DNA of 64,000 nucleotides from Mobula hypostoma (lineage: Eukaryota): assembly GCF_963921235.1 (NCBI RefSeq), contig NC_086100.1, positions 65,038,001 through 65,102,000 on the forward strand, in the 5' to 3' direction. Shown one piece after another: positions 1 to 64,000 of this stretch. Both the position numbers and the translations under genes were made by a program. The notes beneath the pieces were generated by a model, which saw only the letters and a list, made by a program, of their open reading frames with translations, did no database searches and was not told the DNA's origin. How positions within the stretch are numbered: the first letter of the stretch is position 1; every line of letters begins with the position of its first letter.

Positions 1-720
1 TTCGAGGAGCTGGGCTTCAATCGATATCACGGTATTTACCTCTAGGTTAAGACCTGCAAACAAAACGCCATTCTCCTGGATACAGGTGTCCAGCGGATGA
101 CCTGCAGCCTGCTAAGTAACCAGGAGCAACCACTGACATGATGGTGGCCTACGTAACAAGTAATTGCTCAGTCTCCGCGGCAATGACAGGGAGCTTGTAA
201 ATTGAAAACTCTGAGCGGAACCACGACCTGCTCGCTCCCTGCGCCATCGGTGAGAGACGCATGCACCCACAGGGAGGGAGACAGACTGGCTACTGATCGG
301 TCAGCACTCACCAGTTAACCTAGTTTCCGTAACCACTCCGCCGCCGCGCTCACACTTATCAAATCCCGCTGTTTCCCGTGGCAGCCGAAATCGCGCGCCT
401 GCGCTGTTCAACGGTAACGTCAGACGATCGGCCGTTGGCGGAGGAAACTTTCCTGCCCTGATTGGACGAGAGGCTGGTGATGCGGCCAAAATCGAAGGTG
501 GCGAGATGATTGGAGGAGGGGATAATGACGCGGCGAAGGTGAGGCTGTTGACGTCGATCAGCAGTCAGTGGCGGGTTGGATTTGGAGATGCACTCTTTGT
601 CCGCCTACTTAGCCCAATGCTGCCCATCTGGTTCAATACGGGGAAAAAGAGGAAACTGCATTTTGTTTCTAAATCACGGCCGAAAAGAATAACTACATCA
701 AAACTGATTGATTGGAAAGG
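1..720 (-). promoter_or_regulatory. CpG-rich promoter and probable non-coding first exon (donor at 311/312) of a gene running off the left edge; probably ACSL3 by synteny
   Basis: High CpG density over 1-600. CCAAT boxes (ATTGG on + at 461, 509, 711) and a CRE-like TGACGTC at ~549. Minus-strand donor CTG|GTGAGT at 312/311. Identity is inferred only from the mammalian order FARSB-MOGAT1-ACSL3. Confidence 0.55.
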
Positions 721-1169
721 CTGCTGCAAGTTGATTAAAATATGAACAGCTTAGCTTGCTGGTCTACAGAGTAATCCAAACACGTTAAAGTATGAGAGAG
801 AATTGTCAATGATTACGGTTTTTTTTTTGTTTCTGGCTGCTTTACTGTCATTATTGGATTTCCCTTTCATTTGTTACCCTTTGGAATTCAGCAAAGGATG
901 ACAAATTGATCAAGGAAAAACAGAATCTGAAAACAAACTAGCGAAAGGTGTATATAAATTAAAGATTAGGTTTTACAACTGAAACAGAAAAAATGCAGGA
1001 AACACTCAACAAATTGAAAAACCATTGGGGTATAAAACCTTGTGTTTCACATTGAAGAGGGAAAAGGTTTACAAAAAGGAAGTCACATTTAAATAGTCCA
1101 TTGGAACTTTTTAAACATACCTTATTAAAGTAGATGAGAGAAAAGTAGAGGATGTAATAAAGATTTTCT

Positions 1170-4100
1170 CTTTTAGTTCACCTTGGTCTCTGCTTTCCAG
1201 GTAGAGTCAAGTAAAACCTCTCTTACCCTAATCCACTTTTGCTTCCAGCATTGGATGAGATATTCATCTGCACAGACCACAACCTCTTGTTCCAGAAAGA
1301 GAGGCAGAGGATAACCAAACTGACACCTGAACGGTGAGCTTCCATATGCCAAATGCTGTAAGGTGTTGTGGGCGATATCTGCCACATTAAACAGTCACAC
1401 CACTTATCAGGTCTTTCTGAGGGCAGGCATCTCAAGGTATGTTCTAAATCTTGGTTGGTCTGCTCCGTCTGGCTGTTGGACTGTGGGTGAATCCCAGAGG
1501 AAAGGCCTGCTGTTGCCTCTATCAGTTTACAGAAATGTGCTGAGAATCGTGGACCATGATCCGAGACAATGTCCACCTGGAAGCCCTGGATCCTGAAGAC
1601 CTAATCCAGGATCTCTGCCACAGACAGTAGTTTCTCCAAGGCAATGAACTTGCACACTTTTGAAAACTGATCAGCAATTACCCTTGGATGGCAGGAGACC
1701 CATGACTAAGTCCACAGAGATCTGTACCCAAGGTCTTTCTGGAACAGATAGGGGGTGGAGGAGCCCTTGAGGTTAGGTACAGGGCTCGTTGTTCCGGGTG
1801 CACACCTCTCATGCCTGCCTGCCAAACCTCTTTTGTCATCCTAGGCCACCAATGACTCCTCTTGATAAACTCATGGGTCCTGGCAATCTTTGGGTATGTG
1901 GTCATACTCCACAATGTCCCCATTTGAGTACCTGGGACTAGACAGAACCTGGGACGAACAGCCTACCTGGAGGACCGTTCTTAGGAATCTCCCCTTGAGC
2001 TGGGTCTCATGAGTAAGAGCATTGATTCCCCAATGAATTTGCACTATCACCCTGGCTTGGAGCAAAATAGTGGTTAGCTGTTCTTCTCATTCTGGTTCGT
2101 CAAACTTACAGGACATCTGGCTTCTGGTTCTTCAACCCCAATTGATAGGTCAGGATAAATTCAAAGCAGTTAGCCGGCTGGAGAGGACTGCACATGGGTG
2201 CAGTTTACCATGCAAAGGTTGTTGTTGAGATAAGATGGCACCCACTCCAATGTCTGAGGCATCCACCTCCATGATGAGGAGAAACCAAAATAGGAGCTGT
2301 TGTGGACCGCTGCTAAGCTCTGAAAAAGCAGTCTCCACTTCAGTGATCCAAACAAAAGGGCCTGTGGATTTCTTAGTTAGCAGCGTCAACGGTAGAAGTT
2401 TGCAGACCCCAGGAATGGCTGGATTTTTTTGATACTCGTTGGTAGTGGCCATTATTCGACTGCCTGAGTCTTGCTAGGGTCCATCTTGAGATTGCCGTTG
2501 GAGATGATGAACCCAAAAATGAAACAGTCGTCATGAGAAACTCGGACTTCTCCAACTTGACATTAAGTCATTGATCTAAAAGTCTCATTAAAATGTTCCT
2601 GACGTGAGTGGTATGCTTATCTATGGACTTCAAGAAGATTAGGTTACATCCATGTAGATGAAGGCATACTTGTGGAGAGTATTGTGGAGTAAGTCATTTA
2701 CAAATGGCTGGAGCATTCTCAAGGCCAAAGGGCATAACCAGGTTATCCTAATGCCCTGATGGTGTATTGAACGCAGTCTTCCATTCATCGCCTTCCCTAA
2801 TACGGACCAGATTGTATGTACTTTGTAGGTCTAGTTTTATGAATACCCTCATCCCATGGAGCATCTCGAAGGCCGTATTCATGAGCGGAGCGGGGTAGCG
2901 ATTCTTGGCTGCTATGCAGTTTAATCCCTTATAATCAATGCATGGCATAGCCTCCCATCTTTTTTTTGTATGATGAAGCCGCCTGTGCTGGCAGATGAGA
3001 TGGAGGGCAGAATGAAGCTCATGGCAAGAGCCTCCTTTATATATTCCTCTGTTGTGCTTCCCTGTGGGCCTAAGAGTGGATAAAATTGACCCCATGGGGG
3101 ACAAGTACAGGGCAGCAGGTCTATAGCACAGTTGTAGGATTGTTGCGGTGGAAGAGTCGAGGCTTTTCCCTTGCTGAAGACCTGCTCTAAGTCCTTGTGG
3201 ACGGAAGGGATTTCGACCAGTTTGAGTGCCACTATCTCCTCTGGTCCTTCCTTCGTGGATGACTGCTTAGGCTTCTTAGATGGCAGGGGTGATTCAAAAG
3301 ACCTCAAAGTCCTCTCGCTACGCTCACAAAGCTCACTCATAGAAACAAGGGCCAAATCAGAGTCCAAATCCCCATCTGTATCCTCAGACAATGGCAGCGA
3401 TGTGTTACAGAGGGTTCTTCCCTCCACCCCCACCTGGGAATGGGCTTCAAGGATCAGCGTAAAGGAGTCTTTCCCTTCCTTGAGACCTAGCAGCTGGATT
3501 CCTTCAGCTTAGCAGCAAGGTTCCCAGACTGCTCGGACATCTCCTTGGGCCTCTCCTGAACAAGAGATTCCCTTTTTCTAGTTCCTGTGGAATCCTTACT
3601 TGACAGTGGCAAAACTTGCACAGTCCTGTCGACAGGAACTGACCTTTCCACTGTTGAGGGCAGGGCTAGGTCTCCAGAAGGTCTCAGGTTTTTTCACACT
3701 GAAGGCCACCCCCTTATTGGTCATTAGTCACAGCAGAGTCTGGGTGTCGGAACACCAGGCAGCAAACAAACCCTTTTACAAAGATTGGACCAAGCAATGA
3801 TTCTCCCTTTCCTCCAGTCCATGGATGGGTTATGCTGGGACAGCCGATGGTACAGGAGGATCAGGAGTATGAGTGGAGAGTCAATATGTAGAAACTAATG
3901 TCTTCCACATCATCCCCTGTCCTCATGTGCAACACCACAGTCTTACTGAATCTGCCCAGAACCTAGTGAACCTACAGCTTCAGACGCTTGGCCCTCAGGT
4001 GTCCTGCTTCCCTGCAGTAAAAGCAGCACCATTGACTCCAATGCAAGGACCTCTCATCGGCAGAGGGTCCAGTGCCACTGAACTGCATATGTTCAACTGG

Positions 4101-6104
4101 ATTTTGAGCAGGCGACGGGCTGGCCATGATCCAAGGTTGGGAAGTAGGACTGCAATGTATAGGGACTGGGCTCAGGCCAGCTCTCTTTGACCTCCTGAAG
4201 TGGTTCTACTCTCGTTCTGCAAGATGATTATCAAGACGAATGGATTGGTCAATCAGACCTTTAAGTTCTCGGCTGGCTGTCCCAAAGCAAGGGCATCCTT
4301 GACTTCATTTCAGAGTTCACAGGGGTATAGCATGGCCAAAGCCTACCTATTGATTACAATGGGATAAGCGTCCTTTATCTAAGATTAAACAAGATTGGGA
4401 AAAGGAACTTAATTTGACTTTTATGATGGAGGATTGGATGTGGATTTTGAAGTTGGTTAACTCTTCTTCAATTTGTGCTAGCCATTCATTGACTCAATTT
4501 AAAATTGTACATCGTTATCATTTGACGAAGGAAAGACTTTCTAAAATCTTTTCTAATGTTGATAGTCATTGTGATAGATGTAAAACTGAGATAGCTACAC
4601 TGACACATATGTTTTGGTCTTGTTCTATATTGGAACAGTTCTGGAAGTCGTTTTTTTCAACAATTTCTAAAGCACTTAAAATTAATCTACAACCTAATAA
4701 ATTAATTGCACTTTTTGGAATAATTCCTCAAAATATTCATGGTATTTCTGTGTCTGACCAACATGTTATTGCATTTGTTACATTGATAGCTAGGAGGGCC
4801 ATTTTGTTGAAGTGGAAGGATACATCAGCTCTCACTTTGTCACAATGATTCTCTCAAGTGATGCAATGTCTTAGTTTGGAGAAAATTAGAAGTCGAACCT
4901 TTGAACCTTTATTTGATTTTGAGAAGAGATGGGGCTCATTTGCTCGTTATTATCATTTGAGCTAATGGATATAATTTTTCCACGATCTAATTGTAAATTT
5001 TTTAGTATATTTGCTTTTCTTGCTGGTGGTTTGATGTTTATTTTTAGAAGCTTTTTGTATGACGCATGGCTCCGGGTTGTACACCTAATGGGTTCTTTTT
5101 TTTTTCTCACTTTTCTGCTTAGTAGGTTTTTTTGTTATCACAAAATTTTTTTTCAATCTTTAAGATAATGTCTTTTTTGAGACATTGTGAGTGTTGTTAC
5201 TTCAATGTACTCATGTTATTTTTTCCGTATTATATAACATAAAAAGATTTGAAAAGAAAGAAAGAAAGCCTACCTGTTCCAACCACTCTCCTGGGCCAAG
5301 GTACGAAATTCGATCACGTAGTCGGCCATATAGTCATCAGGCAGTCTGAGACTCAGCTGGCTCCGGTGGGATGATGAAACACCATTCTCATGGCGGCCAT
5401 GAATTCCTCTGAATCCGAGCAAATCTCCAACCTTCGTTCCTGATGCATGGTGGCCCAGCCCAGAACTCTTCTAGTCAGAAGGGAGATAATGAATGCCACT
5501 TCTCCACATTCCGAAAGGAACCAGGACTGGAGTTCAAATACTAATGAACATTGGACGAGGAAGCCATGGCAAAAACCCAGGTCACCTTCAAATCTCTCTG
5601 GTGTTGACAGATGGACTGGCTCTGCAACAACCGACAGCCTCACCCGAACGACTTTGGCTTCCTCCCTGCAGTAGTGGGCACACGGCAACCTGAAAGTCGT
5701 GTATCTCCCGGCTCTATCTTGAAATTTTCTCACTGTGGCTGGCCACAGCTGACAAAAGGCTCTGCTCCGTTGGTTCCATGTTGGCTTAATCATACTGTGA
5801 CACGATTCCTTGACGAGGATAGTTTGGACCCAGATACTGGGATATCTGAAGCAAAGATCAAGATATGGTATCGAACTGGTTCTGAGCATGCAACAAACAC
5901 GAGACAATATTACTAGTAGCCTTATGATTGAGCACTGAACCACAGTTCAGGGGTTCCTTAAATTCTCGATTCTTGGCACCCAAAACATGATTACCAATTA
6001 GCGGGACTGTCCTGAACCCTTAAGGGGCTGCACCAGCTATCCATTCTCTGGGAAATTAGAGTGTCTAATCCCAGAAGCTGGCCCATTTGGAGCATCTCGC
6101 AACA
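1170..6104 (-). mobile_element. Degenerate Ty3/Gypsy (sushi-like) LTR retrotransposon: 5' LTR ~5796-6104, gag from ~5779, protease/RT/RNaseH/integrase fragments, 3' end truncated
   Basis: Gag-like PERFEGD..C.GFLVQCSLVF...AFIISLL; [11 protein letters not shown]...[29 protein letters not shown]; RNase[16 protein letters not shown]; integrase DIVSDHGPRF...HPQSNSQTEQTNQDLE. Many stops and frameshifts. Putative LTR is bounded TG...CA. Confidence 0.9.
4349..5264 (+). mobile_element. L1-clade LINE 3' fragment nested in the Gypsy gag region
   Basis: ORF2 C-terminal zinc knuckle CDRCKTEIATLTHMFWSC, T-rich 3'UTR, (GAAA)n tail, 11-bp TSD AAAGCCTACCT at 4338-4348 and 5265-5275. Confidence 0.88.
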
Positions 6105-6329
6105 ACAAGTGCCTTAGGACTCAGACCACCAGGTTCAGGAACAGTTACTACCACTCAACCATCAGGCTCTTGAACAGAAGGGGACAACTACACTCATTCT
6201 ACTTCTGGTGTTCCCACAACCGATGGTCTCACTTTAAGGATGCTTTATTTTGTAAAGCAGGTAATAACATCAGATTTTAGTAGGAAAAGGTTAAAAATAT
6301 CTGCAAATACCCCCCGCCTGTTGATCTGC

Positions 6330-6860
6330 TCAGGATCTAAGGATATGGCCAGGGACTCCTGATGTAGCAGATGCTTTCTGTGGGTTCACAATCCCAAAAG
6401 ACTGGTTTGACATCTGCAACAGTGATTGTGGGTGCGGGTGTGTTGAAGGCTACCAGGGCGGGTGATGAATTTCTATTTCCTTTATGTTCCAAATGTGCGT
6501 AGAATGTGCTAACCTCACCAGGGAAGGGATACGCTGTCATTGGCAGTGCTGCTTGACTTCATTTTGTAGCCTGTTAGAACATGCAAAACCTACCATACCT
6601 GCTGGCTGACCTAGCATTCAATTTTGAACTCTTGGCATCCAGGTAGGTTTACAAAAGTCCTATCTTGATTGTGTAGGACAGAGACACCCAAATAGAATGA
6701 ATAGACTTGGACTTTAGTAGGGAGTGGATATCTTGGTTCAAACAAGGTTTCTGGTTTGGGAACACCCAGACTGACCGTTTGGTGCACAGTTTCTACACAC
6801 TTTTGACTGGCTGCTGAGTTTTTGATTTTGTTGAATCGGGGAGTTGGCTTGAGGAACCAA
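6330..6860 (-). mobile_element. Degenerate Rex1/Babar-type LINE ORF fragment
   Basis: Remnant coding similarity (TFYAHLE...TITVADVK; PETLFEP region) to other Rex-like copies in the window. Confidence 0.5.
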
Positions 6861-7134
6861 ATGGCACAGTTTTTTTTTAGGGACACAGATTCATTTGTAC
6901 CTTCTGAAGAGAACTAAACAGTTACTTGAAGGAGAAAAGAAAATATTTACAGATAAAAGTAAAGAATGAGGGAATGGAATTATGGATTACTCTTTAAAAG
7001 AGCCCATCTCAATCCCATAACCAAATGAACCCATTTTAATATGTTCAATTTTATGATGATGTGGTTTATCTTTTATGCTCATAAAAATCTTAAATGAAAT
7101 TGAAAGCTTCAACTTTATTTTCCCTATCATTTCA

Positions 7135-7940
7135 GATGATGATGAGGAGATGTCAAGCACCAAGTAGATCAATTAGTTGAGTGGTGTCACAACAACAAAA
7201 CCTTAAGCTCAACGTCAGTTAAGATCAAAGAATTGATTGAGGACTTCAAGAAGGAGAAGTCGAGGGAACACACACCTGCCCTCAGAGAAGGATTAGAATT
7301 GGAAAGGATGAGCAGTTTCAAGTTCCTGTGTATCATCATGTCTGAGGATCCATCCTGGGCACAAAATATTGATGCAATTACGAAGAAGGCATGACAGCAA
7401 CTTTATTTCATTAGGAGTTTAAGGAGAATTGGGATGTCAGCAAAGACACTTGCAAATTTCTACAGGTGTACAATGGAGAGCATTCTGATTGGTTGCATTG
7501 CTGTCTGGCATGGAGGGGCCACTGCACAAGATAGAAAGTTGTAAACTCAGCCCGATCCATCGTTCCCGCTAGCCTCCCCAGCATGGAGGATGCCTTCAAA
7601 AGCGGGTGCCTCAAAAATGCAGCATCCATCATTAAGGACCCACATCACCCAGGACATGCCCTCTTCTCATTGCTATCATCAAGGAGGAAATCCAGGAACC
7701 TGAAGACACACACTCAACATTTCAGTAACAACTTCTTCCCCACCGCCATCAGATTTCTGAATGGATAGTGAACCCATGAACACTACCTCATATTTTGCAC
7801 TACTTATTTAATTTAATTTTCTTTTATATGTACTACTTATTGTAGTTTATAGTTTTTATTATAATGGATTGCAATGTACTGCGGCAGCAAAATAGCAAAT
7901 TCCACAATGTATGTTGTGATATAAACCTGATTCTGATTTT
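7135..7940 (+). mobile_element. Rex1/Babar-type LINE 3' fragment
   Basis: AASIIKDPHHPGHALFSLLSS...FFPTAIRFLN, plus 3'UTR ending AAACCTGATTCTGATT. Confidence 0.8.
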
Positions 7941-8334
7941 CTCTGTTTTTATTCTCAGATTTTGTATTTTAACTTTGCTTTTACAAGGTAGTTTTTCATG
8001 TGACTCCTTCCACTTGGTGGGATGCAAGTGGAGTGAATATGCTGAGAGAAAGTCAAATGCCATCAGAAATCCCATTTCATTGCCAATCTGCTCAGATGTT
8101 TTAAGTAGTATAAGATAGACTAGATTGCCAATCCAACAATTCTACTATGGATGGAGCCCAGTAACCCCTATAACATTATGGAAAGTGGTTCTGAGCTGCA
8201 ATTACCAAGAACATTTTAAACCTAGCTGATTTTAAAGTAATACATTTAGAGATTTTTATATTGATCCCAATTCTTGCCATTTACCAGTGGTCTGAGAAGG
8301 TCTTGCACTAGAAAATTATTTTAGAATCTAAATT

Positions 8335-8735
8335 AAAACCAGAATCACTATCAAGTTTATTGTCACTGACGTACATGTAAAATTAAATGTTCTGTGGCAG
8401 CTAGACAAAATTAGCTGCAATAAAAGTAAATAAATATATAGTACAAAAGATGAATATTGAGGTAGTGTACTTGGGCTCATGGGCTGTTCAGAAATCTGAT
8501 GGTAGAGGGGAAGAGGCTGGTCCTGAAATGTTGAGTGTGGTTCTACAGGTTCCTGTACTTCCTCCCTGATGGTAGTAATAAGAAGAGGGCATGTCACAGA
8601 TGGTGACGGTCCTTGATGATGGATGCCATTTTGAGGCATCGGTTTTTGAAGATGTTCTCAATGGTGGGGAGGGTTGTGCTTATGACAGAAGTGGCTGAGT
8701 CTACAACCTTCTGCAGGCTCCTTCAATCCTGTCAT
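8335..8735 (-). mobile_element. Rex1/Babar-type LINE 3' fragment
   Basis: Reverse-complement similarity to 7480-7940. Confidence 0.75.
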
Positions 8736-9990
8736 ATCTTAAGGCATGGCATCATGCCCTGTACTGTCTTGATGGCCTTTGACAGTTCAAGTTGTCAAAA
8801 GCCTATTTTGCTTAAAATTGATACAAGTAATTAATTAATTGTATAATTCAAAGCCTACTTAATCAGTCTTCAATATTGGAGCACCATCTATGAGATAGAG
8901 ATAGAGATAAATTCAACTGTAAAAGCTAACATGAGAATTCTCCATAGGACTTTTACATACTGGATTCCCAATGGACCGGGCAATATAATCAAAATCTTCC
9001 ACTGAGATTTGCAACATGCCTCAGTGTTTAGCTGTAAGCTGTTCTCTAAGGGTTGAGCCGCTGCCAGCATTGCCCTCAGACAAGCACACAATTCTGTACC
9101 TTGCCCAACAAGCTATCTAATTTATTTTGATGATCTGGTTTTGGTATAGCAAAATATTTTTAGGAAGGTCATTTGCTTTCTTCACATTAAAGGACCAAAG
9201 AGAACTCTTAAATCTAATGAACATGTACTGATTTTTATACCCAGTGGTCAAGGATAAAACTAAATTCTATTTTCAGTGTTAATACATTAATTTTATTAAG
9301 GCTGACAATTTAGCAGCGGGCACTCAATCTGAAACACTTGGCTCACTGCTATACAGTGGATTCTTTTTATTTGGGCCAGTATATTTTGGCCCAATTAAGT
9401 GGCTGCCCAAATTAGCCAAAGTTTCATGGAAGTAGTTTAAAATGTATAAAATCTGGGTAACAAATTATGTATTTAAAGGAAATACAGAACAAGTTAGAGC
9501 ACAAACAGTACCACTACAAAACTATAAAACTGTAGTTCCTAATAATTATCACTGGAGGAATTCATCCAGTATACACTGCCGTGTTTTATTTATTGACTGT
9601 GCATGAGCAAAATCAGCGCAGTCATATAGTGCAGATAATGGACAGCCTTCAAACAACACGTTCAACGATTGGATCCTACAAATCTTCATTTTCATTGTAA
9701 CCTTCAAGATGATTATTGATACATACAAATTCTTCATAGTTCCTAACTTGATGAAGTAGTAAAATAGAGTATCTTTCACTCCCTGCCGCTTCCGGCATTT
9801 CTGGTACTGAATATTTGAAACCGCAATGAGCAAAACAATTCCGAATTGTCTTACTTCTTATTTCTTGCAAATTATCGGTGACAGAAATCACTGCCTTTTG
9901 AACACAAACACACGCAAATAGTGCTATTTAAAAACTGTTCACTCAAAGCACAGTGTCATGCTTAATGGCCACACAAGTGCACACAACTAA

Positions 9991-11889
9991 ACTCATAATT
10001 CCCACACCCCATACCGCTCGATTTTACCTCCTCCCCAAGATCCACAAGCCTGACTGTCCCGGTAGACCCATAGTTTCTGCCTGCTCCTGTCCCACCGAAC
10101 TTGTATCTGCCTACCTGGACTCCATTTTGTCACCCATAGTTCAGTCCCTCCCCACCTACATCCGGGATACATCCCATGCCCTCCATCTCTTCAATAACTT
10201 CCAGTTCCCCGGTCCCGACCGCTTCATTTTCACTATGGATGTCCAATCCCTATACACCTCCATTCCCCATCAAGAAGGCCTCAAAGCCCTCCACTACTTT
10301 CTAGATAATAGACCTCACCAGTTCCCCTCCACCACTACCCTCCTCCGGTTGGCGGAACTGGTTCTCACACTTAATAACTTCTCTTTTGGCTCTTCCCACT
10401 TTCTTCAGACTAAGGGTGTAGCTAGGAGAACTCGCATGGGCCCTAGCTATGCCTGCCTCTTCACTGGTTATGTGGAACAGTCTGTGCTCCAAACCTATTC
10501 TGGTACTGCTCCCCAACTTTTCCTTCGGTACGTTGACGACTACATTGGTGCTCCTTCCTGCACCCATGCTGAGCTCGTCAATTTCATTGACTTTACTTCT
10601 AACTTCCACCCAGCCCTCAAATTCACTTGGTCTATCTCGGACACTTCTGTCCCCTTTCTCGATCTCTCGGTCTTCATCCCTAGAGACAGACTGTCCACTG
10701 ACATCTTCTACAAGCCCACTGACTCTCATAACTACCTTACCTATGCCTCTTCCCACCCTGCCACATGCAAAAATGCCATTCCCTATTCCCAGTTCCTCCA
10801 CCTCTGCTGCATCTGCTCCCAGGATGAGGTTTTCCGTTCCAGGACATCTCAAATGTCCTCTTTCTTTAAGGATCGTGGTTTCCCTTCTGCTGTCCTCAAT
10901 GATGCCCTCACCTGCATCTCCTCCATTTCCCACACTTCGGCCCTCACCCCATCCTCCCGCCACCACAACAGGGACAGAGTTCCCCTTGTCCTCACCTACC
11001 ACCCCACCAGCCTCCGGATCTAGCACATTATCCTCCGCAACTTCCGCCACCTTCAACAGGACCCCACCACTAAGCACATCTGACCCTCTCCACCCCTATC
11101 CGCAGGGATCAGTCCCTCCCCACGGATCTTCCACCTGGCACTTATCCCTGTAAGCGCAAGTGCTACACTTCCTCTCTTGGCACCAGTCAAGGCCCCAAAC
11201 AGTCCTTCCAGGTGAGGCAACACTTCACTTGTAAGTCTGTTGGGGTCATCTATTGCATCCGGTGCTCCCGGTGTGGCCTCCTCGACATCGGTGAAACTCG
11301 ACGCAGATTGGGGGACTGCCTCGTTGAGCACCTCCGCTCCATTTGCCACAACAGACAGAATCTCCCAGTAACCACCCACTTCAACTTTGCTTCCCACTCC
11401 CATTCATATATGTCCATACATGGCCTCCTCTACTGCCATGATAAGGCTAAACTCAGGTTGGAGGAGCACACGTTATATACCGTCTAGGTAGTCTCCAGCC
11501 CCTTGGTATGAACATAGAATTCTCCAACTTCCGGTAATTCCCCCCCTTCCTCTATCCCTATGTCATTCTGCCCTCTCCCCCAGCTGCCTATCACCTCCCT
11601 CATGGTTCCGCCTTCCTCTACTACCCATTGTGTTTTCCCCTATTCCTTCTTCACCTTTCCTGCCTATCGCCTCCCTGCTTCCCCTCCCCCACCCCTTTCT
11701 CTTTCCCCTTATTGGTTTTTCACCTGGAACCTACCAGCCTTCTCCTTCCCACCCTCCCCCCACCTTCTTTATAGGGCCTCTGCCCCTTCCCTCTTCAGTC
11801 CTGATGAAGGGTTCTGGCCCGAAATGTCAACTCATCGTTTCCACGGATGCTGCCCGACCTGCTGAGTTCCTCCAGCATGTTCTGAGTGT
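9991..11889 (+). mobile_element. 5'-truncated Penelope-like element (Neptune-type): RT + Cys linker + GIY-YIG endonuclease, pseudogenised
   Basis: FYLLPKIHK..PGRPIVS, MDVQSLYTSIP, RYVDD, YKPTD; premature TAG at 11021; GVIYCIRCSRCGLLDIGET. 13-bp TSD TGCACACAACTAA at 9978-9990 and 11890-11902. Confidence 0.95.
11797..11832 (+). ncRNA. Minimal type I hammerhead ribozyme motif (variant) in the PLE terminal repeat
   Basis: AGTC CTGATGA AGGGTTCTGGCCC GAAA TGTC AACT; one helix I mismatch. Confidence 0.7.
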
Positions 11890-12075
11890 TGCACACAACT
11901 AACGTTAGTTAGAAACTTCAGCAACTGTCTCCTGTCCCATTTAAGCAACATACTGGCCGAAATAAATGAAGGAAATCATGGCTGTTTTCTCAATTAGTTT
12001 TGTACTTTAAGATTTATTCCAAGTAAGCAGCTGTCCTGATTAACTGATGGCCCAATTAACCACAATCCACTGTAT

Positions 12076-12446
12076 TTGCCAACTGCTGTGTACATACATC
12101 TATTGACGCTTCTGGACACATCTTCAGTGATGTTCCTGGAATCATCGGGTGTTTCGGGTCTTTCAACATCATACAACTTCCTCCAGGTGACCCAGCCGGG
12201 GCTGATCAGACCCCAGCTTGTGTCCAGATGGCTAGCTACTTATGACTCCATGGCTCCCCTCTTTTGAGCCACAGCCATCTTGAGGCCCTCTCTGCTGAAT
12301 CAGTGGTACTGTGGATGACTCTCCTCTTCCTCTCTCCCTCGATGCCCAAAATGCTGAAGGCTTTAACTAAAGAATGGGCTACGAATCCCCTACAACCAGC
12401 CTCCACTGGGTGACACCTCGCTCTCCATCCAGCCTGCTGACAGTTA
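12076..12446 (-). mobile_element. 3' fragment of a restriction-like-endonuclease non-LTR element (HERO-like)
   Basis: Minus strand encodes VEAGCRGFVAHSLVKAFSILGI...AERASRWLWLKRG, followed by a structured 3'UTR. Confidence 0.65.
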
Positions 12447-12924
12447 CAACACTGTTACTGTAAATGTATATTGATTTTTCTGTTAACCTTAATTAAAGTA
12501 CAGGTGAGTAGCTTCTGCCATCAAAGTGCTACTGGAGGCAACTGCCAGTCTAGGCTGAAATATCTTCCCATACCACTCACACCTCCTGCAGATTTGTTGA
12601 GATAAGCTACTAGCAAGCAAAGCAAGTATCTCACATTTTATCAGACTCCAGAAAAGTTCCTTCAAACAATATATGAGGCACTGAAAGCTCTGCTAATAAC
12701 AAGGGACCATTTTTGGATGTCCGCCTGGTTTATTTTGTGGGAAATACAGTTCATGTGACATTTAGACAAAATTAGTAAGAATGAGAAAGGAAACAGGGAA
12801 ATATGTTTGGTTAGCTTCATATCACTGGTAAAGAATATGCAAAATCCAATTTTTTGGACATGATTACAGAAAACTGGGTGAATTACAAATTAGATTGGAT
12901 GAAAAAAGATTTTATTAAAAAGAA

Positions 12925-13560
12925 ATCATACAGAGCTGTACAGCAGAGAAACTGACCCTTCAGCCTAACATATGCCTATAGTATCCCATTTGTTTGCATA
13001 AAGCCCATATCCCTCTATTCCTTTCGCATCCAATACCTGTCTAAAAGGATTGAAAACATTGTAATTGTTACTGCTTCTACTACCTCTTCTCACTCCATGT
13101 TCCTTTTACCAACCACCTCTGTGTGGAAAATCTTCTCCCTGAGATCTCCTTTGAATTTCCACCCTCTCACCTCAAAATGATGCCCTATAGTCCTAGATTA
13201 CTCTGCCCTGGGAAAAAGAGGCAGACTAACTCCTTTTCCATGCCCTTCATAATCTAACAAACCAAAGCTCTCCACTTCAGGCAACATCCTGGTGAATTTC
13301 TGTTGTGTGGAAATCAGAACTGTGCACAAATGCGGCCTAACCAAAGTGTTGCACAGCTGCAATGACATTCCAACTCTTACACTCAATGCCTTGGCAAATG
13401 CCTCTTTACTATCTTATCCACCTGTGTTGCTGTTTTCAGGGAACTATGAACTTACATTCCAAGGCCTCTCTATGTATATATCAACACTCAATAGATTACT
13501 GTCAGTAAACGTCCTGCCAGCATTTGACATCCAAAATGCAATACTTCACACTTGTCTGAA
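12925..13560 (-). mobile_element. Old CR1 LINE 3' fragment
   Basis: LCNTLVRPHL...KFTRMLP remnant and CR1-type 3'UTR. Confidence 0.7.
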
Positions 13561-13659
13561 TTATATTTATTTGCTATTTTCTTAAAGGTTGCTTTGAATA
13601 ATTATAAGTTATAGATGTAAGTTAGCTTTCAAACCTGTTTTATTTCTGTTGATAACACA

Positions 13660-14380
13660 TCAGAATCAGGTTTAATATCAGTGGCTTATGTCAAGAAATT
13701 TGTTGTTTTGCGGCTGCAGTACATCACAATATATAATAATAAAACTATACAATAAGTATGGTGTATGTATATATTTTTTTAAATAAGTAGTGCAAAATGA
13801 GAGGGAAAAAGATACTGAGGTAGTGTTCATGGGTTCATTGTCCATTCAGAAATCTGACTGTGGTTGGGAAAAAGCTGTTCCTGAAACATTGAGTGTATGC
13901 CTCAGGCTCCTGTACCTCCTCCTTGATGGTAGCAATGAGAAGAGGGCAGGTCCCAGGCAATGGCGGGGGGGGGGGGTTGTCCTTAATGATAGATGCTGCC
14001 TTCTTGAGGCATCACCTTCTGACGGTGTCCTTGATGTTGGGGAAGCTAGTGCCCATGATGGATCTTTCTGAGTTTGCAAATTTCTGCAGCTTTTTCTGAT
14101 CCTGTGCAGTGGCCCCTCCATACCAGATGGTGATGCAACCAGTTAGAATGCTCTCCATGATACATCTATAGAAGTTTGCAAGAGTCTTTGGTGACATACC
14201 ATGTCTTTTCAAATTCCTAAGTAAATATAGCTGCTGCCGTGTTTTGTTTGTAATTGCATCAATGTTGCCCGGAATAGATCTTCAGAGATATTGACATCCA
14301 ACAACTTGAAACTGCTCACTCTTTCCAGTGCTGATCTCTTGATGAGGACTGGTGTGTGTTACCTTGACTCTCACTTCCTA
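13660..14380 (-). mobile_element. Rex1/Babar-type LINE 3' fragment
   Basis: GMSPKTLANFYRCIMESILTGCITIWYG and 3'UTR. Confidence 0.8.
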
Positions 14381-14850
14381 GTTAGCGTTGTAAAGAAAGC
14401 TTTTATCACAATGGCATTCATAAATCAGAGTATTGAGTACAGGAAATGGGATGTTATGTTGAAGTTGTATAAGACATTGGAGGGGCCTAATTTGGAGAAT
14501 TGTGTCCAGTTTTGGTCACTTACCTGCAGGAAAGATGATAATAAGGTTGAAAGAGTACAGAAAAAAAATTACAAGGATGTTGCTGGGTCTGGAGGACTAG
14601 AGGTGTAGGGAAAGATTGAATAGGTCAGGACTTTATTCCTTGGAACGTAGAAGATGAAGGGGAAATTTGATAAAGTTAAACAAAATTATGAGGGGTGAAT
14701 GCAAGCGGGCTTTCCCATTGAGATTGGGTGGGACTACAACTAGAGGTCATGAGTTATGGGTGAGAGGTGAAATGTTTGAGGGAAAACTTTTTCACACAGT
14801 GGGTTGGGAGAACATGAAACGAGCTGCCAGTGCAAGTGGTGCATGTGAGT
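14381..14850 (+). mobile_element. CR1 LINE fragment
   Basis: AFINQSIEYRKWDVMLKLYKTL..PNLENCVQFWS. Confidence 0.8.
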
Positions 14851-15009
14851 CAAAGTAACTTAGATCACATTTCTTCCCCATTCTGATGAGTTGTCTGAAT
14901 GACAACTGAACCTCTTGAACACGTCCGCATGCTTTTTTTTTTGCACGGAGTTGCTGCCACATGATTGGCTGATAAGATATTTGCATTAACAAGCAGGTGT
15001 ACCTAATAA

Positions 15010-17250
15010 AGTGCCCTCTGAGTGTAGTGCCACTGGAGGGTCTTCATTGTGACTGCTTCAATTTGTTGGGCCTATGGTAGATCCTCGAAGTTTTGACTCC
15101 CAGAAACTTGAAGTTGCTCACTTTTTCCATTGCTAACCACTCTATGAGGACTGGCATGTCTTCTCCTGACTTCGCCTTCCTGAAGTCCATTGTTAATTCC
15201 TTGGTCTTGCTAATGTTAAGTGCAAGGTTGTTGTTTCACAACACTTAACCAACCGATCTACCTCACTCCTGTACATTCCCTCATTGGAACTGAGATTTTA
15301 CCAACAACAATGGTGTCTTTGGCAAGCTTATAGAAGGCATTTGAACTGTGCTTAGCTTCGCAGTCATGAGTATAGAGAGAGTAAATCAGTGAGCTAAGCA
15401 CACATCCTTGAATTGCACCTCTGTTGACTGTTGGCAAGGAGGAGATATTATTACTGATCTGCACTGACTGTGGTTTCCTAATAAGGAAGGCAAGGATCTA
15501 GTTGCAGAGGGAGGTACAATGGCCCAGCTTTTATAGTTTAGTGATTAGTACTGAAGGAATGAGAGAATGCTGAGCTGTAATTGATAAATAGCAACCTGGT
15601 TTAGTGCAGAGCGAGGGAGATCGCATCTGCTATAGACTTGTTGTGGCAGTTGGTGAATTGCAGCAGCTCCAGATCCCTGCTTAGGCAAGAGCTAATTCTA
15701 GCTATAACTAACATCTCAAAGAACACCATAATAGATGTGAGTACTACTGGACAATAGTCATTGAGGCAGCTTGAGATTGCTGTCCTTTACATGCAGGTGG
15801 GAACCTCAGACTACGGCAGTGAGAGGCTGAAGAAGTCCCTGAATCCTCGAGTCAGTTGGTTAGCACAGGTTTTCAGTACTTGGCAAAGTACTCCTTTGGG
15901 GCATGACACCTTGTGAAGGATATGCTGGGGTCACAGATCACAGGGTTGCTGGATGCTGTGGGATTTGCACAAGTGCAGTGTTATTCTCCCTTTCAAAATG
16001 TGCAAAAATGGAGTTAACTTGTCAGAGTGAAGCATCACGCCATTTATGCTGTTAAAAGTTCAAAGTAAATTTTATTATCAAACTACATATATATCACCGT
16101 ATACAATCCTGAGTTTCATTTTCCTGCAGACTTACTCAGCAAATCTATAAAATAGTAACTACAACAGGATCGATGAAAGATCAACGAAAGATCAACCTGA
16201 GTGCAAAAGACAACCAACTATGTAAATATAAATAAATAGTAATAAATAATGAGAACATGAGATAACAAGACGAAGATTTAGATTTAGATTATTTAGATTA
16301 TGAGGACACTCAGTCCTCGTTTATTGTCATTTAGAAATGCATGCATGCATTAAGAAATGATACAATGTTCCTCCAGAGTGATATCACAAAAAAAAAGACA
16401 AACCAAAGACTAACACTGACAGGACCACATAATTATAACATATAGTTACAGCAGTGCAAAGCAATACCATAATTTGATAAAGAGCAGACTGTGGGAACAG
16501 TAAAAAAAGTCTCAAAGTTCCGATCGACTCCCGATAGTCCCTGATAGCGGGCGGCAGAAGGGAGAAACTCTCTCTGCCATAAACCTCCAGGCACCGACAA
16601 ATGTCGATGCAGTGGAAACACCTGACCACAGCTGACTCCGAGTCCGTCCGAGAACTTCGAGCCTCCGACCAGCCCTTCGACACTGAGCACCCCGAGCACC
16701 ATCTCTGCCGAGCGCTTCAACCCTGTCCCGGCCGCCAAGCAACAAGCAAAGCCGAGGAATCGGGGCCTTCCCCTCCGGAGATTCTGGATCACACTGTAAC
16801 AGCGGCAGCGAAAAAGTCCTTAAAGTGAGATCGTTGGTTGTGGGAATATCTCAATGGATGGGCAAGTGAGTGTGGTTAACCCCTTTGTTCAAGAGTCCTG
16901 TTGGTTGTGGGGTAGTAACTGTTCTTGAACCTGCTGGCAAGTCATGAGGTTCTTGTACCTTCTACCTGATAGCGGCAGCAAGAAAAGAACATGGCCTGGG
17001 TGGTGAGGATCTCTGATGGCGGATGCTGCTTTCCTTCAACAGTGTTTCATGTAGACCTGCTTAATGGTTGTCAGGGCTTTACCCATGATGTATTGGGCTG
17101 AATCCACTTCTTTTTGTAAGATTTTCTGTTCAAAGGCATTGGTGTTTCCATACAAGGCCATGATGCAGCCGGTCAATCCACTCTCCACCATACATCTATA
17201 GAAGTTTGTCAAAGTTTTAAATCTCATGCTGAATCTCCACAGCCTGCTTA
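15010..17250 (-). mobile_element. Rex1/Babar-type LINE fragments (RT region ~15010-16050; separate 3' end ~16056-17250)
   Basis: [20 protein letters not shown]; KTLTNFYRCMVESGLTGCIMALYGN. 3'UTR matches 49540-49830. Confidence 0.75.
16274..16812 (-). mobile_element. Younger unclassified non-LTR/SINE-like insertion with a (TAAATC)n-type tail, nested in a Rex 3'UTR
   Basis: AGATTT repeats at 16274-16300, AATAAA on the minus strand, CpG-rich body. It splits a Rex 3'UTR that is contiguous at ~49725-49755. Confidence 0.6.
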
Positions 17251-17254
17251 AGTA

Positions 17255-18285
17255 ACATCCTTACTAATGTTTGGGGGTCTGTATACAACTCCTGTCAGGA
17301 TCTTTTTACCCTTGCAGTTTCTTAACTCTACCCACAAGGATTCTACATCTTCCAATCCTATGTCACCACTTTCTAAGGATTTGATTTCATTTTTACTGGA
17401 GATCCACACCAGCCCCTCTGCCTACCTGCCTGTCCTTTAGATACAATGTGTATCCTTGGATGTTAAGCTCCCAGCCTTCATCTTCTTTCAACCATGACTC
17501 AGTGATGCTCACATCTTACCTGCCAATCTCTAAATACACTACAAAATCATCCACCTTATTGCATATACTATATGGAATTATTCCTGTATCTGTCACCCTT
17601 TTCGATTTTGCTCCGTTACACTGCAACTCATCTCACCGACTGCAATTTTGTCCTATCATCCACCTGTCCTTCCTGATAATCTCACTACTTCTGCTTGTAA
17701 ACCAGCAGCCCCATCACTCCTGCCCACAAGGGTGTTTGTCCCCCTCAGGTTCGGGTGTAACCCGTCCCTTTTGTATAGATCATACCTTCCCAGAAGAGAT
17801 CCCAATAATCCACAAATCTGAAATCCTGCTCCCCACACCAATTTCTCAGCCACGCTTTCATCTGCCAAACCACTGCCACCTGGCATAGGCAGCAATTCAG
17901 AGATTGCTATCCTGGAGGTTCTGCTTTTCAGCTTTCTACCTAGCTCCCTAAATTCTCTCTTTAGGACCTTCTCAGTTTTCTACCTACATCATTGGTACCA
18001 ATATATATCAAGACCTTGGCTGCTCACCTTCCCCCTTAAAAATGTCCTGGACCCAATCTGAGACATCCCTGCCCCTGGCACCTAGGAGACAATATACCAT
18101 CCAGGTGTCTCTATCGTGTCCACAGAATCTCATTTCCACTCATCTATCAATGGAATCCCCTATCACTACCACACCCCTCTTCTCCCTCCTTCCCCTCTGA
18201 GCCACAGCGCAAGACCAAGTGCCAAAGACCCAGTCACTGGGGCTCCTCCCAATATGTCAAACCCCCAACAGTACCCAAAGTGGTA
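17255..18285 (-). mobile_element. CR1 LINE ORF1 (SGNH esterase-like) and ORF2 start fragment
   Basis: GRYDLYKRDGLHPNLRGTNTL, followed by endonuclease remnants. Confidence 0.75.
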
Positions 18286-18881
18286 TTGAGTGTAATCTGG
18301 ACTTGAAAGAAAAGGGGGTGGAGGAAAGCCACTCTAAAAACGTGGAGGGAAATGAGTGGAGCAAGAGTTGGCTGGTGATAGGTATATCCAGATCTGGGGA
18401 GGGTGGGGTTAATAGGCAGATGAGGGATGGAGGAGAGTGGGGAATTTATAAGGAGCTGGGATGTGATAGTCGGAAGTGAGAAAAAGGCTGAAGACAGTGG
18501 AACATGGAATAGAGGGAAGAAGGTGGGAAGGGGAACCGGTGGGAGGAATGTGTTGGTGATAGGCAGGTGGAGAAGGTGAATGAGATATGGACAGAGGGCA
18601 TTTGGATCAGGGAAAGAAAAAGGAGGGGGGAAGAATGTTCAAAGTAAATTTATTATTAAAGTAAATTCATGTCACAATATACTAACCTGAGATTCATTTT
18701 TGTGCAGGCATTCATAGTAGAATAAAGTACAATAGAATCAATGAGAAACTAAACACAAAGACTGACAACCAACCATTTCCAAGGCTCTATTCTATCACAA
18801 ACCTTCCCTATTATCCTCTTTACCCTTCCCACTTTTTCTGCAAATTAATTTGTTTTCTCTTCTGTTCTGATGCAAGATTAT

Positions 18882-19165
18882 ACAGTGGATGTCAGTAAAT
18901 TGGGCCATCAATTAATCGGGGCAACCACTTATTTGAGACAACAAAAACAAATTGGGAAAACAGCCTGGATTTTGTTTATTTGGGATATTATACCACTTAA
19001 CTGGGGCAGGAGACTGTTACTGAACATTTTCTAACTAGTGCCAGTCATGTGTGCTGGTGTGGTCATTACTGTGCTTAGATCAGTTTTTAAATAGTGTCAT
19101 TTGTGTGCTTGTGTTCAAAATGCAGTGATTTTTGTCACTGATAGTTGGCGAGCAATAAACAGTAA
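18882..19165 (+). mobile_element. Tigger-like transposon terminal fragment
   Basis: TA|CAGTGGAT...AATTGGGCCATC; similar to 35159 and to the reverse complement of 11900-12072. Confidence 0.7.
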
Positions 19166-19945
19166 TACAACTCAAACAACACACACAAAATGCTGGAGGA
19201 ACTCAGCAGGCCAGGCAGCAACAATGGAAAAAGAGAACCGGCACCAATATAGTCTTTGGCCACCTGAGGAAAAATGTATTTAGAAGATCAAGTCCTCAAA
19301 TTTGGCATAAAGGTCATGATGTGTCAAACTGCAGAGAACACTGCCATATTGTACACTTCTGAGACAAGGACTACCTACACAGCAGGCACCTCAAAACACT
19401 CAAAACCTTCAATTCATTGCAGGATAAACTAACTAACATTCCCATCTTAAAGCTTCTAATTACACTTAGTCAGTTCCAAAGGACAGGCTACATCACTAGA
19501 CTCAAATGTTCTTTACCAGGAGCAAGTACTCTGTTTGAAGGTAAAAATGCAAGTCCTGGAAATACATAGCTTCTGTGGAGAAAGAAACACTCAATTCGCC
19601 TTCCAGTATTTGAATATTTCCAGTTTAATGTTTCTAATTACAGGCACTGGCAAAGGTTTGCTTTCTTTTTATTCCAAGCTTGGTCACAGAAGTTACCAGA
19701 CAGCCTGTAGAAATGATTCTCAAGACTCTCTGTATAGGTCTCCTGCAACACCTCAAAATGGTGAAAAAGCATTTTGGATTGTATTGAGATCCCCAAGTCC
19801 ATTTGTCAGGAGCAGAGAGATATCCAGTGCAAACAATAAAAGAACTCCAACAACAGGAATTCTGCAGATGCTGGAAATTCAAGCAACACACATCAAAGTT
19901 GCTGGTGAACGCAGCAGGCCAAGCAGCATCTGTAGGAAGAGGTGC

Positions 19946-19981
19946 AGTCGACGTTTCAGGCCGAGACCCTTCGTCAGGACT
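19946..19981 (-). ncRNA. Minimal type I hammerhead ribozyme motif (intact core)
   Basis: Minus strand AGTC CTGACGA AGGGTCTCGGCCT GAAA CGTC GACT. Confidence 0.8.
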
Positions 19982-21121
19982 AACTGAAAGAAGAGTGAGT
20001 AAGGGATTTTAAAGTTGGAGGGGGAGGGGGAGGGGGAGATCCAAAATGATAGGAGAAGACAGGAGGGGGAGGGATAGAGCCAAGAGCTGGACAGGTGATA
20101 GGCAAAAGGGGACACGAGAGGATCATGGGACAGGAGGTCCGGGAAGAAAGACAAGGGGAGGGGACCCAGAGGATGGGCAAGAGGTATATTCAGAGGGACA
20201 GAGGGAGAAAAAGGAGAGTGAGAGAAAGAATGTGTGCATAAAAATAAGTAACAGATGGGGTATGAGGGGGAGGTGGGGCCTTAGCGGAAGTTAGAGAAGT
20301 CGATGTTCATGCCATCAGGTTGGAGGCTACCCAGACGGAATATAAAATGTGTGGCCACTGGGAGATCCTGCTTTCTCTGGCGGACAGAGCGTAGATGTTC
20401 AGCAAAGCGGTCTCCCAGTCTGCATCGGGTCTCGCCAATATATAAAAGGCCACATCGGGAGCACCGGACGCAGTATATCACCCCAGTCGACTCACAGGTG
20501 AAGTGTTGCCTCACCTGGAAGGACTGTTTGGGGCCCTGAATGGTGGTAAGGGAGGAAGTGTAAGGGCATGTGTAGCACTTGTTCCGCTTACACGGATAAG
20601 TGCCAGGAGGGAGATCGGTGGGAAGGGATGTGGCAGGGTGATATACTGCGTCCCAGTGGCCACACATTTTAATTCCACATCCCATTCCCATTCTGACATG
20701 TCTATCCACGGCCTCCTCTACTGTAAAGATGAAGCCACACTCAGGTTGGAGGAACAACACCTTATATTCCGTCTGGGTAGCCTCCAACCTGATGGCATGA
20801 ACATCGACTTCTCTTAGTTCCGCTAAGGCCCCACCTCCCCCTCATACCCCATCTGTTACTTATTTTTATGCACACATTCTTTCTCTCACTCTCCTTTTTC
20901 TCCCTCTGTCCCTCTGAATATACCTCTTGCCCATCCTCTGGGTCCCCCCCCCCCCCGTCTTTCTTCCCAGACCTCCCGTCCCATGATCCTCTCGTATCCC
21001 CTTTTGCCTATCAACTGTCCAGCTCTTGGCTCCATCCCTCCCCCTCCTGTCTTCTCCTATCATTTTGGATCTCCCCCTCCCCCTCCAACTTTCAAATCCC
21101 TTACTCACCCTTCCTTCAGTT

Positions 21122-21157
21122 AGTCCTGACGAAGGGTCTCGGCCTGAAACGTCAACT
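21122..21157 (+). ncRNA. Minimal type I hammerhead ribozyme motif
   Basis: AGTC CTGACGA AGGGTCTCGGCCT GAAA CGTC AACT; helix I G>A change. Confidence 0.72.
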
Positions 21158-22700
21158 GCACCTCTTCCTACAGATGCTGCTTGGCCTGCTGCGTTCACCA
21201 GCAACTTTGATGTGTGTTGCGTTAATAAAAGAACTCCACCACCTTCCAATCTATACACGTATCCACCTTCTTGCATTGTCAGCAGGTCGCACATAGGCCT
21301 GATCCTCCTCCTCAGAGTCCACTTAGACATAACGGATACAAGTGATACTTCACTTTGTATAAGTATAAAATAATGTGGAAGAAGTGAAACAGACAGTGTT
21401 TTTTTGCACCACATCACGGCGGTACTTTTGCATCATTTCTTTTACAGTATTTGGCTAGAACAAATGCATCTTCCACTGATTCAGTGCCTTTAATTTGCTA
21501 GTAATAGCCATGACATTTTGGCATTCTACAATTTAGGAATTACTAAAAAGAATCAGTTTCCTCTCTCTGTAAGGAGACTCACAGACCACACCAAAATCAT
21601 ACAAAAGAAAAAGGAAAATGTACAGGAGAAATATGACAAATTTCACAACACATGCTTGTGATAATACAATTTGATTCTGATATATATAAATTCCTGTAAC
21701 TTTTGAATACACAATTATTAACAAGTAAATACTTGAATTAATCATTTTTAGTACAAAATAGAGGAATATTCTGCAGAACAAAGGAATACAATCCAAAAGG
21801 GAGTAATTAAATGATTTTCTGAGTTTAAAAATTAATAGTCGGAAGGTTAAGTGATAAACTTCATTTGCTCATGGGTCTACACAGAATGAGTAAATTACAA
21901 AAAGATGATCAAGTCCTCTGAAAAATCAAATTTGCAACACAAGCTCAACAGTAATTTATTTTAATATATTTTTGTTAAACTTAGAATTTTTAGGTATAAT
22001 TGAAAATGTTTAGAAAGCTATCATTTACTTTCTTTCACAGATTACTTCAAAATAGTTACTCTTACTTAAGTGTGGCAAATGATTAAAGATGAGCTACTAA
22101 TATAATCCATTAAAAAATTACTGAACCTTTGGATTTTAATTTCTTGAGTCAAGAAGGTAACAGTGAGAGACTATGATACAGAGATAATCCTTTCTAAGGC
22201 ACATTAATACGGTATTACAAGTTATGTTTGCTTGGTAAAAAGGAAGATTTTTGTAATAATTAAACTTTCTGAGTTTACTGTCATTCAAACAATATCTTAA
22301 TCCATACTTTCTATTCATACATCTTTTTAAGGAGTAACTTTTATAATAATTCTACGTCTTTTGCAGTTTGTAGGTATTAATATTATTATATAATATTAAG
22401 CATTTTTCATCCCAATTTCAGTTGATGGCATTGTGGAAACACTAACCTAATTTTACATTGCAAAATTGTAAAGTGTAACCTTATCAAGGAATATCTCTTT
22501 AGCTAACGTTTGTAAAGTGCTGTACATCTAATACAATACACAGAAATTACACCAGTAGGACAACATTAGTACTTAGTGGTTAACATAGAATTGTTTGTAA
22601 ACCATTGACAATTACTGCAAATAAGAGCATAAAATATCTGCAAAATGATTCAATTAACTGGGATTTTTCTATAACTAAGTACTGAACAGCTCAAAACAAA

Positions 22701-22706
22701 TTTATT
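22701..22706 (-). terminator. Candidate polyadenylation signal for MOGAT1
   Basis: AATAAA on the minus strand ~53 nt after the stop codon; more distal signals are also possible. Confidence 0.35.
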
Positions 22707-22758
22707 CATTACACTGGGGCTAAATGTGCTTTTTATCTCAAGTGCTCAAATCGGAAAT

Positions 22759-22913
22759 TCAACTGAAAATCAGATGGTCTGTTTCAGGTATTCCATATTG
22801 AGCTTTGTGTTCTTCAAATAATTGATTTAGTGCCTCAATATATTTACTATGCAGCGCTTCAATCTCTTGGTTTGAAGGAATTTGATTCTGTTGCACAACA
22901 ATTGGCTTTCCCA
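22759..22913 (-). CDS. MOGAT1: MOGAT1 coding exon 6 (last)
   Basis: ttttacag|TG GGA AAG; VGKPIVVQQNQIPSNQEIEALHSKYIEALNQLFEEHKAQYGIPETDHLIFS*; 155 nt. Confidence 0.95.
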
Positions 22914-22959
22914 CTGTAAAATAAAACAAAACTATTAATCATAACTAATATTTCAGGTA

Positions 22960-23234
22960 TGTGGCACGTGGTTAAGGCGTTGGACTAGCGATCTGAAGGT
23001 CGTGAGTTCAAGCCCCAGCCGAGGCAGCATGTTGTGTCCTTGAGCAAGGCACTTAACCACACACTGCTCCAGTCCACCCAGCTGAAAATGGGTACCGGCA
23101 AAATGCTGGGGGTTAACCTCACGATAGACTGGCGTCCTATCCGGCGGGTGGGGGGGGGGGGGTACTCTCAGTCACTTCACGCCATGGAAACCGGCATAAG
23201 CACCAGCCTGATGAGTCTATAAGGCTCGGGACAG
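22960..23234 (+). mobile_element. tRNA-derived SINE with a CORE/Meta-like central domain
   Basis: A-box-like TGGCACGTGGTTAAGG and B-box-like GAGTTCAAGCCC; TGTGTCCTTGAGCAAGGCACTTAAC...AAAATGGG. 16-bp TSD ACTAATATTTCAGGTA at 22944-22959 and 23235-23250. Confidence 0.85.
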
Positions 23235-23487
23235 ACTAATATTTCAGGTACTGTGGTACTGTCACTTGCCTACTTCTTCCTAAGTCAGCAGTTCACAACA
23301 GTTCTCAAGAATAACATTAAAGGATTTTATCTTTAAAAATTTGTTTTCTTTTTAAAGTTAAATGGAAAGTAAAGGTCTGAGCAATTCTGTAATTTCTGAA
23401 TATTTGTATATTTAAACAAAAACACAGTTGAAGATTTGAAAATTCATAGTGGGTGTGTGTTGGCTAGCTTGTAGGAGGGGAAGGTGC

Positions 23488-23850
23488 AACAAACATATAA
23501 AATTATGGAACGGTTAGATAAAATAGAGGCAGGAAAGCTGTTTCCATTGGTAAGTGGGACTGGAACCTGGGGACATACCCTGAGGATTCATGGACACAAG
23601 GAGAAACTGCTTTTTTTGAGAGAGAAGCCTATGGAACTCTCTTCCCCGGGAAGCTACAGATGCTACATCATTGAATACATTTAGGACACAGTTAAATAGA
23701 TTTCCGCATAGCAAAGTAATTAAGGGTTATGGAGAAAAAGCAGGCAGATAGAGCTCAGTCTATGCCAAATCAACCATGATCTTATTGAATGGCAGAGCAG
23801 GCGCAATCAGCCAAATGGCTCATACCTTCTCCTACTTATTATGTTTCATA
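23488..23850 (+). mobile_element. CR1 LINE 3' fragment
   Basis: TYKIMERLDKIEAGKLFPL and CR1 3'UTR. Confidence 0.7.
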
Positions 23851-24844
23851 TCTTTAAAAGATTTCAATTTTTCTTCTCTTTTATGTGTATTCATTTTGGT
23901 GGTGCTAAAATGCATCAAAGAATCCTGATTGTGTAATTATGAACCTGGTAGATAAAGAAATTACTATGACGCTAGGGTTTCAAAAAGGGAAGGAGGAACA
24001 ATGAAAAGGGAAGGAGGAACAACGAAAAGGAAAGTAGGGAAAATTAATATCAAATTGGACAAAAAATTAAAATAAAGGATTTATAAATAAATAATTATTT
24101 ATAAATAAATTATAAATACATAACAAATTAATAACAATTTCAATTAGCACTGTTGAACATAGAGATGAGGATGCATTTCATAAAACTTACAGCAAATTGC
24201 AATTGGAAATGTATCCTCCACTGTCAATGGAAAAGTTACAAATCAAAAATGACAATTTCCATTGCACTTGTCAGTTGGAGAAAGAAAACTTTTATCTCAG
24301 ACCTCTACCGCCTTGTGGCTGTACCCACTCATGGGGAAGGCTTCAGCAATAAACCCCAAGGGAAAAATCTGGAGTTGGAGTCCCTAAGGCAGTCCTACAT
24401 TGAGTTCCATGCTGACTGGCAACTTGTGCAATGCTGCTGGTACCGAACTGTATCAGTCTCTGCTGTTCATTTGAGTTCATCAGATGCATGGAGAGGGGGA
24501 GCTTGCTACATGGACAACAGCTTGCTCAGGTTTGTGTATCAAGACAGCTAGGGTGCAACATCCCTGACCGACAGAGGCTTCACTCACTCATCATCAGTTG
24601 TAACTTGTGGCTTGTCATTTTGCCAACACACATTAAGTGAAAAATTGAACAGCAGAAACAAACACAAATAAAGTCAGAACATGCTGGGTACACCCAGAAC
24701 GTGAAGTGGCATTTGTGAAAAGATAAACAGGTTGATGTTTCAGGTCAACGTCCTTCATTGGATGCTGTGTCACCTGCTGATTGCTTCCAGAATCATCTGA
24801 TTTTATTTCTGATTTCCAACATCTATAGTTTGTAAAGTCAGGGT

Positions 24845-26360
24845 CATACAGCACAGAAACTGCCCCTTTAATCCAGTAATCAACATGCCCATCCAAGCTA
24901 GTTCCAATTGCCTGTGTTTGGCTCATAACCCTCTTAATCTTTCCTATCTATATAACTGTTCAATTGTTTTTTAAACGTTGTTATTGAATCTGCATCAACC
25001 CCTTACTCTGGGAGCATATTCCATATAGTTACCACCATCTGAGTTTAAAAAAAGTGCTCCCCCCTCCAAGTTCCTACTAAATTTTCACCTCTCACCTTAA
25101 ACCTTGATCCTGTTTATGTCCCTTATGATTTTATACTCTCTCAGTCTCCTTTGCTCAAAGGATAAAAGTCATAGCCTATCCAACCTCTCCCTATAACTCA
25201 CTCCCTTAAGTGCTGGCAACATCCTTGTATAGCTTTTCTGCACTTCTTCCAGTTTAACAGTATTTTTCTACAGCAGAGTGACTTAAAATGAGAATGATAC
25301 ACTCAAGTGCGGCCTCACCAGCGTTTAGTACAACTGCACCATGACATTCCAGCCTCTGTACTCAGTGCCCTGAATGATGGAAGCCATCATTCACCTCCTC
25401 TCTACCTGTGATTCCACTTTCAGGGAACCAAGTACCTGAACTCAAGGTCCCTCTGTTTTACACCACTCTCCAAAGCCCTACTATTCACCATGGAAGTCCT
25501 ACCTTGGTTTGACTTTCTAAATACAACATCTCTCACTTAACTGAATTAAAATCAATTTGCTATTCTGTGACCCTGTTACCCAGCTGATCAAGATTCCCCT
25601 GCAATTTTTGATCTTATTCACTATTGACAATATCACCTATTTTAGTATCATCTAGAATTTTACTAACCATGCACATGCATTCTCATCCAAATCATTAATA
25701 TAGATGAGAAACAAGAATGGGCCTAGAACTGAACCCTGAGACACACCACTAGTCATTGGTTTCCAGTCTGAAAAACAATCTTGCACCATCACCCACTGCT
25801 CCCTACCATCAAGCCAATTGAGTATCCAATTAGCTAGGCCTCCCTAGATTCCATGTGCTCTAACGTTCCAGAGCAGACTACCATGTGGAACCTTATCAAA
25901 AGGCTCACTTAACTCCATATACTGTAGATCATGCCTAATGCCCTGCCCTCAGAATATTCTCCAGTGACTTAACTACCACAGGATATTAAGTATATTGGTC
26001 TTTAGTTCCCAGGATTTTCTTTGCAGCCCTCATCAAATAAAGATAACATATTCACCACCTTTCAGTGTACTGCTACCTCACCCGTGACTAATGATGATGC
26101 ATATATCTCAGCTAAGGCTCCCACAATTCCTTCTTTAATTCCCTGGAGTATTTTTGGATATACTTGACCAGGCCCTGGAAATCTGTCTACCTTCATATGT
26201 TTCAAGACATACAGTTTCTCCTCTACTGTAAGGCAGACTATTCCCAATTCCTCCCCATTAACTTTTGCTTGTTCTGAAATCTTCATGTATTTCTCCTCAG
26301 TAAAAACTGAGAAGTATTCATTGAAACCTTGCCCATTTCCTGAGGCTCCACGCAACCTTG
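24845..26360 (-). mobile_element. Old CR1 LINE ORF2/3' fragment
   Basis: MKVDRFPGPGQVYPKIL..IVGALAEIY and downstream RT remnants. Confidence 0.8.
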
Positions 26361-26771
26361 GTCTTGTTTATTTTCAATGTTTTTCCCCAAATGTTAGCTT
26401 CTTTGGATTTATATGTGAAGTAATATGGCTATGTCCAAAAATGAATTAACATTCAAACACAGTTAACTACATTCAATACAGAGAAGTATTCATTGAAAAT
26501 TATCCAACAATTCTTTATACTGGCACATATGCATCTGAGCGATCATTCATGTTCCTCTGATGCATATCTTGCAGAACAAGTAACACAAATCATAATTAAT
26601 CTGAAAATATGTGAACTGCATGTATAAGAGGTAGGTGTGAAAATATGTAACCGGTAACAAAAATGCATATCTGAGTGTACAGGAAATTATTTTACTACAA
26701 GATCCTGGTTTATTAAAATACAACATACATATAACACTAGTCTTGGCAATACTTTATGAAATTGTGCATAC

Positions 26772-26971
26772 CTACAGTGTAGATAGGTTTCCGATATGGT
26801 AGTAGCCCAAAGTTATACTGGAAGACACCCCTGGCATGAAACAACGGCAAAGCAAACCCCATGATTTTCTGTAATCGCTCTTGGATTGTTCGAAGTGTTG
26901 ACCCTCTGGGATTGTTTACCTGATTAAAAAGTTCATTTTCCCCAAAGGAAAAGACTGGAACCAGATGTGCC
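26772..26971 (-). CDS. MOGAT1: MOGAT1 coding exon 5
   Basis: tctctttag|...|gtatgc; [15 protein letters not shown]...[33 protein letters not shown]; 200 nt. Confidence 0.97.
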
Positions 26972-27113
26972 CTAAAGAGAGATGACAATTAAGGTGCATG
27001 CAAACATTCCTGATTTAGTCATTAAAGCTTCACCCAATACTAGAATACTAGAAACACACATCAAAGTTGCTGGTGAACGCAGCAGGCCAAGCAGCATCTG
27101 TAGGAAGAGGTGC

Positions 27114-27149
27114 AGTCGACGTTTCAGGCCGAGACCCTTCGTCAGGACT
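27114..27149 (-). ncRNA. Minimal type I hammerhead ribozyme motif (intact, sense to MOGAT1 pre-mRNA)
   Basis: Minus strand AGTC CTGACGA AGGGTCTCGGCCT GAAA CGTC GACT. Confidence 0.8.
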
Positions 27150-27210
27150 AACTGAAGGAAGAGTGAGTAAGGGATCCACTCACTATCCCTTACTCACTCT
27201 TCCTTCAGTT

Positions 27211-27246
27211 AGTCCTGATGAAGGGTCTTGGCCTGAAACGTCGACT
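27211..27246 (+). ncRNA. Minimal type I hammerhead ribozyme motif (intact)
   Basis: AGTC CTGATGA AGGGTCTTGGCCT GAAA CGTC GACT. Confidence 0.8.
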
Positions 27247-27789
27247 GCACCTCTTCCTACAGATGCTGCTTGGCCTGCTGCGTTCACCAGCAACTTTGAT
27301 GTGTGTTGCTTGAATTTCCAGCATCTGCAGAATTCCTGTTGTTTGCACTAGAATACTAGAATACACTAGCTAAATAAGACCTAACACAATAGAATGCACA
27401 AAGTTAAGGTGTAAAACTTGGTTTCCTTGATAGTATTAAACAGGAAAAATATTTTTTAAAGTGTTTATTATTTCTTGGATTCAGACCCTCAGAGTACTGC
27501 CTGCAACTTAATTTCAGAGATGGGCTGATTTCCTGAACTGTACTGTTTCCAAGGATGAGGGATTTCATCCATAAAGTTACACTAGAGAAGATGGCCTGTT
27601 CATCTTGTATCAAAGGAGAATCATGGTGTAAAATAGAGGAAAATTGTGCCCCAGTATTAGAAGGATCAAAATTAAACAACACAGATTTAAAATTTTGGAT
27701 TACAGATACTGAGAGGAGAGAGAAAACTATTCTATAAACACAAGATATTTTATTTTATTCAGAGTGGTTGGGATCTGGAAATTTTGATC

Positions 27790-28735
27790 ATGGAGTCACA
27801 GAACAGGGAATTGGCTCTTCAGCCCAAACAGTCCATCCCAAACAAGCTTCCAGGCTGAATTTGTTCTATTTGCATACATTTGGCCCATTACCTTTCCTAC
27901 CCACATACCCGTCCAGGTTCCTTTTAAATGTTGTAAACGTACCTGCCTCTGTCACTTTTTCTGGCAGTTCATTCCACCCTCTGTTTGAAAAATGTTGCTC
28001 CTCAGGATCCTATTAACTCTTTCGCTTCTCACCCTAAAATTATCACCTTTAGTCCTTGATTCCCCAACCTTGGCTTCAAGACTGCCTGCATTCACCCTAT
28101 CTATGCCCTTCATGATTTTATACACCCCTGTAAGATTACCCCTCATTTTCCTACACTCAGTAAATAAAGTTCCAACCTGCTCAACCTTTCTCCGTAACTC
28201 AATCACTCAAGTCCCGGCAGCTTCCAATCTCCTCTGCCTTCTTTCTAGCTAAATAGCATGTTTCCTATAGCAGGGTGATGAAACATATTCCAAATGCCTT
28301 ACGAGAATAGGTTGAGTGAACTCGGCCTTTTCTCCTTGGAGCGACGGAGGATGAGAAGTGACCTGACGGAGGTGTATAAGATGATGAGAGGCATTGATTG
28401 TGTGGATAGTCAGAGGGCCGAAATGGCTGCCACAAGAGGACACAGGTTTAAGGTGCTGGGGAGTAGGTACAGAGGAGATATCAGGGGCAAGTTTTTTTAC
28501 TCCGAGAGTGGTGAGTGTGTGGAATGGGCTGCCGGCATTGGTGGCAGAGGCAGATACGATAGGGTCTTTTAAGAGACTTTTGGATAGGTACATGGAGCTT
28601 AGAAAAATAGAGGGCTATAGGTAAGCCTAGTCATTTCTAAGGTAGGGAAATGTCCGGCACAACTTTGCGAGCCGAAGGGCCTGTATTGTGCTGTAGGTTT
28701 TCTATGTTTCTATGTAAATGCAACCTCCCCAATAG
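27790..28735. mobile_element. Old minus-strand CR1 3' fragment with a younger plus-strand CR1 3' end (~28296-28715) nested in it
   Basis: RGNLTGVYKIMKGIDRV (-); YENRLSELGLFSLERRRMRSDLTEVYKMMRG (+) with a (TTCTATGT)n tail. Confidence 0.8.
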
Positions 28736-29409
28736 TTTGTAGGTGTACTCACTTATTTGAATGCCTGAATCTGTTAGTTCTGGATATCACCCTAGAGTAA
28801 AGTGGCAGGGCCCAATTCCAGCTATTTTAGAGCTTAGGCAAAATTTTGGTAAGTGAAACAGACTGAAGTACTTGAAAAGTAAACAAGTGGAACAAGGCAG
28901 GAAAGGAAAAGTGATCTTATCAAAGTTGGTAAGAAGAAACAAATATAGAATATCTTGCAAACTGTGAACATAAAACTCAGTAACCTAGAACTTCTTTGGT
29001 GCTTTAAAAAGAAGGCAACAGGAAGTTATATTTCTTACACAATATGTCAAATTAATTTTGCAAGTCCTGGAACAGCTTGCACATTCTTTAGGAAATTGAG
29101 TAAGAAGCACATATTTTAAACATTATCTCTACTCATAGTGACAGTTCTCAAATTGACATTTGGTAGAAGGCATGGTAAACATTCAGAAACTAATGAACGA
29201 TCATGTCACTGGAAGTAGACCTCAAGGGCAACGGTTGATGTATTTATCCATTGTCTTTCCCAACACCAATCCAAGAGAAGACATTGGGAATTCAAGGTCT
29301 CACACTGGCATTCTATTTTTGGATAAATATCTTTTGTAGGGCATCAAACCACTGAACTTGAAATGCAAAATGCTAATACAAAGGAAGAGCAAACAACGTG
29401 AATAGGAAT

Positions 29410-31448
29410 GTGAAGAGCAAAGTGAATAGGAATAAGGAACCTTGGTTCTCAAGGGATATTGCAACTCTGATAAAGAAGAAGAGGGAGTTGTATGACATGT
29501 ATAGGAAGCAGGGAGTAAATAAGGTGCTTGAGGAGTATAAGAAGTGCAAGAAAATACTTAAGAAAGAAATCAGGAGTGCTAAAAGACATGAGGTTGCCTT
29601 GGCAGTCAAAGTGGAGGATAATCCAAAGAGCTTTTACAGGTATATTAAGAGCAAAAGGATTGTAAGGGATAAAATTGGTCCTCTTGAAGATCAGAGTGGT
29701 TGCCTATGTGCGGAACCAAAGGAAATGGGGGAGATCTTAAATAGGTTTTTTGCGTCTGTATTTACTAAGGAAACTGGCATGAAGTCTATGGAATTAGGGG
29801 AAACAAGTAGTGAGATCATGGAAACTGTACAGATCGAAAAGGAGGAGGTCCTTGCTGTCTTGAGGAAAATTAAAGTGGATAAATCCCCGGGACCTGACAG
29901 GGTGTTCCCTCGGACCTTGGAGGAGACTGGTGTTGAAATTGCAGGGGCCCTGGCAGAAATATTTAAAATGTCGCTGTCTACAGGTGAGGTGCCAGAGGAT
30001 TGGAGAGTGGCTCATGTTGTTCCGTTGTTCAAAAAAGGATCGAAAAGTAATCCGGGAAATTATAGGCCGGTAAGTTTAATGTCGGTAGTAGGTAAGTTAT
30101 TGGAGGAAGTACTAAGAGACAGAATCTACAAGCATTTGGATAGACAGGAACTTATCAGGGAGAGTCAACATGGCTTTGTGCGTGGCAGGTCATGTTTGAC
30201 CAATCTACTGGAGTTTTTCGAGGAGGTTACCAGGAAAGTGGATGAAGGGAAGGCAGTGGATATTGTCCACATGGACTTCAGTAAGGCCTTTGACAAGGTC
30301 CCCCATGGGAGGTTAGTTAGGAAAATTCAGTTGCTAGGTATACATTGAGAGGTGGTAAACTGGATTAGACATTGGCTCGATGGAAGAAGCCAAAGAGTGG
30401 TAGTAGAGAATTGCTTCTCCGAGTGGAGGCCTGTGACTAGTGGTGTGCCACAGGGATCAGTGCTGGGTCCATTGTTATTTGTCATCTATATCAATGATCT
30501 GGATGATAATGTGGTAAATTGGATCAGCAAATTTGCTGATGATACAAAGATTTGCGGTGTAGTAGACAGCGAGGAAGGTTTTTAGAGCCTGCAGAGGGAC
30601 CTGGACCAGCTGGAAAAATGGGCTGAAAAATGGCAGATGGAGTTTAATGCAGACAAGTGTGAGGTATTGCACGTTGGAAGGACAAACCAAGGTAGAACAT
30701 ACAGGGTTAATGGTAAGGCACTGAGGAGTGCAGTGGAACAGAGGGATCTGGGAATACAGATACAAAATTCCCTAAAAGTGGCAGCACAGGTAGATAGGGT
30801 CGTAAAGGGAGCTTTTGGTACATTAGCCTTTATTAATCAAAGTATTGAGTATAAGAGCTGGAATGTTATGATGAGGTTGTATAAGGCATTGGTGAGGCCG
30901 AATCTGGAGTATTGTGTTCAGTTTTGGTCACCAAATTACAGGAAGGATATAAATAAGGTTGAAAGAGTGCAGAGAAGGTTTACAAGGTTGTTGCCGGGAC
31001 TTGAGAAAGTCAGTTACAGAGAAAGTTTGAATAGGTTAGGATTTTATTCCCTGGAGCGTAGAAGAATGAGGGGAGATTTGATAGAGGTATATAAAATTAT
31101 GATGGGTATAGATAGAGTGAATGCAAGCAGGCTTTTCCCACTGAGGCATGGGGAGAAAAAAACCAGAGGACATGGGTTAAGGGTGAGGGGGGACAAGTTT
31201 AAAGGGAACATTAGGGAACATTCTTCACACAGAGAGTGCTGGGAGTATGGAATGAGCTGCCAGACGAGGTGGTAAATGCGGGTTCTTTTTTAACATTTAA
31301 GAATAAATTGGACAGATACATGGATGGGAGGTGTATGGAGGGATATGGTCTGTGTGCAGGTCAGTGGGACTAGGCAGAAAATGGTTCAGCACAGCCAAGA
31401 AGGGCCAAAAGGCCTGTTTCTGTGCTGTAGTTTCTATGGTTCTATGGT
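29410..31448 (+). mobile_element. Young 5'-truncated CR1 LINE, ORF2 RT region, in MOGAT1 intron 4
   Basis: [44 protein letters not shown]. Only two in-frame stops (30346, 30583) plus a late frameshift. (TTCTATGG)n tail. Confidence 0.95.
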
Positions 31449-31625
31449 AATGGGAAAAACAATGTATTTTCAGTTTCACAGCAAAGAAATTTTAATATGA
31501 GTATAGAAATTTTGCTGCAATTGTATCATGGTGAAGTGTCCACCCCGGATTAGAGTGTGCAGTTCTGGACCTGTGAAAATGTACAGATTAACATTCACAT
31601 TACAAAAAAGATACATTACAATCAT

Positions 31626-31790
31626 AAACACAAGAGATTCTGCAGACGCTGGAAATCCCGAGCAACACACACAAAATGCTGATGGAAATCAGCAGGTCAA
31701 GCAGCATCTATGGAATTGAATAACCAGTCAACATCTTGGGCGAAGACCCTTCATCAGTACTGGAAAAGAAAGGGAAAGAAACCAGAATAA
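31626..31790 (-). mobile_element. Older Penelope terminal-repeat fragment with decayed hammerhead
   Basis: AAACACAAGAGATTCTGCAGACGCTGGAAAT...GACCCTTCATCAG. Confidence 0.75.
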
Positions 31791-32027
31791 GGATGTGCCT
31801 CCCCCCAGTTTATTTATTCAGTTGGCCCCTAATTAAAGAATTGCCAATTAGTCAAAATACAGAATAACTATCAATCCTTTGGAACAATATAACAAAATTC
31901 ATTACTTTTCAAATAGATGGGGGAAAAAATTAGGCTCACAAAATGTTAACTATCCTCTTATTGAGTGATAATACTTCTGAACATTCATTCGTAGGCAATA
32001 TTTTCCCCACACAGTTAGTTTACATAC

Positions 32028-32202
32028 CCACATTTTATAGCCAATTTAATAAATCCCTTCCTGTTCATGATTCTCAAAGTTAGTGCTCCAGGCCTTGCAT
32101 CCAGAGATTCCTCAGCACCGCCTACTACAATGACAGCCACGTTACCACCTTCCTTCCTGCTTAGGATGTGAGAAGCACTGCTCTTCACAGACGAGACCAA
32201 AC
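32028..32202 (-). CDS. MOGAT1: MOGAT1 coding exon 4
   Basis: gattttag|...|gtatgt; [39 protein letters not shown]...[12 protein letters not shown]; 175 nt. Confidence 0.97.
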
Positions 32203-33274
32203 CTAAAATCAGACAGAAAATAATCTTTATCAGTTAAATAAAATGCACTTTAGTGTCATACAGCACAGAAAGGGGCCTGTCAGTCACTAGTTCCATGCTG
32301 ACTATCATACACTGAGCTTCTGCTTAACTCTATTGCCTTTGCACCCACTTTCCAGCACTTTATAGTGGGTAAGGTGGGGGAAGTGTCATGGTTAAATCAT
32401 GGAGAGATAGGGAAAAGTGGGGAGGCAAGCCAGGAGTTGGTGAAATCAAGGGAATGGACTGGAAAACAAACTTCTCAAGTGACCCCTGAACTATGGTTAT
32501 TCAAGTTACAGAAATTTGCTTTTATAGAATTCACAAATTGCGACACAGAAGTTTGAGATAGATAATAGAATCTGTTCGTGAAATCTGTATGGGAACAAAG
32601 TAAATACATCACTCAAAACTTGCTTCTACAAATTACATCCCTGGATACATGAATGGATGACACAGCTTCATGTTACTGAAATACACAATACAATCCATTT
32701 TCTAGGAATGTAACTCCCTGTACCCCCACCCACCCCCAACTGCTATTGAGTCACCTGTACTTGGAACTAGGAAAAAGGGTGGTGCCCTTTCCTCCACAGG
32801 ACAAATAAGCAGTGTTATATATCAATTAACCTTGACACCTCTATTCAACTGCTGGATTTCCAAAGCTTGGAAAACCCCAGTTTTTGGCATGACGATGAAA
32901 CTACTTAATTCAGCCACTTATCTCTAAACAGCCAGTTAGAAATACACACCCCAATACTCTTTGTTAAATATATTCCTTGTAATCCATTACAGTCAGGTTT
33001 TGCTGTTATGACTTTTAAAACTCCCTTCCCCTTCTCCTCTGAGCACCTCCCCACAATGATCACTAGTCCTGTTGATGTAAAATTATTCCAAGAAACCTTG
33101 CTGTTTAGCGTGCCACTCTTACTCTTTCTACCTTGCTTCAATGTTACTAATTAGATATGTGAAACAAATATAGCACCTAATAAAGTGCTCAATGTTGATC
33201 ACTGACAAAACTTCCACCTAATGGAACTGTAGGAGAGTTTAACGGCAGACAAGTATAAATGAGCTTTAATCTAC

Positions 33275-34470
33275 ATTTTGAATCAATAACTCCAAGACCT
33301 TGGCCTCCAAGCCTCCTTGTGCAATTTTATCCTCGATTTCCTCACTTACAGACCCCAGTCAGTTCATATTGGCCACAACATCTCTTCCACGATCTGCATC
33401 AGCACAGGTGCACCACAAGGCTGTGTGCTTAGCTCCCTGCTCTATTCGTATGATAATTATGACTGGGTGGTTAAAGCACTGCTCCAATGTCGTATTTAAG
33501 TTTGCTGATGACACCTCTGTCGTAGGCCAAATCAAAGGTGATGATGAATAAGCACATCGGAGGGAGTTTGAAAATCTGTCTGAGTGGTGTCATTACAACA
33601 AATTCTCACTCACTATCAGCAAGAACAAAGAGCTGATTATTGACTTCTGGAGAAAGAAACCAGAGGTCCGTGAGGCAGCCTTCATCGGGGGAATCAGAGG
33701 TGGAGAGGGTCAGGAACTTTAAACTCCGTGGCGTTATTATTTCAGAGGACCTGTCTTTTTGGAGGACCAGCACGGAAGTCCAATTATGAAGAAAGCACAA
33801 CAGCGCCTCGACTTTCTTCAGAGGTCACGGAGTTTCAGCATGCCATCTAAAACCTTGACACACTTCTACATACGTGTAGTAGAGAGTATATTGACCGGCT
33901 GCATCACAGCCTGGTATGGGCCTTTGAATGGAAAATCCCACGAAAAGTAGTGGATAGAGCCCAATCCATCATGGGTAAAGACCTCCCCACCACTGAGCAT
34001 GTCTACATAGAGCACTGTCACAGGAAAGCAGCATCCATCATCAGGCACACCACCCTGGACATGCTCTCTTCTCGCTGCTGCCATGAGAAAGGTGATACAA
34101 GAGCTTCAGGGTTCACACTACCAGGTTCAGGAACAGATATGACCTCTCATCCGTCAAGCTCTTGAACCAAAGAAGATAACTTCAACCAACTTCTCTTACT
34201 TCATCATTGAAATGTTCCCACAAGCAATGGACTCAATTTCAAGGACTCTTCATCTCACGTTCTGGATATTTATTGCTTGTTTATTTATTATTATTTGTTT
34301 CTTTTTGTATTTTCACAGTTCGTTATCTTCTACATTCTGGTTGAATGCCAAAGTTGGCTCTTTCATTGATTTTATTATGGTTATTATTCTATAGATTTAT
34401 TGAGATTGCCAACAAGAAGATGAATCTCAGAATTGTATATGGTGACTTTGATAATAAATTTTGAACTTAG
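33275..34470 (+). mobile_element. Rex1/Babar-type LINE 3' part
   Basis: [35 protein letters not shown] and 3'UTR. Confidence 0.85.
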
Positions 34471-34628
34471 AGTTGTCTGAATTATAAGTTCATGCTACTT
34501 CTAAAATGCTCCTCAAATAATTTATCAATAAAGTAATAATACACTGTCATTTTCATAGATCACAGGCATGCAAAAATCAAGCTAAGAATATTTTGCTATT
34601 TTTAAAATTGTATGTGTTTGACCATTAC

Positions 34629-34833
34629 CTCCACACATGATGTATTCCCTGTAAAAAGGAATCTTGAACCAGAAAGGCAGCACACATAGGTACGGTGTCA
34701 AACCTGGAAACAAATTCTGAAAGTTCGTAGTCTCACTGCAAAAGTTTGCAAAAGCTCCAGCTACAAGCACCCCATGAGGATGAAATCCAAACAGATAGTT
34801 GTATTTTGGATCCAAAGAAGTTGTTTTTGTAAG
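34629..34833 (-). CDS. MOGAT1: MOGAT1 coding exon 3 (catalytic HPHG motif)
   Basis: ttataag|CTT...|gtaatg; LTKTTSLDPKYNYLFGFHPHGVLVAGAFANF...FYREYIMCG; 205 nt. Confidence 0.97.
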
Positions 34834-35158
34834 CTTATAACAAAGAGAAATCAGAATTAGTGCCATCAGCCAATGCAATTATGATACAGCTTCAACTGTA
34901 CAGTAGTGTTTCAGAATATGAACGTTCACATTAAATAATTCACGAGACAATGGAGGATATAGAAAGCTCTTTCTTTCACCACAGTTAAATAAAATATATT
35001 TTTTGAAACAAACCTAAAAGTAGCAAAGTAGTAAAAGATTCAATGTTTTAATCCGAATTTTGTTAAAGCATAAATGATCTTGCTGATAAACACACTTGTA
35101 CTATTTTGACTCTGGTTCAAATCCATTCTCAATTCATCTTTGTTAACTGATGCAAATA

Positions 35159-35795
35159 CAGTGTATTCCAGATAATTGGGCCATCGGACAGCTCATAAAA
35201 AACAAAACTAATACAGAAAATACACCAATTAATTGGGACAGGGGACTGTTGCCAAACAGTTTTTAACTGTCATCTGTCATGTGCAGTTGTGTGGCCTTTG
35301 AACACTATGGAGCAAGAAGTTTTGAAATAGCATTAGTTGCGTGCGCTCATGTTATGTTATCCATTTGGGCCAATGGATGCCAATACAAAAAGTTGTGATT
35401 TCTTTTTTGACTTTATGCAGGAAGGCAACTCAGACAGTCAATTATCTACAATAGTTATCAGCACTGATTTTGTTCATTTACAATTGATCAAAAGCACACG
35501 GCAGCATACACTGGATAAATTCCTCTGTCAATAACTATCAAGAATTATACATAGTTTTATAGTACTGTAGTAATATTGATAGTATTTTAACTATTTCTGT
35601 ATTTCATTTAAATACATAATTTATTACTCAGTTAAAATTGTAATATGCTGCTTGACATATTAGATCAAAATGATACAGTTTGTTTTTTTTTATACCTTTT
35701 AAATATTTCAACGAAACTTCAGTTTATTGGGGCAGTTGCTTAATTGAACCAAAATGTACTGGTCCTGATGTGTCACAATTAACTGGAATCCACTG
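35159..35795 (+). mobile_element. Tigger-like non-autonomous DNA transposon
   Basis: TA|CAGTGTATTCCAG...CTGGAATCCACTG|TA inverted termini. Confidence 0.8.
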
Positions 35796-38463
35796 TAGTA
35801 TTGAATGATATCAACTTGACATCATTGTACAGATTAATCATACAACAATGTGGAAAACTGAAACAAAAAAAAGGAACCTATTTATTGAGTGTGTTATATA
35901 TAATTATCATAAAAATGATCAGGAAGGAGAAACTATTCTTTGTGCCATTGATTGCCTGATATTGCTATTTAGAACTGGACAATCCAGAGGCATTCCTTTG
36001 CTGCACATAGTTAGATATAGCAAGACTTGCAGCTACTGCATCATTTTGATCTTAAATGTCAAGCAGCATATTACAATTTTAATTAGTTCTTTGGATTTGG
36101 ATACTTCTAGTTAACCCCATTCCTAAATGTATTGACAGAATGTTCCAAAGTTGACAAAGAAGAATCAACCATGGTGGAATGGGACCAACATTAGTTTGGG
36201 AAAGAACAGTATTTTAAACCTATAAGGAAGATTAATACAAAGATTTTTTTAGGACAATAAAAAAAACTTTCTGGTCCAATTTCTAAACTAAATCTTAAAG
36301 CCCTTCAACTGATGTTGTTTCTTTAAATAAATGAAGGAAGTAGTGTGGTGCTTCTTTTGCAGTATGGATATAAATACTGTACCCTTCACCCCAGAGCTCA
36401 TCTGCAATGCAGCAAGAATGCCTAATCAGATCCATCAACGTTAGCTAACCATTTCCTCTGATGTTTCACTATGGATATTTGGCTGTTCATCAATTGCAAT
36501 GTTAAAGAAGTAATAAAGGGCTTGGTCTCATAGCCACAATCTGTTTCATTCAGATGGACTTCATCACTTTAGACCACATGTCAATCAGACAGTCATACTG
36601 GCACAAAACTCAAGCTTTCACTTCAAATATAGCCTCCAGAGGGATGGTATATCCCATTTGGTTTACTCTTATGGGGCAGTCTTGGTCTTTGGGTCTCATT
36701 TTGCTTACATGCTTTTAATCTGGCACATAGTAATTTCTTTGGGAAATTGACCTGACCCAATTATCCATCATGGTATTGTGCTTAAACTGATTTAATGCTC
36801 AAGTTATCATAGAGCAACTAAAAATAGAAATTTAGTCACATAAGTACAGTTCTAGTTTCAGGACTGCAACATGCATTCAGTTAGCATCCCATCCAAAACA
36901 GGAGAGAGGGAATTTAGAGAGACCATTGTCTCTCTAATGGATGAAGAACATTAAATATTTCTTCATCCGAAGCTTACTGAACATTACCTATCCAAAAAAA
37001 GTACTCATTAATCCATAAAACATAATATTTTGGTGGGATATCATAAAGTACATATGATACACTACCCAAAGTCCAATTATTTCCACCACAATAGAATTGT
37101 GAATGATTGTGTAACTTTCCTCAAGCATTAATTCAATATTCAAAATCAGTAGCAACCTTTCTTGGAAATGCTTTATTTAGATCACAGGTAAAATAAATAA
37201 ATAAATGAATAAATGAATAAGATGTTTCTGAAAAGTGATTTTCTTTCAGATTAAGAACATTATTTGCATCTAAAGGAATTGAATGGTATAGCAACTCTAA
37301 ATTTTAAATGTTTGTCAAAGATATTTTTCTCCCAAATTATCAGTTTAAAAAAAAGTGAACATTTTTTCCACAACTGCTATCATCCAGCTGTTGACAGCTA
37401 ACATAATTGGGACATAAAATACATGAAATAAATCTTCTACATCATAGACCTCCAGAATAGTTACTTCACAGAGTATAATTTGAACGATTTGGATAAATAT
37501 ATTTTCTAATTAAAACAATTAAACACTTTATTATGAGCATTCTTCCCAAAATATATATCATTCAGAATATAGTAAATATAATTGGAGCATTTTGTTATCT
37601 ACATTCATCCTGGGTTACACAGCTGCTTGGAACAAATCTCCACAGGTATCACTGCATCCCTTTCCAGATGTAAACTGCAGATGTTGGAATACGGAGCAAT
37701 GCAGAAGGTACTGAAGGGAAGCATTTGTAGAACAAAACAGACAATTGACATTTTGAGTCAATACCCTTCATCTGGACTGGCAAGATTAAGAGTTTCAAAT
37801 GAACCCTTGACTGTTAATTTCTATCTCTTTTCAGACCTACATGGCTTAGACCTTTTAGCAATTTATAGGATTACTCTTTTTTTTTACACAAGCATTACCA
37901 TCAAGTTTGGGACAAAACACACTCCTATGACTAAATGTGAGATTTGGTCCTTTAACTTATGACCTCATCTGCCTGCCATCTATTAGCTGCCCATTCAAAA
38001 TTGGAGGGAGGGAGTTTGGTGGGGTCATCATCTTGCTGATGGGTGGAAATGAAGGTAGAAATACCATATGTTAAGGGCCGATTAAGTGGGAAAAGGGAAT
38101 TTAGGGACTTTTTCTTTACAAGTTTAGTCTAAGGCAAGGGTTTTCTTTGTTTTCTGCTTTCCTTGTTATCTGCTCTTCCTTGTCTGACGAAGGAAAGATA
38201 TCCCCTTACTTTTGATGACTATTTCATCCTGAAAGGTGTCCACCTGCCTTCAGGAAGCTTCGCAATTTCTGCCTCTGAAATACATAATTTGCGTGCATGC
38301 TGGAGGTCCCTGTCAGGAATCTCAGTTAACAAGCTGCATCCAGAATGGTGGCCAGTAAGATTTATGTAGGAAAGAGGTTCGCTGTCAACTCTCTTCTGCA
38401 CATTTCCAATAAAAAAGTACTTCCACAGTCATTGACACGTTAACTCCAAAGAATATAACTCAC

Positions 38464-38642
38464 ATGAATAGGAAAGTAGTCACGGAAGTAATTCCAGATG
38501 GTCCAATTTCTGACCCATTGTGATCTTCTACCACCCTGATTCGGTGTTTCCCAGTCAAGATACAACCAAACAATGTAAACTGCAGCTATGTACCAGTAAC
38601 CAGCAAAGAGGAGAAGCACAAAGACTGCAAGGCAACACTGAC
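38464..38642 (-). CDS. MOGAT1: MOGAT1 coding exon 2 (missed by the ORF track)
   Basis: cttcatag|...|gtgagt; GQCCLAVFVLLLFAGYWYIAAVYIVWLYLDWETPNQGGRRSQWVRNWTIWNYFRDYFPIH; 179 nt. Confidence 0.96.
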
Positions 38643-39199
38643 CTATGAAGAGAAGAAATTATAGCCATACCATGATCAACAAGATTCGAGTTTGACTTTT
38701 AGATTCAATGGTCAGAGTTCAAAAGTGAAGAATATAGTTAAATACTTTGTAATAAAAACAACTTTATTCATGAATTAAGGATGTCAAGTAACTGACATTC
38801 CTAGACAAGTCTTCTTACAGCCAGTAAAGTAATTCTGAAGTGAGATCACTGTGACAATATAAGAAACACAGATTAACTGAGGTCTATTTATCAGCTAGAA
38901 AAGTGGGTAAATGTCCCTGCTTTTCTACAAAATACTTCCCTGCAAGTTGGGAAATAGGGCCATGGTGTTCTGTTTCATCCAGGGGAAAGAAATTCTCCTG
39001 AGGACACCGTTTCTTACTGCTGCAAGAAATTGTCAACTTCAATATTGTGATGATGAATAGTCTTAGTTTTCCAAGCACGGTTATGAATACATATCTTTTC
39101 TGAAATATTTATATCAAGATATAACATAAGAATTAAAAATAAAAATGTTTTCAGTACAAGTCTGATCAACTAATATAGATAATTATTACAAATAAGTAA

Positions 39200-39575
39200 G
39201 TTGCTTGGATTGAATGGCTTGAGAGATAAGGAATGTAGGAGAACCTGGGACTGCTTTCACTGGAATGTAGGAGGCTGAGGGAGGACCTTGGAACTGTATA
39301 AAATCATGAGAGGGAATAGATAAGCTAAAGTATCAGGTTTTTTCTTGGATTGGACAGCCTCCAACTACAAGGCACAGAGGGAGAAAAATCTAAAAGGGAC
39401 CTGTAGGGCAAATTTTGTACAAAGAGAGTGGTGGGTATAGTGAATGAGCTACCAGAGAAAATGGCAGGTGTATAGATCATGGTTTTGACTGATATGGCCC
39501 AAATGCATTAGCACAGGTAGGCACCTTGATTGGCATGAATGAGCTGAGCTGAAGGGCTCATGCTGTATGCTGTAG
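39200..39575 (+). mobile_element. Old CR1 3' fragment
   Basis: Degenerate SLE.RRLR.DL...YKIMR and 3'UTR. Confidence 0.6.
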
Positions 39576-41389
39576 GATAACCCGGGATTACTTCCACGTG
39601 GATAACTCGTGCTGTATATCTCGATATAAATGGGACTCCATTTATTTTGGATGAATCTAACAATTCTGTCAAATGAGTTAGGTTTCAAATAAAAGCCTCA
39701 AACTTTCAAGGTGGAAATGGCTATTTCTTATGATTTGCTCTTGAAATACCAGCGGACTTGAAGGGTAGATGTGTTATTGTACCAAGAATTGCTACATGTA
39801 TCATACCATCAAGGCAAACCAGTGATCCCTTAACACCATATGATTTGGTTATTACATTGAGTGAGCCTCAGATTAGTTTTTCATTCGGGATGGTTTAAGG
39901 GAAGTTATTCTCAAACAGTACAAGAACAATATTATGGTATGCAAACAGCAGTATTACATTGTGTGATAAGTAGCAAACTCACTTCCATTTAAATTGAATG
40001 GAAAACTACATTCAATTAAATTTAAATTGAATGTCATTTTATCCAATTTAATTTCTAGAAGTGCATGTGCCAGAGTAAATATCCAGAGAAATTACTGCTG
40101 CTCCATTTTGCCACAAGTAGTAGTACCAGAAAAAAATTATTGAAAATCAAGATAAAGTAAGGAGGCCAAATAAAGCTTGAATTTCAATGTACTATCACTG
40201 GAATTGCTGACTGGGAATTATGACAAAGCAAACTTAAAATACAGAAAATAATCTCTCAATGGCATGAACAATGCAGATCACCTCCCATTTATGCTTCGTC
40301 TAATACATTGACTCTACATTGTAACACAGTTAAATGATAAAATATAAGGGAAATTTGGTGGTTTTTCACTTATTGGTTGACTGAAAATAGCTGAGCAATA
40401 TCTCACATCCCTGTCACTGGCTGACACCAACAGTATTAAAATGAAGATCCAAGTCTCATTCAAGAAGCAAAATAGGATTTCAGGAAGGCATTTCGAGGTA
40501 TTAATAAAAGACTGGCAGATGGCACAGTGAGCAAAATGATAGATGTCATAAATAAATTTAAAATATTAAAGAACATAGATACAATGTGTGATTAACATTG
40601 AGAAAGGGAATCTTAATCTAGCTGAAGAAATGGGAGTTTTATATAAGAAGCATTCATACCTTTTATCAAAAATAATGCTTGTAGGAAATGAATTGCACAG
40701 AACTAATTAAGTCACTGTTCACTCACATGCAGGGTTCCGTCATCAGGAACAACAGTAGTTCTAGCACAGATCCACCCAGACCCCTATTACTTATGCTACC
40801 CCTGTTCACCACCTCAAGGCAACTATTTTAAATACAATCAGTAACTATCATTAATATTATCTTTCATGCTCGGTTCATAACTCTTGTTAATAATTCATAC
40901 AATGTGAAAAAGGCCCTTCAGCCAACTGAGTCCATGCTAACAACCAAGCACCCACTTTCACCAATTCCGAACTAATGCTGTTTCATTTCCCCACTTTGCC
41001 ATCAATTCCCTCCACACTTATACACTAGGGGTATCTCACTGTGCCAAATTAAACCCCTGACCGCCCCCCCAAAGCCTCTGGGGGAAAAAAAAGGCGACTG
41101 GAGAGTAATCCCCAATCTTACTCTCGACTAAAAACATTAGGAACACTTTTTATGAGGTAAGTTGTGGTATACTATCACCACCAACAATGAAAAGGCAAGA
41201 GGAGGCGAAGCTGACTCGAGGGATGAATCATGCTGGTATGTTGCAAAGTCAGGGCACGTCTTCGAGAAGGTTTTGGAAACAGAGATGGAGCTAGAGTGAG
41301 CGATACGAAGAGGAGATGAGGCAGAGAAGTTCTGGTGCCCATCCACCTGAATTGGGTCTGAGGTTGGATTGCTGTAAGCGCCAAGCCCA

Positions 41390-41892
41390 TTTGAAGAGGT
41401 CAACAACAGCTTCGGGCTAGGCGGTGAGGCCTAGGCCAGTGTCTGGATGATTTAAACACCAACACAGATAGACTGGAAAGGCAGGGAGCCAGGATCGGAG
41501 GCGAGGGTTGGAACGATTTTGCTCGCTGTCCTGTGATGTTATTCCTCCCTCCGCGACGCTGAGGCTGTGGCTCTGCTCCTGCCTTTACGCGCTTCATGGC
41601 AGCTTGCCCCGCTACATGATGAACAAAGGCTTTGGGGATACTCTGCTGTTCCAGGGATTTAGGTCTAGGGACTGGACTCAATTTGGTTCAGAATGCTGTT
41701 GCTTGCTTCTATTGTTTGCATGATTTGTGTTTTTTTTTCCTCTTTTGCTGCGCTTTGAGTGTTGGTCTTTCTTTTTTTTAAATTGGGTTCTTTCAGGTTT
41801 CTTGCTTTGTGGTTGGCTGTAAACAGACAAGTCTAAAGGTTGTATCATTTATGCCTACTTTGATAATAAATGTACTTTGAATTTTGAATTTG
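41390..41892 (+). mobile_element. Unclassified non-LTR/SINE-like 3' end
   Basis: CpG-rich body, T-rich tail, AATAAA followed by (TTTGAA)n-type repeats. Confidence 0.5.
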
Positions 41893-41935
41893 GTGTTCTG
41901 GCTATTCTTTTGACACTTTTTCCAATAGATATGGT

Positions 41936-41963
41936 ACATACACACACACATACACACACACAC
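41936..41963. repeat. (CA)n microsatellite, imperfect
   Basis: Direct inspection. Confidence 0.85.
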
Positions 41964-42026
41964 GTGGACTAATCACAGGACACTTAAAAGACGGACAATG
42001 TCGATCACCAACATTTCATTTGAAGT

Positions 42027-42068
42027 TGCACTGATGATATTGCCTAGATGGGTAACAAAACGTCTGCA
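42027..42068 (+). ncRNA. Decayed type I hammerhead motif of a second, unrelated Penelope-like family
   Basis: TGCA CTGATGA TATTGCCTAGATGGGTAAC AAAA CGTC TGCA; G12 position reads A. Confidence 0.65.
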
Positions 42069-42179
42069 AGCTAACAAGCCAGCTTGGTGAGCTACTCAAC
42101 AACAGCAACATTTTTTCAAGTTCATAATGTCCATGCCTTCCTTCACTTAGCCCACATTCTGCTTAAAAGCTGACCATCA

Positions 42180-42930
42180 ATCTTTGTTTTCCATTGCCCA
42201 TGCCAACAGATATTGTAAACGGCCCTGCAAGCTTCTTCATCCTTGCTATGAAAGAAACTATGACCATTGAATCTTAAATAAGACAAGTAGTTTTAAAATC
42301 ACAAACCCATCTATTGTAAATGACTCCATCTTCTCTGAACCCAACAGGCTTTAATATAGTCTACTGCATCATTTACTTCCAAAACCTCTCTTTTGTTATC
42401 CAGTGGCACCATCCGCTCTTACTTATTTGCCTTCAGACTACTTCCATCAGCAGATTCTCTCCTACCCATCAACATTATATGTGACATCGTGCATAACTAT
42501 CCTTGGTTCCTCCCAATTCCTGATCCACATTCTTATCCCAAGTGACAGAAATGAAGAAAAAACATCTGGCTGTTTATGTACAATCATGTCACCTCTTGTT
42601 ACCCTGTATTTCTCAGAATATTTTTCTCATTGTATGTACTGTGCGAGCAGTAATTCCCTCCAGCTAAACACTGAGAAAACTAAAGACTTCTGAGATTGAA
42701 TGACTTCAATCAAATCATTCAATCTTCCTTTAGCCAGCTTCTCAGGTGAAAACAGCCTCTTCAAAATTGAAAGTCCTCTCCAACCATAAATTGAGCTTCT
42801 GATACAGTTTTTTTTCTACCATCAGGACAGTTTACTTCAATTCCAGAAATATTAACTGCCTCAGCTCATGTCTTACAAGCTTGTCAATGCTTTTCTTATC
42901 TTCAGAGAAAAAAAACTGTTCCAATGATTC
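42180..42930 (+). mobile_element. Old L2-like LINE fragment
   Basis: Degenerate RT remnants (ILGSSQFLI, LQLNTEKT). Confidence 0.5.
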
Positions 42931-43309
42931 CTGGTAAACCTACAAGTACCAGCCATGGCATAGCTGATGGTATGCTCGCCTCCAAGTCATAAGGTTGTGA
43001 GTCATAAGGCTGTGGTTTTGTGTTTCATTTCAAAGAATTAGGCACAAGCCTGAGGTGACACTGTACTTTGGGAGAGAGTTGCATGGTTGAAAATGCCATC
43101 TTTCAAATTAGTCAGTAAACTTGTGCTATCTGTTATTTATTAAAAATCATGTAGCACTCTTCAACATAAAGTGAGGCATTACCCTGACTTTCCGGACTAC
43201 ACTTATTTCTCAATAATACCGCCAAGGGAATAATCTCTTCATTGCCACATTACTGTTTGTGAAAGTTTGCTGCATGTGAATTACAACACAATGGCAACAG
43301 CAAGTTATA

Positions 43310-46290
43310 AAACTGAATCTGGTTTATTATCACTAACGTGCAGATATGTTGTTTTTTGGCAGCAGTACAGTGCAAGGCACAAAATAATTACTATAAGTTA
43401 CAAAAATAGATAAATAGTGCAAAAGAGGCATAGAGAGATGGTGTTCATGGATATTTTAAAAATTTTGAATTCAAAGGGTAAGAACCTGTCCTAAAACATT
43501 GAATGTGGGTCATCAGGCTCCCATCCCAAGTGGTTGTCACCTTCCTGAGGGACCATCTTTTGAAGATATCCTTGACAGTGGGAGTGTGATGCCAGTAATG
43601 GTGCTGGCTGAGTTTACAATCCTCTGCAGCCTCTTGTGATCCGGCACAACAGAGCATCCATACCCGGTTGTGAAGAAAATTCCCTTAAACTCCTAATGAA
43701 GTAAAGGTGAAGGCATGTCTTCTTCATGATAGCGTCAATGTACTGGGCCAGGACAGATCCTCTGAGATGTTGATGACCAGGAACTTGAAGCTACTCACCC
43801 TTTCCAACACTTAACTCTCAAATAAGACTGATGTGTGTTCACCCAACTACTCCTTTCAGAAGTCCACAATCAGTTCCTTGGTCTTGCCGACTTTGAGTAC
43901 AAGATTATTGTTGTGACACCACTCAACCAACAGACCTATCTCGCTCCTGTATGACCCCTCGTTACCATGAGATTTTGGCAACAACAGCAATGTCATCAGC
44001 AGATTTATAGAGAGCACTTGAGCTATGGTTAACCACATAGCCATGAGTGTAGAGAGAGAGAAGAGCCACAGGCTAAGTATGCATTCCTGAGGTGCACCTG
44101 TGTTGACTATCAGTGAGCAGGAGATGTTATTACCAATCCACACTGACTGTAGTCACCCAATGCATATCTAGCAATTGAGTGGCAAGGGAGTTTTCAACCA
44201 TTATCCTGATAGCAATGTACATTCCAACCCTGGCTAATGTCAGGCAGGCACTGAAGAAGCTGAGCACCGTGATCGGCAGACACAAAACAATGCACCCCGA
44301 TGCCTTCCCGATTTCAACCAGGCCAGCTTGAAGTTGTCTCTGAATTACTCCCACCAACATATCACCTGTGGAACCAGAGGAGCCAACACACTTGACCACT
44401 ATTACAAAACCATCAAAACACTTACTGTGCCATCCCACATTGGTCAGCCCAATCATCTAGCTGTACTTCTACTTCCTGCATACAGACAGAGGCTGAGGAC
44501 CACAGCACCAGTGGCGAAAAGCACAGAGGTATGGTCAAGGGAGGCTAAGGAACGGAATTGGTGAACTAGCCAATATTCAAGGATTCATTTTCAAATCCAA
44601 ATAGATATGGCACAGTTATTAGGTGAGTGTGTGCCTTTGATAACTTACCAGATTTACCCAAACCAAAAGCCATGAATGAACCAAGAGATTTGCAGTCTGC
44701 TGAAGCTAGATCAGCAGTATTCAAGACTGGTGATCCAGAACTACGCTAGAAGTCCAGGTACAACTTAAAGAAGGCCATTTTAAGAATGAGAGTAAAAAAC
44801 ACAATAATGATTGGAATTAGAGATGGAATTGGAAGCACCTCAGCTCTGGCAGGGCTTGCAGGTCATTACTTCCTACAAAGGTAAATCTAACATCATGAAT
44901 GGCTGTGATGCTTCACTTCCAGATGATGAACCCTCTTCAAGAGGATGAACCCTCAAGGTATCGGGCTTCAATGGCGTACCTGGTATGGCACTGAAAACCT
45001 GTGCCAACCAACTGGCCGCAGTGTTCAAGGACATGTTCAAACTCTCACTGCTGCAGTCAGTGGTTCCCACCTGCTTCATAAGAGCGACAATTTTACCAAT
45101 GCCCAAGAAGAGCAGGATGAGCTGCCAAAACAACTGTAACCCAGTTGCACTCACGGCCAGAATCTGCTCCCGCCTGAGCAAGGACGTAGACACACTACAA
45201 TTTGCCTTATCACTAGAATACGTCTACAGTGGACGCAAATTCACTGGCTCTCCACTCAGCCTTACAGTACCTGGACAACAGCAATACCTATGTCAGGTTG
45301 CTTATTAAACTCAGCATTCAACACATCACCAAGCTCCAAAACCTGGGCCTCTGTACCTTCCTCTGCAGCTAGATCCTTGACTTCCTTAGGAAACCAGTGT
45401 CAGTGCAAATCGGAACAAACACCTCCTCCTCGCTGACTATCAACACTGGCATTCATCAGGGATGTGTGCTTAACCCACTGCTCTGCTCTCCCTGTACCGA
45501 TGACTTGTGTAGCTAGCCGCATCAATAAATTTGATGATGGCATACCTATTGTTGGCAGTATTTCTGATAGTGAGAAGGAGGTTCTGTACAGGGAGATGAT
45601 CAGCTGTTGCGTGGTGTTGCAGCAACAAGCTTGTCCTCAGTATCAGTAAGTACAAGGAATTGACTGTGGACTACAGGAAGGGGAAATCGAGGAAGCACAC
45701 ACCGGTTCTCATCAAGGGATCAGCAGTGGAAAGAGGAGCATTTTCAAGTTCCTGGGTGTCAACGTCTCTGAAGATCTGTCCTGAGCCCGACATATTGTTG
45801 CAATTATAAAGAAATCCTGATTACAGCTATATTTCACTTGGAGCTTGAGGAAGCTTGTTGATTAGTTGTGAGCTAGATTCTGCATAGTTGTCAGCTGTGT
45901 TCTGACATGTATATTGCTGTTGTCCAGGTGCTCCAAAGCAAAGCGGAGAGCCAATGAGATTGCTTCTGCTGTAAACCCATTGTGACAATGGACAAATTGC
46001 AATGAGCTGAGGTCCTTGCTGAGGCTGGCCTTAATTCTAGCCATGACTAATCTCTCAACGCACTTCATCACAACAGATGTGAGAGTTACTGAGTGATTCT
46101 CATTGAGGCACCTCATCCTGCTCTTCTTAGGTGCAAGTTCGATTGCCCTTTTGAAACAAGTGGGAACCTTTGCTTGAAGCAGTGAGAGGTTGAAGATGTC
46201 CTTGAACATTCTGGCCAGTTTGTCAGCACAGGTTTTCATCACCCTGCATCTCGCCATGTAAGGGTTACCCTCTCGAAGAATGTTCTGAAA
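43310..46290. mobile_element. Cluster of Rex1/Babar-type LINE fragments (-: 43310-44165; +: 44195-45855; -: 45860-46290)
   Basis: NTGAPQECILS, LKVGKTKELIVDF, TCGTRGANTLDH, LKTCANQLAAVFKDMF, LTSVVMKCVERLV. Confidence 0.85.
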
Positions 46291-46421
46291 TACAGTACTT
46301 CAATTATTATAAAGTACTTTGGGACACTGGCAAAGGTAATATGCAAAGGGAAAGTTATGTCTAAAAAATTAAGTATTATCTAAATATTTACTGCCAATAT
46401 TTAAAGTCAGCCGGTCAGCCT

Positions 46422-46690
46422 ACTTCTTCTTCTTAAGCCCATGGGCCGCTGACAGCAGATGGTCAGTCTTCCGTCCTGAGCTGAATGGCCACCAGTCCTG
46501 CAGCTTCTGCTTTCACCACACACTTCATACGTCTTCCAGCTGAAGATCCCCCCATTGCCAGGGATTAGGCCTTTTGAGCTTCTGCTGGCATAGCACTGAT
46601 TTTTTTTTTTAACGGATGGAGTTACTAGGCCCACGCCCAACCCTCCTTTTGCAGCCAGGCTTGTGACCACCCATGGCAGAGTTCTGTCCA
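46422..46690 (-). mobile_element. Short RTE-derived non-autonomous element (5'UTR-like motif fused to a 3' tail)
   Basis: Minus strand GGAGGGTTGGGCGTGGGCCTAGTAACTCCATCCGTTAAAA motif typical of RTE 5'UTRs, ending in (GAA)n. Confidence 0.5.
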
Positions 46691-46893
46691 CCTACACCAT
46701 TCCTTAAATCTTATATTTTCATTATTGTGTTCAAATTTATCCTTCTTTCTTCCTATCATTTAATGCTCAAAAACTCTCCTACTTTATATACCTCATTCCA
46801 CTTACCTTACCAGGTCAGGCTTCTTCTGTGAAATTCCTTTTAAGAACTTCTGTCTTTTATTCCTTTCTTCCTAACGAGATGTTTCCTGAATCT

Positions 46894-47815
46894 AAAAACG
46901 TAAACACGAGGAATATCTTTCCCTCCCCCCCTCTGCTTTCCACAGGGATCATTCCCTACGTGACACCCTTGTCCATTCGTCCCCCCCATCCCTCCCCACT
47001 GATCTCCCTCCTGGCACTTATCCTTGTAAGCGGAACAAGTGCTACACATGCCCTTACACTTCCTCCCTTACCACCATTCAGGGCCCCAGACAGTCCTTCC
47101 TGGGGAGGCGACACTTCACCTGTGAGTCGGCTGGGGTGATATACTGCGTCCGGTGCTCCCGATGTGGCCTACTATATATTGGCGAGACCCGACGCAGACC
47201 GGGAGATCGTTTTGCTGAACACCTACGCTCTGTCCGCCAGAGAAAGCAGGATCTCCCAGTGGCCACACATTTTAATTCCACATCCCATTCCCATTCTGTT
47301 ATGTCTATCCACAGCCTCCTCTACTGTAAAGATGAAGCCACACTCAGGTTGGAGGAACAACACCTTATGTTCTGTCTGAGTAGCCTCCAACCTGATGGCA
47401 TGAACATTGACTTCTCTAACTTCCGCTAATGTCCCACCTCCCCCTCGTACCCCATCCGTTATTTATTTATATACACACATTCTTTCTCTCTCTCTCCTTT
47501 TTCTCTCTCTGTCCCTCTGGCTATAGCCCTTGCCCATCCTCTGGGTTTTTTTCTCCCTCCCCCTTTTTCTCCCTGGGCCTCCTGTCCCATGATCCTTTCA
47601 TATCCCTTTTGCCAATCACCTGTCCAGCTCTTGGCTCCATCCCTCCCCCTCCTGTCTTCTCCTATCATTTTGGATCTCCCCCTCCCACTTTCAAATCTCT
47701 TACTAGCTCATCCTTCAGTTAGTCCTGATGAAGGGTCTCAGCCCGAAACATCGATTGTACCTCTTCCCAGAGATGCTGCCTGGCCTGCTGCGTTCACTAG
47801 CAACTTTGATGTGTG
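46894..47815 (+). mobile_element. Penelope 3' fragment (linker + GIY-YIG + terminal repeat) with a tiny inverted terminus, in MOGAT1 intron 1
   Basis: PCKRNKCYTC, IYCVRCSRCGLLYIGET. TSD TGTTTC(C/T)TGAATCT at 46880-46893 and 47816-47829. Confidence 0.92.
47721..47756 (+). ncRNA. Hammerhead motif, partly decayed
   Basis: AGTC CTGATGA AGGGTCTCAGCCC GAAA CATC GATT. Confidence 0.6.
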
Positions 47816-48450
47816 TGTTTCTTGAATCTGGCTATTTTGCTTTGAGTGTTCCTTCAAATATATTCTCTTGAACACTGGTAATTGTACAGCTGAGACATTT
47901 TTTTCCTATTTAAAGTTCTTATTTTTTAAAGAATGACCATGTCGTAAAAAAATTGACTATTCCTTGTCCAAAAAAATTAGAAAATTATATCTGACTCTGA
48001 GCACACCAATATTCGGCCGTTGTCTATGCTATGCCTCGCCTCTTTGAAAATTGTTATCTTCTATCATCAATACAGTATCTGTATTTAAAATCTTACTCCG
48101 GTTGTTTCTTGAGATCAGCAGAAAATAATTTGGAATTGAATTTTAAACTGAACACTCGCCACGCGTATTTTGGACAAACTTTAAGTCAGCACTCATTAGG
48201 TTAAGTATTTTGTATATTAGTGGCATCACATAACGAAGGCACGTGCTATTCAGTTGCTGCTATCGGGACCCTACGGAAATAGCCACACCGTGACTGTAAC
48301 TTTACACTATAAAAGTTTTCTGAACAGGAGACACTTAGAGAAATGCCCAGACGGCAATGAATTAATGTGTATATCCAACCACGTTGAATTTTTTTAACAA
48401 AAGGATACAATATTTTCATAAATTACCCCAACATTATAATGAAAAATTAC

Positions 48451-48544
48451 CCAGGAACAAGAAAGTGAAGATCCACTGAAGCACGGCAAACGTTTGAATC
48501 CTCCTCTTAAAAGGAATGTTAATGGGCGCAAACTCAATCTTCAT
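48451..48544 (-). CDS. MOGAT1: MOGAT1 (monoacylglycerol O-acyltransferase 1, DGAT2 family) coding exon 1
   Basis: MKIEFAPINIPFKRRIQTFAVLQWIFTFLFLG|gtaatt; 94 nt. The six exons (94+179+205+175+200+155=1008 nt) join in frame to 335 aa. Adjacency to FARSB supports MOGAT1 over its paralogs. Confidence 0.95.
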
Positions 48545-49300
48545 ATTCACCGCAGCTCCCTGCAAATACCTCAGCACTTTCACAGATCTGAAAGATAGTG
48601 AGCGCCATACGTTACGTGTCTGTTTAGTCAGCGCGTAAATTGAAAGCACTACGTCCAAACAAATCTAATTTCCTAGCATTGTAACGAATTTCCACGACTG
48701 TCGGTCCCTTCGTTTGCGTGTAATTTGTTAAACCGAAATGTGTTAAAATGCTTTCGAACCGAATCTTACCTCGGAGCCAGGGTGGTATCTTCCTATTTTA
48801 TAAAGGGAACAACTTTTATTGAAGGATATTGTGAAATCCGTTGCTGTTCGGAATGTTGTGAGATGTGCTAAACAAATTAAGTTATTTTGCTGGAGTTTTA
48901 TAAATCTTTCTTGTTCAGGACAACGCGCTCCGCTTCACTTCGGAAACGTGGCGTGTTTTAACTTCCAGAGGAGGGAGGTGCTAGGAGGAACAACAGGGGG
49001 AGCCAAACATTTCATTTCTAAATCGAATTTTTTAAAGTATCCCCGTCAAAATTTTGGGGATTTGAAACCAAAAACAAACAGAAGTCTGGGGCAGAGCAGA
49101 AGAGTTAACATCTGAGCAGAAAATTGATGTTATGATGCTGGTCGTACCCATGAAGGAGTTGAAGCATTACCTTGTTCCTTCTCACAGCTGATGCTGATGT
49201 TATCTGTTTTACAATATTTCCAAACCCAACTCTGTATGTACACAGAAAGTTGATCAAAACAGCTGCGACCGCTACATTTTCAAAACAATGTGTTCGCGTT
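48545..49300 (-). promoter_or_regulatory. MOGAT1: MOGAT1 promoter / 5'UTR region
   Basis: Locally CpG-enriched and repeat-free. TATAAAA on the minus strand at 48796-48802 and 48896-48902. Candidate donor at 48769. Confidence 0.55.
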
Positions 49301-49539
49301 TCTTTTGGGGTAGTGTTGCTACCGCACCTGTGATGAACAGGCCCATTTTAATCCTGTTTAAAATATATTTCCCCCACTATCACGTTTTTCATCTTTAGAC
49401 CATAAACGTTGTAAAGGGTTGTGATTAGAATGGGGAAATGTTAAAGCCTAATTAGAACATTTCCATGATAACTTTGAGAAGATACTATGACCAACCAACT
49501 CTGTAACAACAGTAATGTTTAAGGAAAGTCAAGACTTCT

Positions 49540-49830
49540 TTCAAAGTTCAAAGTATTACCAAAGTACATATATATCACCGTATACAACCCCAAGGTTTAT
49601 TTTCCTGTGAGAAACCTATAGAATGTAACCATAACAGGATTAATGAAAGATCAACCAGAGTGCAGAAGACAACAGAATGTGCAAAAGCAAACATAAATAA
49701 ATAGTAATAAATAATGAGAAATTGAGTTAACAAGATAAAGAGTCCTTAAAGTGAAATCATTGGTTTTGAGAACATCTCAATGGATGGGCAAGTGAACGTA
49801 GCTGTTCCCTTTGTTCATGAGCCTGATAAT
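49540..49830 (-). mobile_element. Rex1/Babar-type LINE 3'UTR fragment
   Basis: Matches 16056-16270 joined to 16813-16900. Confidence 0.75.
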
Positions 49831-51014
49831 TGTGTATCTTTCCTTGATAATTCCGGAGAAAGATGGTTACAAGTCAAACAGGGATGATTCAGCATGTGTT
49901 CTTAAGCTGCCATTTTAGATTAGTTAATTTCTACTTTTTCTTTATCCTTAGATTTTATGAGTTTTTAACTTGATCTACTCCAAAATTCAGACTTCCCATT
50001 AATATTGATGTAGTCGGCACACTTCCTGCTTTTGCAAAACCTAAGGCCATTCGACCATAAGATATAGAAGCTGAATTATGCTATTTGACCCATTGAATCT
50101 GCTCCACCATCACATCAAGTCTAATTTATTATCCTTCTCAAACACATTCTCCTGCCTTCTCCCTGTAACTCTTGATGGCCTAACTAACCAAGGATCTATC
50201 AACCTCTGTTTTAAATGTACCCAATGACTTTGCCATCAGTGGCAATGAATTCCACAGACAGACAATGCTCTGACTAAAGAAATACCTCCTCATATCTCTT
50301 CTAAAGGGATGAATCTCTATTCTGAGGTTGTACTCTCTGGTCTAAGTGTTAGAAGGATTAGCCCTCAAGTATTAACAATTAGCTAGACACCGAGAGGATC
50401 TGTATTTACTGAAAAGTACCTTTATTGGCCCAGTTTATATCCACGTGAATTTACAAACTAGATGCCAATGTGCACACCTCAAAGGTTTTCCTGATCCTCC
50501 TCGGAGAGTCAAAGAAAAGAAAAGGCAATACCTGGGAAAAGGAGTCTATACTGGACAGTCATTCTTCTTGATCCTGATATAATCACCACATCTCCAATGT
50601 GAGGTCATTCACTTTTGCGATTGTTGGTCTCCACAGACCTGTTGCTGCCGGTGCTCCCAAAATTCTCCATTCTTGTTCTTTCCCTCATTGAACCAATCTA
50701 TGATGTTTCAATGTTGTAGGAAATGATCACCTGACTGACCTGTATCAGTTTCTCACTGGATGAGGTGCAAAACTACAAGGAGTATTGTTTTATGGCCCTC
50801 CTTTCAGCTTTGCACATGAGATAATTTATTTTGTTTTGTCCAACTCAGACTGGTTCAAATCAGTCCAACCTGGTCAGTGAAACACTGGAGCCAGATAACC
50901 AGTTCATAGCTGTTCCTTTTGCAAACCTGCCATTTTATATAATAAACAGCTTCTTATCTGAGTATGTCTCAGATTTAGCAGATGATTAGGAGAAACTCAT
51001 TGTGTCCCTTGTGG

Positions 51015-51160
51015 CTACGGGGATCAGGGGGTATGGAGGGAAGGCTGGGGCGGGGTTCTGAGTTGGATGATCAGCCATGATCATAATAAATGGTGGTGGA
51101 GGCTCGAAGGGCCGAATGACCTACTCCTGCACCTATTTTCTATGTTTCTATGTTTCTATG
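51015..51160 (+). mobile_element. CR1 3' terminus
   Basis: GGCTCGAAGGGCCGAATG...CCTACTCCTGC plus (TTCTATGT)3. Confidence 0.8.
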
Positions 51161-52204
51161 TGTCCACATTCCACTGCTCTGACTAAGTTATAGAAGAGCA
51201 AGAATCAGTTCACCAAACACTTCCACAAAATGGCGGCTGCAAGGGCAGTCTCACAAAATGGCCACTTCAATTCCTGTCACCACATGGCAAGAACAAATTA
51301 TTCTGTCTGTTTCCACTGCCCTTGCCTCATTCCTGTTTACTCATCTGTGATTGTAGTTCTTTCTAGGCAACACCTTCTTCGTCTTGATCCAAAAATAACT
51401 ATATTAGGATCATTATCCTCCTCTCATTCTGCTGACTGCCATGGACCTCCCGCTCCATAGTGTGCTACACTCACATTATGTAAAGGTAAAAATAACTTTT
51501 ACTTACTGAATTCATACATTTTTATACCAGAATCGTCTCTTCTATTTTATGAGTGCCATCTGCTAACTTTCACATCATTTCAGCCTTCCTCCTTTGAACT
51601 TAATATACATTGAGCATTACAATTATCCATAAATAAAATTAGTATTACAGTAACTTGCAAACCCATTCTCATCCATGATGTATTTGAACATTTGGTCCCC
51701 AATTCCAATACTTATTTAAAAATCTGAGTCATTCAATAGTTTGTTTGCCTTTATCAGCATGTGTTTTAATTACATTCATGTGTTTAGTCTTTTGATATAT
51801 TATCTCCATTGCCTTCTCCACAACTTGTGTCCAGTCTGCCGTCAAGTGAGGGAATCGGTGGCAACTCAGTAACAATATAGTCCCCCAAACATCAATCTAT
51901 ATCAGTGCGTCCAATCATGAGGGTTTTGTTCGTTATCATATCTACTGCTGGCTGAGGCAAAGTTCATCCTCCAATAGCTAGACCCTAAGGTCATGTTTCC
52001 AATGGTAACATCATGACTATCCAAATGACATCCCTTGGTATAACTTTTCCACTGTTGCTGCAGTATAAAATATAAAATATGTCTGTCACAACAGTGCATA
52101 TTGAGAGAAAGACTGACAATTCACAGGCAAAATAGACAATGAACAATTTTCACCAGTAATGAAACCACAAGTGTTCTCATGATACTTGCTCACATTGTGC
52201 AAAG

Positions 52205-53865
52205 ATCAACATAAATTTATTATCGAGCAGACATATGTCACCATATACAACACTGAAATTCATTTATTTATGGGCATACTCAATAAAACTATAGAATAAT
52301 AACATTAACAGAATCAATCAAAGGCACCCAACTTGGGCATTCAACCAGAGTGCAGTAGAAAACAAACTGTGCCAATACAAAAAGAAAAGAATTAATGATA
52401 ATAAATTAGCAATAAATATCATAAACATGAGATGAAGAGTCCTTGAAAATGAGTCCATTGGTTGTGGGAAAATTTTATGATGGGGCAAGTGAAGTTGAGT
52501 GAAGTTATCCACTTTGGTTCAAGAGCCAGATGGTTGCGGGTAGTAATTGTTCCTGAACCTGGTGGTGTGAGTCCTGAAGCTCCTGTACTTCCTTCTTGAT
52601 GGCAGCAGTGAGAAGAGAGCTTGATCTATGTGGTGGGGGTACCTGATGACGGATGCTGCTTTCCTGCAACAGCATTTCACGTAATTGTGCTCAAAGGTGG
52701 AGAGGGCTTTACCTGTGATGGACTAGGCCATATCCACTACTTTTTGTAGGATTTTCTGTTCAAGGGCATTGCTGTTTCTATATCAGGCTGTGATGTAGCC
52801 TGTCAATATATTCTCCACTACATATATATATAGAAGTTTGTCAGAGTTTTAGATGTCATGCTGAATCTCCATAAACTCCGAAGGAATTAGAGGCACTGTT
52901 GTGCTTTCTTCATAATTGGACTTACATTCTGGGTCAAGGACAGGTCCTCCAAAATAGTTGCTGACCCTCTCTACCTCTGATCCTTTAAAGAGGACTGGCT
53001 CATGGACCTCTGGTTTCCTTCTCCTGAAGTCAATTATCAGCTCCTTGGTCTTGCTAACATTGAGGAAGATGTTATTGTTGTGGCACCGCTCAGCCTGATT
53101 TTCAATCTCCATCCAATATGCTGATTCATCACCACCTTTGATTTGACCAATGACAATGGTGCTGTCTGGAAACTTGTGGAGGAGATGTTGTTGACAATCC
53201 GAACTGACTGGGGTCAAGTGAGGAAATCGAGGATCCAAATGCTCAAGAAGGTATTGAGGCCAAGGACTTGGAGTTTATTGATTAGTTTTGAGGGATGATG
53301 ACATTGAATTATTAGCTGTAAAGAGCATCCTCATGCATGCATCTTTGTTGTCTAGATATTCCAGGGTTGAGTGAGCAGCCAATGAGATGGCAACTCCTGT
53401 GGACCTGTTGCACCAGTAGGCAAATTGGAGCAGATCTAAGTCACTTCTCAGGCAGGAGTTGGTACGTTTCATCAGCGATCTCTCAAAACACTTCATTGCT
53501 CTGGATGTAAGTGTTACTGGATGATAGTCATTGAGGAAGAACACCACATGCTTCTTGGGCATCAGTATAACTGAAGCAGGTCAGTCTCTTAGATTGCTGA
53601 TGTGAGAGGCTAAGAATCTCAGTGAACACTCCAGCCAGCTGATCAGAACAGGTCTTTAGCACCTGGCCAGGTACCTCATCTGGTCTGGATGCTTTTCGTG
53701 GTTTAGCCCTCCTGACAGATGCTTGCACATTAGCTGTAAAATTAATGGAGAATTAAATCACAGGATCATCGGAGGGTGTGGGAGTTTGTGATGGTTCCTC
53801 CATGTTTTGATGGTCAAAGCAGGCATAGAAGGCATTGATCTCATCTGGAAGTGAAGCTCTGTGAT
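52205..53865 (-). mobile_element. Rex1/Babar-type LINE, 3' half
   Basis: LKTCSDQLAGVF, LNDYHPVTLTSRAMKCFER, LNVSKTKELIIDFR and 3'UTR. Confidence 0.88.
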
Positions 53866-55179
53866 CCTTTTCACTACTTCCCCAATATGCAATGGCCCCT
53901 TGTGTACAGTTAATAACGATCAAAGCAACCCTTAGAAAATGCTTGATTATAACTACCCCAATCGATATATATCTCTCATGTGAATTACTGCCCTACTCAA
54001 TATTCACATGAGTGTGATCCCACAGAACCATAGCCATCATTACCTGAAGGCTGCTCAGTGAATCGACCTGTCTAATTATTGATAATGTTACCTCTGGAAT
54101 TTTATGCAAGAACTGTGTATTTGTACCCTTTAGGTTACTTATGATTTTATCTATGCATCTAAAACCATCCACCCCGGCATAATAAAAATTTGAGTCCTCT
54201 GTTCCTCCTTTGGTAGCCCTGTATTACTCAAATCCATTGAGAAAAGTTGTTCTTTTTTGATACATCAAAACTAGTTTCCAAAGGAAGTCAATCCTAAAAT
54301 CAATGTCAAAAGTCATTAGCAATATATTTTATGTTCTGTAAAAAACAAAGCGGTCTTGTTAATAAAAACAACTTTTAGGATTGCCCCCCAAATCTTTGAA
54401 ACTTCAAAAATATTACTTCCAAATTCCCAATTGTCCAGCAATGAGTAATTTCTCCAAATGCCCTTTTCTCTCTGAAAGGTAGATCTCTCTTATCCAGAAC
54501 AGAGATGCACAGATTTCCGTCACCTTAACCTGGTACCTACTTTCTGGTCAAATGCATCTATGTGCATCATAGGAACAAAATTAAATATAAATGAGAATGG
54601 AGCAAAAAAAAAAGACACTGCTACAGATAACCAAATACCTAGTCTTAAGACATGAAAAAAAATTATCATCAAGATACATATTAGAAATACTGTAACTAAG
54701 ATATGCTTAGGGTGAGATCCAGAACATTTAGCGGGCAGCATAAGATATGGTGTCAGTGATGAAACCCAGACGCTCATATCCAAAACTGGAGATCTTAAAG
54801 GTTTGGGCAGGGGTTGCTGTGAGAGGTCACTGCAAAAAGGAGAGATGCAAATAAGGAAAACGGAACACAATGTAAGGCTATTTTAGCATTTAAACTTAAA
54901 TGTTCTTAAACCCAAGCCAGTGTGCCAGTGTTGGCCAGTGATGAGAGAGTAATGACTTGGTGAAGTTAAGAAAGAGCAACAGAGTTTCAAATGAACTTAT
55001 CTTTATTAATGGTAAAAATTGGAAGTTATGCTAATATGAATGAGACCAGTTGAGGAAAGAGCATAAAGTTTAGAAACCCAGTAATAAATAGTCTCGGTGA
55101 AAGAAAGGCCAGAAGCTTACTGCAGATTTAATAGGTACTGAGGTTGTGATCAGTCTGCTTCTTGCTGGGATGGAAGGTC

Positions 55180-55795
55180 ACAAGAAAGTTGAAAAGATGA
55201 AATATGAATGTAAACTAGCCAATAATATAAAAAAGGATACCAAAAGATTTTTCAGATATATAAAGAGTGAAAGAGAGGTAAGAGTAGATATCGGACCACT
55301 GGAAAATTATGCTCTAAAGGTAGTAATGGGAGACAAGGAATTAGCAGATGAACTGAATAATAATTTTGCATCTGATTTCACTGTGGAAGACACGAGCAGT
55401 ATGCTGGAAATTTGTGAGTGTCAGGGAGCAGAAGTGAGTGCAGTTGCTATTACTACGGAGAAGGTGCTTGGGAAGCTGAAAGATCTGAAGGTAGATAATT
55501 CACCTGGACCAGATGGACTATACATGTGAGTTCAGAAGGAAGTAGCTGAAGAGATTGTGGAGGTATTAGTAATAATCTTTCAAGAATCAACAGATTCTGG
55601 TGTAGCTCTGGAGAACTGGAAAATTATGAATATCACCCTACTCCTCAAGAAGAAAGGGAGGCAGAAGAAAGGAAATTATAGACCTGATAGCCTGACCTCA
55701 GTGTTGAATTTGATTGTTGAGGATGAGATTTCAGGGTACTTGAAGGCATATGATAAAGTAGACCAAAGTCAGTATGGTTTCTTTAAGGAGAAATA
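55180..55795 (+). mobile_element. CR1 ORF2 fragment
   Basis: KRFFRYIKS...IGPLE...NSPGPDG, GNYRP.SLTSV. Confidence 0.85.
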
Positions 55796-55796
55796 G

Positions 55797-57010
55797 ACCG
55801 TAAGACATAAGAGCACTATTACATCATTCAGCATTTTTGAGTCTGTTTCACCATTCAATCATGGCTGATCCTGGATCCCACTCATGGCGTGTAACTCACC
55901 TTCTGACTCCCCAAAGCCTGTCCACCATCTATAAGGCTCAGGTCAGGAGTGTAATGGAATACTCGCCACTTGCCTGGATGAGTGCATCTCCATCAACACT
56001 CTAGAAGCTTGACACCATCCAGTACAAGGCAGCCCACTTGATTGGTACCCCTTCCACAAGCATCCAATCCCTCCACTATTGATGAAAAGTTGCAGCAGTG
56101 TGTACTATCCACGATGCACTGCAACAACACACCAAAGTTCCTATGGTAGCACCTTCCGGAACCATGACACCACCATCTAGAAAGATGAGAACAGCAGGTT
56201 CCTGGGAACACCACCACTTGGAAATCCCCCTCCAAGTCACTCACCATCCTGACTTGGAAATATATCGCCATTCCTTCATTGTTGCTGGGTCAAAACCATG
56301 GAATTCTCTCCCTACCAGCACTGTGGGTGTACCTACAGCTCAGGGACTGCAGCGGTTCAAGAAGGCAGCTCATCAGCGCCCTCTCAAGGGCAACTAGGGA
56401 TGGTCAACAAATGTTGCCTTAGCAGGCGACACCCACATCCGATAAGTGAATAAAAAACTCAACCCCATACTTCTGCTTTCTCGCCAAATCTTTTGATACC
56501 CTGACTGATCAGGAAACTATTAACTTCTGCCTTAAATATACCCACAGACTCACTCTCCACTGCAGTCTGTGGCAGAACATTCCATGGATTCACTACTCTC
56601 TGGCTAAAAAAATTCCACCTGGCCTCTGTTCTAAAAGGTCTCACCTCAATTTTGAGGCTACGCCCTCTAGTTCCAGATACCCCCACCATAGCTGCAAAAC
56701 ACTCCACATATCTTAACCCCTTCATTCCTAGAACCATCCTCATGAACCTCCTTTGGACTCTCTCTAATTACAACATATCCTTTCTGAGTTATGGGGCCCA
56801 AAACTGTTGACAGTACTCCGTGTGGCCTGAATAGTGTCTTATTATCTCCTTGCTTTTATATTCTATTCCCCTTGAAATAAATGTCAACATTGCATCTGCC
56901 TTCTTTACCATACACTCAACCTGTAAATTAACCTTCTGGGAGACTTGCACGAGAACTCCTAAATCCCTCTATACCCATGATGTTTGAACCTTCTCCCCAT
57001 TTAGATAATA
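55797..57010 (-). mobile_element. CR1 3' fragment interrupted by a plus-strand L2/CR1-superclade LINE 3' end (55885-56456)
   Basis: FFSQRVVN.WN.LP (-). The insert has IYKAQVRSVMEYS and KPWNSLP..FKKAAH, an A-tail, and a 5-bp TSD ACTCA. Confidence 0.8.
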
Positions 57011-57757
57011 GTCCGTAATATATTTTATGACAGAAGGTGTCACAAACAGTTTGGTCTAAGGCATACTATCTGTAATCTGCACACAGATCTAATATTGACT
57101 CTCAATAGACTTTATGACATCCTTCATCTAAACATGTACAATAGAGCTGAATCCCAGAGGTGAGTGGTGGTTACTTACACTTGACATTCAAGTTGCATTT
57201 GAAGTGTATCATCAAACTGAAGACAATGGGCATAAAAAAATCCAGCAGCTATAATCATACATAGTATAATGAAAGAAGATTATAGTTATCGGAGGTCCAT
57301 CATTTCAATCCTTAGAACACCATTGCTAGAGTTTTTAAGAGCAACCTAATCATTTGCAGTTGCTTCATCAATAATCTTCCTCATATGGGATGTTTTTGTT
57401 TGATGATTGCACAATGAGCGATTCCATTATCAATATTGCAGCAAATACAAGAAGATCTATGCAACATTCTCATATGACCTAACACATGGCAAATAACATA
57501 CATACCACAGATGTGCCAGGCAATGACCATCTCCAAAAGGAAAGTTTAATCATTTTCGTTTGCTATTCTGTGCAATTACAATAGTTAATCCAACAGTTTG
57601 AAGATACTAGGAAACATGGTTGAACAGAAACTTAAATGGACCAGCAGCATAGATTGTTATAAATGACAATTGTTGACAGAATTTCAGATGGTAATGAGGA
57701 AGCATACTGAAGCAAGATAGATGTCCTTGGTGTCAACACCTCTGAGGATCTATCCTG

Positions 57758-58118
57758 GGGAGGTTTATAAGATTATGAGAGTCATTGATAGAGTAGACAG
57801 CCAGTATAATTTTTTTAGGATTAAAATATCAAATACAGAGGGCATGCATTTAAGGTGAGGGGGTAGGCTGAAAAGAGATATGCAGAGTTTATTTTTACAC
57901 AGGGAATGGTGGCTGCCTGGAGTGCGCTTCCTGAGGTGGTGGTGGAGGTAAATATGACAGAAGCATTCAAGAGGCTCTTAGATAGGATCATGAATGTAGA
58001 TGAAATGGAAGGATATGGAGAAGGGATTAATTTAGTTGGACACTTGATTGCTAATTTATTTGGTCCCGCACAACATTAGGGCCTGTTTCTGTGCTGTACT
58101 GTTTACGTTCTAAGTTCT
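57758..58118 (+). mobile_element. CR1 3' fragment
   Basis: EVYKIMRVIDRV and 3'UTR GGGCCTGTTTCTGTGCTGTA. Confidence 0.7.
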
Positions 58119-58549
58119 ATAATGTTAAACCCACTCCACCCAATCCTACTTGTAGAATAATTTTTTCATTACCGAGAATCAAATGAAACTTCGGTGCATC
58201 ATCACTAAGTGTGTCCTTCCTTAATGAAAGGGGACCAAACCATTTGCAAGGTGTGGTTTCACCAAAATCTTGAAGAGTCATAGTCAGATATTCTTACATT
58301 TATACTTGATATTCCATGTAATGAAGGAGAATATTTCATTTGCCTTCCAGTTTACTCTAAATTTTCAAATGTCTTGCAGTCTGTGAAGTTCACCCTCTTT
58401 TTCAAGTCATAGTTTATTCATAAAATGTGGAACTATAGATTAGGGAACATTGATTGTCTTCATATCATTACACTGATATTTAATGTTGACATTCTATCCA
58501 TGCCATAATTTTTTTCCATCCCAAGTATGTTGTCAGCAATAAGCCTAAT

Positions 58550-59280
58550 GTTTGTTACACAGGCAGGCCCAGCTGCTCAGTGTCCAGTGGTGGGAGGACC
58601 CATCCTCCAAAGAGCCTTTGCACCAGCTGCAGCCAGCTTCAGCACATTAGGTTGATTTCAAGTGCTCCAGCCTGCAGCTGTCATTTGCCATCAGCTCACC
58701 AGCACATTTCACGAGAACCAAGGGCTGCCTTTCACTGAGGTGATGATCTCCCAGCAGCAGTTGATATTTGTCTCAGTTTGTACTGTAGAGCTCTCTTATG
58801 CAAATACTTAAGTGAATCTCGTGGAGGACCATAGCATTTCTTTCTGGATTTTCTTTGCAAGTGTGTCATAAGCAGGTGGATGACAGTCTCATTCACACAG
58901 CCGCCACCTCGAGGAGAGTGCATAGAGGGACATAGACATTGGGTGTTCATGAAGAATCTGACAGATGGCTCATCTCACCACTGCCCATGGAAAGTCTTGA
59001 AGCTTTGTTGAAAGTTTGTTGAAATGATGACACTTACGCAAAATGCCTAAGAGTTTGCTTGGGAAACCACCTCACAGATTCCACCATCTCCTTCTTCCAT
59101 AGGACTAGAAGGCTTTTTGCACAGACCACAGGCTGATTGACTTGTTTTCAAAAGGTGTTTATTTGCAGAAATTTATGAGAGACAGGGGATATGGCAAAAT
59201 CCAACAGAATAGAAGGTTATATGGGTAGAAGACCAGGCCACCCCCTTGCAACACTGGGAACATGTGGGACTTCAGTGTGG
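58550..59280 (-). mobile_element. Degenerate Tx1/L1-like ORF2 C-terminal fragment
   Basis: PRGGGCVNETVIHLL zinc-knuckle remnant. Confidence 0.45.
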
Positions 59281-59309
59281 AGTGATATGCGTAGTTAGAT
59301 GGATGCACA

Positions 59310-59598
59310 GAGGATGTTTCCCATAGTGGCAGAGGGCACAGTCTCAGAATAGAGGCATATCCATTTAGAAGAGAGATGAGGAGGAATTTCTTTGGCCAGA
59401 TGGTAGTTCATCGCCACAGATAGCCATGGAGGCCAAGTCATTAGGTATATTTAAAGCACAGGTTGTTCTTGATTAGTCAGGGTGTCGAAACGTTAGGGGA
59501 GAAGGCATCTGTTGAGAGGGAATAAATCAGCCACAATTGAATGATGGAGCAGATTTGATGGAATAATGGCCTCATTCTGCTCCTACAGTCTGTCTTAT
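59310..59598 (+). mobile_element. CR1 3' fragment
   Basis: EMRRNFF remnant and 3'UTR. Confidence 0.65.
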
Positions 59599-60153
59599 GG
59601 TATTTGAGTACCAGGGTTGGCAGGATGAGGGTTAAATTGGGTATACCTTACACTTTCTATGGAATTTGCATATCCACATGCTCCCTGGAACTCATTCTGA
59701 ATGATTGCTGTAACACAGATGTGGTGTATGGACATAACCTGTGCCATATACCATGACACAGAGCACAATATGATCAAGTTCTTTGCTGCAATTAGGAGGG
59801 AGTTGGCATCTTTCCCTTGATTTATTTAAAACAGTCAGTTTTTGGTACACGCTCTGGCTCCTCCAACCCGGATCCTCAGCACCGTCAGATCATTGGATCT
59901 CGAGGTGCAGAGAACAAAGGATCAGTTTGACCAGTTGTCAAATAACACGTCAAATAATGTCGTGGTTTTATGCTGCATTTAGCTCTGGCCCCAAACTTGT
60001 CACAGATACCCGCGCATTAACATTGCATCTGAGCAGAAGGAATCATGTACACTATAAACAACAGGAATTCTGCAGATGCTGGAAATTCAAGCAACACACA
60101 TAAAAGTTGCTGGTGAACGCAGCAGGCCAGGCAGCATCTCTAGGAAGGGGTGC

Positions 60154-60189
60154 AGTCGACGTTTCAGGCCGAGACCCTTCATCAGGACT
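60154..60189 (-). ncRNA. Minimal type I hammerhead ribozyme motif (intact)
   Basis: Minus strand AGTC CTGATGA AGGGTCTCGGCCT GAAA CGTC GACT. Confidence 0.8.
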
Positions 60190-61176
60190 AACTGAAGAAA
60201 GAGTGAGTAAGGGATTTGAAAGTTGGAGGGGGAGGGGGAGATCCAAAATGATAGGAGAAGACAGGAGGGGGAGGGATGGAGCCAAGAGCTGGACAGGTGA
60301 TAGGCAAAAGGGATACGAGAGGATCATGGGACAGGAGGTCCGGGAAGAAAGACAAGGGGGAGGGGACCCAGAGGATGGGCAAGGGGTATATTCAGAGGGA
60401 CAGAGGGAGAAAAAGGAGAGTGAGAGAAAGAATGTGTGTATAAAAATAAGTAACAGATGGGGTACGAGGGGGAGGTGGGGCATTAGCGGAAGTTAGAGAA
60501 GTCGATGTTCATGCCATCAGGTTGGAGGCTACCCAGACGGAATATAAGGTGTTGTTCCTCCAACCTGAGTGTGGCTTCATCTTTACAGTAGAGGCCGTGG
60601 ATAGACATGTCAGAATGGGAATGGGATGTGGAATTAAAATGTGTGGCCACTGGGAGATCCTGCTTTCTCTGGCGGACAGAGTGTAGGTGTTCAGCAAAGT
60701 GGTCTCCCAGTCTGCGTCGGGTCTCGCCAATATATAGAAGGCCACATTGGGAGCACCGGACACAGTATTTAACGAGACCAGTGCTCTAATTCTTGAGCTA
60801 CGGGTTGGAGGAACAACACCTTATATTCCATCTGGGTAGCCTCCAACCTGGTGGCATGAACATTGACTTCTCCAACTTCCACTAATGCCCCACCTCTCCC
60901 TCGTACCCCATTCGTTATTTATTTTTATACACACATTCTTTCTCTCACTCTCCTTTTTCTCCCTCAGTCCCTCTGACTATACCTCTTGCCCATTCTCTGG
61001 GTTCCCCCCTCCGTCTTTCTCCCCGGACCTCCTGTCCCATGATCCTCTCGTATCCCTTTTGCCAATCACCTGTCCAGCTCTTGGCTCCATCCCTCCCCCT
61101 CCTGTCTTCTCCTATCATTTCGGATCTCCCCCTCTCCCTCCCACTTTCAAATCTCTTACTAATTCATCCTTCAGTT

Positions 61177-61212
61177 AGTCCTGACGAAGGTTCTCGGCCA
61201 GAAACGTCGACT
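61177..61212 (+). ncRNA. Hammerhead motif with altered helix II
   Basis: AGTC CTGACGA AGGTTCTCGGCCA GAAA CGTC GACT. Confidence 0.68.
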
Positions 61213-61289
61213 GTACCTCTTCCTAGAGATGCTGCCTGGCCTGCTGTGTTCACCAGCAACTTTGATGTGTGTTGCTTGTACACTATAAA

Positions 61290-61728
61290 TGATGTTTGCA
61301 ACTCTGTCGAATACGAATATGTACGGACATGCCACGTCGTATTTGTAGTTCGCACGCATGCAGCTTTTCGCTTTTTAAAAGCCACATACTGCCAGGTGGT
61401 AACTCCAGCCCTCGCCTCGCCCACGTTTTCTCTCGGGATCCGCCCAGAAATTACACCAGGCACCCGCGGTCCTGGTACATTACTAGTTCTTAATGTTACC
61501 CGAGTAGGTAACTACATTACTCGCCGGAAGGTTAAACCAAACGAATGTATATTTTAACTATTTCAATAAGATTTAATAAACAAACAACGTATATTTCTAA
61601 AACATTATTTTCAGAAAAAAAATCAAAATAGCAGGAGACCGCAGGAACGGGGAAGACAACTATCGGGGGGGGGGTAAGGTCAGCCTTGGTGCGCATGCGC
61701 TCTGTGTTGATTTCCTCCGGTTCTGACC
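61290..61728 (+). promoter_or_regulatory. FARSB: FARSB CpG-rich promoter with NRF1 site
   Basis: TGCGCATGCGC at 61690-61700, ETS-like CCGGAAG at ~61524, CpG-rich. Confidence 0.75.
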
Positions 61729-61786
61729 ATGCCGACCGTCAGTGTGAAGCGGGATTTGTTATTTCGGGCTTTAGGGCAAACGTACA
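61729..61786 (+). CDS. FARSB: Phenylalanyl-tRNA synthetase beta subunit, coding exon 1 (gene continues beyond window)
   Basis: ACC ATG; MPTVSVKRDLLFRALGQTY, nearly identical to the vertebrate FARSB N-terminus; donor CA|GTGAGT at 61787. Confidence 0.96.
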
Positions 61787-62423
61787 GTGAGTTTATTGAT
61801 TGATTCACTCATTCATTGTAGACGTGTCGGTGGCTTGAGGGTCTCGGTGAACGACGATGGGGGGGTGAAAGAAAGATCACACACGGGGCGGGGACAGATA
61901 CGGACTGACGGAGGGGATGGTGAGGAAGCTGAAGCGGCAGGGTGGACTGTACAATGTAAAATGTGCAACATCAGACAGGCTGTGTGGAGCCTCCGCTAGA
62001 ACCACAGAGCAATACAGCGTGGATGCAGGCCCTTCTAGGGTCCTGTATTCATTCATTTGAACACCCTTCCGTCCCGCGATTGCATCACGCAGCCGGCGTT
62101 TGCATTCCTGTGGTTGCAGCGTGCAATGGGCGTTCTCCTCCTTTCCGATAAATATATTTTATTCAACAAACAGCGTCAAATAGTGCAGATACGGGCCATT
62201 CGGCCCACTACACCTATGCTGTCCCTTTTGTCTATTTACGAGGAATGGCGTATATTTCGGGTGGAGACCCTGCAACAGCCCTGATGTTGACAATCGCTTT
62301 GCCTCCCTAGATACTGCATGACCCACTGAGTTCCTCCAGCAGTTTGCCTTTGCTGCAGATTGCAGCACCTGTGGGTTCTTGTGTATCCATATCATTCTGT
62401 CTTGCCCATTGAAGTATACAGTA

Positions 62424-62627
62424 AAACACATAAAAATTGCTGGTGAACGCAGCAGGGCAGGCAGCATCTCTAGGAAGAGGTACAGTCGACGTTTCGGGCC
62501 GAAACCCTTCGTCAGGCCCGAAACGTCGACTGTACCTCTTCCTAGAGATGCTGTCTGGCCTGCTGCGTTCACCAGCAACTTTTATGTGTTTTGCTTGAAA
62601 TTCCGGCATCTGCAGATTTCCTCGTGT
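62424..62627. mobile_element. Very short fold-back Penelope-derived insertion in FARSB intron 1
   Basis: ~77-bp stem (62424-62500 with 62515-62591), 14-nt loop. 15-bp TSD TTGAAGTATACAGTA at 62409-62423 and 62628-62642. Confidence 0.92.
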
Positions 62628-62844
62628 TTGAAGTATACAGTATGTCAAAACGACTCTAACATATAGTGATTATATCTGATGCCACCATCTCACCTGTCAT
62701 TGCGTTCTTCGGGGGGGGGGGCGCGCGAGCGGGGAGAGGGTTGAAAGTAAACTTTTGCCCGTTGAAATACCTTCTCGTTTGTGTCTGTTACCCCTTCGGT
62801 GGAAAATATTTTGACTGTCTACCCTATCTGTGCTGCCTATTTCA

Positions 62845-64000
62845 CAGTTACACGAAAGCGTTTGTGAACCCTTTGCAATTACCTGTTTTTCTGCATTAAT
62901 CACTCATAAAATTTGGTCTGATCTTCGTCTAAGTCACAATAATACACAAACACAATCTGCTTGAACTACTAACACACAAACAATTGTATTTTTCATGCCT
63001 TTATTGAACACAGTGTTTAATCACTATCAGTCCAGGCTGGAAAAGGTATGTGAACCCTTGTATTTAATAACTGGTAGAACCTCCTTTAGCAGCAGTAATC
63101 TCCAAATGTTTCCTGATCAGACTTGCACAATGGCAAGGAGGAATTTTAGACCATTCCTCCATACAAAACTGTTTCAGTTCATCAATATTTCTAGAATACC
63201 TTGCATGAACAGTCCTCTTCAGGTCATGCCACAGCATCTCAATTGGGTTAAGATCTGGATTCTGAGTTGGCCATTCCAAAACACGAATTTCCTTCCTTTT
63301 AAACCATTTGTTGTTGATTTTCCCTTGTATTTCGGATCATTGTCTTATTGCATCATCCAACTTCTATTAAGCTTCAGATGACAGACTGCTATCCTGACAT
63401 TCTCCTGTAAAATGTCTTAATACAATGCTGAATTCATTGTTCCCTCAATAATTGCAAGCTTTACTGCCCTGAGGCAGTAAAGCAGTCCCAAACCATGATG
63501 CTCCTTCCACCATGCTTCACAGTTGGGATGAGGTTTTGGTGTTGGTATGAAGTGCCTTTTTTCCTCCAAACGTAGTGTTGCACATCTCTACAAAAAGTTC
63601 AATGTTTATCTCATCTGTCCACAGAACATTGTCCCAGAAGCATTGTGGAACATCCAGGTGGTGTTTGCAAACTTGAGACATGCAAGTTTCCGTACTGGTG
63701 TTTTTTTTGGGAGAGCATTGGTTTTCTCCATTTTGTCCTTCCATGAACACCATTCTTGTTCAGTCTTTTTCTTATAGTGGACACATGAACAGAGACTTTA
63801 GCAAGTTCTAGAGATTTCTGCAGGTCTTTTGCTGTTATCCTTAGGTTCTTTTTCACCTCCTTCAGCATTTCACATTGTGCTCTTGGTTCAATCTTTGCAG
63901 GACGCCCACTCCTAGCAAGAGTGACACAGTACTGAATTTCCTCCATTTATAGACAGGTTCTCTTCTGTGGACTGATGATCACTCAGGTCATTAGAAATGT
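62845..64000 (-). mobile_element. Tc1-like DNA transposon (IR/DR type), pseudogenised transposase, continues beyond window
   Basis: RSGRPAKI..., VHVSTIRKRLNKNG.HGR, VLWTDE, WPTQNPDLNPIEMLWHDLK. Terminal CAGT with the TGTGAACCCTT direct repeat at ~62862 and ~63049. Confidence 0.92.

What the first reader, a model, noticed from the sequence alone, without database searches (positions are those of the whole stretch)
19850..62627. Family of TSD-flanked, fold-back Penelope derivatives with a hammerhead ribozyme in each arm
Seen: four insertions (19850-21223, 27054-27346, 60059-61276, 62424-62627) consist of two inverted copies of the same Penelope 3' end. Each is bounded by a perfect 13-15 bp TSD, so each palindrome is a single insertion event. 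Stems range from ~77 to ~475 bp, every central junction is different, and none has coding capacity. Known: Penelope-like elements carry minimal hammerheads in their pseudo-LTRs and can have inverted pseudo-LTRs. Inference: here the fold-back form is the dominant product (4 in 64 kb). It is made afresh at each insertion rather than copied as a MITE, seeding the genome with ribozyme-bearing dsRNA hairpins.
Basis: partly seen in the sequence, partly recalled or inferred. Interest (0 to 1): 0.8.

Follow-up and report, generated by a model that had tools for sequence, protein, structure and literature searches.

The report
Head-to-head Penelope-like retrotransposon insertions
Four short palindromic inserts are real, independent insertions of a Neptune-type Penelope-like retrotransposon, each made of two truncated copies joined head to head, an architecture already described for this class of elements, although one insert shows that its two halves were copied from two different RNAs.

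Summary
All four inserts sit at the stated coordinates. Each is two inverted 5'-truncated copies of one Penelope-like element (PLE) 3' end, with both 3' ends facing outward. Each is bounded by a perfect 13-15 bp target-site duplication, and every central junction differs.

One detail fails: insert 4 has no complete hammerhead. Rfam does not detect the hammerheads. They fit only the published minimal-hammerhead descriptor (9 hits against 0.2 expected).

The architecture is already published for PLEs: TSD-flanked inverted copies, head-to-head orientation, a 30-40 bp "tail" on one end only, and hammerheads in the terminal repeat. The purified PLE protein also nicks and extends both DNA strands from two adjacent start sites. 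In every insert here one arm starts at the long (tail) site and the other at the short site.

My additions:
- The two arms of insert 3 belong to different subfamilies (AU test p=0.005).
- The arms of insert 1 carry different internal deletions.

Both points favour two separately templated cDNAs over snap-back self-copying.

Inserts 3 and 4 are also present in a related species, so no empty site was found. The family is extremely abundant. First readers of this scan noted the same thing about 40 times elsewhere in this genome. The dsRNA-hairpin role is untested.

The parts
19835..19849 (.). Insert 1, left TSD copy (AATAAAAGAACTCCA)
   Evidence: perfect 15-nt direct repeat with 21224-21238.
19850..20635 (-). 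Insert 1, left arm. Antisense on the + strand, with the long end: the tail is about 19850-19885. It reaches into the endonuclease coding region and carries a 92-nt internal deletion at about 20350.
20636..21223 (+). Insert 1, right arm. Sense, with the short end (stops at ...GTGTGTTGCgtt). It starts with an 18-nt patch and then skips 105 nt.
21224..21238 (.). Insert 1, right TSD copy
19950..19977 (-). Minimal hammerhead motif in the left arm of insert 1
   Evidence: pattern hit; core CUGANGA...GAAAC GUC intact.
21126..21153 (+). Minimal hammerhead motif in the right arm of insert 1. Position 1.1 has decayed from G to A.
27039..27053 (.). Insert 2, left TSD copy (ACTAGAATACTAGAA)
27054..27175 (-). 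Insert 2, left arm, short end. Hammerhead motif at 27118-27145.
27176..27184 (.). Insert 2, 9-nt filler at the junction. Both arms are truncated at the same nucleotide.
27185..27346 (+). Insert 2, right arm, long end (tail 27307-27346). Hammerhead motif at 27215-27242.
27347..27361 (.). Insert 2, right TSD copy
60046..60058 (.). Insert 3, left TSD copy (TGTACACTATAAA)
   Evidence: Also crossed by a contig from species B.
60059..60768 (-). Insert 3, left arm, long end (tail about 60059-60092). Its subfamily is close to the insert 1 arms. Hammerhead motif at 60158-60185.
60769..60800 (.). Insert 3, filler of about 32 nt that is not PLE sequence
   Evidence: No tRNA or Rfam call.
60801..61276 (+). 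Insert 3, right arm, short end. Its subfamily is shared with the copy at 46894-47816. Hammerhead motif at 61181-61208 with a broken helix II.
61277..61289 (.). Insert 3, right TSD copy
   Evidence: A species B contig spans 61253-62339.
62409..62423 (.). Insert 4, left TSD copy (TTGAAGTATACAGTA)
62424..62514 (-). Insert 4, left arm, short end. Hammerhead core at 62488-62515, without the native helix I 5' strand.
62515..62627 (+). Insert 4, right arm, long end (tail 62593-62627). It begins inside helix II, so it has no hammerhead. It joins the left arm at a 2-nt GG/CC overlap.
62628..62642 (.). Insert 4, right TSD copy
   Evidence: A species B contig spans 62602-62889.
46894..47816 (+). Fifth insertion of the same family. 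A long sense arm with the short end and a hammerhead motif at 47725-47752. At its left end, about 25 nt (46894-46918) match the inverted tail of the insert 4 subtype. The TSD is 46881-46893 and 47817-47829, matching at 12 of 13 positions.

Best explanation
Each of the four inserts is the direct product of one integration event of a Neptune-type Penelope-like retrotransposon. The element's GIY-YIG endonuclease made staggered nicks 13-15 bp apart. Each of the two exposed 3'-OH ends primed reverse transcription of an element RNA. One cDNA started at the distal start site and so carries the 32-40 nt tail. The other started at the proximal start site in the GU-rich ...GAUGUGUGUUGC stretch.

Both cDNAs ran inward for variable distances (about 80 to 780 nt) and sometimes jumped templates. 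Their 3' ends were then joined by microhomology or filler, and each was used to complete the other strand. The outcome is a head-to-head pair of 5'-truncated copies with both 3' ends outward, one TSD, and a unique centre.

Shown here: the structure, the TSDs, the long/short ends, the differing junctions, different templates for the two arms of insert 3, and presence in a second species.

Inferred from published biochemistry: priming on both strands, and the two start sites.

The minimal hammerhead is simply part of the copied 3' region. All eight arms read through its cleavage site, so the templates were uncleaved RNAs. The inserts are non-coding, old (they predate the split of two species), and have no demonstrated function.
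For: Element identity:
- GIY-YIG domain in Pfam, E=1e-4, above the cut-off.
[quoted passage not shown] These are the Neptune/Nematis signature according to PMC8557442.

Ends:
- In all four inserts one end carries the tail and the other stops 32-40 nt short.
- Both kinds of end abut the TSD directly, with 0-3 nt of overlap.
- The fifth family copy shows the same pattern through a vestigial tail arm.

Independent templating of the arms:
- Insert 3's left arm groups with the insert 1 arms (support 99/97). Forcing its two arms together is rejected (AU p=0.0046).
- In insert 3, 14 of the 34 differences between arms have both states shared with other copies. In insert 1 the figure is 2 of 17.
- Insert 1's arms carry different internal deletions of 92 and 105 nt.

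Junctions carry filler or microhomology.

Literature:
- The purified PLE protein cleaves and extends both strands, and the tail equals the sequence between two RT start sites (PMC11167929).
- An inverted 5'-truncated copy, and a tail at one end only, are typical of PLEs (PMC8557442; PMC3846280).

Contigs from species B cross three flank-to-arm boundaries.
Against: - No empty site was found. The single-event reading therefore rests on the TSDs alone.
- Only one insert gives direct evidence for two templates. Gene conversion of one arm by another genomic copy cannot be excluded.
- In vitro, both start sites were used on both strands without preference. The strict one-long, one-short pairing (5 of 5 here, chance about 0.03 if ends were chosen independently) is not explained by the published data.
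- Insert 2's arms are truncated at the same nucleotide, and insert 4's junction fits a snap-back as well.
- The central junctions were not verified by independent reads.
- The hammerhead call rests on a descriptor match, not on Rfam or an assay.
Confidence: 0.7

Rival explanations
1. Snap-back self-priming. A single cDNA primed on one strand folds back on itself near its 3' end and copies itself. The second arm is then a copy of the first. This is the self-priming idea raised for PLE palindromes in PMC3846280.
For: - Insert 4's junction is what a hairpin primed by a 2-nt GG/CC pairing with a 14-nt loop would give.
- Insert 2's arms stop at the same nucleotide.
- Insert 1's arms are sisters in the tree (93/93).
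- The published discussion favours self-priming.
Against: - Insert 3's arms come from different subfamilies.
- Insert 1's arms have different internal deletions.
- A copy of the first arm should end where that arm ends. Yet every insert has one long and one short end, and each abuts the TSD.
- Both-strand extension has been shown in vitro.
Confidence: 0.15
2. Fold-back units that amplify as such. On this reading they are a hairpin-shaped non-autonomous element, MITE- or SINE-like, mobilised in trans by the PLE machinery.
For: - In one search, contig joints that link a left arm ending at 60173-60189 to a right arm starting at 61167-61218 have depths of 100-270, against 7-8 for single-copy flanks. 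Some hammerhead-centred junction forms may therefore be multi-copy.
- Unchecked first-reader notes report recurrent 170-210 bp forms elsewhere in the genome.
Against: - In this window no two inserts share a junction, arm lengths or subfamily.
- A transcript of a fold-back would carry the 3' recognition region in sense at one end only.
- Contig depth is not a copy count.
Confidence: 0.08
3. Two separate insertions that happen to abut, later rearrangement, or an assembly artefact.
For: - PLEs tend to insert into or near their own sequence.
- Palindromes are a known assembly problem for PLEs.
- Insert 3's right arm has a longer terminal branch than its left arm.
Against: - Perfect 13-15 bp repeats bracket the whole pair, and no second TSD brackets either arm.
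- The arms differ by 4-9% and by indels, unlike a collapsed artefact.
- Contigs from a second species reproduce both outward-facing ends of insert 3 and one end of insert 4.
Confidence: 0.04

Closest known systems
Canonical PLE insertion architecture: pseudo-LTRs with an adjacent inverted 5'-truncated copy and a one-sided 30-40 bp tail (Arkhipova et al. 2013, PMC3846280; Craig et al. 2021, PMC8557442)
   Same: Flanked by a TSD. Head-to-head inverted copies with 3' ends outward. Tail on only one of the two inverted ends. Microhomology or palindromes at the inverted junction. Hammerhead in the repeated terminal region.
   Different: Here there is no full-length or tandem unit between the inverted copies. 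Both arms are short 5'-truncated 3' ends, so the whole insert is a 0.2-1.4 kb fold-back. The TSDs are longer (13-15 bp, against 8-10 bp in the rotifer cases).
PAc (Poseidon of Anolis carolinensis) in vitro integration (Frangieh et al. 2024, PMC11167929)
   Same: Nicking and extension of both strands. Internal initiation at two adjacent sites separated by the tail. Hammerhead cleavage not needed, and uncleaved RNA used as template.
   Different: PAc belongs to the Penelope/Poseidon clade and has no CX2-5CxxC linker. In vitro neither strand preferred a start site, whereas here every insert pairs one long end with one short end. In PAc the start sites lie in the first ~120 nt of the ORF. Whether that holds here is unknown, because no full-length copy is in the window.
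Minimal hammerheads of PLEs (Cervera and de la Pena 2014, PMC4209133)
   Same: Type I layout with no helix III loop. Palindromic ACGU at positions 15.1-16.1. An extra base between positions 9 and 10.1. A 4-bp helix II, with G10.1-C11.1 retained in the least decayed copies. A 5-bp helix I.
   Different: Not detected by Rfam models. Activity was not tested. In a fold-back transcript the partner copy is antisense, so the dimeric active form cannot assemble from a single transcript.
L1 twin priming inversions
   Same: A second priming event on the other DNA strand during one integration gives an inverted segment inside one TSD.
   Different: In L1 the second primer anneals internally on the same RNA, so only one end is an RNA 3' end. 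Here both ends are 3' ends using defined start sites, and the two arms can come from different RNAs.
Foldback/MITE DNA transposons and animal non-LTR retrozymes
   Same: Short non-coding repeats with long inverted arms (Foldback/MITE) or with hammerheads (retrozymes).
   Different: Unlike Foldback/MITE elements, these have no fixed unit, no conserved internal sequence and no fixed TSD length. Unlike retrozymes, the arms are inverted rather than tandem direct repeats, and there is no evidence of circular RNA.

Membership tests
Penelope-like elements, EN+ (Neptune/Nematis type) | [quoted passage not shown] | tested here: met
   Pfam GIY-YIG E=1e-4, 23.0 bits against a cut-off of 22.6. The translations read VIYCVRCSRCGLLYIGET. 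The criterion is from PMC8557442.
Penelope-like elements, EN+ (Neptune/Nematis type) | CX2-5CxxC zinc-finger-like linker upstream of GIY-YIG (absent from Penelope/Poseidon) | tested here: met
   CKRNKCYTC lies upstream of the GIY motif in three arms. Neptune and Nematis were not separated, because no RT phylogeny was made.
Penelope-like elements, EN+ (Neptune/Nematis type) | PLE/telomerase-like reverse transcriptase | not testable with these tools
   All copies of this family in the window are truncated 3' of the RT. A related family copy at 9991-11892 has RT motifs and a weak RVT_1 hit (E=2.6e-4, below the cut-off).
Penelope-like elements, EN+ (Neptune/Nematis type) | [quoted passage not shown] | tested here: met
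   A 32-40 nt extension is present on exactly one arm in each of the four inserts.
Penelope-like elements, EN+ (Neptune/Nematis type) | Inverted 5'-truncated copy inside the same TSD | tested here: met
Minimal hammerhead ribozyme of PLEs | Conserved core (C3-A9, G12-A14, A15.1, U16.1-H17) with helices I and II and a palindromic 15.2-16.2 | tested here: met
   Nine pattern hits against 0.2 expected. Helices were read by hand against the descriptor in PMC4209133. Six of the eight fold-back arms carry a whole motif.
Minimal hammerhead ribozyme of PLEs | Recognition by curated hammerhead covariance models | tested here: not met
   No Rfam hammerhead hit at gathering score on the whole window, nor at E<=10 on 27020-27380. 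This is expected for motifs without helix III.
Minimal hammerhead ribozyme of PLEs | Self-cleavage | not testable with these tools
Monomer folds are no better than shuffled sequence.
MITE / Foldback-type unit amplification | Copies share the same internal junction and arm lengths | tested here: not met
   The window holds four different junctions and arm-length pairs. The genome-wide picture is open (joints).
Non-LTR retrozymes | Tandem direct repeats, each with a sense hammerhead | tested here: not met
   The arms are inverted, and no tandem copies were found.

The most novel reading that the evidence does not exclude
Every integration by this PLE may be an obligately paired reaction. On this reading a dimeric RNP loaded with two separate RNAs primes on both nicked strands. 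One protomer is committed to the distal start site (tail) and the other to the proximal one. Mixed-subfamily fold-backs such as insert 3 would then be natural recombinant records of that dimer. The strict pairing of one long and one short end would reveal an asymmetry not seen in vitro.
Probability: 0.35. Interest if true: 0.55.

Novelty: new member of a known kind. Interest (0 to 1): 0.3.

Why it matters
PLE integration is the least understood retrotransposition mechanism in animals. These short fold-backs are clean natural end-products that record both priming sites, both truncation points and the joining step of single events.

If a census confirms mixed-subfamily arms and the strict long/short pairing, that would give genomic support to two-strand, two-template priming. 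It would also argue against the older self-priming idea.

In practice, a family this abundant, inserting as palindromes, complicates assembly and repeat annotation. It also places long inverted repeats inside introns. Beyond that, the finding is an ordinary, already described feature of PLE biology.

Tried and rejected
- Rfam scans for hammerheads gave nothing at gathering score over the whole window, or at E<=10 around insert 2. The only hits were spurious miRNA-hairpin matches to the palindrome.
- Monomer folds of the hammerhead and of the 3' tail region are no better than shuffles.
- The search for empty sites failed. The related species B carries inserts 3 and 4. Runs from more distant organisms held only the repeat itself.
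- RNA-type runs contain family sequence but cannot show transcription of these loci.
- By eye, the 32-nt filler of insert 3 looks like a tRNA D-arm and anticodon arm. ARAGORN and Rfam do not call it and it has no other copy in the window, so this is left as an impression.
- I first read the left end of the copy at 46894 as ORF sense sequence, by weak protein similarity to the family at 9991-11892. I then found a 14-of-15 match to the insert 4 type of inverted tail. I now favour a vestigial arm, without proof.
- The 6-nt coincidence gcaaac next to the left TSD of insert 1 was considered as an alternative boundary and rejected in favour of the perfect 15-nt TSD.
- The idea that hammerhead cleavage sets the truncation points was rejected. 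All eight arms extend past the cleavage site.
- The ORFs at 29398-31275 (RVT_1) are not PLE and do not belong to this finding.


Full report
**Observation**

Repeat searches confirm all four inserts at the stated coordinates, and I read the sequence directly. Each insert is a pair of inverted arms bracketed by a perfect direct repeat:

| Insert | Coordinates | TSD | TSD length |
|---|---|---|---|
| 1 | 19850-21223 | AATAAAAGAACTCCA | 15 bp |
| 2 | 27054-27346 | ACTAGAATACTAGAA | 15 bp |
| 3 | 60059-61276 | TGTACACTATAAA | 13 bp |
| 4 | 62424-62627 | TTGAAGTATACAGTA | 15 bp |

A 13-mer match at the boundaries has a chance of about 2e-6 even when the boundaries are allowed to slide. Paired stems run from about 81 nt (insert 4) to about 490 nt (insert 1), with 91-97% complementarity.

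**What the arms are**

Translated in sense, the inner parts of the longer arms encode the C-terminus of a GIY-YIG endonuclease.
- Pfam GIY-YIG scores E=1e-4, above the cut-off, on the best-preserved copy.
- According to Craig et al. 2021 (PMC8557442), the CCHH motif is general to PLE endonucleases, and the extra linker marks the Neptune and Nematis clades, not Penelope/Poseidon.

After the stop codon comes a 3' region of about 430 nt. Both outer ends of every insert are 3' ends of the element, so the arms are 5'-truncated copies joined head to head.

BLAST of an arm against the window finds three more PLE insertions:
- A fifth copy of the same family at 46894-47816.
- A related family at 9991-11892. 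It is single-armed, with the TSD ACACAACTAA.
- A short fragment of a third family at 31626-31770.

**Hammerheads**

Rfam finds no hammerhead at gathering score on the whole window, nor at E<=10 on the insert 2 region.

A pattern for the conserved core with a GAAAY-NUH end gives nine hits, against 0.2 expected. Read against the minimal-hammerhead descriptor of Cervera and de la Pena 2014 (PMC4209133), the motif has these features:
- An intact core.
- A 5-bp helix I.
- An extra base between positions 9 and 10.1.
- A 4-bp helix II, closed by G10.1-C11.1 in the least decayed copies. Elsewhere this pair has turned to G-U through CpG decay.
- No helix III loop.
- A palindromic ACGU.

Six of the eight fold-back arms carry a whole motif. 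Insert 3's right arm has a broken helix II. Insert 4's right arm begins inside helix II. Insert 4's left arm has lost the native helix I strand to the junction. 'A hammerhead in each arm' therefore holds for three of the four inserts.

All eight arms extend beyond the cleavage site, so the templates were uncleaved. This agrees with the in vitro finding that cleavage is not needed (PMC11167929).

**Long and short ends**

Alignment of the arms and the oriented boundaries show a regular asymmetry.
- One arm of each insert ends with a 32-40 nt extension (...CTTGAATTTCCAGCATCTGCAGAATTCCTGTTGT).
- The other arm stops in ...GATGTGTGTTGC.
- Both kinds of end abut the TSD, with 0-3 nt of overlap.
- The tail is on the left in inserts 1 and 3 and on the right in inserts 2 and 4.

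The copy at 46894-47816 ends short on the right. Next to its left TSD are about 25 nt that match the inverted tail of the insert 4 subtype at 14 of 15 positions.

This extension is the published PLE 'tail':
- It is 30-40 bp and often present at only one end of the insertion (PMC8557442).
- It is optionally present on one of the inverted pLTRs (PMC3846280).
- It equals the sequence between two adjacent internal start sites of reverse transcription (PMC11167929).

**Junctions**

Every centre is different.
- Insert 1: the left arm reaches far into the endonuclease region and has a 92-nt internal deletion. The right arm begins with an 18-nt patch and then skips 105 nt. Both skips sit at 2-3 nt repeats.
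- Insert 2: both arms stop at the same nucleotide and are separated by 9 nt.
- Insert 3: about 32 nt of non-PLE filler separate the arms.
- Insert 4: the arms overlap by GG/CC, and one arm is 14 nt longer.

**Are the arms copies of each other?**

I compared the five long arms over 455 shared columns.

| Pair of arms | Differences between the pair | Private to one arm | Both states shared with other copies |
|---|---|---|---|
| Insert 1, left and right | 17 | 15 | 2 |
| Insert 3, left and right | 34 | 20 | 14 |

- Ten of the 14 shared-state sites in insert 3 group the left arm with the insert 1 arms and the right arm with the copy at 46894. Several are transversions.
- The left arm of insert 3 has 4 private changes and the right arm has 16.
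- In a maximum-likelihood tree, the insert 1 arms are sisters (93/93).
- Insert 3's left arm joins the insert 1 arms (99/97).
- Forcing insert 3's two arms together costs 19 log-likelihood units (AU p=0.0046).

No second TSD brackets either arm of insert 3. The simplest reading is one integration event that used two different RNAs. The arm-specific deletions in insert 1 point the same way. Gene conversion cannot be excluded.

**Mechanism**

The purified PLE protein of Anolis nicks and extends both strands of its target, unlike R2 or L1, and it is predicted to be a dimer.

Staggered nicks with priming on both 3'-OH ends give exactly the geometry seen here: antisense cDNA on the top strand at the left, antisense cDNA on the bottom strand at the right, 3' ends outward, and one TSD.

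Joining the two cDNA ends by microhomology or filler explains the unique centres.

The older self-priming proposal fits the junctions of inserts 2 and 4. It does not fit the mixed arms of insert 3, the different deletions in insert 1, or the long/short ends.

The strict pairing of one long and one short end is not explained by the in vitro data, where neither strand preferred a site. With five cases the chance is about 0.03 under independent choice, which is suggestive only.

**Other genomes and abundance**

Contigs of a run from a related species (flanks 2-3% different) cross from flank into arm at three places:
- The left end of insert 3 (59700-60080).
- The right end of insert 3 and on to 62339.
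- The right end of insert 4 (62602-62889).

Both inserts therefore predate the split of the two species, no empty site is available, and the outward-facing ends are not an assembly artefact.

Summed word depth over the arms is 1-6 million, against about 8 in unique sequence. The family is enormously abundant, though this figure is not a copy count.

The joint table lists many other fold-backs with different breakpoints (over 1,400 joints). A group joins the arms right at or just 5' of the hammerhead with depths of 100-270. This may mean a hot spot, or some amplified units. It is the main caveat to 'made afresh each time'.

First readers of this scan left about 40 similar, unchecked notes elsewhere in this genome.

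**RNA hairpin idea**

If transcribed, insert 2 would fold into a nearly perfect hairpin of about -263 kcal/mol. Such a transcript holds only one sense hammerhead, buried in the duplex and without the second sense copy that these minimal motifs need. No run showed transcription of these loci. The proposed role is therefore untested and, for the ribozyme part, unlikely.

**Verdict**

The modest new point is natural evidence that the two arms of one insertion can come from two RNAs, together with a strict long/short pairing of ends. Both need a genome-wide census.

Noticed in passing
window 46881-47829: A fifth insertion of the same family. It looks single-armed, but about 25 nt next to its left TSD match the inverted tail of the insert 4 subtype (14 of 15). 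The TSD matches at 12 of 13 positions (GTTTCCTGAATCT and GTTTCTTGAATCT).
   Followed up: partly
window 9991-11892: A 5'-truncated copy of a related PLE family, with RT and endonuclease coding remnants, a hammerhead motif at 11801-11828, a short end, a 10-12 bp TSD (ACACAACTAA) and no inverted arm.
   Followed up: partly
window 31626-31770: A short minus-strand fragment of a third PLE family that keeps the tail but has a decayed hammerhead. The tail is about 80% conserved between families, which fits a recognition role.
   Followed up: no
window 60769-60800: The filler between the arms of insert 3 is not PLE sequence. Read in reverse complement it resembles, by eye, the D-arm and anticodon stem of a tRNA or tRNA-derived SINE. 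ARAGORN and Rfam do not call it.
   Followed up: partly
window 29398-31275, with 28078-28219 and 30992-31134: ORFs with a clear RVT_1 domain (E=2e-15) that do not belong to the PLE family. An 80% inverted repeat pair lies nearby. This is probably a LINE-type element.
   Followed up: no
window 5353-5943 (minus strand): A 196-aa ORF that matches Pfam DUF4939 (E=5e-7, just above the cut-off). In my recollection, not checked here, this domain occurs in retrotransposon gag-like proteins.
   Followed up: no
window 60173-60189 joined to 61167-61218 (contigs from elsewhere in the genome): Many genomic fold-backs of this family have their centre at or just 5' of the hammerhead. Some junction contigs have depths of 100-270, against 7-8 for single-copy sequence. 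This may be a template-switch hot spot or amplified mini fold-backs.
   Followed up: no
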